Positions 1-64,000 of a stretch of DNA of 64,000 nucleotides are shown piece by piece. This DNA comes from Octopus sinensis (Eukaryota): positions 124,001-188,000 of the forward strand of contig NW_021832430.1 in NCBI RefSeq assembly GCF_006345805.1. Direction: 5' to 3'. Position numbers and translations under genes: made by a program. Positions within the stretch are counted from its first letter, which is position 1. Each line of letters starts with the position of its first letter. The notes beneath the pieces were generated by a model. The model saw only the letters and a list, made by a program, of their open reading frames with translations, ran no database searches and had not been told where the DNA came from.

Positions 1-226
1 GGGAATCACCTAAAACTATTTCGAACATAAAAATGCGGAAGCATACATAATTACTGTCATGCCCCTACTATGAATATAATAACGAAGTGGCCAGAATAAA
101 CCGAGCAATTTTACAGGGTTCTCGCAACGAATTGCTTTATTTTTATTTAATACAATTTACGCTTGATTTTGTAGTATTAATGACATTTAATTACTTTATT
201 AATAAAATGTTAGAGATTACAATGAT

Positions 227-3200
227 TTATTTATCTTTTTTAAGCAGCCAGGAAATCACCTCTTTATCATCATAATAATTTTCGGGACTTTTGGAAAATA
301 ATTTATCACCGTCTTTTATCATTCTTAAGGGAATCGAGTTCTATTTGATTTAATTAATGAACATTACAAAATTTTCCATCAGATTCATATTGTCGATCAA
401 CACCAAATCTTGATTCATAAAAAAGTATTTTTGAAATTGATTCTAAAAGTAAGAGCGTACTTATAACGGTCGAGCGACAAATTGCCTCAAGTTGTTTTCC
501 CACTAATGTCTTCCATTTTTTCCCTGCAGGTTGCTTTATTTCAAGTAAAGATTGCAGTTTGTTAAAATTTTCACCATAAACCGTCTTAAGCAAGTTCATT
601 CTGACATTGTTGTGATAGTTTTACCCTGCTTTCATTGACTGACGCATTTGACAAGTTGTTGTCAAGCGGCGAATTGTAATTACTGGACTTCTTGTGGTTT
701 TCTTTTTTGTTATTTTACTCGGAGTAAGGATTGCCGAAAACATTACAATTCTATCCTGGTCAAATTTTTCATCGAGAAATTTTGTCCCAATAATAGTGGG
801 TTCGTACCACTGCACAATAAACCCCGGTTCTAAAAGCTGCCATACAATAAATAACTTATTCGACTAGCAGACATTACTGGTAGAAAAATATGTGCTTTCA
901 GATTTTCTACCATGTCAGAATAGTCTATTGATAATTGAGACAGCAATACTTTTGTCAATGCATGCTAGAAAGGAGTGTAGAAAGAAAAGTCTGTGACTCA
1001 ATTTTGATGAAGAGTAGGGTGTGATTGGAGATAGATTTTCATGTTTTCCAGTTGTTGGAGGATCCATCTTGTTCTCAAAATGTTTGATTATGAAATTTAA
1101 ATGATTGTTACTCATTTGCTGGTATTGAGCAAAAATGTCTATTTTATAGTTACCTACTGTACCGTGATAGTTTTCATTTTCGGATTTTCGAGAGTATATT
1201 TCGGTTTTTTTCAATACGTGGAAAAAAGTCGGATTTATGTTTTTGACATCCATTTTTTGTGCTATTTTAGCATATTTATAAGGAACTCGAAAAAATTTTC
1301 TTTTCTACGAATAATTCTACTGCCTTTTCCATTTTATTTGAAAAATTTCTAGTTTCATTTATTGCATTATCTGCAGAGCTGATCAGACTCACCATTTGTA
1401 ATCCATTCCATGCCTGTAATTTAACATTAGAGCAGTCGATTGGAACTATTCTTAGGCCATCCTCTTCCTTCTAATAATTCAACAAAGAACAACCGTATTG
1501 GCCCCTTCTCTTTCGCTTGCACACGAAGCCACGAAAGTTAAGATCAACTTTTTAAGGTACCTAGATAGTAAAAGAACTCGATACTTTAAATTCATCCCGC
1601 ATTTAAAATATTGGGAAATTCCAATAGTCATGTGCTCAATATTATGATTGGAGATACATCCATGGCAGTACATCAAGGATTGGACATATCCTACCAATTT
1701 ATTATGATGATTACCAATTTCTAGATGAAATTCAGCTTGTAACAAAAAATCAGAATTTTCGATAATTTTTAAATCATCTAGAAGTTGAAACAAGTTTTTT
1801 TGTATTGTGATTAGACTATTTTTTATTTCTTGTGCACTATAAAAATGTCAATTATATAAAAGTGACTTCTCTTCGGGAAAAATAATCGTCTTTCTCAATT
1901 TTAGACAGTTTGTCCTAAATTTCAGTTTGATTAATGGCATCACAAAGGAACTGTATATAGAGTCTCCCTCATATAACGAATACTAGAAATACTTTAATGA
2001 CCCATACGATAATTAAAATCGCATTTTCTATTTTTACGAGAATAGAATCGATCATTAGAAGTGAGAAATGGTCCAGGAATGTCAAGTTGTGATCAGAATT
2101 TAAACAAGTGAAAGCAGCCAAAATTTCACAAAACGTGGCGGAATAATTAAACCCGGGCTCAATATTATCAATCCATTCCTTTAATAATTAGGAAAAAATG
2201 CCTGGAGTTCTAAAAGAATGTTTTTGATTCCAAGCCGGGCTTTCTCCTGAAATCGACACTTCAGCAAAAGCAGTTCGCAGAATCCATGTGAGTCATTTCT
2301 CTTCTTAAAAATGTCAATGATGCCATCGATGAAAGTTATCCACGGAGTGACGATTTCTATAATTATTGACTATTCCAAACCAATTATCGGGCCGTATCCA
2401 ATTTCTTCCTGAACAGAATATAGTAATGCAAATGTGTTTTCTCTCCAAACCTCGAAGGAAACTCGACATTGTTCGTCAAATTTTTCACTTCTAAAATCAA
2501 ATGAATTAATTAACATTTTTGAGTTTCCTTTCAATCCTTCTTTTTTGTTAAACCTGAGATTTTTAATTTTAGGAATACTTAGTGAAAATATGATTGAAAT
2601 CTTTGTAGCTCATTATGGTCATGTTTTCCTTAAAAATTTTGATGCTGTGTTCATTGGAACAAGTTTCTCGATGTAATTCTCCAAGAACAAGACGAAGTTG
2701 GAAATATATTTCAATTTCGATTGAATCTAAATTAACTTTTTACTTTTCACAGACTTAGTTGAGATATGCTTGATGTTATTATTGATTTTATAGCTTCCGT
2801 TAAAATTGTATTACATTTCTGAAGCACCAAATACTTTACATCGCTCAGCGGAATTTCGTTATTCAAGAAAGTTACCAATCTTGTATAATTGGTTTCAATT
2901 GTCTGATCTGCAGCTTAAAAATGTATTATCATTTGCCTATATTTCCGTGAATAGTTTCCTTGTATTTTGTATTAATTTCGTCATCTCCAAAATGTGTAGG
3001 AATTCCTTCGATCGCTGATGCCAATTTTATGAAGATCATTGAGTAAAGAAGATATATCGAATAATTCGTAGGAGTTTTGAATTCGTTTATATGCTTTTCT
3101 ATTAGTTTGGTATTCATCAGATATTCCAAAATCTCAAAAATTAGCACAACAAAAAACCTTTAAATTTGACTCTTCGCTTAGTGGACGAGCATTGATAAAT

Positions 3201-6200
3201 TTATTATATTGAGGAATTGGTTCGGTCGCCAATTCCGACCACATGTAGTCGTCGATAATCCATCTAAAAACAGTGATCGCTTCGTCCATCAATCCAAGTT
3301 TTAGTAGTGATTTAGACCTTAATATTCGAATTTTTATCACAAATTCCGCCTTTTGTTCGATATTATTATAAAATAAACTCAACAATGTCAACAATGGCAA
3401 CACCTAATAAAAAAATATAACGAAGTATTCACTTTAGTGTAGAATCCGTAAGAATAAAACAAGTTGGAAAGCCAAAATACACTAGTTACCAGTGATTCAA
3501 GATCCAAATCAAGATAATTATAATCGAATTCAAATCCGAATAGATTCACATATGTCTGACATCCAATTTCTATCAATGCATAATCCATGTCATCATGTGG
3601 ATATTGCCCAGACTCAGCCAATAGAGACTTTGGTTAGTTTTATTTATGACTACTTTAATGACGTTAGTTGCAATGAGTCCATAAACGATCTGTCTATTTA
3701 CATTTTTGTTGTATACGTATCTATATATTAAGCAATATTTAAACAAAGATATATAGATTGCCATTCGGGCAGCCAGAAGGTATTCATATAAGTCCCCTGA
3801 AGTTTTATTTAAAATTCCAATTGTTGAAAGTTCTTCGACCTTTTGAGCAATATTTTCAGCATCATTTATACTCTTTCGGTAACATGTAGTAAATATTCCG
3901 GCGACCCAGCTTATATAAGACTTTCTGCTAGAGTAAATATAAATATGTTGACTTTATGCAGTCTGTTTTTTGATGCAAGATTCCAAGCTCGGCAAAACAC
4001 TGACTAATATTTTTCCAGTTCTTTGTTTTTAGTGATTCGTCTAAACGTCAGTTTTCACTTACTACAAACCAATAGCAGCGTTGTATTTTGTTTCCACTTG
4101 ATTTTTATCAACATTCAGAGCCGGGTTCACTCTTATTAGCCCGATATTCATGCTTGGTGACTGTGATTCCACTGTTTGAAAAATATGATGAATAGTTACC
4201 TCCTTTTTCACTGATCAAATAGCAAGAAAATATTTGCTTGGCTTCATCTCTAAGTCCAATTGGTGATCGGTTGGGTGTTATTTTTTGAATTGCGTTTTTT
4301 ATGCTTTCGGTAAAATATTTTGTATATAAATGGTTTAGTTTGGTAGTTGAAATAACTTTGAATAAGTAAATAGACTCATACTTTCTTTGGTTATCAAAAT
4401 TTCTGTGCAATGCAGTGTTAGAGGGAGTCCAACAAGCCATGTTCGGTCGCTAAATATCAAGAACGAAACAAACTTGAAATAAGCACACAACTTAAGGCAT
4501 AACAAAATAGTCGTTTCATATTTTTTGCAATTGTAGGCAAGACCAATTACTTTTAGAACAAATTTTTTAATCCATAAATTATTCAAAGTTTGCATATCTT
4601 CAAAATTGCTGTTATTTATAGTGTGAACTAAACTTTCAGTAGTAATAACGTCCGAATAATATTCCTAGATGTACAAAAAATAATTACTAACATTATTCAG
4701 GTTTCGGGTCATCAATTGCATGTCCATTAATAAATTGCAAATAATCGACAGTGAAGTGATGATTGAATTATAGAATACCATGCCGGTTAGTTCTATGAAG
4801 TTTATTTCGACTTTTTGTAATAAGTTGTAGATTTTTTTGGCATTGTTTCGTAAGATTATCGGGTGATCCCATCGTTCTGCCAAAACCTAAAAAAATATAG
4901 TCTCATTATACAATGCTTTTCCTTAGAGCCGTAAAAGCTTTATTCAGTGTTGAATTAATTTTTTCGGAGTCTTTCAATATTTTTGTCTCCTCAATCTTTT
5001 CATCGTATTCATTCATCAAATTAGGACGTTCTGAAAGGACGTAACTTGATTCAAATGAACAAAATTCATTTTCCAATAATATTTTTCTAAATTTGTTATA
5101 GTCAACTATGCCTATTTTTAGTTCGGACATGTCTAGAATATTTGTTTAATAACGTTTCAATTATTGCTGTCCCCATGTAAAAATAAAACTGAAATTTTAT
5201 CAAAATATTTCATACTTTTATTTTCCAAGGCTTCTCGAATTCGATTCGTTTTCTAATGATGAATCTGTTTTGTTTCCTTGTCGAATTTGCAGAAAAAGCC
5301 TTTCTATATCCTTTCGCAGCCTGCAATGATTATATAATAACAAACGTTGGTGAATTTACTTCCTTCGTCGTTTTTGATCTATAAATATAAGCAGTAATAA
5401 AAACCATTTCCTGTATTTTACTTGTAGTCCTGTCTTTTATTTTATCCTAGTAAATTATTTCTGTTTTATAATTAACCTGTTGTGCCACTTCCTTTTTAAC
5501 AAATCGTCTATTCTCATATTAGAATGCTAAATAACAACCGATTTATATATACGGTGGTGTCATTTACCATATCGAGTAAAATTTTATATTCTCTTTCAAA
5601 AAATGCTTTTTCTAGACATTTGCATACAATTTCCAGATATTGGGAGTTCTTTTTAAATAAATGTACTAATATTAAGTGTTTAAGTGTCTACTTTCACGAG
5701 AAACTGTCTTTATAGGATAACTTATTATTCTCGCAAAAATGGTAGGGATATCTTCAGTTCCACTCAGTTGTTTCTCAATTGAAGTCACTGTTGTATATAA
5801 AATGCTTACTTTGTTTTCTGGCGTTTTTGTCGTTTATACTCATTGCCAGGACATGGTTAATATTGCTTAAGTAATGATTTTCTTTGGCATCCCCTTTTTT
5901 ACAATGAACGTCACTGAATGATGATATTATTGCCCTCGTTGTTTGGTAAATATAATTTCGAATGTCTTTATTTCCAAGTATGATCAAATTCTAAAACAGG
6001 CTAATAAGAATTAAGCAACTTTAATAACGTAAAGAGCAGTTCCAGATATTATTCGGGCAAAATTATTATTCAGAATTTTTGCGGTTAAAGATTTTTTAGG
6101 TAATTCTCCAATGACGACTATGACTTTTATTAAATCCTATGAAGCATAACCCACTTTAAAACTAACCTCAACAACTTTTTTATCATAGATTGATTTGTAT

Positions 6201-9200
6201 ATAAAAATTGAATAATTTGCGTATATTTTTGCAATTACTTCTACCACTGTCTTAATATCTTCCATAAATATCGCAAGGTTCAATACAGATTGCAAAAGTA
6301 CTCCGTATTTTAATTTTTTATACTAAGATGATATTTATTTTAAATACATATTTGTCCAGAAATATAGAGTTGGTACGAATCGCTGACATGTTTATTTTTG
6401 TTTTTTGTTCTTGAATTTCGGACAATATTAAGAAATTTGTGAGAAACATTTTTAAAGAAAAAGAACTGAAATTTTTAATGAACTCAAAGTTCAGTCTCAA
6501 AAATAAAAATAATAAATCTACTTGTATTCTTCAGAAGATGTAAAAAAATTAACAACATGAAGAGTGGATATGTTTGTAATGTTGTAAAATGATAGTTCAT
6601 ATGAAATCTGTTAGTTATATTAAACTAGTTGTTACTTTAGAAATATAACTCCACAAGGGGAAACATAAATTTTTGTATGACGCGCATATTTCTTTAGTTT
6701 GTGCCCCCAACTTACCATTAATTAAATTTCCATTTTTATCAAATGCTCCAACTGCAAATGCATACATCAGTCCCGGTTTTAAATTTTTAATTTTAATCAC
6801 TTGAGGACCGATCTTTGTTAAAAATTGTTCGCAGCCGTTTAGATCGTAGTCACTTAGAAATACCCGATTGTTTTTTCCAGAAACTCGCTTCCCAAACAAT
6901 CGAAGATAAAAAGCCTAGAAACAAATTCTATAGATAATTATACATCTTTAATGAAATGTGTTTTATTGACGGAAATCCAGATTTCATTTTCGCTCACTAG
7001 AATAACGTCGGGTTCTTTCAAAATGTAGTTCTGAGGAGGATCTATTGGAGGAGTAAAGAATGTCGAGTTTTTCCTCAACATTGAAATTGCTTTCTATAAA
7101 ACTCAATTATTCAGAATCAACGTTCAAATTGATTTCATTAATTTCTGATTTATTTTTTAACAATCTGGCAATTTTATAAAGCTGGTAGTGTTCATAATAT
7201 TTATTGCATTTTAAATTTGCCAATGAAGTTTCTATTTGACAACTAAGAATGTTTTTAGGTTTGTTTTTAAAATCTAGATGTAAAAATTATATTAACCATC
7301 AATTATCAAATTTACTTCAGCGTAGTATAAAATTAACTCAGAATGTAGCTCAGACAGAAAAATGGAATCATTTTCTGTTTTATTTGAATCCACCGTACTG
7401 CTTTGGTCTGAAGAATCATTCTATCAAATTTTTGTGATATTGATTACGCTGAATGCCGTTTGTAAACAAATTGAACATGTTTTTCTCTTTTCATTAATTG
7501 TTTTTAGTGCAGAAAGAATTAAATTAGAAACTTGTATACAATTTTCAAAATAAAGAATTTCGTCTTTATATTATAAATACAATATAACCTGAAACCAGCA
7601 TAGTTCTTTTTGAAGGGCAAACTATTAATGTATAATACCGGACGCATATCTCATAGTATATTAGAAAATGATTTTTCCAAATATTTGAATTGTCGAAAAT
7701 TGATTCCAATAAGCCAAAAGTGGGGGAAAGCTAAAATAACTAATAAAAAAGACAACCTCAATTATGTTACTGAGTAGAGATTCATTTTGTTTGCTACGAA
7801 AATCTTTTTGAAATCGCTTAACCTCAGTTAGAATATGTTCACAAATCACAGCCGTCGAATCTTCCGTAAGATCAATGTATTCGCGAATCTATCATTTTTG
7901 ACAATGTCATATATACTTTTGTATTAATCAAATATGCTATGGATTCCAACCCAGCTTGAAAAATTTTATATTTTTCTGTTTAAAATATTTTTGATTGATT
8001 TTACCTTCAATCTGCCGTTGATTAAAGGCTGAACTCTTGAGTGTTTTCATGACAGACAAAATATTCATCACATGATAAATGTAATCAAGTTTTTGTTCTG
8101 ATTCCTATAAATACACTTTTAATAATATAACATTCATATTTGCTTTGATCACTTGATTGAGATCTTCAAAATATTTAAAATTTTCTAGGTTATACGCAAC
8201 TTTAGCAAGTTCAAATACGGCATCCAAAGTAATAATATTCTCACCTAATCAAGATATTCCCAATCCGTAATTTACCTTCGAATGCGTGCTCCAGGATAGA
8301 GGTATTCTCAACGATGCATTTCATTGGAGAATTATTAGTTTTTGAATAAGAGCCTGCAATAAAGGAAGTTTCGTAGAATATACCAAATAGCAAGTATTTT
8401 GAAGCTTCGAATAATTCATTTGTGACCTCTAAAATGTCGGTTTCAAATTCCGTTCCTAGAGGTCCTGTTTCCAGTAATCGGCGTCTTCTTAATACCAGAG
8501 ACTCAATAATGGCCATGAACTGTGCGGAGGGACCATCAAACATTTCATTAAGTAATCTTTCGGTCTTGTTTGACGGCCATATCTATTCGAGACTTGTTAC
8601 ATTTATATTACATTTGCAGTGTCTTTGTAGTTAACATTTGTTTTTGGTTTTAAATATCCCCGTCCCTTTTTTCTGGACTCAAATACCAGATGACGAAAGA
8701 ACATCGTGTTGGTCTTAAATTATGATCGACGAAGAATTACAATAAAAAACGATTTTTTAAATATAATCTGAATTTCCTCTGTAAGTGGAGTTGAACTTAT
8801 TTTGTATAAGTTCAAAAGCTGATTGGACAGTTCAAAAGTTTTCCGCACTTGTTTCTAAATGTATTTTAAATTGAACTGTGCCTCAATCATATTTTCAATA
8901 TGTAAGTCAATATAACACTGAGACAGAAGAAAATTTATTGTAGCCTTCCAATATAGAAAGTCGATTCCCCTCAGCAATGTTTCTTGGTCCTCCAAAATTT
9001 CCATCGTGTGAATTAGAAAGGGAAGGGCCTGAAAATCAAATACTGATTTCTACCATTTTAGAACGACCCGAAGACATCAAAGTTTTGCAAATATTATAAG
9101 TCAGTGTACAGCCTAAACAGAATTAAAAATGCCTAAAATACACAGTTGTATGAAATGTCTTGGTATCCTTCACGACCGTGAATTTTTTGAATCGTCGAGT

Positions 9201-9764
9201 CCAAATGCTGTAAACATTTTTTAAGAACGATCAAGGACATCGGATTCATCAAGTCTGGGTCCTCAACTTTAGACATTTCCAATCGGCATTGAATGTAATA
9301 AATAAGGAAACGAGTCTAGAAAGACGAGATGATCATAAAAAAATAACAAAATAATGAAAGGAGTCTTGTTCATTTGACATAACCAAAGAATCTCCAAGGA
9401 TTTGATCAGGGTTGTTGAGAGAAATGTCAAAATAATGTAAAAGACAAGTCGAAATGATTAAATCGTATTTCTTATGACATTTTTAAAATTTTTATACTTT
9501 AATAGGTCGAAGAAACTCGCAGATCTCGACCAATTTGTCGTAGAATTCAAAGATCGGGACTGATTTTTTAAAATTTTGTATTATTTCCACTATGGTATGG
9601 AAACTACAATTCAATTTGGAATACTTTGTTTACTGGTTGAATGCTGTGTTAGGCTTTAAATTCTTTCGGTTTTTGGTAAATTGGAATTTTATATCATTCA
9701 ATTGCTTGCTGGCACATTTGACTATGTTTTTATTGTCGTAAATGATGTGAGGATTCGACTTCAT
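227..9764 (-). CDS. CFAP54: Cilia- and flagella-associated protein 54 (central-pair C1d component), roughly 50 tiny introns
   Basis: Hand-spliced frame from ATG 9764 to TAA 227. Motifs VFESRKK..WPSNKTERLLNEMFDGPSAQFMAIIESL..RRLLETGP and LKPGLMYAFAVGAFDKNGNLINGKLGAQTKEI match recalled CFAP54 segments. Four introns appear to use GC donors. Confidence 0.85.
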
Positions 9765-10187
9765 GTTGGTGTTATGGAAACATAATTTCAAATTATTTTT
9801 AAATGTTTTTAGCCTAAAAATTTAAGATTTTGTTCATTTACTTTTTTCAAATATCCAATTTATTTTAATGACTTAATTTTTGAAAATTTGGCTTAACAAG
9901 TGATTTATAAAAGAAGTTGATTTTATAACACAAAAAATTAAAAGACAAATTAGTCAAAATTGGTTGATTGATTACCTAAACCACATTATTTGTGACCTTA
10001 AATATAGGTTAACTAATATATAGGTTAACTAATATACTGTTCCTTTTTTTATTTGTATCGCTGTATTTCTGCCACTAAACTAAATGACAAGAATAAAGTC
10101 GGGGTTTGTTCCATTTTTTAATACTCAGTTTGTAAATCATTCTTTCATCATAAGTGGAGAATGTTTTCTTTTCAAACTTAGGGTACA

Positions 10188-10416
10188 GTTTGGCCCCAAG
10201 ACACTCCGCTTCCTTCGCTCGCTCGGTCGAAGGATTTCAAGGACTAGTCACGATCCAAGAGAGTTTTCTTGGCTCCTGGAACGTCTGTCGATTGCTGTGA
10301 TCCGAGGGAACGGCTTCGCCATTCGCGAGGCTGGCTAGGTGTCTCGTGAGGCCTTTAATTAACTTAGCTATCTTTAATTTCTTTCTTGTTTAATTGTGTT
10401 GTTCGACAAAAAAAAA
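10188..10416 (+). mobile_element. 3' fragment of CRE-like REL-endonuclease non-LTR retrotransposon
   Basis: GC-rich island encoding FGPKTLRFLRSLGRRISRTSHDPREFSWLLERLSIAVIRGN, homologous to the C-terminus at 45369-45986; ends GAC plus poly(A). Confidence 0.85.
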
Positions 10417-10646
10417 GTTTAAGCATTTAAATTACGGATTAGTATAATTTCAATAATAAAATAAGTTTCTGAACACTCGTTTAATCACTTATTTATTAAC
10501 TTTATTAATTAAGTTTTTAATATTTAAAATAAAATAAATTAATTTGAATAGATTGCATATTGTGTGCAGATTCCCGTATAATTTACTAAACTTTACCCGA
10601 ATTTCACTGAGAAAGCAAGTTAATTGCGATTAGATAACTTTTTTTA

Positions 10647-12169
10647 ATGGTTCTTTCTTCAAAACAGACTCAAGACTTGTATTTTTAGTAGTTACAAATT
10701 TCCATAGAAACACAGCTATTGCTGCATATCTCAAAACCGCCGGCTTTCAAAATTCCTATCAAGAATTTGTGGCAGAAGCCAATATAGTTGGTCAACCTAA
10801 CTCACATTGGCAGGAAGAAAGTTCTTTAAATGAAACCAAATACGACGACTTGCTAAAAAATAAATGGACTTCTGTCATTAGACTTCAAAAAAGAGTTTTA
10901 AATGTTCATAATTTTAAGGTTTTGGAATTAGAATCGCTTGTGGGTAATGTCAGGAATGAAGTTTACTTGAACGGGGACATAAAACGGAAAAATAATTCCA
11001 AATATTTTATTCCAATGTTGCCTGCCAAGTTGGTTCTCACAGGCCACCAGGGAATTGTCACCAGAGTTGTATTCAACGTGGTGTTTAATCAGATAGCATC
11101 AGCAAGCCACGATGGAACTATAAAAGTAACTGCTATATTTTATTTATTTAAATTATATTTTTAATTAAAAAATAATATATTAAAAATATTTGGAAATGGT
11201 CATTTTATTTGAATTTAATATTTTTGGTGTGGGATTTTGAAAGTGGGGATTTTCAGTACACACTTAGAGGTCATACAGGCCCGATTCTGGATCTTTCCTT
11301 TGACTTTGACGGGAAAGTGTTAAGTATAATATCAATAAGTCACATTGAAGGTTCTTGTTCTTGTGATATGACTATAAAACTATGGGATTTGGAGTCAAGG
11401 ACATGTGAGAGGACACTGTACGGTCACGACCACACAGTGTCCTCAGTGACATATTCCTCGAGATATATTGTATCAGCCTCACGAGATGGGACTGTTAAAG
11501 TATGGGATGTTTCGAATGGGTTGATATTGGTAATCATTGGTAGGTATTGTGTTCGGTCTATGACAGGACATGATGGTTGGGTGAGGATGGCGAGGGTCAA
11601 TCGAGAGGAGAGTCTTATTGCCAGTTGTTCTGATGATAAGGTACTGCTCTGTGTGGTTATATTCCACTAGACTGTTCGTATTTGGCAATTCACATCGGGA
11701 GAGTGTCAGGTGGTGATGTACGGACATGAGCACTTTGTGGAATGTGTGGCTTGGGGTAGTTCACAGGCTAATTCGGATGTTTGAATTTGTTGGTTACGAT
11801 TTAGGCCTGTTTGGTGGCTTCGGGATCGAGGGATAGAACAGTTCGTCTGTGGAATGCCCATTCTGGTTTGTGTCTTTGGATCATGGTGAATTGTAAGAGG
11901 GGTAATGTCTAGTCTGGACATGACAATTGGGTTCGCTACGTCTGCTTTGAACCGGAAGGGAATATTCTAAGCAGTGTTGCTGATGATGGGTTTATGAAGG
12001 CTTGGCAAGTGGAGACTGGCACTTTGGTCAAATCTGTTGCACTTCATGACAATTTTGTGACTTGTTTTGGTAGATTTTTGTTTTTATAGCCGTAGAATAT
12101 CATCCGAAATTTCCTGTTGCTGTGAGTTGTAGTAATGACACGTCTGTCCGACTTTGGGACTGTCGATAA
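10647..12169 (+). CDS. PAFAH1B1: Lissencephaly-1 homolog (LisH + WD40 dynein regulator)
   Basis: MVLSSKQTQDLNTAIAAYL..KWTSVIRLQKRVLELES, WD repeats (GHDHTVSSV, SASRDGTVKVWDV, GHDNWVR), ends WDCR*. Introns of 24-30 nt plus one 101-nt intron with a TG acceptor. Confidence 0.95.
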
Positions 12170-12914
12170 TCACTATTTTGTCAATTAAATATTTGTTAAA
12201 ATTTTTTTAATTGTGAACTTGAAAAATATAAGGCCTTTTCGATTACTCTAATAATGCCTAAGACCAGTGAGTTGATCCACAATAGTCAGACAAGCTTGTC
12301 TGGTCGCCGTCATCAACATGGGCAAGATACTTTGCTCGCTCGTGTTACATTCTAGACGATAGAATTACTCTTTTTAAGAGAAAAACAGTCATTTCATCAA
12401 ACTATTTCCTGGAAAACTACAGCATTTAACAAATAAAAAAAAGTGCAGCTTAAAAATGCGGGAGTGGATGAAGTGATCAGATTGTTTTGGTGTCTTGGTG
12501 TCTTATAAGTTATAAGAATCACATTATCTGTTGAAAGAAGTTTCTCGATGCTAAATAAACTTTTAGCGAAAGGCAGAAACTTCAAGGATGAAAATATTAA
12601 ACCTTATTTAATGTGTTATTTTAATAAATTTTAATTCTAAATGATATATAAGTTCCAGTAGAACTGACGTAAGGTGAATGATTTATTAGCCATGTTTTTC
12701 TGGGAAGTACGTGCTTGTGGATAAAATCCCAGCCTCTTGGAAAATTTTATTTAAAATTTTGAATTTTTGACTATTTTAATTTAGATAACTAAAAGTCCAA
12801 GAAATTTAAAAATAAGGTTTGTTGCTAAAAATCTGATTATTTATAAATTTTAGTCCCGATTTTTAGTTCCCGCCTCCAAAAAAGGGCCAAAAGATTGCTC
12901 AATTTATCTGGCCA

Positions 12915-13033
12915 TAACGTCATATTTTCTAATTATAAGGTCATATTTTCTAATTATAAGGTCAAAAAAGTCATATTTTTAAAATCATATTTGAATCATT
13001 TTAAGGTCATATTTGTGGTTGCCTTACTTATAA
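12915..13033. repeat. Short tandem/degenerate repeats (gtcatattttctaattataag x2 plus further gtcatattt copies), possibly a DNA-transposon end remnant
   Basis: Direct inspection; family not identifiable. Confidence 0.5.
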
Positions 13034-13164
13034 CGAATTTGATGCGTATTTCAACCCGGAAATGATAAGCCGTTATATAATTAGTAATTTAAGCATAAAT
13101 TTGATTGATAACGTAATATCGAAATAAGACACAATCTCTTGTTGCATACAGCCAACAACTAAGA

Positions 13165-14719
13165 ATGAACATTCCGACTTATACAAGAAACCGACTTGTA
13201 AATTGTGGATCATCCCTTATAACAGAAAACGACAATCTCGCACTACTGAGAATTATTGGCAAGGGACGACAGGTCAGGAATGTATTGAGAACCAAATAGT
13301 CTTTAAGTGCGGCAATTGTCCAGATTTTCAAAGCTAATGAGCCAAATTTTGATAAATGGACATATGATAACACTGGGATTGCCTGTGCAGTTAAAGATCA
13401 CATACATCGGTGTTATGCAATCTACTTATTTTCCCTTGCCCAGGTTTTTTTTAGTACCTTAGGTTCCAAGAATCGAATTTTATTGATAGAATCTCTGTAT
13501 TCGGGATTTCATTACTTGACTTTAAAACCAACATTTCATACATTTGAGTCCAAAGTTCGTGATTATGATTTACTTAGAATGCAATATATGGACTTAATTT
13601 CTCTAATAAATTCGAGGCCGAACATTTCTACCAAGTGCTCAGAGAGAAGGCTAGGATCAATCGTTAGAGTTACGTTTCATTTATATACACAGGAAAGCCT
13701 CAATTACCTCAAACCACGATATCCCCTGTATTGCCTACCGAAATTTCTATTCCTTCTCCAACAAATAAAGTAGACACGACAAAAAACAAAAAACCAAAAA
13801 AGTTCAAGAAAAAAGTAATCACTACCTCCATGGTAAGTGGACCTGAAGATTTCAAGTAAACTAGTTACGAATATCATCAATAGGCATATTTCTCATGTCG
13901 GGTGGGACCCTACCAAGGGATTTGATGTATCCTACCATTGCTAATGTAAAGCTTGCTCAAGCGGATCCTGCTTTGTTGGAAATAATTAACAATGCGGGAA
14001 TTAACACTAATCTCATTAAAGACACAGAAACCTTGAACTTCATCTATGACTTTATTGAGAAAAATGGGGGGATGGAAGCTGTTAGAAATCAGACTAAAAG
14101 TTCCTTTTTTATTTGAACTGTAGAAACTTCTCTCGGTGAGAAAAAAGTTGAAAACAAACCTCCTCCTGTTGCTCCGCCATCAATACCCTCCTCAAAACCC
14201 CCTGCTCCAAGATCTCCTGCTTCAAGGCCACCTGAGGCTCCACCAGCCCAGCCACCGTCAGTTCCACCCAAACCTGAAAATAATGTTGATGTCCCTCCAC
14301 CTCCTCCAATGAGAAGTGAGCGTTTGTTAACAATTCAGACCTTTCAAATGACTCCACAAACGCGGCACGTCCTCCTCCACCGCCTCCTCCAGTCTCTCTT
14401 TCTGTAGCAGGTTTTTGACAATTTGATAAATTAAATTAGCAAAGCCTGTCTCTTCCGCTTCCTCTTCTGCTTCTGCTCGCAGTGACCTACTTTCAAGTAT
14501 TAGACAGGGGACTAATCTGACGAAGGTACTCAATTATGAATTATATATTTAAGGTCGTCGAGGAGGACAAACCAGTCGTCGTTGAGGAAGGAGGGATCTC
14601 GGCTATGCTCAAAAAAGCCATCGAAAACCGTCACGATGCCCTAAATTCTGGTTTTTCTATTCTGACCAAATCTAGATGATGATGACGACTGGGCTGATAG
14701 AGATGAATGGAGTGATTGA
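13165..14719 (+). CDS. WASL: WASP/N-WASP family actin nucleation-promoting factor
   Basis: WH1 (FHTFESKNAIYGLNF), basic region, CRIB (VSGPEDFKHISHVGWDPTKGFD), poly-Pro, WH2 (RSDLLSSIRQGTNLTKV), acidic tail DDDDWADRDEWSD*; GT-AG micro-introns. Confidence 0.93.
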
Positions 14720-15213
14720 AAGAAAATTTCTTATAACTTTGGTTAGTATTTTTCTAATATATTGTCTTTCTCTGTTTTTATTTTCATAAATTAGTCACAA
14801 AAAGTCATTTCCAAAGATAAGATAATTCAAATCCGTGTTCAAAATTAGATTTATTAAACTGATTTAGAGTGTGGAAGGGTAAAACAATTAGGATTTGCCA
14901 ATGGCTGCATCGCGAATAGCAAACGAGTTGCCTTGCAAGATTTCTATAGATATTCTCTATTAGATACTAGATATTATGTATTCTTCAAAATTGGGAAAAT
15001 CGGTCATCAAGGTAATAGAAGATTGATCCATATCAAATTTAGTTCAATTAAAGAATTTAATAATATTGACATAGTCCATTCTATCTTTCATTTACCCAAA
15101 ATCTCAAAAGACGTCTAAACACTAAGGACAACCTAAACCAAACAGAACATTATACTTGTTGAGCTAATTAGAACTACAGTTAGGAAAATAGGCATAAATA
15201 ATATTAAAAATTG

Positions 15214-16273
15214 TTATCTACGTTGAATAATAATCACGACAATAAAAATAACGACGAGAAGCAGAACGACCAAACAAATGAGAAATTTCCTTTTCTAAGC
15301 GTTTTTAGATGATTAAACCCTTAGTTTTCTATGATATTCGACAACTTTTTCAATGTCGAGACGTCCGTCGTCTACATAGTCGAGCACTCTGTCCAAGTTG
15401 AACGAAATGTGGTCAATGATCTCTCCCTACTTTCTCAAATGATGATTTTACTTGTTCTTCTATTTGTAGTGAAAAACTTTCCATCAAGCAATTCAATTCG
15501 CAAATCTCTTTTTCCAATTTTGTAATTTCTCGATGGCGTTCCTCCACCTTAGTTAAAACGAATTGTTTCTGGGAGGAGGAAATATCCAGAGTGAACAAAT
15601 TAGTCGTGTCGTTGAGGAAAATCTCGGCCAACTGGTCTTCTGTAGGTTTTTTGTCCACTTTAATGAATGAAATATAAAATAACTTATTTCAAGCTGTCTT
15701 TGAATGGCTTCTCGAGTTTTCCGTTGATAGTCTTTCTGAATTTCCGTATACTTATCTAATAACTGGATGAACCTTCGACGAGATGAAAAAAACTTCGAAA
15801 AATCACGCTAAAACTAACCTGGTTTTGTTTAATACGATATTCTGTGGAAGTTGCATTCAGAATCCGTTCTTGATCAACAGAATTGGAAAATTCTGAGATA
15901 TTCATAAAACGTGTAATCACTTTTGATTGAACTGCTAATTCCAATAATCAAATTTTTTATTTCGGTCATTTGATCAAAAAGTAGTTCACGTTCTGTAAGC
16001 TAAGCATATTTAGTGTGTTCTACCTTTGCAGTTCTCGTAGGTTGTTAGGATTGTTTTTTGCAGTTTTTCCACGATTTGAATTTTTGCAGAAAGTGAATTG
16101 AGCGCAATCCATATTTCTCGACCCTTCAATTTGTCAATTCTAAGTTACTTCAAGATTTAATTCTCGAATATTTCTATCCTTTACTGGTTTAAAAGTCAAC
16201 TTTTTTGTATTGATCTATTAATATTATAACTGTTGGTAACCTTATCAAGTTGTGATAATCTTTCTCTACCCAT
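15214..16273 (-). CDS. Plasma-membrane-type syntaxin (syntaxin-1-4-like Qa-SNARE)
   Basis: MGRERLSQL N-peptide, Habc (IQRQLEI), SNARE motif VEERHREITKLEKEICEL..IEEQGEIIDHISFN, C-terminal TM; 7 GT-AG introns. Confidence 0.88.
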
Positions 16274-16641
16274 TCGATACCACACAAAATTATTTCTTTT
16301 AAAATATTTGGTTTTCCATAATTAGCAAAAATTACAAAACTTAATTTTTAAATATTTTAAATCATATTGTACAATTTAATCAAAAGAATTAATCAAAAGC
16401 ACAAATTATATTAGCTTTCTTTACTGAAATAGGTCAAAAAAACTTATCAAAAACAGCAAATAATATATTTATCAGAATAATCTCTTGTTGAAAATTCAGA
16501 CCATCTTTGAAAATGCTAATTTTAGTCACTTTTGTAGGATTTTTGAAATATGCGTCCTCATAATTAAAAAAGGAAGCAATCGGATATAATTCGTTAAATC
16601 GATTTGATTATAAATAATTAGAATTCATTTATATCGCTGGA

Positions 16642-16827
16642 ATGCATAAAAATAGGGATAATTTCAAAAAGAACCCTGTTCTGAAAATTTCGAAAAACCC
16701 AACCATTGACAAGAAAAGAATATTCATTGTCTTTCTAGTTGTTGGAACGTCGATTTCTGCTGGTATGTTTGTCGGAAATAAATTATCGACTTTTCTTGAA
16801 GAATATGGAATTTGGAATCCAGATTAG
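16642..16827 (+). CDS. SMDT1: EMRE (essential MCU regulator)-like; 5' end uncertain
   Basis: Single TM with GxxxG (GMFVG) followed by NKLSTFLEEYGIWNPD, matching recalled EMRE KNFAALLEEHDIFVPE. Confidence 0.7.
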   Translation: MHKNRDNFKKNPVLKISKNPTIDKKRIFIVFLVVGTSISAGMFVGNKLSTFLEEYGIWNPD

Positions 16828-18154
16828 CTCGAATACTTATTTTTCATTTGTTTATAATACCAATGTTTTAATTTTATATTCCTGTGTAGCTATGCTGTCT
16901 GAAAAAATCTACTATGGCTTATTTTGGGGTGAATAATTGAAATAGCCATATTAAAGAACACTCAGACAGATCGGTCTCTCTTTCTCTAACAAACAAGACA
17001 AAAGATGTTGTTTTGGATTCACGATGAATCTTTTTTATTTCGAACATTTCGTCTTTGTAGATATATTTTTGTCAGTGATCAATAAGATTTGTAATTTAAT
17101 TAATTCGATATTAATTGCTTATTGCCTATAAAAAAGATTAATTAAGCTCTCTAAGCCTCTATGATATATTGATTCGAGCTTGAATGAATTTTCTAAAAAG
17201 CTGTTGCACAGGGTTTCTTAATTGTATTTTTATATTTTGTAGAATAAACAAAGAAACAAAAAGCAATCAGGGACTACCCGCAGAGAGAATTGAAAAACTG
17301 TTCACTTTGAGAACGGCTATTGAGACACGCTCAAAGAGCCAGTTGTTTCTAATTCATCCGAGGTGCCGGTCTCTTTCTGCGAGAAAACAAAGAGTAGATG
17401 GTCCTAGCGTGCCAGAGGTTTCGACTGACACTGGTCTATGGCCCTAGAAAGAAGATAGTCTTTTCTACAAGATTGTATTATTTTGTATCAGTTCCTTTAC
17501 AATCGTTTTACCTAAAACCAGTGAAGTAGACTTTTTACAAAGTTTTAGTTCAATGTGTTACAGAATTATGATTATAGATAATATATTCTCCTTACATTAG
17601 TAAGGAAGATTTTAAAAGGATTTTTTGCAAGTTTTTACATCACCATTATTTTTGTGCTTAAAATTACAAATCATAACGTCTTTACAATAAGAAAAACTTC
17701 CTCAAGATTATGTTTTGAAATTTGAAAGTCAGTATATTTGTTTGAGCACAATTCACAAATACTAAAAAACGTATAAACACAGGCGTAAATGTATCTTATT
17801 TTCCCTTAAAAACCAGTGATTATTGCATCATTTCATTCTATAAATAATTCCATATCCTCCATTACTGCGTAGTAAAGATTCCACTTTATTTTATAACTTG
17901 AAAACACTTCATAGTAAAGATGCCACTTGATTTCTCAACAACTCGAACATTTTTATCTAAAATATTAATTATCCGACATTAAAGTGACTTTATTTTAAAA
18001 GTTCATCTCTTTTTTCAAGGTAAAAAGTTTTTTGTAACTGCGAATAATAACACAAATCAGGATTTTATCAATTAAATGGAAAACGATGGTTCCATAACTT
18101 ATAATATCAAATAAACGAAGAGGCAAAGTAACAATATCTCATTAAACAAGTGAA

Positions 18155-18862
18155 TCACCAATCACACTCGACTATGGCCCTAGCAAAAAGATAGTCTTTT
18201 CCATTCAGAGTCATCACTCCGTCCTTCAAATTAACCTTCCACCGATTTTTTGTTCTATAAACCTGTCCAGTCACTCCTGACAGACAAACTCGTTCAAACT
18301 GACAGACAATCAAGTTTTCTGAATGAAATGACTGGGCCTCCTCATCGGATACGTCATCGTCGGAATTCAATTCCTTTCCTAAACCTGGGGGCTACTACTT
18401 GTTCGCTATCCTCCTTGTCATCCGGAGGACACTCTTCGTTGTTTATATCCTCCAAATATGCAAATTGCGCCTCCTCTTCGTCTTCTTCTTCACTTTCATT
18501 CGCCCAATCCTCGTCTTGCGACCCGTCGAAGTGATTCTTATCATTAGATGTTCATAAATAACTATATTTAATTTGACAAGAGGCTTTAATTCGGTTCCTT
18601 GTCTTATAGCTGGTTCTAACTTGACCATGTGAGCTGAGTTTGCTAAATTTTTAGTCACTTTTCTGCCATTTTTTGATGAATTGAGGAGTTTATTAGTCCA
18701 TTTCTGAAAAACATATTTTGATACGTTAACTTGAGACAAGTTATCAAGGATATTTGGATCAAGCCCTTCATCGGAGAAAATTCCACTTAGCGAGTTAATA
18801 ACATTGTTTATTATAGCTTTCTAAAATAAATATGAATTAATAGAAACGCTATCGTTAGACAT
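18155..18862 (-). CDS. GTF2A1: General transcription factor IIA alpha/beta precursor
   Basis: N-terminal FSDEGLDPNILDNLSQKWTNKL; acidic linker; C-terminal ELNSDDDVSDEE..ENLIVCQFERVYRTKNRWKVNLKDGVMTLNGKDYLFARAIVECDW. Confidence 0.95.
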
Positions 18863-19263
18863 AACAAGATTTGTAGCGGAAATATTTTATTTATAAATTA
18901 TTTATTTTATTCATTGAGCATAAAATGTTAATTATATTCATCAAAAACTATTAAATGACTCTAATATAAATAATTTTAAAATCTCTTCTTCTCAAGAAAA
19001 ATAAGTTTTTAATGTTTTTAACTGTAACAAAATAGCTATTATAATTGTTCCTACCATTATGAATATAACAACATCATAATATTCGTCCTAATAATGCTTA
19101 CGTAGTCTGCTTAATCTGTAGAAAATCGAATTTGTTTGAGCTAAGTGAATAATTAAATATTGCCCTGAGCTGATTTAAAGTATTCTTACAGAGCTTACAA
19201 TTTGTTTTAGTTCTCAGACTATTACAAGTAATTGAACAATCTTATTTAATGTTAGTTGTGATG

Positions 19264-19968
<705 letters not shown>

Positions 19969-20099
19969 ATCTCACTCACTTTAAATTAATTCGCTATTTT
20001 CCAAAATAATTATCTATTGGTTACTTGGTTACTCCATTTATTTATTATAACTCTATATTTCATTATTCATAGTTCACTTGATTTCTTAGCAAAAACTTA

Positions 20100-21130
20100 A
20101 ATTAATTGTTATTAAAACAAAACAAAATTTAACTAAGGTTACGCTTATTTAATTAAAATTTTCACTCTTTATTGTTGGAAATCTCTCTTCTCCTTTTAGG
20201 GGAAGAATTTGATAATATTTCCTCACTTTCCTTGCTCTCTATCTCTCCGCCGGATAAAGTTGTTGTATGTCCCATAGTTTCAATCGACGTATCCCAAGCA
20301 TGCCAGTTTTACAAGTTGGTTGGTAGCAAAAGCGTAATTTTCACTATATACCTTTATCTCATGCTTGTGTTTAATTAACATACTTTTGAGAGTTCGTGTC
20401 ATCACAACGTATTGGATGTAAGTTCTTGTTGCTTTTCAACGGCTATTTTATCCATGTAATATTTGCAGCATATCGAGAAAATCCATCTAACGACAAAACT
20501 ATCGAAATAGTTTTCACCTCTTTTTCATGGAGTATCGAAAATTCATTTGGCAAATAAATCATGTATTTGTGAAATTTCTCGATTTTGATTTGTTTGAGGC
20601 AGTCTTTTGATTTAATGCCTATTTCGATTAAAGTTATTTTCTGTTTTATTTTGTCGTCGACAAAAATATCAGGTTTGTTGTATTGAACTTTTTTTCTGTC
20701 ATAATTGACATATCAACTCGGATTACAACATTCTGCGTCAAAATTATAGACTGAACCGAGGAGCCTGTATCTTTCTTCCACTTTTAATAACATAGACTCA
20801 AAACAAATGTAGATACACTTTACAACTTCGTTGTGTCTTCAAAGATAATCACTGTTTAACATTTTACCATACTGGATGGGAAAATAGTTGACAGTTTTTC
20901 TCCTTTTTGCTATAATTCCATAAAGACGCCATGAATATAAAAAACTGTCTAAAGAAGATGTGCTTGGTTTTCCACAATCTATTGGAATCATTCTTAAAGA
21001 AAAGCAGTGTCCTAAGAAACATCAAATGATTGTAAGGTTCCGTGAAAACAATGTAGTCTAGTTTTGTTTTAAACAAGATTGTAAAATTAATACTCCTATC
21101 AGAAAGGGTATATGCATTACATATTTAGTA
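20100..21130 (-). mobile_element. Degenerate REL-type LINE (R2/R4/NeSL group), zinc-knuckle and endonuclease region plus 3' end
   Basis: RHNEVVKCIY, NKPDIFVDDKIKQKITLIEIGI..IEKFHKY with frameshifts; 3' end repeated at about 47865-47965. Confidence 0.75.
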
Positions 21131-21289
21131 TTCAAGAAACGAAGTTGAAAGGTTCCAAAGTATCCCTAGCATTGAGTATCCGTTTTATCGATCTATGGAG
21201 TTTCGAAAAGCACACGATCCTTTGATGCATACGTCAGTTGAATTGGAACGAACAAACAATCGTTAAATGGGCTATGCCCCTTAGGTAAA

Positions 21290-21480
21290 ATGCCCATGGT
21301 TGCGTGCATCTTAGAGTAAATCAGTAGTACGTGTTTAAATACGTTCTTACTTATAGGTAAAATCGATCCTAAAACACACGCACATACTCAGACTGTAGAG
21401 GGGATGTGGGGAAGTGTAATAAATTACAGAGAGGTACTCCGCGCCACATGATGAGATCATATAGAATTTCTCTGGAGAAG
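21290..21480 (+). mobile_element. Merlin/ISXO2-like transposase remnant
   Basis: HLRVN...DPKTHAHTQTVEGMWG motif, interrupted. Confidence 0.65.
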
Positions 21481-21779
21481 AACTGGCTTTTTGTCCTCCA
21501 AAAACAACTTTACGGAGAAATAATTAAATAATCTTAATCATCTTGTCGCTACTTCCTCTATTCGAAACGTGATTCAAATAGGCAAGCTCGCCTCTTTCCT
21601 TTCGAGGTGCTGACAGGCATTGGGAACGTTGTAGTCACACTTATTTGACGATGAATCTTTTTTATTTTATTTCCAATTCAAGAGTTCTTTCCCACGGTTC
21701 AGTTCTGTTCCGATAAAAAACAATTGTGCTCTGAAGGGTTTTTTATGAAAGGTGATTTTATGTATGCATGTGTATTTCA

Positions 21780-22200
21780 CTGATATTAAACAACCGTGCA
21801 TAGTTAGGTATTTTTAAGTTAAAAGTCCATTATATCTTAATACAATGGGTACTATTTTCACTCTTTCATGATAGATTAATTCCAACTCTGAATAATAATT
21901 ATTATTTTCTCATTTTTACAATCTCCACTTCCTGTATACTTTGGGAAGATGCTATCCAAACTTCAGCCAAAAAATGTGATTCCTTATCTAGTCAAAACAA
22001 ATAAATCAGGCTTGTTATGTTCAAAGACAATGTCAGTCTATATAAATTTGTTCACTCTGATTTAAACCTTCTTAAATTAAAAAACTCATTAAATCCAGTT
22101 TATAACAAATAAACTATTTCCTGTTTGGCTTTTCTCACCCCAAGAAATGTGCAAACCCGAAGACTCCAGCTGGTAGTTTTTGACAATTAAAGAAAGTAAT
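21780..22200 (-). mobile_element. Second degenerate REL-type LINE endonuclease fragment
   Basis: TDIVFEHNKPDLFVL..LAEVWIASSQSIQEVEIVKMRK with stops and frameshifts. Confidence 0.6.
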
Positions 22201-22305
22201 TTTCATTGAAATTCGCTGCACCTAGAAATCCTTTTTTCGAATAATTTTCTTTGTTAAAATGCTAAGTTATTTATGACAAATTCATTCAAATGTGAATAAA
22301 ATGAA

Positions 22306-24512
22306 TTATAATAAAATGTGCTCATTCGTACTGGATTCCACAGTCCGAGACGACACCGACCCTGAGAGGACACATTTACGATTATTAGAGGAAACACTCT
22401 CCACGGATTGTCTACAACTGTAACACACCCACACACCTGTCAGCTTCCACCGTCTGATCTAACACATTACAGATCTCGGCAACAGCAAATGGTACGTCAA
22501 ACTGAGACTCTCCCATCGATTCGGGCATGAAAAATAAATTAGAAACCATTCCAGGATCCTTTTTCACACTACTCGTGCTGGAACAACTATTCCCACTCTT
22601 CTGTTGTGGCAGACACGTCGGAGAATTGGTGAAAGGAAGAGTAGCAGTGTCACAAAACGGTGGATTCAAAGGCAACTGAGTGTTTTGTTCAATGTGAGGT
22701 AAAAATGGCCCCGTAAGTGAAGAATTCATGCAGTTAGGCAAGGAGTTGGGAGGGACTGGAGGTGCTTGAATGACGGAAGACATCAATGGAGGGACTGTGT
22801 TTAGAAGTGATGATTGGATCACTGAACAGGAAGACACAACGGATGGACTATAATTAGTTCGAATGGACAAAGATTCCTCTTGTTGGGTAACTACAGGCAA
22901 GTTGTAGTCAGACACAGAATTGCCACTCCTCATAAGCGAATCCCTTGTTTGGTTAAGGAATCCGCGGAGACATGGATGTTGTGTATTAGGCCTGGCAAAT
23001 GGCTTATTGGACTCATTCAGTGCATTGGCCTTGGACAATGAACATTCCAATGACTTAATCCTGCCAACTTAGCACAGACGATTACTTATTAGACAGGTCG
23101 TGGATAGTCTGCTCATGTCGACCCACCACCAGTTGAGCACTCCTGTATCTTTCCTCCATCGTGTCTCTCTACAATTAGACCAATCTCGACATACTGCAGT
23201 CCGAACAGAGTTAATGAGGTCGTCGTACTCCTTAAGATGAGATCTACTCCTAACTCTCACAACAGTACAAGTGATTGGCTATCTTAACTTGACAATCCCT
23301 CAGTTGTAATTCGTTCTTATGTCTTTCCCTTTCCATCAATAATATTTCTGCTTTTTCCTCGTATATTTGACTAGACCTAACTATAAACAGGCTACTTCAT
23401 TGTAGAATTAAGAAGATCGTTGGTGAGAGACAGTTTACTCTCCAACTGACACTTTTCTTTGGTGAGGTCCTCCATTTGCCGGTCTCGGATTGAAAGTGTG
23501 TCCTCAGTCTCCTCCAATCGAACTAAAAGTAAACAGTGAGACCAACTTTGAAGAGTGCACTGAGATTGTTCACTCTGATTCAGTCTTTTAAGACAAGACA
23601 AATAATTTTCTCTTAATTCATGAGGACAGAGCAGATCTTTCACCGTTTTTTTAAGATCAACCACGTCGTCGTCTCTCCCATCCACGAAATACTGAGACAA
23701 TACATTCTCAATCAGCACTTCTTGTCTCTACACAATCAATTCACATAAACTACCTCCATGACTGCTTCTGATTTTTCCAATCTGCTCACATTGCTCATCA
23801 AACATTCGATTCTGTAGGTTTTTATTACGTAATTAATACTCGTTGTCCTTTGATGTCAGTTGACTGTTCAATTCGCAGATTTTTTGAACCAATTCTTCAT
23901 TTTTTGCGAGAATTTGATCAATCTCCAATTTCTTTTCAGAGAAGAGTGTCTTTATTTCATCCTTCTCACGTTGCTCGGCTTTATTTTGCTTTTCCAGGGA
24001 TTCTAGGGAAGCTTCGAGCTGTTGGCAGTGGTCACGTGTTTGTTGGTTGTCCTCAGAAAGAGAGGAATTCTGTTCGTTTAAAATAAAGGGGATTTGAACC
24101 ATTTCTTGTAGTTCGAGTATTTTTTCGTTCAGAGATTCGATTTGAGTCCCCAAATGTATAAATTCAAGTCGCTTATGGGCTAATTCCTTCTCAGCCTCGA
24201 GGTATTTCACTTTAAGGAGTTAAAAGTAAGAAAAACCTCTACGGGAGTCTAAAAGATTTGAAAAAATCTTAGAATGTTAACAAAGATGGTTACTTTGGGG
24301 ATTGACAGAAAAACAGTTAAGACCACCAAGCACAATATTGCACATATGGATGTGAATAACAGTCCTATCATCCATTGATCCATATTGGAGGTAATATACG
24401 AATTTTCTCCAATAAAATGATTCTTTTATTGAGTTTTATAAAATACTACTTTTATTATAACCCAGTTTCCAATTAAGTCGAATATATCCTTCGCATGTTT
24501 TAAAAGTAACAT
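22306..24512 (-). CDS. Single-TM, long coiled-coil, Pro/Ser-rich tail protein (copy 1, apparently intact; cTAGE5/TANGO1-like architecture)
   Basis: Spliced model: TM WMIGLLFTSICAILCLVVLTVFLSIP, heptad-rich middle, PPVPPNSLP-rich C-terminus, stop at 22306; start approximate. Confidence 0.65.
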
Positions 24513-26863
24513 TTTTATTTCTTCGAAAACCAACAAAACCCAATTACACGTAAATTAGGGTTTTCGACATTTATTAAAATTAATTAGATAAAATATTATT
24601 CATAATTATATTAAATAATAGCTTTATTTTCTAACAATAATCAGAAAGGCCAGATAATTTTTCTTCGTCTTATAACGGTTCCTTTCTAAAAATAAAGTGT
24701 GTTTCTTGCACATGTGGAATTCATAACAGATATGGTCCTACAAAAGTTCTAATATCATCATCATTTCTCTTATTCCTTTTCTCCTAAACGAAGAATTTGA
24801 TATCCTTGATTGAAACCCTCTGAATGATCTTCCATAGCTATTTATCAAGTATAAGATTCATATTATTCCGAGACAAAATATTTAATCAATTTAATTATAT
24901 ATGATTTTTCAAGCTCTAACGTCTAAAGCGCAAAAGTTAGTTTCAAAGTCCTGAAAATTCGCATTTGAACCGCATATAAACAAGCATTAACTTTTTTAAT
25001 GAAATCAAAAAAATATTTTTTAAAGAATCAAAGTTCTATTCGTAAATTGTTGTTTTCTGCCTGAAGAGAAAAATTTTAACCATTTTTCGATAAAAAGAGT
25101 TGCTAATGACATTTTTCAACTTGCTATTGACATTTTCATGAATAACAAGACGCTTCCATACAGATAATCTACTTTCTATTTATTATTATCTGCATATTTT
25201 TTTTCTTAGTTCAATGTTAGTATTAATATTTCGCCTTGCTGGTATTTTCACAATTTGTTTCAGTTTGTAGTGAAAGTCTTTAAATCTAAACTTGAATAAT
25301 TTGACTACGGTGGTGAAATAAATCTCAAATCGATAAAAAACGGTCAAAGATCTCTCCAAGTTCATTTTGTGGTTGAATATTCAAAATATCTTCAAAATCA
25401 AATAAAAACCGCAAAAAAAATTGGTAAATAATTGCGGAAAGCGGTTTAGTCAAGACTGCGGTGTATTTTCTAAAATGATTTGAATATTTTCTGAAAGCTT
25501 TTGATCTTAATTTGAACAGAAATATTGGGTTTAGACAGTATATTGAAAACTAGTGGCTTGTAATGCACTCTTTAATTTAAAATACAAAAGTAGTCTTTAA
25601 GATAGAAACAATAACTTGGTTTATTTTTTTAATTAGCTGTTATTAAAAAAGATTGGCATATCCTGATAAGAATGCGGATTTGGTTTTATAGTCTAAACTT
25701 GTATTGAAAGGATTTTTATAAAGCTTAAATGATGAAATAATAAACAGTATATATTTGTATTTTCCTAGTTGCTAATTATTGCTTAAATATTAAAATGATT
25801 GTTTGGTTTGCGAAAATCAAATAATTGTTTAATCAAGTATTAATAAACTTATTTCTATACAAAGAGGGTTTTTTTTTATTTAACCCAAGAATCACCAACA
25901 ATTAATTGAGTTAAAAGTCCATTAAATCATAATAGGTCGTCGGTTAAAATGAGTTTTAATTCTATAATATTTTCTGTTGTTTTTAATTAGTGATTCATTT
26001 TATTAGAAAACGTTCAAACCGAAAAATAAATGAAAATATTAGTAAATAATGTTATGAAACTGAATTAATCTTTGAGATTTAAAAAAGCTGAGGGCAACAA
26101 CTTTTTGATGGAAATTTTGTCTAATTCTTTTTCCTTATTACAATATGATTTCATTCAATATTTTCTCCAAACATTGAATATTAAAAATTGAATACCTCGA
26201 TAATAAACTGCCGACACCGACCGCATGGAAATAAAAATTCAGACGTGTCACTTGATACATAAATTTGAGTAACTTTTCTATTTCCATTTGCCACGGCGGT
26301 GCAGATTGCATTCACTTCTGCACATATAGTAAGCCCATATGAAACGTTTTCAACATTGCATCCTGAAACAGTCTCAAATAACAAATAACCTGAATATATG
26401 GATTCGTCACTGCACAAGACCGCACACCCAACTCTGAATTTGCTATAAGGAGAATATGAGCGTTTCTTTATTCTTAGTGCCTCTGCAATTGCCAGGTGTG
26501 CTAAAAATTATACATTAAATATACATATCATTCTTATCACTTAATTTGAATAATATATACAAGATTTAAATATAACAGAGACCATAAAATATTTTAACTT
26601 GTTTAAGAGATATTTTAATTATATTGAAACATAAAGCCTAATAACAATTTGAAACTTTTTTGGTTTTTATCTACTTTCTTGGGGTGTAGCGTAAATTATG
26701 ACCAAATCAGGATAATAGATTACACTGCCTTTAAATGTAATCAACTTGTTCTATGAGTCCTGGATTAAGATGATACAGAAAACTTTTCCTTTTTGTTTCT
26801 ATTATGCATGTTTTAATAAAATTAAGATGCCATTTTGTACAGTGACTGTATATAATATACCAA
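22316..26863. repeat. Segmental tandem duplication, copy 1
   Basis: Near-identical to 27420-31959, from atgtgctcattcg to atataccaa. Confidence 0.97.
26065..26531 (-). pseudogene. CDA: Cytidine deaminase, copy 1 (premature stop in last exon)
   Basis: Same as copy 2, but last exon reads FGENIE-TGA because of small indels near 26140-26157. Confidence 0.6.
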
Positions 26864-27419
26864 GAGAGATCCTAAGGGACCGATCTCGTGAAGAGGTCGA
26901 ATCACCTGAAAATAATTTTTTTTTAATTTTTTGGCTTGAAGGTTTTGGGGGACCTCATCATGTGAGTCGAGGACTTTCTGTTGTTCATTTTAACAAAAAC
27001 GCAGAAAATAATTTTTTTTTAATTTTTTGGCTTGAAGGTTTTGGGGGACCTCATCATGTGAGTCGAGGACTTTCTTGTTGTTCATTTTAAAAAAACGCAG
27101 AAAATAATTTTTTTTTAATTTTTTGGCTTGAAGGTTTTGGGGGACCTCATCATGAGGTCAAATCACCTTCATTATCTCATGAATATCTTTTTAAGCTCTT
27201 TATTGATTTCATGTTCCTAAGGGACCGATCTCGTGAAGAGGTCGAATCACCTTCATTATCTCATCATATTTAACCTCTTTATTGATTTCATGTTCCTAAG
27301 GGACCGATCTCTTTGAAGAGTTTGAATTCATCTTCTTTATCTTACACATTTCCTTTTTTAGATATATAAGTGTACACGGACAGACAGACAGACAGACACA
27401 CAACTTAGTGTTTTATATT
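26864..27419 (-). mobile_element. Helitron-like non-autonomous fragment with internal minisatellites, at the duplication junction
   Basis: About 96-bp unit x2.6 and a cctaagggaccgatctc unit x3. Minus-strand end taatataaaacactaagttgtgtgtctgtctgtctgtctgtcc resembles Helitron 5' ends with (CTGT)n, but the terminal TC is missing. Confidence 0.55.
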
Positions 27420-29610
27420 ATGTGCTCATTCGTACTGGATTCCACAGTCCGAGACGACACCGACCCTGAGAGGACACATTTACGATTATTAGAGGAAAAC
27501 TCTCCACGGATTGTCTACAACTGTAACCACCAACACACCTGTCAGCTTCCACCGTCTGATCTAACACATACAGATCTCGGCAACAGCAAATGGTACGTCA
27601 AACTGAGACTCTCCCATCGATTCGGGCATGAAAAATAAATTAGAAACCATTCCAGGATCCTTTTTCACACTACTCGTGCTGGAACAACTATTCCCACTCT
27701 TCTGTTGTGGCATACATGTCGGAGAATTGGTAAAAGGAAGAGTAGCAGTGTCACAAAACGGTGGATTCAAAGGCAACTGAGTGTTTTGTTCAATGTGAGG
27801 TAAGAATGGCACCGTAAGTGAAGAATTCATGCAGTTAGGCAAGGAGTTGGGAGGGACTGGGGGTTCTTGGATGACGGAAGACATCAATGGAGGGACTGTG
27901 TTTAGAAGTGATGATTGGATCACTGAACAGGAAGACACAACGGATGGACTATAATTAGTTCGAATGGACAAAGATTCCTCTTGTTGGGTAACTACAGGCA
28001 AGTTGTAGTCAGACACAGAATTGCCACTCCTCATAAGCGAATCCCTTGTTTGGTTAAGGAATCCGCGGAGACATGGATGTTGTGTATTAGGCCTGGCAAA
28101 TGGCTTATTGGACTCATTCAGTGCATTGGCCTTGGACAATGAACATTCCAATGACTTAATCCTGCCAACTTAGCACAGACGATTACTTATTAGACAGGTC
28201 GTGGATGGTCTGCTCATGTCGACCCACCACCAGTTGAGCACTCCTGTATCTTTCCTCCATCGTGTCTCTCTACAATTAGACCAATCTCGACATACTGCAG
28301 TCCGAACAGAGTTAATGAGGTCGTCGTACTCCTTAAGATGAGATCTACTCCTAACTCTCACAACAGTACAAGTGATTGGCTATCTTAACTTGACAATCCC
28401 TCAGTTGTAATTCGTTCTTATGTCTTTCCCTTTCCATCAATAATATTTCTGCTTTTTCCTCGTATATTTGACTAGACCTAACTATAAACAGACTACTTCA
28501 TTGTAGAATTAAGAAGATCATTGGTGAGAGACAGTTTACTCTCCAACTGACACTTTTCTTTGGTGAGATCCTCCATTTGCCGGTCTCGGATTGAAAGTGT
28601 GTCCTCAGTCTCCTCCAATCGAACTAAAAGTAAACAGTGAGACCAACTTTGAAGAGTGCACTGAGATTGTTCACTCTGATTCAGTCTTTTAAGACAAGAC
28701 AAATAATTTTCTCTTAATTCGTGAGGACAGAGCAGATCTTTCACCGTTTTTTTAAGATCAACCACGTCGTCGTCTCTCCCATCCACGAAATACTGAGACA
28801 ATACATTCTCAATCAGCACTTCTTGTCTCTACACAATCAATTCACATAAACTACCTCCATGACTGCTTCTGATTTTTCCAATCTGCTCACATTGCTCATC
28901 AAACATTCGATTCTGTAGGTTTTTATTACGTAATAATACTCGTTGTCCTTTGATGTCAGTTGACTGTTCAATTCGCAGATTTTTTGAACCAATTCTTCAT
29001 TTTTTGCGAGAATTTGATCAATCTCCAATTTTTTCAGAGAAGAGTGTCTTTATTTCATCCTTCTCACGTTGCTCGGCTTTATTTTGCTTTTCCAGGGATT
29101 CTAGGGAAGCTTCGAGCTGTTGGCAGTGGTCACGTGTTTGTTGGTTGTCCTCAGAAAGAGAGGAATTCTGTTCGTTTAAAATAAAGGGGATTTGAACCAT
29201 TTCTTGTAGTTCGAGTATTTTTTCGTTCAGAGATTCGATTTGAGTCCCCAAATGTATAAATTCAAGTCGCTTATGGGCTAATTCCTTCTCAGCCTCGAGA
29301 TATTTCACTTTAAAAAGTTAAAAGTAAGGAAAACCTCTACGGGAGTCTAAAAGATTTGAAAAAATCTTAGAATGTTAACAAAGATGGTTACTTTGGGGAT
29401 TGACAGAAAAACAGTTAAGACCACCAAGCACAATATTGCACATATGGATGTGAATAACAGTCCTATCATCCATTGATCCATATTGGAGGTAATATACGAA
29501 TTTTCTCCAATAAAATGATTCTTTTATTGAGTTTTATAAAATACTACTTTTATTATAACCCAGTTTCCAATTAAGTCGAATATATCCTTCGCATGTTTTA
29601 AAAAGGACAT
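27413..29610 (-). pseudogene. TM/coiled-coil gene, copy 2 (frameshifted)
   Basis: 2-nt deletion near 29030 (SEKIGD*) and 1-nt deletion near 27569 (AEICMC*) relative to copy 1. Confidence 0.6.
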
Positions 29611-31959
29611 TTTTATTTCTTCGAAAACCAACAAAACCCAATTACACGTAAATTAGGGTTTTCGACATTTATTAAAATTAATTAGATAAAATATTATTCA
29701 TAATTATATTAAATAATAGCTTTATTTTCTAACAATAATCAGAAAGGCCAGATAATTTTTCTTCGTCTCATAACGGTTCCTTTCTAAAAATAAAGTGTGT
29801 TTCTTGCACATGTGGAATTCATAACAGATATGGTCCTACAAAAGTTCTAATATCATCATTTCTCTTATTCCTTTTCTCCTAAACGAGGAATTTGATATCC
29901 TTGATTGAAACCCTCTGAGTGATCTTCCATAGCTATTTATCAAGTATAAGATTCATATTATTCCGAGACAAAATATTTAATCAATTTAATTATATATGAT
30001 TTTTCAAGCTCTAACGTCTAAAGCGCAAAAGTTAGTTTCAAAGTCCTGAAAATTCGCATTTGAACCGCATATAAACAAGCATTAACGTTTTTAATGAAAT
30101 CAAAAAAATATTTTTTTAAGAATCAAAGTTCTATTCGTAAATTGTTGTTTTCTGCCTGGAAGAGAAAAATATTTAACCATTTTTCGATAAAAAGAGTTGC
30201 TAATGACATTTTTCAACTTGCTATTGACATTTTCATGAATAACAAGACGCTTCCATACAGATAATCTACTTTCTATTTATTATTATCTGCATATTTTTTT
30301 TCTTAGTTCAATGTTAGTATTAATATTTCGCCTTGCTGGTATTTTCACAATTTGTTTCAGTTTGTAGTGAAAGTCTTTAAATCTAAACTTGAATAATTTG
30401 ACTACGGTGGTGAAATAAATCTCAAATCGATAAAAAACGGTCAAAGATCTCTCCAAGTTCATTTTGTGGTTGAATATTCAAAATATCTTCAAAATCAAAT
30501 AAAAACCGCAAAAAAAATTGGTAAATAATTGCGGAAAGCGGTTTAGTCAAGACTGCGGTGTATTTTCTAAAATGATTTGAATATTTTCTGAAAGCTTTTG
30601 ATCTTAATTTGAACAGAAATATTGGGTTTAGACAGTATATTGAAAACTAGTGGCTTGTAATGCACTCTTTAATTTAAAATACAAAAGTAGTCTTTAAGAT
30701 AGAAACAATAACTTGGTTTATTTTTTTAATTAGCGGTTATTAAAAAAGATTGGCATATCCTGATAAGAATGCGGATTTGGTTTTATAGTCTAAACTTGTA
30801 TTGAAAGGATTTTTATAAAGCTTAAAAGATGAAATAATAAACAGTATATATTTGTATTTTCCTAGTTGCTAATTATTGCTTAAATATTAAAATGATTGTT
30901 TGGTTTGCGAAAATCAAATAATTGTTTAATCAAGTATTAATAAACTTATTTCTATACAAAGAGGGTTTTTTTTTATTTAACCCAAGAATCACCAACAATT
31001 AATTGAGTTAAAAGTCCATTAAATCTTAATAGGTCGTCGGTTTAAAATGAGTTTTAATTCTATAATATTTTCTGTTGTTTTTAATTAGTGATTCATTTTA
31101 TTAGAAAACGTTCAAACCGAAAAATAAATGAAAATATTAGTAAATAATGTTATGAAACTGAATTAATCTTTGAGATTTAAAAAAGCTGAGGGCAACAACT
31201 TTTTGATGGAAATTTTGTCTAATTCTTTTTCCTTATTAACAGATATGATTTCAATATTTTCTCCAAACATTGAATATTAAAAACTGAATACCTCGATAAT
31301 AAACTGCCGACACCGACCGCATGGAAATAAAAATTCAGACGTGTCACTTGATACATAAATTTGAGTAACTTTTCTATTTCCATTTGCCACGGCGGTGCAG
31401 ATTGCATTCACTTCTGCACATATAGTAAGCCCATATGAAACGTTTTCAACATTGCATCCTGAAACAGTCTCAAATAACAAATAACCTGAATATATGGATT
31501 CGTCACTGCACAAGACCGCACACCCAACTCTGAATTTGCTATAAGGAGAATATGAGCGTTCCTTTATTCTTAGTGCCTCTGCAATTGCCAGGTGTGCTAA
31601 AAATTATACATTAAATATACATATCATTCTTATCACTTAATTTGAATAATATATACAAGATTTAAATATAACAGAGACCATAAAATATTTTAACTTGTTT
31701 AAGAGATATTTTAATTATATTGAAACATAAAGCCTAATAACAATTTGAAACTTTTTTGGTTTTTATCTACTTTCTTGGGGTGTAGCGTAAATTATGACCA
31801 AATCAGGATAATAGATTACACTGCCTTTAAATGTAATCAACTTGTTCTATGAGTCCTGGATTAAGATGATACAGAAAACTTTTCCTTTTTGTTTCTATTA
31901 TGCATGTTTTAATAAAATTAAGATGCCATTTTGTACAGTGACTGTATATAATATACCAA
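27420..31959. repeat. Segmental tandem duplication, copy 2
   Basis: Near-identical to 22316-26863. Confidence 0.97.
31163..31627 (-). CDS. CDA: Cytidine deaminase, copy 2 (intact if the GT-TG intron is spliced)
   Basis: SYSPYSKFRVGCAVL..GCNVENVSYGLTICAEVNAI..PCGRCRQFIIE|FGENIEIISVNKEKELDKISIKKLLPSAFLNLKD*. Confidence 0.92.
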
Positions 31960-32265
31960 AAAAATATACGTTTATTTATGAAAGAAAAGCATTAGGAGCA
32001 TTGAATCGCTTTATCGCCGACCTGATTCTGTAGAGTTTTCAGTCATAAAAAATCGGATTTATCGTTTCAAAAACGAGCAAAGATCCACAGAAAAATTATG
32101 AGATTTTCCATAGAATATTGGTGGCCATTCTACCTAAGAAGAATCCTCAAGCTTCCCCTTGCTTAAACCTCCTTTCTCGACATTTTCGATTTTTTAATTC
32201 ATATTAATATTTTATAAATATTTTAATATTTGTAATATAATTTAATCTCCATCGCAATATGAAAA

Positions 32266-35120
32266 ATGAATAAAAGTCAACTTGAACAGCTAAAAATTAA
32301 AACTTTAGAAGTAATATTCGAATTTACTAATTTATCATTTTTCTTAAAAAACATTTTAAGGAAGATAAAAACCATGTCTGGAAATTTTTGAAGTCTTTGC
32401 AGAACGATACACCTGATATGACAAGACTTATAAGCCAGATCGTCACCGGGTTTTATTTGAATTGACAAATAGCTTTAATAGAGAAAAAGGACATTCTTCT
32501 GGAAGCACAAATAATTTGATGAACGAAATATCTCATCTAAAGTCAATAATTCAAGAAATGACTTTATCGTCTGAAAAGCTTAAAACCGAAAACATTTCAT
32601 TAAGAAAAAAGTATAGTGAAGATACTGAATGTAGAAATGATGAAATGAAAAATATGGACCAAGAATTGCTTAGGACAAGAACGAGATGTAATGAACTGAA
32701 TTTAGTTATAAAAAATTTGAAGTTTCTAAATGCATGAATTTAAAATTTCAGTAAAGAAATTAAAAAAAGTAAGGAATCTTATAAAAATGTTGAAAACTCA
32801 AAAAATGAAGAAATATGTCTAGAAAATTGTCTGACTGTCAAAAACCGAGAAATTTCTGCACTTTCACAATCTAATCAAAGAATTCGCGCTTTGTTAAAAT
32901 CTGTGAAAAAAGAAAACAAATTACTTTCTGATCAATTAAATCTTAGTTGCGACGAAAGACTGTAACAGTGTAACTTTAAAACTTTTAGAGTAAACAATAA
33001 TAATAAACTCAAATATTCAAATAAGAAACAACATAGACAAGAAATATATAAAAAATTCGAAGATGAGATAAATCAGTTACAGATTATTCAAGAACAAAAT
33101 AAGAGTCTTAGTGAAATAAAGTATATTTACCGTTATTATATGCCTAGTTTCACTTTAAACCAAAACATTGACTGTCTTACGCTCAAAAATGTGGAATTAC
33201 AGTCTAAAATTCACGAACTCATTTTCTCTAAACAGAAAATAAAATCTGGTAAAGTTTTGACTCATAAAAGTAGAATTTGATCATTTAAATCACAAATTGA
33301 AAGCAGCCAATGAGAGGAATATAGAATTCTCAAATCAGATTACTTTAAATCAAGAAAAATTCTCTAAACATTCAAGACAAGTAAAATAACTAATAACACG
33401 TCAGGAACAACTAAAGATAAGTCAACTCAAACAAAACTTGAATGAAATGCGGACTCAGTCTCAGGCAGTTTCGGGACATTTTGAGTAAGTTCATAGTCAA
33501 GATAAAATCAAGGACATTGGTAATAAAGGCCAAGAAGCAATGTTCGCAAAACAAAAATAATCAAATAATTATAAAGCAAATGTACCTAGAAAATGAGGAG
33601 TATAGTTAAAAATATAAACATTAGAAATAAACGGGAAATAAAATCACTGAAGGAGAAGATTACAGATTTGGTATTCTGATTAAATCATAACCAAATAGCA
33701 GAAACAGCGGTCAAATTATCCTAAACGAATTTATTTGACCAAAAAAGGTCCAGAACCAGTCACAAAATCACGTGGAGTGTCGCCAATGAAAATCAAAGTT
33801 CGCAGAAACACTCAAATTCTCAATGCAAAAAAACAATATAACACTGTTTTGCGATTCAACGGAAGTCTGCGATTCCAGGTATTGATATTATTGATTATTG
33901 TAGATTTACGAATTGAGAACTAGCAAAATGAGTCTCGAGAAATCATACGAAACGGTTTGTTGTCAAAATCGCAATCTCTTGACAAAGTTAAACGTATATC
34001 GAGAAAAATGGAAAGTTCGTGTCAGAAACGAATCAATAATTAATCACTTACATTGTCAAAAGTTTTGCACAAAAAATAACAATTTACGCTTGAACAAGTC
34101 AATTGAACCCCAAAGATTGGTAATTGAATTAACTTTTGACTTTTAAGAGCATGAACAAAAGTCAGTCAAAATTAGTTTTACAGCTAAAGACAAAAATAAA
34201 ACAACTACAAAAAAATTTGGCAATTTCTAACAAAAGTCAGCATAACTTGAAATCAAAGTATTTTTACAAATATAACGATATGAGAATTAATGATTATTCT
34301 AAAGTAAACCAGCTATTTCAAGAAACAAGGTCAAAGTTGATTTCAGCTCACACGATTATTAAAAAATTAGAAAATGAAAAGGTATGATTACATCAGAAAT
34401 TGTACAGAAAGATATTAAGAAGCTTCATTCCGATGAGATAAAAAATAAATTCAAAGCGAAAATAACGATAGATTCTTTGAGAACGTCAATAAAAATGCTA
34501 ATTGAAGAACGCAATCAACAACGAGCAAGTATTTACGCGGCAAACGAAAAATTAGAAAAACTAGTATTTTGTAATTAAAAAATTTAGAAAAACTCTATGG
34601 AACAGAACGAAAGAAACTATCAAGAATTTAAAACAAATTTAAATAAGAACAGAAAACATTCTCCAATTCAAAAAAATATTGGGTTAAATACAGAATTGTT
34701 AAACGATGAAACTGATCAACTCAAAAATTTTATAAAAGTAACAAAAATAATAATTTTAAAGAAAATATTTCAATATTTCGACTCTCAGCTGTCACAAAAG
34801 TCGGCCAATTTGCCAAATATAGCAATTGATTCCACCACGAGTTTACGAGCATTGACAATTTTGGGCTTCTCCCATTTTGATTTTAACAAATTTGCGAATT
34901 CTGGGACAAATAAATCGGAAAATGTAAATAAAACTTAAATTTAAAAATATAAGGATTCTAAAACCAATTATGAAAATGAAGCCGACCGTATAATAAAAAT
35001 TAAAAAAGATGACGACATGGTTAATTGTCTCTGGAAATTAACACTCAAAGGTTTTGATGAGATTAAATAATGCACAAATTTTGTTTTTTAAATGATACAT
35101 TGTTTGATCTTATTTGTGTT
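32266..35120 (+). CDS. Large coiled-coil protein, centlein-like; 3' end approximate
   Basis: EDKNHVWKFLKSLQNDTPDMTRLISQIVTGEK resembles recalled centlein DKEFVWSLWKRLQVTNPDLTQVVSLVVEREK; about 16 GT-AG micro-introns keep one frame. Confidence 0.6.
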
Positions 35121-35414
35121 TAAAGTATATATTTTGATTTAATAAACAAGGAAAGTGATTTTTTATATTGATATTAATATTAAAAAAAGTTTAAGCTAGG
35201 TGTAAAATTATCTCAATAATTTAATATCAAATACATGGTGTATGTGTTTTTCGAATACTTGAAATGTGTGTATCAATTTGTTTGTTATTTGTGACCTCTA
35301 TTAAGAAAATAGTTTTTTGTTATATATTCAAAGCATTATTTTAGATGGTTTAATTATAAAAATTAATTAACAAATAAATTATAAAATTAATTTATTTTAT
35401 GGTTGTTGGTCATT

Positions 35415-36921
35415 ATGTATACAGGAAGAAAATTTAACGAAGAAATATTCAATCAAAGTCTATTGGGTCAATTTAAAATGAGTCAAATAATTTAGAAATT
35501 GCATCATCTGAAATAGAACAAGTCCTAGACACTCAACTACGGACTCTCCTTGAGCATGTAGATCTGCCGGGTTTATTATTTTATAAATACTCCTTCTACT
35601 GTTTTGACCAAATAATTAAACTCATTGAAACTGGATTTGAAATTCCCAAACAGAGCTATCAAAAAATATTCAAAATTATCAAAATCAGTTTATTCAATCT
35701 CAAACATACCGGAAAATCTCAAATTCACCAATACGATATGCCCTGTCAATTCCGTGAGGTTTGAGTAGTTAAATCACTAAAACAGTGCGTTTATGATTTT
35801 CTGATTATTTTTCTCGACAAATCAAAAATTCACTGCCCGGAATGTTTGGATCTGGATTTTATATCCTCAGTTTAGTCACAATTTGTATCAAAGGTTGTTT
35901 TTGGATTCCAATCTTCCATCAAACAAGATTCAGAAAAACTTCAGAGAGTCCTTCATCGAATTTACATTTTATTTCCAAAACATCGACGTTTTATCAGGGA
36001 AAAAATCGCTCAAGTCCTTTCTGGGTATGGTTACATTCATAAATTGTTTTTTTAGGTGCTGTTACTTAGAAAATGAAGTTTTTGAAGGAATTTCAGAGTT
36101 GTTGGGATTTCTTTCGAGGTTTTTTGTCTCAAACACAAGCACAGTGTCGTTAACGGATTTTTGATTCCTCTGAAGAATGAGCACAGAGAATATTTTTTTA
36201 AATATATTCTGCCTCTCCATAGAAATGATAAATTGGTCTTTTTCTTTGAGAGTCTGAAGTATTGCGTAACTCAATTTGCGCTGAAAGATCGACGATTGTG
36301 TTCCAACGTAAGCTGAATCGTTTAAATATAGGTTCTGAGAACTCTGGTCAGATTCTGGCCAAGAAGTGACAGTTCTAAAGAGGTTATATTTTCATTATTC
36401 TTGGTAGTTAGTGTTTTTAGAGGAGGTTTTTGATATCCTCAATCTAGTTAGTTCCGAACAGTTTAGGGATGTGGCTGATGTGTTATTGTCCCGTCTTGCT
36501 TTGTGTGTGTCGTCACTACATTGTCAAGTGGCTGAGAAGGCTCTTTTTATGTGGCAAGAAGAGCACTTTATTCGACTAATCTCCACTAATGCTGATTTGT
36601 CGATACCAGCCTTTCTTCCGGCTATTGAAAAACTCAAGACTCATTGGAATTGGTTTCTACGTTTAACTCAAGTGGCAGTAATATTCAAATACTTGGCATT
36701 TTCGCTTTGAAAGTTCTCATTCAGTCGGATCAGATTCTGTATGACAAATATTACCGATCTTACGTGCAGCTACTTGAATCGTTTTTATTAGTCTTTATTT
36801 TAAAGTAAGGAGGAAAAGAACAGGATTAGAATGCAAAAATGGGAGCAGATAGAAGAAATGGCAAGGAAGAACAGCATTGATGTATTCTATATTCTTAATT
36901 ATCTCATAGTTTCAGCAATGA
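35415..36921 (+). CDS. PPP2R5: PP2A regulatory subunit B56 family, divergent
   Basis: VLHRIY, GISELLGFLSSVVNGFLIPLKNEH, FWPRSDSSKELVFLEEV, CVSSLHCQVAEKALFMW, KTHWN, KWEQIEEMARKN. Confidence 0.9.
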
Positions 36922-37139
36922 TATGTTTTTGCAAAATTTTTAAATAAGTCATTTTTAATTGACGTTTATTTAACTACAATAAACGTTTATAAGAAAGTGT
37001 TCCAAAAAATAAGCGAAGGATAAAATTCCAAAATGTGTATTGAAGATAAGATAAGTCTCCAAACACTAGTTTTGTCAAATTAGAGACTAGGACCACCTTT
37101 AATAATTTTAGATAAATACATTTTAAATGGTAAAAATTA

Positions 37140-38293
37140 CTATAATTCCAATAAACTAGGTTAAAGTCTTTTTTTTATAAAACTTGACGAGATGATCAAT
37201 AGTACAGCATTTAATACCTATAAATACAAAATTTAAAAACACCATTAATATTTTTCGGAAGATTGTCTCGACTACCTTTAATAAGCCACAAATCCTGTTT
37301 ATCAATCTTTTCCTTTTCCACGTATTTGAGGGTGAAATTGACAATAAAATCAGTAAAACTTGAACTATACAAACCAAATATAAACCCGGCAAATCGACAT
37401 GCTTTGTGATTCCCATATTCGCTGACCAGTTTTCTAAACAAGCATTATAACCCAAATGTACATCCGACAGTCCGAAGTGATAAACCGTATTATCTCTCGT
37501 GCGATAAAACTAGACTTTTTCAATTCATCCAATATGATTATCACTAATTTGACATTCAGTCAACAACTTGCAAGGGGGATGACAATAATACTGTCCACTG
37601 AGGATATCATGTCGCCATGCTTACCTGACCGTTCCAATAACGAGAACAATGTGAATACCACTATTTTGGGCCTCCGAAGACCGCCTTCGGTCATACGAAT
37701 CTACCAAAGCATTAATAACGATACACTCTCGTAGCTTTTCCCCAACACTTCCATGATAGAGCTTCTTTTTGTAGCCGCTGTGAATATCCCCGGAAACTTA
37801 GGGGAAGAATGTCCAACTTCATTTAATAAAAAATCTACATATTCTTTAATAATTACATAATAATCTTTTAAATTTCTCAGCTTGGGTGATTTGGTGATTT
37901 ATTTCTTCATCGTTGAAAAGGGCAGTAGCAACTTGCGTAAAAAAGGCAACTCCTGAGTAAAGCAGACTGATATAATCCATTTTCAGTTCAGGGTCTTCAC
38001 TTATGTGTTCTCTGCATAAAAATATGATATTGTGGTAACAAATTGTCCACACTTCCGGTATAAATTGTTCAAAATTTAAAGAATTTAATATTTTTATACA
38101 TTTTTGCTCGATCCTATGTTAGTTTAGGGGATTTAAACTCAATTCGTTTTGATATTAGTTCAGAGTCAAATAACTTTTTAGGGTCTTGTCCACATGCTTC
38201 ACTGTTTGCTTCAAATGTGTGTAGTAATTCTAAAAGCCTAAAAATAACACGCGTTTGATACTCTTTGTTGTTTGGATATAGATAAAAACTCAT
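37140..38293 (-). CDS. Uncharacterised multi-exon protein
   Basis: Open exons joined by several 22-28-nt GT-AG introns; no confident family; start approximate. Confidence 0.55.
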
Positions 38294-38519
38294 TCAATAA
38301 ATTATAATATGCCCTTATTGTTTCAGTTTATACTCGAATAAAAATACAGTTATTAATGACATAATGTAGGATGATAAACTGAATGCAATAATTTTAAAAT
38401 AATGAACCACAAAAGATAAGTTGGTTAAAAATTAATATTTATTATATAATCAATTTAAAACATTAAAAACTATTCGATGTTGCAGAATATGATCCTTCAT
38501 TAACATCTTCGCATAATAT

Positions 38520-39635
38520 TTCATTTGGTAAATTTTATGTCTAAAAATTCTTGGTCGTTAATCTGGTTTTCTAATCTAACCTTTTTGAAATTGAGGTACA
38601 ATTTTTTTGTTACCTTAACGTCACACGAAATCTGATTTAAATGTTTAAAGCAATTTTGAATTGTGCTCATTGTCACATCATACGATAAATCACAATAAAC
38701 TATTGCATTAGCCACAGTAATTTTATGATTAAAAGATATCTGCGCCGTTTTCGACCATATTACTGATTTTATTTAGTTTATATTTTGAAAAATGAGTTTT
38801 AAAGGATTTTATAATCCCCAAATCAATAGGTTGAAAATTCTCCATAGCAGTTTTAAATTAATTCAATGTTTTTTGGAATATAAGCAGTTTGGTGAGCAGA
38901 GAATTTATCGATCAATCAGAGTATCTTTGTTCTCTTACTTATTATCTCATGATCTCAATCATAAAACCAAGAACTAAAAATCTGCCTTGTCATCCAAGCC
39001 TTTCTAAAAGATCTGCAGTCAACGATTGATTTTGGATTAAAATTTTTGAAATAGGGAGGGGCTTTAAACTTTCCAATCACGATTGGTTTTTGTTTTATTG
39101 AACAAGTAAATTTACAGCATCGCATAATTGAAAGACGGTCAACATATAAAACAGTAAAGTCCTTCTTGTTTTTTGGAAATGTTTTCTAAATAATGTTCTT
39201 GATTTAATTTTTTTTAATTCTTCCAGCCACTCAATCGATGGTTTAAAATTATCAACTTTTAACTCTTCGAAATTTTTTTGGCTTTTTAAATAATAATCCG
39301 TTAACGACACTGTGCTTATGTTTGAGACAAATTTCACCTCTAGCTTCCATTTTTCAATTTAAATAATAATGCTATCATTTCATATTTCAAATTTAATTGT
39401 CTTTTATTTGTTGAATTCAATTTTGTAATATCCGAAATTTTTTCAGCGTTTTTTAAAATATAACTTACCCTTCTTGTCGCAATTCGTGTTTTAAATTTAT
39501 TGGAAAGCCGACCAGGAATATTATAACAGGACCTGTTTTTATTACTTTGACGATAAGTTATAATTCCATCCTTTTGTTCTCTGGTTAATCTAGTATATTT
39601 AGTCTATTTAGGAACATTAAATCTTTACAAGCCAT
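38520..39635 (-). mobile_element. Degenerate pogo/Tigger (CENP-B-like HTH + DDE_1) transposase
   Basis: RLTREQKDGII HTH; FKPSIEWLEELK; KPIVIGKFKAP..KAWMTRQIFSSWF..LIDKFSAH..FQPIDLGIIKSFKTHF, with in-frame stops. Confidence 0.85.
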
Positions 39636-40175
39636 TTTTGGTGCACTGAAAATTAATAATTTTTCTTTGAATCACAATTATCATTAAGCGAAAACTTGTT
39701 ATATTTTTATTTTTCGACTCCTACTAATAAATTAAAGTAAAATTGTTTCCAGCAACAACATTAAGACCGTAAATATGAAGTTTTATTTAATTCATAGCAT
39801 TAATTGTTCATATGAAAATAAAATATTAATAATTATATTATATATTAAAAATCAATTAAATCAAATTAGCTTATTCAAAAACATCTTTAATCCTTTTCTA
39901 TACCAATTAGTAATACATAAACGTATACTTTTTGTATAAATTTTATTTTTCTCCTATATAATTTTATTCATTCAACCAGATCTCGTTTTTGATATTGCAT
40001 GTGTAAACAAATTTAATATTATCCGTTTCCTTGTCAAATTTGCTGACTTTGGGAATTATTGATCATTGATTAACAGTTACTATAACGTTTTGACGTTAAT
40101 AAATATAAAGTATCAATTAACGAATAATTCATACAGGTTGATAGCTTATATTAAAAAATAATTTTTTGACAATAA

Positions 40176-41339
40176 ATGCCAAATATAGTCTCTATTAATA
40201 TTAGTGGACGAAAATTTGAACTTTCTGCAATTTACTTTAAACAATTTCCTACAACATTATTGGGAAATCCATTGAAAATAAATAAATATTTTGATTTGAG
40301 TAAAAACGAATATTTTTTTGACCGACATCGAGACAGTTTTGAAGGAATTATATATTATTATCAAAGTAATGGGAAACTAAAAAAACCAGAAAATGTCGAC
40401 TTGGATATATTCACAAAAGAAGTAGAATTTTTTGAAATTGATCGTCGATCGATCGAAAATATGTATGCTGATGAAGGAAACTTTCCATATTATGCTCCTA
40501 AAAAAATAAATATTCCAGAAAATAGTGTTTTGCGATTTGTGTGGATAGCTTTGAAGTTTCCTTATTTATCTATGAGTGGGAAGATTATTAGAATATTTTC
40601 GAATTTTGTAATTTTACTTTCCATTGCAAATTTATGTTTGCGTACTTACCCACAAAATAGTATAAGCATAGAAAGTATTTCCAAAATTGATTATATTTTT
40701 GCAAATGAAGTTTTATTTACATCGTATTTTACACTTGAAATGATTATTCGTTTATTTTTATTTCATACAATCATTTCCGAATGTTTTTCTGGAAAATTCA
40801 TAATTGACATTTTAAGCATATTACCATTATACATACAAACCATTTTTGAACTAATATATGAGAATGGATTAATCAAACACAGTATACTTTATTCCATTAA
40901 TCAGATTTGTCTAGTAATTCAAATATTTCGAATATTCAAGTTTTCAAATAATTTGATTTCTCTAGGAATACTAAGGAAAACAATGCTTTATTCACTTGAA
41001 AGTCTGACACAAATGTTACTTTATTTTATGGTTGCAATTCTTTTTTATTCGTCGTTAATTTATTATGCGGAATACACTAATTCCAATAGTGAGTTTGATA
41101 GCATTCCGGATGCATTTTGGTGGGCTATTATTACGTTGACAACTGTTGGCTATGGAGATAAGCGACCGTTAGGAATTTATGGAAAAATGATAGCAAGTCT
41201 GTGCTCTCTTTCTGGAATATTAATTATATCATTCCCAATTCCAGTGATAATTTCTAAATTTACATTTTTTTATGAGAAAAAATCTAAAACGACATCAGTA
41301 CAGTGCAAAAAATTGAAAGAGCTTCTTAATATCTATTGA
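40176..41339 (+). CDS. Shaker/Kv1-family potassium channel, single exon, degenerate S4
   Basis: T1 domain (INISGRKFE, FPTTLLGNP, EYFFDRHRDSFEGIIYYYQSNGKL), S1-S6, pore SIPDAFWWAIITLTTVGYGD, PIP hinge. Confidence 0.95.
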   Translation: MPNIVSINISGRKFELSAIYFKQFPTTLLGNPLKINKYFDLSKNEYFFDRHRDSFEGIIYYYQSNGKLKKPENVDLDIFTKEVEFFEIDRRSIENMYADEGNFPYYAPKKINIPENSVLRFVWIALKFPYLSMSGKIIRIFSNFVILLSIANLCLRTYPQNSISIESISKIDYIFANEVLFTSYFTLEMIIRLFLFHTIISECFSGKFIIDILSILPLYIQTIFELIYENGLIKHSILYSINQICLVIQIFRIFKFSNNLISLGILRKTMLYSLESLTQMLLYFMVAILFYSSLIYYAEYTNSNSEFDSIPDAFWWAIITLTTVGYGDKRPLGIYGKMIASLCSLSGILIISFPIPVIISKFTFFYEKKSKTTSVQCKKLKELLNIY

Positions 41340-42090
41340 ATTCTTTGTTTTAAATAAATTAAAATTGTTATTTTACTTAAATCATTTTAAGATTATCTTT
41401 ATTTGAAAATGTCTTAATGTCACAAAAATCCAGTCGTGTAAGGGATTGTTGTATCAACGCTAAGATTATCTCCTATTTCCCTTATTTATTTAATTATTGG
41501 TTTTTTGAATAGAATAAGTTTATTAGATATGGATAGGTACTTATTTCAATGCATTATTACACTAAGCATAGAATAAAATACATGAATCCACGTGAATTAA
41601 CTAAGCTTATGATTTTTAAAAGAAATAAATCATGGACGCTCATTTTCTTCCAATGTTACAAAAATAATATTGGGCTATAAGTCGTGGCTAAAAAACAAGA
41701 AGAAAGTCTTTAAAGAAGAAATTCCCAGCTAAGAAAGAGATTTGAATGGGGAATATCTATTTGGGGAAGATTATAGATTGGAGTATGGGAAAGTTGATGT
41801 ATTTTTTGACTCCTAAAAATCAAATGGCTTAGTAGAAATCTAACCATTTATGCGTTTGACGTCATTGTGAATCACCTCTTGGTGAAATTTGAACGCTTCT
41901 TGGATTCTATAACTAAGAAACTTTTGCTCTCTTTCAATTTCAGATCTCTTGCCAGTAACTGAGCGAGTACATTTTTTAACATGATTTTTTTAAAGTAATG
42001 ACATTTTATATAATAAAATTTTATAGTTTAATTTCAACTCTTATGATCTTAGTCATTTTCAATTGTCAAAATAAAAAAAATTAAATCACT

Positions 42091-42934
42091 ATGGAATCCA
42101 TTGATGATTTTGATAGTATCTACTTAACTAAAAATTATAATTTAGGAATTGAAAATGAATTTAAATTAAGAAAATTGGAAAATCAAAAATACAATAACCT
42201 ATGTACTGTTGAAGATGCCAGTTTTTAATTGCATGTCTTTTACATGTAGATATTGTTTCAAGTGACGAAATAAGTGAAAAGGAAATGACTCCATGGGAAA
42301 AATGGTATATAAAAAAACAAAAAGAAAACGATAAATTAAAATCAGAAAAGCTTAAAAACAAAATAAAACAACAAGAAATAATGAAAAAAGAACAAGAATC
42401 GAAAAAACAAAATTTAATCACAAATAAATTAAAAATTCTGTATTTTTGACCTGAATAAATTTAAAGGGAATGGATTCAGGCAAAAAAGGAGAAAGAAGCC
42501 GAAGAAAAGTTTTTGACGCAACAAAAATATAAACTTCAAAAGAGTTTACAGGAAGTCGAAATAATAGAAAAACGCACAAAAAATAAACAAAGATACGACG
42601 AATGGATGTATCAAAAAAAATTAGAAAGAAAAAATATTCGGTTTCAAGAAGAATTGGAAAAAGCCGATATAATGGAAAAAAAGTTATTTGCTATTACTGA
42701 TTTACAGAATTAAAAGAGAAACTCAGAGCAAACTTGCTTACAACGAATGGCTTAAAAAGCACAAAACGCCAACCTCTAATCACATTGGATACGCTAAGAG
42801 CAACTCAGTTATTTTCTGTATTTGTGTTCATCGTTTATATCCGAGGTTATTATGATGGATCTGTCGTTGGGTATCCAAGTTATTATAATCAGACTCCGTG
42901 GAAATCACTTGAAACTAAAACAAAAAAATTTTAA
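42091..42934 (+). CDS. CCDC34: Coiled-coil domain-containing protein 34-like
   Basis: MTPWEKWYIKKQKE, repeated EW motifs, C-terminal GYYDGSVVGYPSYYNQTPWKSL. Confidence 0.75.
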
Positions 42935-43299
42935 AAAGTAAATAATGTTAGAATGACTGCAAATTGACATTTTACTGTTTAGTAAATTGTTTCGATAATC
43001 ATAATTTCAAAAATAATCTTATAAAACCCATTTGATATAAATACAAGATTTCGCGTCAAAAATTATTTTCCATTACACCTCATATACGGGATCCGGGTTT
43101 CTTTTTTGCACGGTAGCGCTTGAAAAGCAGTGAAATAATGTGTATTCAAATGATCTATGTATTTGCCAAACCATAATGAATACAATTCTTTGCCTTTTTG
43201 GCAATTACTTGCATTTATTCATCATTTTCTTGTTCATATTTGCGTATTTCTTAATTAGAGAAAAATTGATATATGTCTTCACTCTGTTTTCCCTTGAAA

Positions 43300-44230
43300 A
43301 ATTTTGACAAAATTCCGTCCCAGGTCATAACGGCAGGGACAATTTTTTCTTTCCCGGTGGATCGCCCCAGTTAATTTCCTAGCAATTTGTAGAATTTTTC
43401 CACTTCGACGTATTGAGACAATTTTGTAAAGTGATCCCCACCTCGATAAGTGTAATTTTGTTGCTCGATTTGTCGTGAAATAAATGTCAAGCTTGTTATA
43501 CAGGATTTGGGATAGCAAGTTTTCTCCAGGACAGGGAATTCTTGCAAGTCTTCTAGCCTTCCATCAAGTTGTACTTTGTAAGCCAATTCAATGCGAAACG
43601 GCTTGTCTTTTTCAGCTGTTCAATAAAGTAGTCACTCTCCTCCGTATAACCCCTGTAGTTATATGTGAAGACTAGTTTTACACACGTTCTGTACACGTAG
43701 ATATATGTTTCCGAATCCAGATGAAACCTGGTAAGCTTTTAAGAATCCTCACGCTCCTCTTTCTCTGATTTGTTACGCGGTCGGCCTACGAGCCACGACA
43801 GTCGATAATTACTTCAAAGTAATGTAAATTCAAGCTCTTGGAGAGATCCATAGCATAACCACACGACACCGACGACTCCCTCTTCACATTTATGAAATGG
43901 TGCTCTTCTCAGGTGCTAGGGTCAAACCTTTCTCTACTGTCCACTTCTTTAGCATGGCAATGTATGACTCAAGTCGTCTTCAAGACTGGAAAATCCTTTT
44001 TGATGACCAAGATATCATTAGCATATATGATGGGTTTGCCAGTAAGTACAGGCGGCAGGGGAATCTCCGCCAGAACAAGATTGAAAAGAAGTGGACCCAA
44101 AAAAGATTTATCATAGTCAATGCTCGTATTAAAAGTTCTGGGGCCTTCTTTAACAATATCTGAGGAATGTAGTCAAAACCAGGTGATGATTGTCAGGAAA
44201 TTTTCCTCAAAAAACATCTCAACAACATTT
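43300..44230 (-). mobile_element. Degenerate APE-type LINE reverse transcriptase
   Basis: SSPGFDYIPQILLK, LGPLLFNLVLAEIPLPP..IIYANDI, LTLAPEKST across frameshifts. Confidence 0.7.
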
Positions 44231-45052
44231 AAATAGTGCTTTAGAGACGATCAATTCTTCCGGTGTCGCCGACTGACCTCTTTTGGGAGCGCCCCAACCT
44301 TCATTAAAGGAGACGCAGCATTTCCAGGTATTTCGAGAGTTTGTTCCTCATGCGAAATTTCATTTGTCATCGGTTTTCTTTTGTCCGTTTTTCGTACTGA
44401 AGTCTCCTTCACTGTACTCATTTTCTGCAAAACACAGATCGGATCTGTTTGCATGCCTAATTTGACACTCATTGAGACTCTGTTTGTCGATGTATCCAGG
44501 AACTCAGCGTTTTTTAAGATCTCGCAAGTTAATTGACACTCTCAGTTTTTTTCTCTAGCGATGTACCCATTGATTGCTCTGATAATTTGTTTTTTGTAAT
44601 TAAATAATAAATTTTTGAATATATACGTAAAAATTGAAATTTTACTCTACATTATAGAATGTTTAATGAGCATATTCAACAGAAAGCTAATATCATTCTA
44701 ATCTAACTGTATTCAAAATAAGTTCACTTTTTCTCGACATTTTTTATTGAAAAAATCGATTTTTTACTGTTTCATAACATAAACATCATTTAATGTACAA
44801 TGATTAATGAAAATTGAGAAATATGTTGTATAATAGAGTAGAATACATCTTGGGTAGATAGGCTGAGCCTGGTTGTTTTATTTGATTGAAGTTGAGTCTT
44901 TATCACCAAGAAGTTTACGTATTTTTGAATTCATCTAGGCAAAGAGGACAATCGTTCAAAAACGGATAAGGCAACCAAGAATTTGTCAAATTTTGTGAAA
45001 AATTTGAACAACTAAAAAACGTTTGTGAAAAATTAGAATTTGAAGAACTAAC

Positions 45053-45215
45053 GGCCATCTGTGCACTCATCGCTCCAGAGATCCCAGGGAATTTATATTC
45101 TTAATTCAGAAGATCTCGCTGGCTGTTTTACGCGGGAATTGCTAGCTGTTACCGGTACTTAATAACTAGCTTATTCCGTTTTCCATTTAGTTATAAATGT
45201 TTAATAGCAAAAAAA
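45053..45215 (+). mobile_element. Short 3' fragment of CRE-like element
   Basis: RSRDPREFIFLIQKISLAVLRGNC* followed by an A-rich tail. Confidence 0.7.
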
Positions 45216-45289
45216 ACTAAAGAACCAAATATACTTATTAGTGATTAACATAGAACTGGTTTTTAGTAGAAAAATAAGTTAAGAAAATT

Positions 45290-46060
45290 CTCATCTCTCA
45301 ACTGCGCTTGCCAGCCGCATACGGGAGACTGGCTCAATGCACTCCCTACCCCTAGTACGGGACATCTCTTGGACAACGAATCCTTACGGATTGGTGTCTG
45401 CTTACGCTTGGGCCTGGACATCTGTCAGCCCCACCCATGCCGGTGCGGGTCCACGATCTCTCCGAACGGTTTGCACGCCCTCTCGTGCAAGAAGAGTGCT
45501 GGCAGAATTCCTCGCCACACTCACCTCAATGACGTCGTGAAAAGGGCTCTAGAGTCGGCAGGTTTCCCCTCCACTCTAGAGCCAGTCGGTCTCTGCCGGA
45601 GTGATGGAAAGCGTCCTGACGGGATGACTACCTTCCCTTTCAGGGAAGGCAAGTCCCTGATTTGGGACGCAACTTGTGTTGACTCGTTCTCCGCGTCGGT
45701 GTTACTCAAGTCCATCACTAACCCGGGTTCTGCCAGTGCTCAGGCTGAGGAGGCTAAGAGGTCGAAGTATGGAAATATTTCGGACTCTTACGAGTTTGTC
45801 CCTCTCGCCTTCGAAACATCTGGAATTGTCGGCAGGTCTGCGACTCGCCTTCTTGCCGACATTGCCAGGAAAATTGCCAAGAAGACCAACGACCGGAGGG
45901 AGACGAGCTGGCTCTTCCAGAGAATCTCGGTCGCAGTGCTCCGCGGAAACTGCCACTCGATACACAGTGCGGCGACTTTGAGCTGACCTCCAGGCTCTTT
46001 ATTAATTCGTGTATAACTTATTCCCCATTTTGAAAAAAAGTCTCGTTAGACAAAAAAAAA
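45290..46060 (+). mobile_element. 5'-truncated CRE-like non-LTR retrotransposon (zinc knuckle + REL endonuclease) with poly(A) and 14-bp TSD
   Basis: Intact frame CRCG..HALSC..RH..KRPDG..WDATCVD..KY..FETSG..QRISVAVLRGN; aagttaagaaaatt at 45276-45289 and 46060-46073. Confidence 0.92.
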
Positions 46061-46309
46061 AGTTAAGAAAATTTAAAGAAATAAAACTTATGATGACTGA
46101 CAAACCAGAAACCCAGTATAATTAATATTTTAAACAAATAAAACAACCCGATTGTCTTTAATCTATTTTTTAATCCATTTTTAAAGAAATTCCGCTCACG
46201 AGGGTTTCTTCTTTGAGCCTTCGCTACTTTTATCTTTTATAAATAATTATATTTTAAGGATCAAAAATATTGATCAAACACGAAAATTATTAGAATAAAA
46301 CGAACAAAA

Positions 46310-46808
46310 TCACATATTGATGGCTTTGAAGAACCACTTATGTTCGCCTTTTCGATAACTACAGCCTAAGACACAAGTGAGGATAACTGTGACTCCAATG
46401 CAGTTCGTGCCAATTGCCTCATCTGCTTCCTTCCTGACAGATCTTTATACTTATCGATATTGACATCCTCGGTTGTGATAGAGGGGGTGACACAATACCT
46501 ATATATAATTAATTGGCATACACCTTGTAGTGAGGACGTGGTTAATGTTTGTAAGCTTAACGAACGTGGATAGTCTTGTCCTTTTGAGTATTTTATTTGA
46601 GGACATTCCGGATAGAATTCTACGAGGATTTTTTGCCAGTCCGACAACAAGGCACTGGGGGTATTTTCTATTTTTAGTCTCGTTTATGGTCTAAGCTTGT
46701 CAATATAATAAATACCTGCATTACGATTCCTTTTTTCCCAGCATATCGGCCAGCAAGCATTAGAACGACCCTTCCGGGAGTAATTACGTTGACTGGAGCT
46801 TCTTCCAT
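46310..46808 (-). CDS. RPL27: 60S ribosomal protein eL27, divergent
   Basis: PGRVVLMLAGRYAGKKGIV..CLVVGLAKNPRRI..TFVKLTNINHVLTTRY..YRKGEHKWFFKAINM*; 3 introns. Confidence 0.92.
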
Positions 46809-47279
46809 TTTAATTATATTGATCTTTAAAAAATGCAACAAACTACAAAATCAACTAAGGACTATACACGTTTTGATTTTTTATTTGTATTATATAAATT
46901 ATTCTTCAATTAAAAATTAATTTTTTTGCAAATTATTATTTATCGCTTAATTTTATCGAGATGGAAAAGGTAAAACTACGAATCGGAATAACATACAACA
47001 AGTATAAATAAATAAAAAGATGCCAGAGTAACCACATTATAAAATGTTGATTTTTATTCTCACATTTTTAATGATCCTTTCGGTTAATTTTGATAATGAT
47101 AGTCACATTAATTTAGAGAAAATTCCATTTTTACAAGTTTGGTTTTTTTATCAAGTTAGTGAAGTCTTAATAAGAAAAAGTTTAAAGTTTGTTGTTATTC
47201 TCAGCATTCCATTATTAAAAAGTGGAATGGGGTGTCTCCGTCAATGAAAGTCCATTAACTATAGATATGATTTAGATAT

Positions 47280-47800
47280 GCATTGATCCTATATTATTTT
47301 ACGCAGCTTTAAAAGGTCACAATATATAATTTTAACAGTTCTGAACATCATTACGTTCATCGAAGTTGGGATTACTTTTCAACGATCTTGGAAGCACGTG
47401 GAAGTCGAGAAATTACATAGCAAGTGAATTGAAGTTAATCCGCAATGTAAATATAAACGTTGTATTACTGGTTCTCACATGGGATGGAATAGTATCTAAA
47501 TTTTAAAAGCATAACAAAAACTCTCCAAAAGTCGAAGATTGAACTCGTGCCTATGTCCATACGATCGTGATTAAAACGACATTAGAGAGCATACATCCGG
47601 AATACAAACTCTCAGTTACGAATCATGTAAAAAGTATTTCAATGGATGTCAGGGCAAACAATGAGCGACGGAATGGAAGAAGTAGCCACCACGAAACATC
47701 AATGGAATCTGATGAGGGTACGGACATTGTATCTCAACCTATAAGTCCGGAGAAAGGAGGCGGGTTGGAAGCGAAGAGGGGGTAGCTGAAATTAATTTTA
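47280..47800 (+). mobile_element. Degenerate REL-type LINE C-terminus (same group as 20100-21130)
   Basis: FIEVGITF..VEVEKL..LTWDGIVSKF..RAYVHTIVIKTTLESI. Confidence 0.7.
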
Positions 47801-48009
47801 TCTGGATAAAATATTTTTCCACTTTAATTAATAAATCATTTTACAGAATTATTTCTTTGACAGGCAATTTAATTATTAAAAAACCAAATTTAACTAAAGT
47901 TACACTATTTAATTAAAATTTTTACTCCATTTTGTTGGAGATCTCTTTCCTCCTTTTAGGGGAAAATAGAAGTTTGATTTTTATCCAATACACATAACAT
48001 GGTGTTTTA

Positions 48010-48290
48010 CAAAAAATATTGTTGTAGTGCTCGACCTCGCTAAGTTTCATCATTCAAGTGTTGTAAAAGAATTATATGATGAATTAATATTTGTATCATT
48101 TTACTCCCCGTGGTTGAACCCAATTGAGAATCTTTTTTCTAAAATTAAATCTCATACGACCAGGGGCATCAACAAAACATTACTCCATAAAAACTATACT
48201 TCCGTATTTCGTAGCTAAATAAACAATGGTCATAGCATTACGTTAAAAATTCATAAACTAGTTTTGAATAGAAATGAAATTCTTATCCTA
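48010..48290 (+). mobile_element. Tc1/IS630 DDE transposase C-terminal remnant
   Basis: VVLDLAKFHHS..FYSPWLNPIENLFSKIK. Confidence 0.8.
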
Positions 48291-48621
48291 CAAATTTGAG
48301 AATAAAGTTTTATGTTGTAGAGAGTTAGTTCCTTATTTTGGTCACGTTAATGACGACGACGAGTCAATATTCAAGTTGTCCAGGCTGTTAAAGAGTCTTG
48401 GAAACGATTTAGTCGTCAAAAAAACCAGCACACCGCAAAATTAGAGGCACGTAGGTGACTAAGGTTTCGCTTGTCCAGCCACACAATTTTTTAAGAGCAA
48501 AAGAGAGGACAAAAAAGTTTATTATTCTAAATTAATTATAATTAATTATTTTATTCAAATATTATAATATGGTGGCGAACCAAATGTTCAACATATAAAT
48601 AACTAGACTAGACCTTAATTA

Positions 48622-50445
48622 ATGATATTCGTGTTACTTTGTAATTCTTTTTTAGCTCGACTTATATAGATTTCTACATAGTGAAGTCATCAGAAAATGA
48701 CATGCCAAAGATTTACGATAGGTACCAAGTTGATGGACAAATGACTATCCAATCAAAGAATATAACCACAGATTTAAAAGAAAGTTTTGATTTTTTCTCA
48801 GATTCATTAATTTATTCAGAGGATACTGGTATAAAATAACTAATCTACAACCATAGGTGGAACACACTTCATACATTCTCAGAAATATGGAAATATATAC
48901 ATTTTTCCGGCTTCCTTTGACGGAGTCCAAGAAAAAAGATGCATAAAAAGTAAAAAAATGAAATTTCCCAAAAAAATCTTTCCCAATATGATTCATTTTA
49001 AGGTTTTGTTGACTTTTATATTTACAAGAAATTGCGCGGGACCTATAAATGTCAGTCCGATAATAACGGTGACGTGGGCAGAAATGGGTCTTGTTTTGTT
49101 TGGAAGAAATCAATTTCTTTTAATATTATTCATTCCTATTTATTATTCACGGACATGAATCTGATTCCTGTTAGATACGAGATTATTTTTACAAAAACTG
49201 TCGGTAACCAAACGAATTTAATCAGTAAAAATATTCTCAAATATACAAACTATAAGCAAATCCCTGCTGAAAAAACCGATAAGGATATTAAAAAAATGTT
49301 TCTAAGTATTATTCTCACTTGCTTTACGGACAGATTATTGTCAGAATCGACTCCTTCATAATGGCCATGAAGAGCACTATGATATCTGGAGAGAATTCTA
49401 TGGAGGAGTAGAGGATAACGAAGATTTGTGGAAAGAAAAGCAGGAGAGTCTTGTTGAACTAAAGAGGTGATTTGGGTGATTTGAGTGGCCTAGATTAGTA
49501 GCTGAACATAACAAAAAGACTAGTTCTTACAAGCTGAGACTTAATGAACGAGGAATAAAGCACTGGTACAACCATGGAACAGATTCTTCGAAAAGAAAAT
49601 GTCATCTGGGAAATAAAGAACATGATTTGATGCAACAAGATTCAAATAAATTTTCCGATTTCTCCAATGACAAAATGCTTCCACTTAATTTCAGTTGGGT
49701 GTCATTTGGTAATGACATTGAGTTGATGTTCAGATGCAGTGACACCTGTGAAAGATCAAAAGGATTGCGGATCATGTTGGTCTTTTGCAACAACAGGAGT
49801 ATTTGAATCCCACTACTACATAAAGACCGGTCTTAAAATTGATTTCTCTGAACAACATTTGGTTGATTGCTCGTGGAATCAAATAATAAAGGATGTTTCG
49901 GAGGATTGGACGTCCATTCTTATTTTTTCATAAAGAATTTTGGATTGGTCACCACTTCTGAGTATGGAAAATATCTAGGAAAGGTAAGTGCCTATTTTCA
50001 TTTGAAGGACGTGAACTGTAAACTCGGTCCTTTTAAACAATACATTAAATTTAAAAGTTTCAAAAGAATCTTTCCGTCAGAAAACTCCATAATGAATGCA
50101 CTCATTCAAAAAGGTGGCCTCATCTTGGATGATATTGTAAGGTCCCCTATCCATCGGAATTAATGCGAGTCCTTGGTCCTTTAGCTTATATCACGGTGGA
50201 GTATATTCAGATTCGAGCTGCTGTATTCATAAACTGTTATTTCTTTAGCTTCTCACTTATTGACCCACGCAGTTTTGATGGTAGGGTATGGAACAACAAA
50301 TCATGGCTTGGATTACTGGCTTATAAAGAATTCTTGGGGAACTAGATGGGGGGATCATGGATATATCAAAATTTCACGGAAGAAAAATCTTTGTGGAGTT
50401 ATGAACGAAGTTACCTACCCAGAATTCGATGTCGTCAATCGTTAA
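48622..50445 (+). CDS. Papain/cathepsin-L family cysteine protease with long N-terminal extension (26/29-kDa proteinase-like); one apparent frameshift
   Basis: [60 protein letters not shown]; frame break at about 49880. Confidence 0.88.
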
Positions 50446-50789
50446 CTACTTAATCTTAAATCACACTAACAACCAGTTTTATTCTCTTATTAAAAAAATG
50501 ACTAATTCAATGTGCTGAGAAAATGAGAGGTATTGGTCAAAGATGACTCACAAAATTCTGGGATGTTTGACAACGGATAGTTTTTCGTTGTATATACACG
50601 TCGGTCAGGAGTGAATAAGGTTACATATGGTTTTGACGGGAAAGGCATCCTGACTCCATAGAATGGCATCGTCCTCATATTAAAGCCCGAATTCCGTTAT
50701 TCTCGGCATTAAAACGTGGAATGGGGTATCTCTGCCAATGAAAGTCTCTTATTATTAAAACCAAGATCACCGTCCAAAAAATAGAACTA

Positions 50790-51715
50790 ATTAATTAGGT
50801 GATCCTGGCTTCTCTAAGGAGGGTCCTCATTTTTGCCCGGTGCTGTTCCCTAGTCCCGACACAATTTCTATGAGGGCGCGGTAGTGGAGTTTTAGGGTTT
50901 GTAGGCCAATGCTTCTTTTCCAAGATTTCTTTAAATGAGGCGATGGATAGATGTTCATTTGATCTTTGCAGTGCTTTCCGAAATCTTTTTTGAGTTTTTT
51001 TCGATTTTTTTCACGGTTCGTTTCACTGACAAACCCTCCCCACGCCCCACAATCATAACTAATGAAGGGTTCGATGTATTGCCGGTAGATTGATTGGCGT
51101 GTGGGGAAGCTGATCCATTGCTTGCATTTTCGGAGGAACACTTTTAAGATGTTCAGTTTCTTCATGCAGCTAGTAGTAACATTTTCAACGACATATATGA
51201 CTATCGTAAGTCACGCCGAGGATTTTCTGGGATTTTTTAAAAGGGGATTTCCATGTTGTTTAGATATAAGTTCACTACCATTTTCTCAAGCTTCCTTGCT
51301 AAAGTCATAAGCGTAGTGACTGATTTTTCAGGACTCGTTGATAGTCGATTTATCGAAAGCCAACTTTCGAGATTGTGGAGGTAGTTCTGCAGTTTTGAAC
51401 TTGCCGTGTTAACCTCACGGCTCCGAGTAGCACTCACAATATCGTCAGCGTATGATAGTACGATTGAGTTTTTGTCGTTTGGCAGCGGGAGGTCCAAAAA
51501 AAATAAATTAAAACGAGCTGGCAAAAAGGGGTGGGCATTGAGGGACTCCGTTTGGAAAATATCTTGACATCGATTTTGTATTGTTTTGTTGGATCCTGCC
51601 TCTTCGGCCGCTGAGGAAGTTAGCTAGCCGCTTTTTCAGCTTTTGGTGAATTACACTAAGGTATATTTCCTGGTCAGTATTTTCCTGGGAACGGTGTCAA
51701 AAGCCTGAAAGTCTC
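50790..51715 (-). mobile_element. Degenerate APE-type LINE RT and 3' end
   Basis: DFQAFDTVP, NGVPQ, FNLFFLDLPLP..SYADDIV..LSTSPEKS, IYRQYIEP. Confidence 0.85.
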
Positions 51716-51842
51716 TTTGTGTCTAAACAAAAATATTGAATTATTTTTGTAATAATTTAATTTGTATATGTACTTTATGTTGTAAAAGAGTAAATTAATT
51801 AATTTTAAATCAAAGAGGGAAAACATAAACATTTATTGTTGG

Positions 51843-53163
51843 ATGCATTACTTTGTTAAGTCTGAGGTATAAATAATATAATATTTTCTGCTCGGTTTAT
51901 TTTGTGAATTGGATAGAAATATTTTATTCACATACAACTTATGCGACCTAATTCCAGATTCTCTTCTTAACGGGTTATACACCACTCAGTTTAATTACCA
52001 GAGAACATATCCTGGGATTCTCCATCTGTGGGAATTTCGTAATCTCTCTGTGCCCAGTCAGTCGGACAGATGATATATTTGAAACTGATTTTGCATTTCA
52101 CATTTGGGAATTCCGTTTTAGCGATCCAATGAAACTTGTAATTTGATTTTTAAAATGTTTTTTCAGATTTTTACCACTTCAATAAACGTCGATTCAGATC
52201 ACCTCGTGGAGGTGTACCAAGATATTAAAGGATCGAGAAATCTTGTGATCACAGCCAATCCATCCTTTGTGTACGAACAACTGAATATTAAAAATAAAAA
52301 GTTCTAGTCAAAACAATTCGGAATTAGTCGATTTTGTGTATATTTTTCTGACAAAGCCAATTCCATTGGAGTCTGGGTCCTCTAATGTTCAAAAAATTCA
52401 AATTTTGTGCAAAATGTTGCCCAGTCAAACAAAGCAGAGACAACCCATCATTTTCCACAAATATAAAAATTCAGAGTATTTTATTTGGGAGACTTATTGC
52501 GCTTTTTTAATAATTTCTGTGACAAATGGAGACCCCTTAGATTGTGCATTGCTGACATTTAGGAATAATTTATGGAGTTGTGATGACGATCAGTTGATGA
52601 ATTATTCACGTTTTTTATTATTAAGTTGATTTTTTGATTTAGTCCAGTGGGGAGTTGTTTTGGACACAGTTTTTGGTGATCCTTCCAGCACATTGCAGAT
52701 ATGGTATGTCCTCACCTTCGATGAGGTCGTCACTTTGTTAATTAAAAATAATTATTTAATTGACGGTCATGATCTGATGATGCATCTCCTCGACGTTAGA
52801 CATGCTCGGGTTTATATATAAGATTGTAGATGAGGAAAGAACCGTCTATTTCATGTTTATTTACAAATCAGGTTACCTGCTATTTTTAAAATGGGTCCTC
52901 AATACTGGAAGTTTGTTATTGTATTGTAAACTTGTAGAAATTATTGTTTTGGATGGATGTAATTCTGGTTTAGGGTATTATAGTATATATATTTAGAAAT
53001 TTAATTATATTAAAATCAGTGGCCCGTCTTCAAAAAATGAACAGCTGTCCTGTACTTAATAATAAACCATGGATTACTGGTTCATTTTGTGAAAATAATT
53101 ACATTAGGCCTCTCGTTGAATTATATTTTGCATCCATCGAATCAGATTGCACTTGTCCTTTGA
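51843..53163 (+). CDS. DCAF15: DDB1- and CUL4-associated factor 15-like; 5' end approximate
   Basis: EHILGFSICGNFVIS..FHIWEF, FLKWVLNTG, NNKPWITGLSLNYILHPSNQIALVL* match recalled DCAF15 GHIFLGFSKCGRYVLS..LYWWEF and AWDLNTG. Confidence 0.75.
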
Positions 53164-53620
53164 GTTCAATGTTGTTGATTGAATATTAAAAATGTTTTAA
53201 TTTTAGCTTCGCGTGTCACGAATTGATATATTTTTTTGATCTTGCTAAAAAAACAATTTTAAAACCCACGTGGAAAGACATCTTAGCGGTAAAGAATTTT
53301 CCCAATATTTCATTCTTAAGCGAAGAAAATATGAGTTATTTCTTTATAGAGATTACCGTCCCGAATTATTATTTAAGTACTCAGTAGATTTTGGAACTTT
53401 TAGCTTTCTTCACTTAAACCGACGTAAAAAGTTGATCACAATGTTTTTCTTAGTGGCAGGAAAAGTCGAGTTTTAGAGTGATTCCAAAAGATTATGTTAT
53501 TTGGACATTCTAAGAAAATTTGCTAAATATTCTCAAGGGACCCAAAATATTAGTCTAAGAGAAATCATGATCGTCGTTCGGAAACTTATAAAATCATACC
53601 TTCGTCACGAAATATACAAA

Positions 53621-53836
53621 CTCAGTTGAGACTTCCGGTTCCTTGGGCGGTAAGGCAATCAGCTTCGTTCAGGAGATCGGATCCCGCATGTCTGCTCTCA
53701 CAAGCGACGCCCGCGAATCAAGATGGTTTTTCGAGCGGATATCCCTCGCGATAGTACGCTCTAATTCTTTTTCGATCATGAAGTTTAGTTTCGGATTAGT
53801 TTTTTATGTTTCTAATAAGGAAAAAAATTGCAAATA
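53621..53836 (+). mobile_element. Short 5'-truncated CRE-like insertion with 11-bp TSD
   Basis: VETSGSLGGKAISF..RESRWFFERISLAIVRSN; aaatatacaaa at 53610-53620 and 53837-53847. Confidence 0.8.
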
Positions 53837-54161
53837 AAATATACAAATTTTGATAAAAGTGTCACAACTTCCGATTCGCTGACGTAATATCCCACATGCA
53901 TATATAGACAGTACTGCTGAAATGAAAAGCATTAGTGACCTAATTTTAAAATAAAACTCAGAGAGAACATTCACAGATGCGTTTAGGATACCACATAATC
54001 TAGAAGGGTCTTTAGTGACGCAGGATTTTTAACGACAGCCTGACCATTTGTCAAAAATCTTAGTGATTGACTAACAGCATTTTTGATAGTGAGAAAGCCT
54101 GACATTCAAAAACAGAAAAAATATGAATTGAGAAAAAAGGCCGATAAAAAGTGAGAAACGA

Positions 54162-55290
54162 CTATTCGCCTTCTAATTTAGACAATTCACTGCCATGAAC
54201 TGATTTCTCATGTTTCAGTCGAATTGCCGGATACTTGAAATACTGTCCACAATTGAAGCGGCAAGGAATATTTGGCTTATCGGGCTTCTCTCCCAAATGT
54301 TTGGTTCGAATGTGCTTTATCATATTCCCCTTGTAGATTGAACTGAACGAGCAACTCTTGCAATTGAACTGAGTTTTACATTCAAGCATTTCATTCACAT
54401 TCGAAGCAGAATTTTGAGGTTCCTCGTCCTCACTAGACGAAGGAAATTTGTTCGAGGACATTTTAATGTTCAAAGAGTCAGAATCTAAAAAATCCTCACG
54501 TTTCTCAGCCGCCGTAGAACTATCGCTGGTAACATCGAGTTTTTTCATGTCATCAGTCAAAGAACACACGTTATTCGTCTGGGAATTGTCGTCTTCTTGG
54601 TAATAATCGGAAATTTCGATTTTGATATCCTCCATTTTACGTTTGGCAGGAGATTCGACCTCTAACTTGACCTTTCTGGTTCTTGGATTCTCGGGAGTCG
54701 AACTCTTCTTAGGAGTTAACTTCGGCTTGACAGGAGTCACGTTGTTGACATGCAGTGCTGACATAGGGCTCTCCATTTTATGGCTATCTGGTACATTCTC
54801 TGCCGTTGTAATCCCGTTCTGCTCGTGTTTTTCATATTCAGGTGTTAATTGCGAAGGGTTCTGACATGGAGGTGTGTTTTCTGAGGGAACTATACTCTGG
54901 TTTTGCATCAAAAGGGAGTCACTCTCCATTTGATGGGTATCTGCTACATTTTCTGCCTTTGTAATCCCGTTCTGCTCGTATTTTTCATATTCAGGTGTTA
55001 ATTGCGCAGGGTTCTGACATGTAGGTGTGTTTTCTGTGGGAACTGGACTCTGGTTTTGTATCAGAAGGGAGTCGCTTATTTCCTCTTTCTGAGAAAAAGC
55101 ACACTGACTGTTCTCTTGAGCAGTACTCTCGTGGTTATCTGTTAATTAGTGACAAGTTATGATAACTCATCAAAGAAGCCGCTCCAAGCTTGTATTCGGA
55201 AACCTTGATTTTGAGCCAATTTGTGAAATTGATTTTATCATCCAAATTATCCATTGCATTCCACTCTTTGAAAAAAGAAACGTAAAATAA
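54162..55290 (-). CDS. C2H2 zinc-finger protein with disordered N-terminal region; 5' end uncertain
   Basis: FNCKSCSFSSIYKGNMIKHIRTKH and CRFNCGQYFKYPAIRLKHEKSVH; last exon of about 970 nt is open. Confidence 0.75.
54769..55076. repeat. In-frame 153-bp (51-aa) tandem duplication inside the zinc-finger gene
   Basis: ctctccatt at 54769 and 54922; SDSLLxQNQSxVPxENTPxCQNPxQLTPEYEK twice. Confidence 0.9.
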
Positions 55291-55543
55291 CTGCGACATG
55301 ACAGAAATAACGAAAATGCGGTACAAACGGTCGTTTTATTACGATCAGAACGGGATTTCTCTTTGAAAAATACTGATAAATAACGTGTTCCTGTTTATGA
55401 GTTATTTTGCATGTCTAATCAACTGCCCATTTGGCCATATTGAAGGTCAAAGCTTGAAATAAATTTATAAATTTCAATTTTTGAAATCAATATTAATGGT
55501 AATTGATCGACCTCGACAAGTTAATTCTTATATTATGCTAAAG

Positions 55544-56350
55544 CAGGCTGGCCAACCAATCGCATCGCGGGCCATTTGTCCAAATGAATCCTTTCCGCGG
55601 GCCGCATATACATGTACATACTAAGGATAGATATCAAAACAACACAATAAGATTTTATTTAGTAAAATAGCATTCAGTCCAATTATCTATCAATGAGAAA
55701 TCTGTTTTTCTTTATCTTCACTTAATTTTTTCAAATCAACTTCACAATTACTAGTTGCACATCTTAATTGGTTTCTAAGTTTTTCTGTTAAAGAAGATCT
55801 ATATCTACTTTACTAAACTTAATTTCGAAAAGATGATTCACATCGTAAGTAATCCAAAGGAGCTTCAACTCTTTGTGCAAAATTCTTAAGTTGGGATATT
55901 TTTCGGTCACATTTGTTATAAAAGTCAATTTTGGATTAGTAGGATAACAAGTCTTAGTTCACTGTTGCACTGTAGGTCAATTATTTCCGTCTGAAGTATT
56001 TGAAACATAGAAACGTCACATGAAATGGAGAAGAAAATGTTTCAAACTTTTCTCATATTTTTTTAGTTCCGAGATCGACTGTCAAATGCTGCAGCAAGAT
56101 TTTTATTTCATCAGCGTACTTGAAGAATTTTTACAATGGCTGATTTTAATTGATTTAGCGTTGAAAATGTTGATCATTCCATTTCTTATTTGACATTCAA
56201 ACATGAATTTCATTCGAAATGCTTTGACTTGATGGCAGCATTAGTAATCAAATTATCCTGTCCTTGTAACTCTTGTTTATTGATTAATTTTTTCGGTTTA
56301 TCTCCAAAAGCACAGATCTAGCATATTCTTCATCATTTAATTCAGTTAAA
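55544..56350 (-). mobile_element. Degenerate hAT (Charlie/SPIN/GTF2IRD2-like) transposon 3' part with terminal region
   Basis: LQGQDNLI, QTEIIDLQCNSEL, RSSLTEKLRNQLRCATSN..QISH*; caggctggccaac and gcgggcc subterminal motifs at 55544-55610. Confidence 0.75.
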
Positions 56351-56769
56351 ATTTTCCTTTTCTTCATATATAACAGCTACAAAAATAGATAAACTTTAAA
56401 ATTTATTAAACTTATAAAATTTATCTTTATTTATTAACTAAAAAAATTTATCTTGAATGTATAGGTTAACTACATACAAATTTCTCGCGACCAAACTATC
56501 GCGGTGCGTTGTTGATGTGCTAAAGTAATAAGAACAAAATGGTCTGTTTGACTGCAGATTCATTTGCAACGGGCCAGTCAAAATTTTTTAATTTTTTGTG
56601 AACTTGTAATTTTTAAATAGATTTTTTTACTTTTTATTTAGTTACTTTTTACTTAAATATAGAATAGTAAATGGAAAATAACATGTTATAAAATGAATAT
56701 TACTTTTAGTTATAAACATTTTGAAACTTGGAATTTTTTTTTGAAACTATAAAATAAATATTTAATTCT

Positions 56770-57050
56770 TAAGCGAACAAAATATGAGTTAGCTGCAGAG
56801 GATAAGATGGAATGGCAATTTCCTCGCAAAATGGGTATTGATATGCGTTGGAAAAGCCATATCTGTTCCAGATGATCGTTTATCCTTCTGCTTGCCAGAT
56901 CCCCCAGTTTAATAAGGAATTTTTTAGTTATGGGACCGAGGACTCTCGACATCTCCACTGCGATCGGGCAAAGATATGACAGTGCGATAAAGCACTGTAT
57001 TTATTGAGTTTTGACGCTTCTGCCAGGTTGGCTGCGGAGCCGCAGAGCCG
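56770..57050 (-). mobile_element. CRE-like 3' fragment
   Basis: ANLAEASKLNKYS..VEMSRVLGP..WLFQRISIPILRGNCHSILS. Confidence 0.8.
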
Positions 57051-57980
57051 GGCTCAAAAAAAACGTGACCACTAGTGTTTTTCTACTAAATTTTGGGTTT
57101 TTATAAAATTTAAGATACAACGCGATGCCATTCCAAAGTTTTCTTACCAAAAAGTATTTAATTGCGAAAAAAATTGAGAAGTAGAAATATCGACGGGTTT
57201 GCATTTGCCGCTGTTTGGAGATAGTCAGCTCTTTGAAAAACTGGAAGTGATTCTGTTTATGTCTTTCATAACGACCTCGGTGTGTTCACTATTCGTAAAG
57301 TCATCCAATTACTAGAGGTTAACACTGGATAAAAAGTTCAGTCCAATATGGTTAACAAAGAGGACAAACACCAATGGGTCACCCTGCTGAATACCGCATT
57401 CTGACATGATAATTAGGTTTTCCTAGAATTTCGCATTCAAAATTCGTGTTATCTTTTTAGTATCATACATGATTGGAATAATCTTGTTTTAAAATTAAAG
57501 ATGCTAAGGAAAACTGACATAAATTAAACAAATGAGAATTTTAAAAGGAAAAACCAATATTAAATTAATTCAGTCAAAATAGGCAACTATTAGGACTACT
57601 GTCAGTGTCGGAATTAGGAAACCAATGTTGAATTTTTGATTTCCTGAATATTTATTACATACTACCTTTTGTGACATCATTACCAAAAGCGTCCTTTACT
57701 TTGTCGAAGGCATTCTATAACTAGAAAACCATAAAAGCAATACATTAACTTCCGAGCCGATATCTGAAGGCAGTATCGTGCAGATTATCAAGACCAAGAA
57801 AAACATTTATATTTTGCCCAAATTCAAAATATAAATACAAAAATAACGGACTAATTGAACACGTTGCGCTCAATTACGTTGTAAAAAGGTAAAAAATAAC
57901 TAGTTTGAAAGATTCTGTGCTTTTGTTCCTGTCAGAGAATAAAGCGATAATCAATTTACTCTTTCAGTCATTCGTATTGG

Positions 57981-59010
57981 ACTGTATTTATTGAGTTTTA
58001 ATGCTTCTGCCAGGTTGGCCGCAGATTCATTTGCAACGGGGCAGTCAAAATTTTTTAAACATCCTCCTGAACCAGGCTGACCGGTTCCAGCTGTGATTGG
58101 AATCTGGCAGTTTCAAGATTTCGCTTGACTATGTCGTTCAGGGCAGTATGTCGAGTGAGGCGTCCGGAGCTTCTCTGGTACGATAATGGCTGCAGTCCAA
58201 TGGGGTCAACGGTCAATCCGCAGCGGCACCGGTGTTCCCGGCATACGTTTAGCCCCAGGCGCAATGAGACGCAGATCCTCAGGAAATCATCGTCCGATAA
58301 GGTTCCAATCGATTTCATTGGGATGGCTGTCAACCAAGCTCCCAATTATGGTTATGAGGCAGCCAATAAACAAACCAAGCGATGTTGATTAAGCTTAGGC
58401 TTGAGGTTGTTCAGCTTATGGTCACAGAGGATCTTGTCCCATTAACACAAGGTTTGATGTTTTTTCTGATAAGATCGAAACGAAACCGGTGTTAAAAATC
58501 GGGGAACCCAGAATCTTGGGATTACTGAGCGAGGTGACATGGATGTTAGGAAATAATGACTCGATAGAACCATCGGCAACGGAGAAACGGTGAACATCAT
58601 AACTGATGTTAAAGATTTCAGATTTTCGGAGATTGATTTCGAGGCCAATTGCGTGTAATGCTGGGATTAAAATTTTCGGGTCGTCAAGAACTGATTCGAG
58701 AGTACCTCCGATAGTGGCATTGTCCAAATACCATGCATTGAAAAAAGAGGATACACTTCTGGCAACGGGATCAATTGCCAGGAAAAAAAGAAGAGGACCC
58801 AGAGGGTCGCCTTGTTGGACAACGTTGCAGGACGAGGTTGAATGATCGCCAGCGATAAGGAGACTGGGGCGATCGTAGGCCAAAGCGAACAGGTGGCAAT
58901 AAAAGGTGAACGACGGATAATAGATTCAAAGATTACATCCCGACGAACGCTGTTAAAGGCGTTAATCAGGTCCAGCTTGATTAGAAGGCAAGGGTTATCC
59001 GGCCGATTTT
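57981..59010 (-). mobile_element. CRE-like RT and zinc-knuckle fragments with internal deletions
   Basis: LIKLDLINAFNSVRRD, VQQGDPLGPLLF, WYLDNATIGG, GAWLTAIP..CRCG..RHTALNDIVKR. Confidence 0.88.
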
Positions 59011-59019
59011 GTGAAACGG

Positions 59020-59250
59020 AAATGAACTTCAAAAAAATCAAATAATGAAAGACATCCAAGAGGAGGTAAAAGACATTCAAAAAAAATTAAATAAATACAA
59101 ATGAATTAATCAGTTGGATTAAAGATGATCCTCGGATCACTTTGAAAGAATGTGCACAGAAAATACAAAATAATTATTCAATGTCTGTTTCTCTTTCAAC
59201 AGTAAAAAATTGGCTGGATGGAAAATTAATTTCTCTCAAAACCTGTCGAC
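59020..59250 (+). mobile_element. Tc1/IS630 transposase HTH remnant
   Basis: PRGGKR..ISWIKDDPRITLKECAQKIQNNYSMSVSLSTVKNWL. Confidence 0.6.
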
Positions 59251-59319
59251 AGAGGAGAAAATTGTGAAAATGGATTATTATTAGTTAACCCCGGGATCAC
59301 AGGAAAGAGGAATAGTAAT

Positions 59320-59700
59320 CGTCTAATTAAGTGATCCCGGTGTCGGTGCGCCTCCTTTTATCTAATTCTTAATCAAAGTCCAAAAGGGGGATGGTTTTTT
59401 TTCAAATTTCCTAGCACACTTCTCACAGGCAAGATACTCCTCTTCAAGGGGACCTCCGTAGATCTTGCAATCGTTAAGAAGATGTGCTGTCTTTCTATAA
59501 GATGGTCCATTAATTTTTTGACGTTGAGTGTATTTCTCAATTCCGAAATCGGCGTCATTTTATCACGTTTCGGTAGAACTGGTTCTGTACAACTTCCAGT
59601 TTGTTTTGTGCATATATTGACAATGGCGTGATCCACGACACACAAGAAAATTGCCGGGTTGGAAACTATGTTCCCAATTAGAAGAAGGAAGACCTAGCAA
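59320..59700 (-). mobile_element. Probable 3' end of APE-type LINE
   Basis: PVRSVLGNLK resembles PVRSCVGSWK at about 61950; gatcac-ttaattag end resembles 50786-50810. Confidence 0.45.
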
Positions 59701-59946
59701 AAGCTAAGTTAGAAAATGGATGAAACAAATAATTAATTATAGATAATAACCATAAAATTTGCACGCTGGATTATTTCAAAGCAAACTTCAATAAATTAAT
59801 AAAATAATTAGGAGAATTAACAAATTCAATACAAATTATTTTGAAAAAATATTAATTTTTTCAAAGGGGTATTATGTCGCGAGCGCTGAGAGCGATCTAT
59901 CAATGTAAATGATTGTCAAAAATAAAAATAATTTATTACATCAAGG

Positions 59947-60710
59947 TGGACCCCGCCAACATAATTGACTCCAGGGCTCGCTTGACAATTTCGTTGATCG
60001 CCTTGTGTCTTGGGAATCGTCCTGCACTTCTTCGACAAGAGAGAGCATGGTTTCCATAACAATCGACGGTAGCCCCACACCGGCATTTGTGAGTCCGGCA
60101 AATCTCCAGTCCAAGTCTGGTGCTGATCCCAATGCGGACAGTATTGTCGTCAAGGTGGGTTCCGACACTATCAACGGGGAATGCATTGATCCAAGCTCCA
60201 CTCGATTCGCATCTTCCAGTCACTAGACAGGCACGTCTGTGTTGGTTTGATTGGTTCAGAAGCCTCTCGTATTTATCCTCGCAAATGGTCATGTAACGAT
60301 TTTTCTGCTCAGGCATCATCCCTCTCGAATGCTCCATCTCTGTGATTTCAGATGATTCAGTTTGGAGTTGGAGAATCATCCTGATCAGCAGTTGGCTGGA
60401 GTCCAAATAGGATAGATATGCGGGACAAGCCAGATCATTCGGAGAAGGGATTCCCAGTCCGCCCAGGTTAACGCTGTATGAAGCGCTGCAAGATCGATTC
60501 GTGTTCTGTACGATTGTGGTCGAGACAACTGGAGGAGTAAGTGGGAAATCGCTTCGCTTCCTAAAGAAGCTTGGACGCTTAGCCACATTAAAAAGCCACG
60601 ACATACGTGAGATCCGGTGGCTTCTCCAGTTGATCTCCGTTGCTATCGTGAGAGGCAACGCAACGTCAATTATGTTGGCGGGGTCCATATCGGATAAATG
60701 GCTTTGTTAA
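59947..60710. mobile_element. Rearranged CRE-like element: inverted 5' part (minus, 59970-60474) fused to 3' part (plus, 60474-60710)
   Basis: Minus strand GGLGIPS..GAWINAFP..CRCG..HALSC..KRALE; plus strand VETTGG..WLLQLISVAIVRGN; 23-bp perfect inverted repeat at the outer ends. Confidence 0.85.
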
Positions 60711-60839
60711 CTTCTAGTAAATAACAGTTTCTTCTTTTGTTAATTATAATTACATCAAAGTTAACTGAGGTCAATTATTGACAATTAATAAATGATAATT
60801 AACGATTATTTTAGTCGTTTTGAATTTTTCTAGTCGCCT

Positions 60840-62600
60840 TTAATGAACTTTCTTAAAAGACCCAGCACTATCTGTGACTTTGACAAAATTGTTAGACAAT
60901 TTCTCGACGATAGTTACTGGATCCCCATACGGATGTTCGAATTTTTTTAATCGAAGAGAAGGATTCGTCCCATAATCTTTTTGTACACGAACCTTTAAGT
61001 AATTAAAAATAGAATCTAACTCATATTTTGATTGATGAATTCCCATCTTCTTATTCATTTTTCTATAATATGAAGACTGCAAATTCATCCTCTCAAAATT
61101 AAACTGGTACTCATCATCTTTTCTAATCAATAACAATAAAAAACCTTTATTGTAAATGTCGAGATTTTCTACAACTTCCAATTCTTCCTAATCAAAACTT
61201 TTTGGATTTTCCTCAACACCTGATTTAACAACAGTGTTGAATCCAGGAATTGTCCGCATCTGGAATGGACTAACACATAGAAAATAAAAAAATGCAATTT
61301 ACATGTGGATGAATGAGCTCTGATTGTACAAAAACACACCTTTTCGAATGTGTTTTATCCACTCTTTTTTATCATCGTACTAGCCTCACGGGACCGGGAC
61401 ATCCAGAAGGCCTCCGAAAGGCTCCAAGCTAACTTGGATCGGCTGAACCTATGGCTGACGGACAACCGGCTCGTGGTAAACACGTCCTTCTTCACCTCAG
61501 ACAAAAGATTGGGAAGGACGTCAGTCGACTTAAAGCTGAATAATATGTCCGTACCCTTCTACAGGAGTCAGACGGTCCTAGGGGTAACCCTCGACATGCA
61601 CCTCTATTTCTCCCCACATGCGGACAACCTCCTTCGCAAATGCGAACAAAAATTGAACATACTACGAACTCTATCTGGAATATGGAAAAACGGGTCGCAC
61701 CCGGTACTGGCGAATATCTACCGCCAGTACTTCGAACCTTGTATTGCCTACACCTGCGGATCATGGGGTCCGCGGCTATCGTGGTCCAACAGGAGGCAAA
61801 TCGAGGAGGCCCAACAAAGAGCCCTCAGATTAACCGATCGTTGGTCACATGATAGCCAACGCTCCGGTCCAGCTTCTCTGAAAGACCTCATCAAGCTGAA
61901 CCTGGGCCCGTCAGCGAATGCTCCGCCAAAAACGGCCTGCCGCCCAGTGCGATCTTGTGTGGGCTCTTGGAAAGATCACCGAGCGAGGATGAGGTCCCTG
62001 GTTGAATGCATCGGGATCACGTGACGTTTGTTCGGTTTTTAGCGTGGTCTTGGTGATTTAATAAATAAATCGTCCGAAGCCATCAATTTGGATAAACTTG
62101 TGATTTTCTGATTAAATCTTTCAACTATCACCTGACTCTGGGGATTGTTGGGTCGTCCATGAATTTGAACAATTTTGTACTTTGACAGAGTTTTCTTATA
62201 TGGTCATTCTTGAACTCCCTACCATTGTCTGATTGCAAATATTTACAAGGCCCGTGATTTATAAAAATTTCTTCTAATTTATTTTGGCAATTTATTTGCA
62301 ACCAAGAAAATTGATTATTGCCATTTTCAAACTTTGGGAATAACACAATTTTATACCTTTTTAGGTCAATCAGATCAATCTGAAATCTTTCATTCGGTAC
62401 ATCCGCAAAAATATGACTTACGTCGTCATATTGTTTCAGCGGGATTGTAGACTGGCATATATCGCAGTCTCTTAGCACCTGACAAATACACCTCTTTTAA
62501 CTAAACAAAATCGTTTTCCATACAATGGTTAGCGTCGTGGATCTCTTCTACAATTGTCCACATCTCCTGTGTGTTGGTTGAGGCAATAACAATTTTAATC
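60840..62600 (-). mobile_element. Ginger/KRBA2-like integrase element, degenerate, split by a LINE
   Basis: CDICQ, ERFQIDLIDL, LQSDNGREF, QSQVIVERFNQ, resuming DDKKEWIKHI..FLYN below 61375. Confidence 0.75.
61375..62070 (+). mobile_element. 5'-truncated APE-type LINE (RT C-terminus) nested in the integrase element
   Basis: LQANLDRLNLWLTDNRL, VLGVTLDMHLYFSPH, IYRQYFEP; (taaa)n tail. Confidence 0.85.
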
Positions 62601-62896
62601 AAAAAAAGAATCTTTTATAAACCCAATTATTGTTTAGTCACTTTATTTTTACGGAAGTAATTTACTTCCTTTGGTATTAAAGGTTTGATCAAATCAGAAA
62701 AGACAGGTCCATACAATATGCAATTCAACACGATTCTATTCATCTTTATGTAGCGCAAAAAAATGTGTCCCTAATTAGAAGACGGAAATAAAGTTTGAAT
62801 AACGCCAATTATGATGAACTGAAGATCTTTAGGAAGTTGGCCAAATTTGGCTATAATAAACGCCAATATAATTCCAAAAGACCGTAATAAATCAAA

Positions 62897-64000
62897 ATGT
62901 ATTATCTCTTCATATTGATTGCTCAGATGAAAGCTTTTTGCTTTCCTCCAGTAATGGAAATGTTTGAGACGAATTTTATTTTTATAAAAGAACACAACAG
63001 CATAACCTGCCCAATAAAATCGTCTTCTTCTGATAATTACAAGTATTTGATTACTGTATGACATATTCAGGTGGACTAAAGACGGGGTTCCTATTAGATT
63101 GAATAATTCATTGTATCGTACTCATGGAAGAAATCTTGTTCTCTACGGGAGTTCAGTTGACACACAAGTTTTTGAATGCACTGTCGAGAATAAATGTGGA
63201 AAAGAAACATCTCTTCCATTTAAAGTGGATTATCTAAAGCTAGAACACAGTATATTTGTGACCAGTGACGAGTTTAGATTTTTATACTCATCATCAGCCG
63301 TTTACAATTCTCAGCACTAAGGGCATTAATGATAACTGCACTTGGTTCGAAAAAAATTACCGGTCGTCAGAATTTTATCGATTTCGTCCACATATTGGTG
63401 AACGAATATTTGAACTTGACAACGACATGTACTTTAGATTTTTTTGTGAATACGACTCGTTTTCTCAGTACATGTGCGATTTTAAGCACGGAAAAATGTT
63501 ATTTAATTTCAAATATGCCATGAAAGGTTTTTTTGTAATTTTAAACAAAAAAGAAACCAACTTTGAACCAGTTCCCTTTTTTCCAAAAGGAGAAAATATA
63601 AAACTTGAGTTTGGAAAATCCCACAAAATTACTCCTTGTATATTTTTTGGATGGTTTTTTTAAAAAATATATTTTTAGGGGAATTAATATAATAAATTAT
63701 TATCAGAATGATTATTTTATGGGACGCAACAGGATAACGTTGAGTTCACGAAACAAAGAGGATATATATGAATTCTATGGAATTCCTAGCTTCAACGGAA
63801 ACCCTTTAAATGACCGCAGGCTAAATTTTAGAGTTAGTTTTTACGGTTTGATTGTATAAAATATTCACAGAATTGCCTTCTATTTCCGACAAATTTCATT
63901 CACTGAATGCTACTATTGGAACAACAGCAATCTTTGAATGTTTTCCGAAATCAGGATACCCAAAGCCTACAATAAAGTGGTACTTGGATTCTGAGGAATA
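62897..64000 (+). CDS. Secreted/cell-surface multi-Ig-domain protein (L1CAM/neuroglian/contactin-like); runs off the window
   Basis: Signal-like MYYLFILIAQMKAFC; Ig1 ITCP..WTKDG..FECTVENKCG; Ig2 ERIFELDNDMYF..YMC; Ig3 PVPFFP..CIFFG; Ig4 AIFECFPKSGYPKPTIKW. Confidence 0.65.

Follow-up and report, generated by a model that had tools for sequence, protein, structure and literature searches.

The window, that is, the whole stretch of 64,000 nucleotides analysed here, comes from contig NW_021832430.1 of the Octopus sinensis assembly. Three genes in it, encoding LIS1 (PAFAH1B1), a cytidine deaminase (CDA, in two copies) and a DCAF15-like protein, contain introns that begin with GT and end, or are predicted to end, in TG. 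The features are given below, with the basis of each assignment in brackets.

10647..12169, + strand: LIS1/PAFAH1B1 gene, 393 aa, 10 introns (Pfam LisH_PAC1 and WD40, gene model)
11126..11226, + strand: GT..TG intron of LIS1, 101 nt, phase 0, between the TIK and VWD codons (RNA joint, DNA contig, profile scan, host intron position)
11216..11222, + strand: TAATATT in the LIS1 intron (sequence)
26065..26531, - strand: CDA copy 1, start codon tentative (Pfam dCMP_cyt_deam_1)
26172..26195, - strand: GT..TG intron of CDA copy 1, 24 nt, phase 0 (RNA gap totals, DNA contig)
31163..31627, - strand: CDA copy 2, 129 aa, start codon tentative (homologue search, profile scan)
31268..31291, - strand: GT..TG intron of CDA copy 2, 24 nt, phase 0 (profile scan)
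51843..51866, + strand: predicted 8-codon first exon of the DCAF15-like gene (sequence)
51867..51890, + strand: predicted GT..TG intron of the DCAF15-like gene, 24 nt, phase 0 (sequence, gene finder)

All four introns have the sequences that a sequence-only reading of this DNA had given: each is of phase 0, begins with GTA and carries TAATATT ending 4-5 nt before its 3' end.

LIS1, cytidine deaminase and DCAF15-like genes

LIS1 has nine GT-AG introns of 24-30 nt and one GT-TG intron of 101 nt, which contains no internal AG. Spliced contigs from all three of three runs (X2, X3 and X5, from two studies) joined position 11125 to 11227, removing the 101 nt from GT to TG, with depths at the joint of 16.7, 124.2 and 54.9 and 255 letters on its shorter side. 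The alternative alignments of the TG junctions (TA..GG and AA..GT; GG..AT) all lacked a GT donor. The transcript-contig joints listed at LIS1 include none that uses the in-frame AG at 11256, and the RNA gap totals of 80 and 160 agreed with the nine AG introns. Contigs of the DNA run X1, assembled from short reads, covered LIS1 from 10600 to 12559 with no gap and one differing letter, which was not at the TG. A profile scan over every possible end of the intron placed TG first with 430.5 bits, compared with 390.9 bits for the best AG and 108.5 bits for retention. In the host, LIS1 is interrupted by a GT-AG intron at this very codon (exon end TIK/gtaag, restart ccag/VWDFE), suggesting that this is an old intron whose end changed. 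In the LIS1 intron at 11886-11912, a TG at nucleotides 21-22 was bypassed and the cut was made at the AG at nucleotide 27. A gene model restricted to AG ends deleted the first WD motif of LIS1.

As assembled, CDA copy 1 contains an indel and a stop six codons past the intron, both of which were absent from the short-read contig; retention of the intron itself leads to a stop. An X1 DNA contig spanned 25878-26700 with two differing letters, neither at the TG, and short reads aligned on copy 1 carried copy-2-type letters. The X2 piece over 25990-26563 was 497 nt long and the X3 piece over 25998-26548 was 474 nt long, each with 81 gap letters, which equals introns of 24, 27 and 24 nt plus the six indel letters of copy 1. 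These gap totals fit removal of the 24-nt intron in both runs whose listed pieces cross it. In copy 2 the reading frame was intact once the TG intron was removed, and a profile of 120 homologues ranked the TG end first (180.4 bits; AG ends at most 153.3).

In the transcript-derived contigs, the evidence supports TG as the acceptor that LIS1 and CDA mainly use; since assembled contigs drop rare isoforms, it may not be the sole one. Runs X2, X3, X4 and X5 were taken as transcript-derived solely from their spliced contigs. Intron bases were read in the DNA of X1 only, and X2 was the sole RNA run sharing its sample, while X3 and X5 represent a diverged strain (17-18 letters different in LIS1 and 28 in CDA). 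X2 also differed from X1 by single letters in LIS1, indicating mixed genotypes.

The TG intron of the DCAF15-like gene is predicted. The gene was identified by Pfam DCAF15_WD40 and by a later exon that matches a PDB entry, and the proposed first exon contains the sole in-frame ATG downstream of the last upstream stop. The 24-nt intron would hold two in-frame stops, with no AG from the last stop to 51916, and its sequence recurs unchanged in two more copies on contig C12467. Splicing at TG appears the parsimonious reading; the rival is that the protein would begin at a non-ATG start at 51888. With TG in the X1 contigs at LIS1 and CDA and in three identical DCAF15 copies, the bases at these acceptors are not consensus errors. 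The claim that the frame survives only if a TG-ending intron is removed is slightly overstated: LIS1 has an in-frame AG 30 nt downstream and CDA copy 2 has one at 36 nt, although use of either would remove conserved residues.

Source of the DNA

The window is most likely DNA of a dicyemid parasite co-assembled with that of its cephalopod host. Dicyemids are tiny kidney parasites of cephalopods. The intron lengths peak at 24-27 nt (the commonest in this tiny-intron genome being 25-26 nt), the GC content is ~35%, and a derived RPS13 like that of Dicyema japonicum is present. The RPS13 on contigs C7758 and C10384 resembles the published D. japonicum coding sequence when compared by eye; these are different contigs from that of the window, to which they are linked by shared intron architecture. 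No dicyemid-like close homologue was found among the 120 matches listed in the CDA search (top identity 57%), among the 120 listed in the LIS1 search (top identity 51%), or in the RARS2 homologue search.

Frequency and sequence signals of TG introns

Eleven further TG cases were collected outside the window, namely DNAL1, a chitinase and nine candidates. In chain 8j07_m3, the DNAL1 exons correspond to 89-118 and 119-148, so that exact continuity needs a GT-TG intron; this gene is single-copy and its TG is known from the assembly alone, so loss of the A from a TAG during assembly is possible. For the chitinase, the exon match to 5wup_A reaches 418 and resumes at 420 (exon residue 2), and a GT-TG intron is needed for exact continuity. 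TG ends recur across copies of DCAF15 (three), CDA (two), chitinase (two) and RARS2 (the gene and its three decayed copies). No homology match spans the candidate junctions of RARS2, POLA1 and RapGEF, and the RARS2 24-mer keeps the frame and contains no stop, so it could be coding. An in-frame AG 15 nt downstream led to the exclusion of a kinase candidate (C12467:83532), and a homopolymer error in the assembly is the simplest account of the odd end in a GFM1-like gene (C12467:48193). A GT-GG or GT-TT end, or an indel, may be present at an MLH1-like locus (C8697:637146).

An ab initio dinucleotide test was run at penalties of 0.1, 0.02 and 0.003. At 0.02 and 0.003, none of the three window sites was recovered and no TG excess appeared. 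At 0.1, all three were recovered amid many false calls; 43 calls were listed, of which the three window sites and 11 hand-picked cases were kept and 28, plus one duplicate chitinase copy, were dropped. Unfiltered, the genome-wide test barely separates TG from noise (31 versus 14-36 for other dinucleotides; 11 versus 6-11), and further genome-wide counts were 13 versus 9-17 and 10 versus 3-10. An excess was seen under the strictest filter only, which was chosen after inspecting the data (TG at 14 loci versus 0-11 for 14 other dinucleotides). Phase 0 was found at 10 of 14 TG loci versus 29 of 72 others (Fisher p 0.04), and A-rich exon ends were enriched with a bias, because the gene finder prefers them. 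Roughly, GT-TG introns make up 0.1-0.7% of introns. Such introns exist beyond the window, but the window itself (three TG genes among ~176 predicted introns, ~2%) probably overstates the genome-wide share.

The sequence-only reading had further pointed to a strong GTA donor and a TAATATT signal shared by these introns; GTA is not rare here, and TAATATT is not supported as a signal of the whole group. A GTA start occurs in 715 of 1,686 short AG introns. The 14 TG cases start with GTAA, GTAT, GTAC or GTTK, a U2-type (major) 5' site like that of the bulk of the genome and without the U12 consensus. TAATATT was found in 14 of the 1,686 AG introns and in none of the 11 further TG cases, including both homology-backed ones (DNAL1 and chitinase); a looser TATT near the end occurred in five of the 11 against a 21% background (p 0.06). 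Beyond AT-richness, the 14 intron ends looked unlike by eye, giving no sign of copies of one element. In the AG introns, A peaks at -8 (0.44 versus ~0.30), and the TAAT of the LIS1 TAATATT is a plausible branch-point site. Choice of the 3' site relative to a branch point, as had been suggested, fits these data; a measure of length from the donor cannot by itself set that site, given that the LIS1 intron spans 101 nt against a mode of 25-26 nt.

An AG lies at +17 from the TG in LIS1, +7 in CDA, +26 in DCAF15, -7 and +16 in chitinase and +31 in DNAL1, whose intron has no internal AG; two candidate TG introns have no AG within 60 nt. The data stop short of making AG fully dispensable: LIS1, CDA, DCAF15 and chitinase each have one within 28 nt that is left unused, though DNAL1 does not.

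Splice-site choice and comparison with known systems

The best explanation is that the TG introns are a tolerated minority and not a class with its own motif. We consider it probable that they are spliceosomal introns, likely dicyemid, in which the major (U2) spliceosome docks UG shortly past the branch point when no AG is there. The intron may be recognised through its 5' site together with an A ~8-10 nt ahead of its 3' terminus. In the second step, pairing between the terminal G and the first intron G would be kept, with U replacing A at -2. This pairing of the terminal and first intron G at the second step has a structural basis. An A-rich exon end (AAG, GAG or AAA), which would account for the phase 0, and an AU-rich 3' end may help to compensate, and AG would stay preferred wherever both AG and TG are available. 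Work on yeast shows that non-AG sites benefit from poly(U) tracts and that A's in the exon assist the second step (PMC10711555). The Prp8 alpha-finger, Prp18, Slu7 and U2AF35 are all present: loss of Prp18, whose conserved loop hardly differs from that of the host, was rejected, as were loss of Slu7 and a change in the Prp8 alpha-finger (residues 717 onward compared with the host). The U2AF35 on contig C9510 is intact and carries Thr in zinc finger 1 in place of the host's Ser. Among 48 scored U2 snRNA matches, which were dominated by host copies, none was recognised as that of the parasite.

U2AF35 matters for another account, modelled on a proposal for the human TG-AG tandems, in which a nearby AG bound early by this factor licenses the first step and UG is then chosen, here almost always, at the second. 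The presence of the factor and the AGs inside the 28-nt limit (PMC2374985) at LIS1, CDA, DCAF15 and chitinase agree with it. However, the next AG in DNAL1 is only at +31 and the two candidates mentioned above have none nearby, while an AG follows within 28 nt in 76% of ordinary introns as well. The lack of a listed AG junction at LIS1 also speaks against AG licensing, though contigs drop rare isoforms, and we regard it as unlikely. The idea of a dedicated class, with TAATATT as its mark and a special factor or snRNA to recognise it, drew on the motif's presence at -4/-5 in all three window genes; its absence from the further cases, and its definition post hoc on AT-rich sequence, make such a class highly improbable.

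Minor (U12-type) introns have variable terminal dinucleotides, and the parasite appears to keep a minor spliceosome, with U6atac genes on contigs C8703 and C12470 and U12-type introns elsewhere in its genome. However, in those true U12-type introns the 5' site and the CCTTAAC branch site follow the consensus in full, RTATCCTT opens none of the 14 TG introns, and the host LIS1 intron starts with GTAAG. Judged by the 5' sites, this origin appears already largely refuted, and its chance is close to nil. Assembly errors, or a mixed parasite population with expressed AG alleles, could be argued from the GFM1-like locus and the mixed X2 and X1 genotypes, but short-read contigs at a depth of ~50 read TG at LIS1 and CDA, no variant is listed at either site, and TG recurs in multiple copies of DCAF15, CDA, chitinase and RARS2; an artefact is very unlikely.

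Returning to UG docking by the major spliceosome, a broader and rather doubtful proposal is that extreme shrinkage of introns in dicyemids made the 3' AG optional, so that AG-to-UG changes at ancient positions were fixed as sole acceptors (~1% of introns, at phase-0 A-rich junctions), helped by a change in the 3'-site readers specific to this lineage (U2AF35 Thr). If true, this would be an animal with a normal spliceosome running constitutive AG-independent acceptors at scale. Apart from this proposal, annotation restricted to AG would in practice truncate or mis-splice genes such as LIS1, which may affect claims of gene loss in these reduced genomes.

Similar ends are known from Micromonas, where BOC1 has small AT-rich introns with TG or CG acceptors (34, most EST-validated; Verhelst et al. 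2013, PMC3879977) and IE-B and IE-D introners have GT-TG ends (PMC3879977). Both systems combine short AT-rich introns and weak signals with a spliced TG-ending minority. However, the present genome is that of an animal, its LIS1 intron sits at the codon of a host AG intron, its TG cases are by eye not copies of one element, and it yielded no verified CG case. Human U2-type introns also use TG as a 3' splice site, in TG-AG tandems; in the available text TG never serves there alone but depends on an AG no more than 28 nt away (Szafranski et al. 2007, PMC2374985). In the likely dicyemid, the assembled transcript uses TG, the AGs close by would disrupt the frame, and DNAL1 lacks any AG inside that distance. 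In Drosophila, GT-TG is the commonest non-AG acceptor pair, at 23 of ~60,000 introns (0.04%; PMC4528330, Table 3), and 22 of the 23 have a similar alternative splice (PMC4528330). The dicyemid estimate is higher and concerns frame-essential sites. Here the essential dynein regulator LIS1 relies on a TG acceptor with transcript support, whereas in these sources TG is reported only beside AG in human and nearly so in the fly. In yeast without Prp18, BG 3' splice sites are activated, with UG-type sites among the most usable non-AG ones and poly(U) favoured (Roy et al. 2023, PMC10711555); unlike those sites, which need Prp18 loss or mutation, the dicyemid-like genome retains Prp18. Accounts of ultra-short introns in Dicyema and myxobolids (median 24-27 nt, with GTa, AG and weak upstream A's as the only signals) describe, in the portions available, AG ends only (PMC13644364, PMC6543705, PMC6736024), and the terms "GT-TG", "non-canonical" and "noncanonical" do not occur in the available supplement text of PMC13644364; here, TG ends are found too. 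That 2026 paper left the choice of the 3' end in 22-30-nt introns open (PMC13644364), and with the TG introns described here, an animal offers a natural test of how the spliceosome makes it.

TG 3' splice sites at LIS1 and CDA

The sequence-only reading had proposed introns ending in TG in three genes of the window, and all four sites were located as it described:

11126-11226, + strand: LIS1 intron, 101 nt
26195-26172 and 31291-31268, - strand: CDA intron, two copies, 24 nt
51867-51890, + strand: predicted DCAF15 intron, 24 nt

In contigs of the DNA short-read run X1, at a depth of about 50, the LIS1 intron showed zero differences from the assembly and the CDA intron none at its TG. When every intron end was scanned against a profile, the TG end ranked first for both LIS1 (9 homologues) and CDA (120 homologues). 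A joint donor and acceptor scan of LIS1 left five placements tied in score, with a GT donor in just one.

TG serves as the 3' splice site at LIS1. The joint from 11125 to 11227, which skips 101 nt bounded by GT and TG, was seen in the transcript-derived runs X2, X3, and X5 (likeness 80), at depths of 16.7, 124.2, and 54.9, respectively, with one near-full-length LIS1 contig per run. Only X2 shares its sample with X1; X3 and X5 represent a diverged strain, on the transcript side only. The other LIS1 gap totals (80, 160) equal the sum of nine GT-AG introns, including one for which the RNA gap total is the sole sign:

10788-10814: LIS1 GT-AG intron, 27 nt, in-frame and stop-free

In-frame, stop-free introns of this sort escape frame-based reading. 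At a further LIS1 intron (11886-11912), a TG at nucleotides 21-22 was passed over and the cut made at the AG at nucleotide 27; AG is thus favored over TG where both are on offer.

TG use also fits at CDA. Gaps in the X2 and X3 pieces came to 81 letters in each, for a net loss of 77; the 81 letters correspond to 24 + 27 + 24 plus six indel letters separating copy 1 from the reads. The 24-nt gap is inferred from these totals, as it is not among the 12 of 70 entries listed; retention or an AG end would alter the totals. Transcript support comes from X2 and X3, the listed X5 piece ending short of the intron. CDA and a neighboring gene lie in a tandem duplication of ~5 kb (22300-27400 and 27400-31900), and an indel and stop in CDA copy 1 as assembled (about 26139-26152) are absent from the short-read contig.

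Source of the window

The window (C8901:124001-188000 of the 2.72-Gb assembly) has 33% GC, high gene density, and many tiny introns. Conserved genes, among them LIS1, Prp8, Prp18, and Slu7, are present twice in this assembly, as a long-intron copy on large scaffolds (host) and a tiny-intron copy on unplaced contigs. A self-trained gene finder run on 1.46 Mb of three tiny-intron contigs yielded 191 non-redundant genes with 2,116 introns and a length peak at 25-26 nt; in the source texts consulted, median introns are 27 nt in Dicyema sp. (PMC6543705) and 24 nt in D. japonicum (PMC13644364 supplement). By-eye comparison showed that the tiny-intron RPS13 and the published D. japonicum RPS13 have a strongly derived stretch in common; the tiny-intron gene comes from a species other than D. 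japonicum. We infer, by a tree-free assignment, that the window is dicyemid DNA. Likely dicyemid contigs in the host assembly include C8901, C8697, C12467, C9002, C9082, C9510, C7758, C10384, and others, several measuring 370-670 kb. The DNA run X11, taken from the same sample, has almost none of the window's words. Since host LIS1 has a GT-AG intron at exactly the codon of the parasite GT-TG intron, the latter is an old position with a differing end.

DCAF15 and TG introns beyond the window

The predicted DCAF15 intron recurs unchanged in two further copies, one of which differs at 9 of 620 surrounding letters. The predicted TG intron is the simplest gene model, because the downstream frame lacks an ATG, because no AG occurs from the last stop to 51916, and because a 50-nt AG option fails, its upstream frame containing a stop and lacking a start; the rival model here is a CTG start. 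For TG use in general, the main rival explanation is that an unused AG close by licenses the site. In humans, TG acceptors have been reported solely beside an AG within 28 nt (PMC2374985), and 22 of 23 fly GT-TG cases have a similar alternative (PMC4528330). At LIS1, none of the joints listed from X2, X3, and X5 contigs led to the in-frame AG at 11256, bearing in mind that transcript contigs lose rare isoforms.

When TG ends were permitted at a mild cost, the gene finder called the three window sites without prompting, together with 40 others. Eleven of these were retained because the sequence resembled an intron and the protein read on plausibly across it; 28 were set aside, as was one duplicate. 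Homology backs two of the 11, and the remaining nine are candidates:

C8697:369661-369636: DNAL1 TG intron, 26 nt; the exons on either side align to a single solved chain, at residues 89-118 and 119-148
C12467:155932-155907 and 139594-139569: chitinase TG intron, two copies, 26 nt; continuous at 418/419 of 5wup_A

The TG rate is roughly 0.2-0.7%, from four genes with backing up to a ceiling of 14 cases in about 2,100 introns. With the window left aside it is 0.1-0.6% (2-11 in about 1,940), an equally rough figure. Published figures are 23 GT-TG introns per about 60,000 in Drosophila (PMC4528330) and a comparison rate of 0.024% in Ganoderma. Equal-penalty tests across all 15 non-AG ends did not set TG apart; only a stricter filter, set after those tests, did so, with 14 for TG vs 0-11 for other ends. 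Model sums of the gene finder were wrong in three of six RNA-checked pieces.

Other irregular introns were also encountered. Three decayed partial copies of a RARS2-like gene on other contigs (L183, L184, L185) keep a TG-ending candidate cut to 20 nt. An MLH1/PMS-like gene (C8697:637146, - strand) seems to require a GT-GG or GT-TT end or else to contain a homopolymer error, and a cathepsin L-like gene (window 49870-49990) requires a frame correction near 49900, for which several non-AG solutions are offered.

The proposed shared signal TAATATT was rejected: it occurs at -4/-5 in 3/3 window genes, yet in 0/11 further TG cases, and 14 of 1,686 short AG introns carry it. An AU-rich end recurs in TG cases, often as TAT plus a U-run. 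Phase 0 (14/14 hand-kept cases; in the filter run, 10/14 vs 29/72 for other ends), an A-purine exon end (12/14 vs 46% of phase-0 AG introns), and G at +1 (7/14 vs 37%) are, like the AU-rich end, leads only, because the finder favors such contexts and the set was hand-picked. A GTA start was found in 6/11 vs 42%.

Choice of the 3' splice site and known systems

The sequence-only reading suggested that the 3' site is set by distance from a branch point or from the donor. A pure donor ruler is ruled out because one TG intron, that of LIS1, is 101 nt long. Docking of the 3' end close to the branch point is likely, given an A peak at -8 in bulk introns and, in the window TG introns, a TAAT whose final A lies at -9 or -10. 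In spliceosome structures, the terminal intron G contacts the first intron G, with a separate contact at -2. At a TG end the terminal G would still make its contact, limiting the loss to that at -2, and A-rich exon ends would reinforce U5 pairing. In yeast, non-AG sites are favored by poly(U), according to the part of PMC10711555 consulted.

We saw no gross lesion in the Prp8 alpha-finger region, the Prp18 loop, Slu7, or U2AF35. The Prp8 region is identical to that of the host, the Prp18 loop is almost identical, and Slu7 is present in the parasite. U2AF35, intact on C9510, did differ, with Thr for the host Ser in zinc finger 1, at a position that would correspond to human S34. Of its four copies (L207, L208, L209, L210), L208 (C9510:45099-48188) is the intact one, while in the other three the gene gives way to different sequence inside the region retrieved. 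The Thr is present in every copy.

U12-type identity of the TG introns fails on their 5' sites. The parasite itself appears to keep a minor spliceosome, with U6atac and true U12-type introns:

C8703:380486-380572 (L186): diverged U6atac gene, 51.7 bits; contig also has tiny-intron genes
C12470:60136-60247 (L187): diverged U6atac gene, 39.6 bits
C8901:32305 (+); C12467:235381 and 208196 (-): loci grouped with the minor spliceosome

One U12-type intron is AT-AC, 54 nt long, and lies in what is likely a calcium-channel alpha-1 gene; the other is GT-AG, 76 nt long, and belongs to an MCTS1-like gene. A literature search found no report of a minor spliceosome in dicyemids.

Literature searches, including the text portions of PMC6543705, PMC6736024, and PMC13644364 with its supplement (figure-only supplements excluded), found no GT-TG introns reported in dicyemids. 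The TG introns are a real, transcript-supported exception, adding an animal member to a kind already known. In Micromonas, 34 small AT-rich introns end in TG or CG, mostly validated by ESTs, and GT-TG introners occur, as described in the available text of PMC3879977, which attributes similar sites to Denoeud et al. 2010. These small AT-rich TG/CG introns and GT-TG introners of Micromonas are the closest precedent for the dicyemid TG introns.

What the first reader, a model, noticed from the sequence alone, without database searches (positions are those of the whole stretch)
31268..31291. 24-nt GT-TG intron in cytidine deaminase, conserved in both duplicates
CRQFIIE|FGENI joins perfectly only by removing gtattcagtttttaatattcaatg, which contains an in-frame TAA. 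The next AG downstream (7 nt) shifts the frame. Copy 1 (26172-26195) differs at one internal base but keeps the caatg end, arguing against a random sequencing error. The E|FG junction matches my recollection of an intron position in vertebrate CDA.
Basis: partly seen in the sequence, partly recalled or inferred. Interest (0 to 1): 0.75.

Follow-up and report, generated by a model that had tools for sequence, protein, structure and literature searches.

The report
Tiny intron ending TG, not AG
In a parasitic animal with very small introns, one 24-base intron ends in TG instead of the near-universal AG, and a second gene nearby shows the same; this could be a rare rule-breaking splice signal, but an ordinary intron shifted by 7 bases would also give a whole protein, so RNA data must decide.

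Summary
The sequence is as described: a 24-nt GT...TG segment with an in-frame TAA (minus strand, 31291-31268) in an intact cytidine deaminase gene. Removing it ties for the best of 3796 excisions (176.9 bits). The host is an animal with 22-31-nt introns, probably a dicyemid. (1) A canonical GT-AG 24-nt intron slid by 7 nt (31284-31261) also keeps the frame (170.9 bits). (2) The copies are 98.9% identical, copy 1 is frameshifted, and its one intronic difference removes exactly that slid donor. New support: LIS1 needs a GT-TG intron (11126-11226) at a human intron position and has no acceptable canonical rescue (87.0 vs 72.2 bits). The two TG introns share TTTAATATT 13-14 nt before their ends, found in 0 of 60 canonical introns (post hoc, shuffle P 0.006). 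The LIS1 TG could be a dropped base, and TG shows no window-wide excess. Verdict: TG use is about even odds, via the U2 spliceosome in a TG-AG tandem. A new variant of a known kind; needs RNA-seq.

The parts
31268..31291 (-). Cytidine deaminase copy 2, intron 3 at the ancestral E|FG junction: 24 nt, GT...TG, phase 0, in-frame TAA
   Evidence: tied best of 3796 excisions, 176.9 bits
31261..31284 (-). Rival canonical intron: 24 nt GT...GAG, slid 7 nt, in frame, gives EVFK instead of EFGE
   Evidence: 170.9 bits; donor flank 25th and acceptor flank 10th percentile of 59 canonical introns
31273..31281 (-). TTTAATATT, branch-point-like element starting 14 nt before the TG end; shared with the LIS1 TG intron
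   Evidence: branch-point role inferred
31163..31627 (-). Cytidine deaminase gene, copy 2, intact: exons 31627-31621 (start codon uncertain), 31596-31486, 31458-31292, 31267-31163; 129 aa; zinc motifs CAE and PCGRC present
31459..31485 (-). Intron 2, 27 nt, GT-AG (positive control for the excision scan)
   Evidence: ties for best of 3246 excisions; next canonical option 165.0 vs 176.9 bits
31597..31620 (-). Intron 1, 24 nt, GT-AG
   Evidence: inferred from open frame
26172..26195 (-). Copy 1 of the GT...TG intron; base 26188 differs and removes the slid GT donor
26139..26153 (-). Copy 1 lesions just after the intron: a 4-nt duplication and two 1-nt deletions; every splice tested ends early as assembled
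22316..31959 (.). Tandem duplication of about 4.55 kb (22316-26863 and 27420-31959, period about 5.1 kb, 98.9% identical) with a coiled-coil gene and the deaminase; all 13 indels can be placed in the middle unit, 25062-29851
11126..11226 (+). Second GT...TG intron: LIS1 (PAFAH1B1 orthologue) intron 3, 101 nt, phase 0, TIK|VWDFESG, no AG inside, next AG 17 nt downstream and out of frame
11214..11222 (+). TTTAATATT starting 13 nt before the LIS1 TG end

Best explanation
The 24-nt segment is the ancestral intron and is removed at its TG end by the ordinary U2 spliceosome, probably alongside other products. Shown: the DNA anatomy, the best-fitting protein, and a second gene needing the same kind of end. 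Inferred: in this lineage introns are defined across the intron by a narrow length (22-31 nt) with almost no consensus beyond GT and AG. A strong donor (GAG|GTA) and a TTTAAT branch-point-like element 9-11 nt before the end fix the geometry. The AG 7 nt downstream can license the first step, as proposed for human TG-AG tandems. At the second step the terminal G still pairs with the first intron G, and U in place of A at -2 is tolerated. Splicing to the downstream AG from the same donor gives a truncated protein, so TG is the only in-frame product in copy 1's intron type and in LIS1, and one of two in copy 2.
For: GT-TG ties for best of 3796 excisions; all 4 named animal homologues and the human and mouse chains read EFG, and none of 15 has V after the E. 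The TG parse uses a donor flank at the 83rd and an acceptor flank at the 46th percentile, against 25th and 10th for the slid parse. A slid in-frame GT-AG alternative occurs by chance at 4 of 60 canonical introns, so its presence needs no special cause. LIS1 needs GT-TG: 87.0 bits, tied best of 3254 open-frame excisions, best canonical 72.2 and deleting 8 conserved residues; the junction is K133|V134, and a human acceptor variant c.400-1 is listed at that place (PMC9472359). Both non-canonical ends among 62 curated introns are TG, the commonest non-canonical acceptor in fly (23 of 79, PMC4528330). They share a 9-nt element that 0 of 60 canonical introns hold; 0 of 1770 canonical pairs share 9 nt; shuffle P 0.0064. 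Both have an AG within 28 nt, the human limit (PMC2374985). Yeast lacking Prp18 uses AUG and UUG ends most efficiently among BG sites (PMC10711555), the two triplets seen here.
Against: No transcript was seen. Copy 2 has a canonical in-frame alternative of equally common length, only 6 bits worse. The 4-nt duplication in copy 1 kills the TG product (101 aa) but would put a canonical 31-nt splice in frame (128 aa, 165.9 bits) if the two 1-nt deletions are errors, so each copy has a canonical way out. In human, TG was never the sole acceptor and AG>TG mutants used neighbouring AGs; in fly 22 of 23 GT-TG introns have a similar alternative splice. An AG within 28 nt is not diagnostic: 40 of 59 canonical introns have one. 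The LIS1 end could be a canonical TTTTTAG with the A lost: its flank is at the 97th percentile, the intron is among the 0.03% most AT-rich 101-nt stretches, and the same kind of loss is seen between the duplicates at 25074. A gene finder over 17 regions showed no excess of TG (7 uses) over AA 7, AT 9, TA 10, TT 12. The shared motif was found after the fact in AT-rich DNA and occurs 16 times in the window.
Confidence: 0.5

Rival explanations
1. Intron sliding. The ancestral AG mutated to TG and is dead; copy 2 is spliced at the canonical GT-AG pair 7 nt downstream (31284-31261), giving EVFK. Copy 1 lost that donor and is dead, or is rescued by its 4-nt duplication plus a canonical 31-nt splice.
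For: Fully canonical, 24 nt (9 of 62 curated introns have this length), removes the TAA, 170.9 bits. GTT donors are the commonest class (28 of 59) and GAG ends occur (3 of 59). The single intronic difference between copies is this donor's G. Copy 1's duplication restores frame for the canonical AG. At a penalty of 5 nats the gene finder drops TG here.
Against: Replaces conserved EFG by EVF, seen in none of 15 homologues. Both sites are weak, and the stronger upstream donor would compete and frameshift. FG codons are intact, so the slide must be very recent. Sliding is rare (PMC5010894 abstract). Leaves LIS1 and the shared motif unexplained.
Confidence: 0.27
2. A recently damaged or leaky gene: the acceptor mutation is not well rescued, and most transcripts retain the intron (99 aa) or use the 31-nt splice (108 aa).
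For: Copy 1 is broken as assembled. Very short introns can splice inefficiently (microsporidia, cited in PMC13644364). The only coding substitution between the deaminase copies is non-synonymous.
Against: Copy 2 has intact zinc motifs, no other lesion and a normal C-terminus. Cannot apply to LIS1, whose 402-aa frame is otherwise intact and whose role in dynein function is essential (own knowledge).
Confidence: 0.12
3. Assembly error: the true acceptors are AG and a base was dropped or miscalled.
For: The assembly shows indel noise: 12 of 13 indels between the copies are bases missing from the middle unit, including non-coding ones, while the coiled-coil gene copies differ by 11 synonymous and 4 non-synonymous changes, so its frameshifts look like errors. 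Cathepsin has a 1-nt frameshift. Credible for LIS1 (about 0.3).
Against: For the deaminase both diverged copies read TG, and copy 2 lies outside the noisy unit. Only 1 frameshift was found in the 10 curated genes.
Confidence: 0.07
4. No intron: TAA is read through or recoded, adding 8 residues; or the segment is cut by the minor (U12) spliceosome or a non-spliceosomal enzyme.
For: 24 nt is a multiple of 3. Non-canonical ends occur in U12 introns, including one mouse GT-TG (PMC1557818), and the TTTTTAAT element loosely resembles a U12 branch site (recalled).
Against: TAA ends LIS1, calcyphosin-like and the deaminase itself at their normal C-termini. Neither donor has ATCC at +3 to +6 (GTATTC, GTAACT). 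The hairpin over the junction is not unusual (z -0.59) and does not flank both ends.
Confidence: 0.04

Closest known systems
Human TG 3' splice sites in U2 introns (GNAS and 35 other genes; Szafranski 2007, PMC2374985; abstract and two sections read)
   Same: GT donor, TG end, an AG within 28 nt (7 and 17 nt here).
   Different: There TG is always an alternative beside a working AG, in long introns. Here the neighbouring AG is out of frame from the same donor, so TG would be the productive site, and one intron is 24 nt.
Drosophila GT-TG introns (23 among about 60,000; PMC4528330 Table 3, passages read); ARS2 GT-TG conserved in human and mouse (PMC1557818, passages read)
   Same: TG is the commonest non-canonical acceptor and can be the preferred one (bifid).
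   Different: 22 of 23 have a similar alternative splice, and the rate is about 0.04%; here 2 of 62 hand-curated introns (2 of about 180 predicted).
Ultra-short introns of dicyemids and myxobolid myxozoans (PMC13644364 whole text; PMC6543705, PMC6736024, PMC2222250 passages)
   Same: Length 22-31 nt, median 26 (reported medians 24 and 27, mean 26.2, for three Dicyema datasets); signals reduced to GT and AG; weak A-rich patch before the end.
   Different: None of these texts mentions non-AG acceptors in the parts seen; the supplement text of PMC13644364 has 0 hits for non-canonical or GT-TG (its figures could not be seen).
BG 3' splice sites in yeast lacking Prp18 (PMC10711555, passages read)
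   Same: AUG and UUG ends are usable, helped by upstream U tracts and by pairing with the first intron base.
   Different: A mutant, low-fidelity state; whether this organism has lost or altered Prp18 was not tested.

Membership tests
U2-type GT-TG intron (TG-AG tandem) | GT donor with U2-type context and TG as last two bases at a homology-fixed junction | tested here: met
U2-type GT-TG intron (TG-AG tandem) | An AG within 28 nt of the TG | tested here: met
   7 nt and 17 nt; not diagnostic, 40 of 59 canonical introns also have one
U2-type GT-TG intron (TG-AG tandem) | Transcripts joined at the TG | not testable with these tools
   no transcript-derived relative found: best deaminase identity 57%; the one near-identical LIS1 hit is a gene prediction that retains introns
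U2-type GT-TG intron (TG-AG tandem) | Genome error or polymorphism excluded | tested here: inconclusive
   TG in two diverged deaminase copies; LIS1 is a single copy in extremely AT-rich DNA; no reads available
U2-type GT-TG intron (TG-AG tandem) | TG conserved in orthologous introns of related species | not testable with these tools
   no related eukaryotic genome in the open collections
U12-type non-canonical intron | 5' site with ATCC at +3 to +6 | tested here: not met
   GTATTC and GTAACT; motif per PMC1557818
Ultra-short animal intron (dicyemid/myxobolid type) | Most introns under about 30 nt with reduced signals | tested here: met
   61 of 62 curated introns are 22-31 nt, median 26; calcyphosin-like spliced at three of them aligns without gaps to Owenia, 147 of 208 identical
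Ultra-short animal intron (dicyemid/myxobolid type) | Host is a dicyemid | tested here: inconclusive
   best named hits are annelid and mollusc; CFAP54 and CCDC34 present; one-gene tree unresolved among spiralians
Homotetrameric cytidine deaminase (PF00383) | Zinc ligands CxE and PCxxC with CDA fold spacing | tested here: met

The most novel reading that the evidence does not exclude
This animal lineage has a small, regular class of introns (about 1-3%) whose only productive acceptor is TG, marked by a TTTAATATT branch-point element that makes the A of AG dispensable. Annotation pipelines have hidden it because they allow only canonical ends.
Probability: 0.25. Interest if true: 0.8.

Novelty: new variant of a known kind. 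Interest (0 to 1): 0.52.

Why it matters
TG acceptors are known, but in human they were reported only as alternatives beside a working AG. A TG that is the sole productive acceptor in conserved genes, in introns at the lower size limit of animal splicing, would test what the spliceosome needs at the 3' end: the A, the G, or just distance from the branch point. It is a cheap test, since junction reads in existing RNA-seq decide it. It also matters for annotation: a public predicted model of this LIS1 locus (P0370) skips the whole first WD repeat to reach a canonical AG. If the slid intron is used instead, the locus is a rare snapshot of intron sliding in progress, with a different canonical escape in each copy.

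Tried and rejected
Ab initio gene finding could not decide splice ends. A generous intron prior over-predicted (268 introns) and a strict one under-predicted (58). The calibrated version recovered 51 of 56 curated introns with 12 false ones, and showed no TG excess over control dinucleotides; its start for one gene was wrong. The first LIS1 junction scan was biased by a sliding window and was redone with fixed ends. A homologue search for full-length LIS1 was swamped by unrelated WD40 proteins. The exhaustive search gave one near-identical hit, P0370, which is a prediction from the same locus and so is not independent evidence. No transcript-derived deaminase or calcyphosin of this organism was found (best identities 57% and 79%). 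A cluster look-up to name the organism was not available, so the species is unconfirmed. A 10-bp hairpin over the deaminase acceptor ranks 2 of 62 among acceptor windows but is not significant against shuffles (z -0.59). Rfam found 0 matches in the window. A paper search for the human CDA intron position found nothing. One RPL27 intron end was mistyped by a base and corrected; percentiles use 59 introns. Three cathepsin introns after its frameshift carried the wrong phase in the chance test. Curated introns come from 10 of 17 gene regions; only deaminase, calcyphosin-like and part of LIS1 were checked against aligned homologues, the rest by open frame, Pfam hits and recalled family motifs. Searches for prior reports of TG acceptors in dicyemids, myxozoans or ultra-short introns found none; subscription papers such as Ogino 2010 were not seen.

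Full report
Setting. The window is AT-rich animal DNA (GC 26-44% per 2 kb). It holds CFAP54, LIS1, a WASP-like gene, TFIIA, a calcyphosin-like gene, cytidine deaminase, a PP2A B56 subunit, a voltage-gated potassium channel, CCDC34, a cathepsin and a zinc-finger gene (Pfam; PDB), plus syntaxin-like and RPL27 genes named from recalled motifs. I curated 62 introns in 10 genes. 61 are 22-31 nt, median 26; 60 are GT-AG and 2 are GT-TG (with one end corrected). As a control, the calcyphosin-like gene spliced at three tiny GT-AG introns gives 208 aa that align without gaps to Owenia, 147 identical. Introns this short are reported in animals only for myxobolids and dicyemids (PMC13644364, whole text). 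Best named hits are annelid and mollusc and ciliary genes are present, so a dicyemid is the likely host. The one-gene tree does not resolve this. TAA is a stop codon here, ending three genes at their normal C-termini.

The observation. The deaminase gene is on the minus strand, 31627-31163, with three introns of 24, 27 and 24 nt. The third starts GT, ends TG and contains an in-frame TAA. I scored every single excision of 15-69 nt around it against a profile of 15 named deaminases. GT-TG ties for first of 3796 at 176.9 bits; retention scores 145.2. The same scan picks the GT-AG intron 2 correctly. All four named animal homologues and the human and mouse chains read EFG at this point. The claim that vertebrates have an intron here could not be checked.

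A canonical GT-AG intron of the same length lies 7 nt downstream (31284-31261). It removes the TAA and gives a 129-aa frame with EVFK in place of EFGE, at 170.9 bits. Such slid alternatives exist by chance at 4 of 60 canonical introns. Its sites are weak but within range: donor flank 25th and acceptor flank 10th percentile, against 83rd and 46th for the TG parse. The one intronic base that differs in copy 1 is the G of this donor.

The duplicate. The copies are 98.9% identical over 4553 nt, close to the 1.24% heterozygosity reported for Dicyema japonicum (PMC6736024, passages), so they may be alleles placed in tandem. Sharing two bases is expected either way. They are separately diverged, though: 21 transitions and 10 transversions, and 11 synonymous against 4 non-synonymous changes in 574 codons of the neighbouring coiled-coil gene. 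Of 13 indels, 12 are bases missing from the middle unit 25062-29851, including non-coding ones. That points to a lower-quality stretch rather than selection (inference). The thirteenth is a 4-nt duplication in deaminase copy 1. With it, the TG product stops at 101 aa; a canonical 31-nt splice would be in frame (128 aa, 165.9 bits) if the two 1-nt deletions are errors. So each copy has a possible canonical escape, which counts against the TG reading. If all three indels are errors, copy 1 depends on TG, which counts for it.

A second case. LIS1 intron 3 (plus strand, 11126-11226, 101 nt) starts GT, contains no AG and ends TG. The exons meet at K133|V134 of the solved chains, and a human acceptor variant c.400-1 is listed at that position (PMC9472359, one passage). 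Among 3254 open-frame excisions GT-TG ties for first at 87.0 bits. The best canonical option scores 72.2 and deletes conserved residues. A public predicted model of this locus skips the first WD repeat to reach an AG (P0370); it retains two tiny introns, so it is not transcript evidence. The LIS1 end could be an error: it looks like an excellent canonical acceptor missing its A (97th percentile), sits in the most AT-rich 0.03% of the window, and a lone A was lost next to a T run between the duplicates at 25074. Outside the duplication only one frameshift was seen in the 10 curated genes, in cathepsin.

Shared signal. Both TG introns carry TTTAATATT starting 14 and 13 nt before the end. None of 60 canonical introns has it. 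None of 1770 canonical pairs, or of 66 AT-rich pairs, shares 9 nt in register. Shuffles give P 0.0064. The motif was noticed after the fact and occurs 16 times in the window, so this is suggestive only. It contains TTAAT, present in 4 of 60 canonical introns, which fits a branch point (inference; PMC13644364 also suggests conserved A residues before the end). A gene finder allowed to use other ends did not favour TG over control dinucleotides across 17 regions and about 180 introns, so TG ends are rare here, not a general relaxation.

Mechanism, most likely (0.5). The U2 spliceosome defines these introns by length and branch point. The nearby AG may license step one, as proposed for human TG-AG tandems within 28 nt (PMC2374985, abstract and two sections). 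At step two the last G pairs with the first G and U at -2 is tolerated; yeast lacking Prp18 uses AUG and UUG ends in this way (PMC10711555, passages). These steps are inferred. Rivals: slid canonical intron 0.27; damaged gene 0.12; assembly error 0.07 for the deaminase (about 0.3 for LIS1); read-through, U12 or enzyme cutting 0.04. A mixture of the first two products is quite possible.

Comparison and novelty. GT-TG introns are known: 36 human genes, always as alternatives; 23 in fly, 22 with a similar alternative (PMC4528330); ARS2 conserved in human and mouse (PMC1557818); 24% of human non-canonical sites of all kinds were constitutive (PMC4176328, passages). The locus works like a TG-AG tandem and meets the sequence criteria, but membership needs transcripts, which I could not test. 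I found no report of TG acceptors in dicyemids, myxozoans or ultra-short introns (searches; a 489-species survey has 0 mentions of GT-TG in its main text, PMC7072748). Supplement figures and subscription papers were not seen.

Verdict. Observation partly confirmed; interpretation about even odds. New variant of a known kind, interest 0.52. The bolder reading, a motif-marked class of sole TG acceptors in this lineage, has probability about 0.25 and would deserve 0.8.

Noticed in passing
window 11126-11226 (+): LIS1 GT-TG intron, also the only long intron (101 nt, 89% AT) among 62 curated.
   Followed up: yes
window 25062-29851: Middle unit of the tandem duplication holds all indels and frameshifts (coiled-coil gene copy 2, deaminase copy 1), although substitutions are mostly synonymous; probably low-quality sequence or a second haplotype.
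   Followed up: partly
window 26864-27414: Spacer between the duplicates made of 96-nt and 79-nt tandem repeats and a short GACA microsatellite.
   Followed up: no
window about 49882 (+): Cathepsin gene has a 1-nt frameshift in an A run between [12 protein letters not shown] and NNKGCFGG; error or broken gene.
   Followed up: partly
window 31250-31274 (-): 10-bp hairpin with the TG in the stem and the downstream AG in the loop; 12 bp in copy 1. Not significant against shuffles, but second most stable of 62 acceptor windows; a near-palindrome could have driven the acceptor mutation.
   Followed up: partly
window 300-9380 (-): CFAP54 with dozens of tiny introns, several apparently GC-AG (for example near 8881, 5111, 2936, 2201; from gene-finder output and by eye, not homology-checked).
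   Followed up: no
window 40176-41339 (+): Intronless Shaker-like potassium channel (BTB_2 plus Ion_trans) in a lineage thought to lack neurons; one copy among intron-rich neighbours.
   Followed up: no
window 16500-16827 (+): Short gene whose C-terminus resembles the mitochondrial calcium uniporter regulator EMRE (recalled; no Pfam hit).
   Followed up: no
window 35399-36940 (+) and 37060-38850 (-): A diverged PP2A B56 gene and, tail to tail with it, a multi-intron gene with no Pfam match; another unmatched gene at 52155-53480 (+) and an Ig-like gene cut by the window end at 62950-64000 (+).
   Followed up: no
window 43200-46000 and 56500-62500: Decayed retroelement and transposase fragments (RVT_1 hit at 58425-58925; others by recalled motifs).
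   Followed up: no
window 54769-55074 (-): 153-nt in-frame tandem repeat inside a C2H2 zinc-finger gene.
   Followed up: no
window 36123-36162 and 39292-39331: 40-nt inverted repeat, 95% complementary; one arm covers a B56 intron and exon edge.
   Followed up: no
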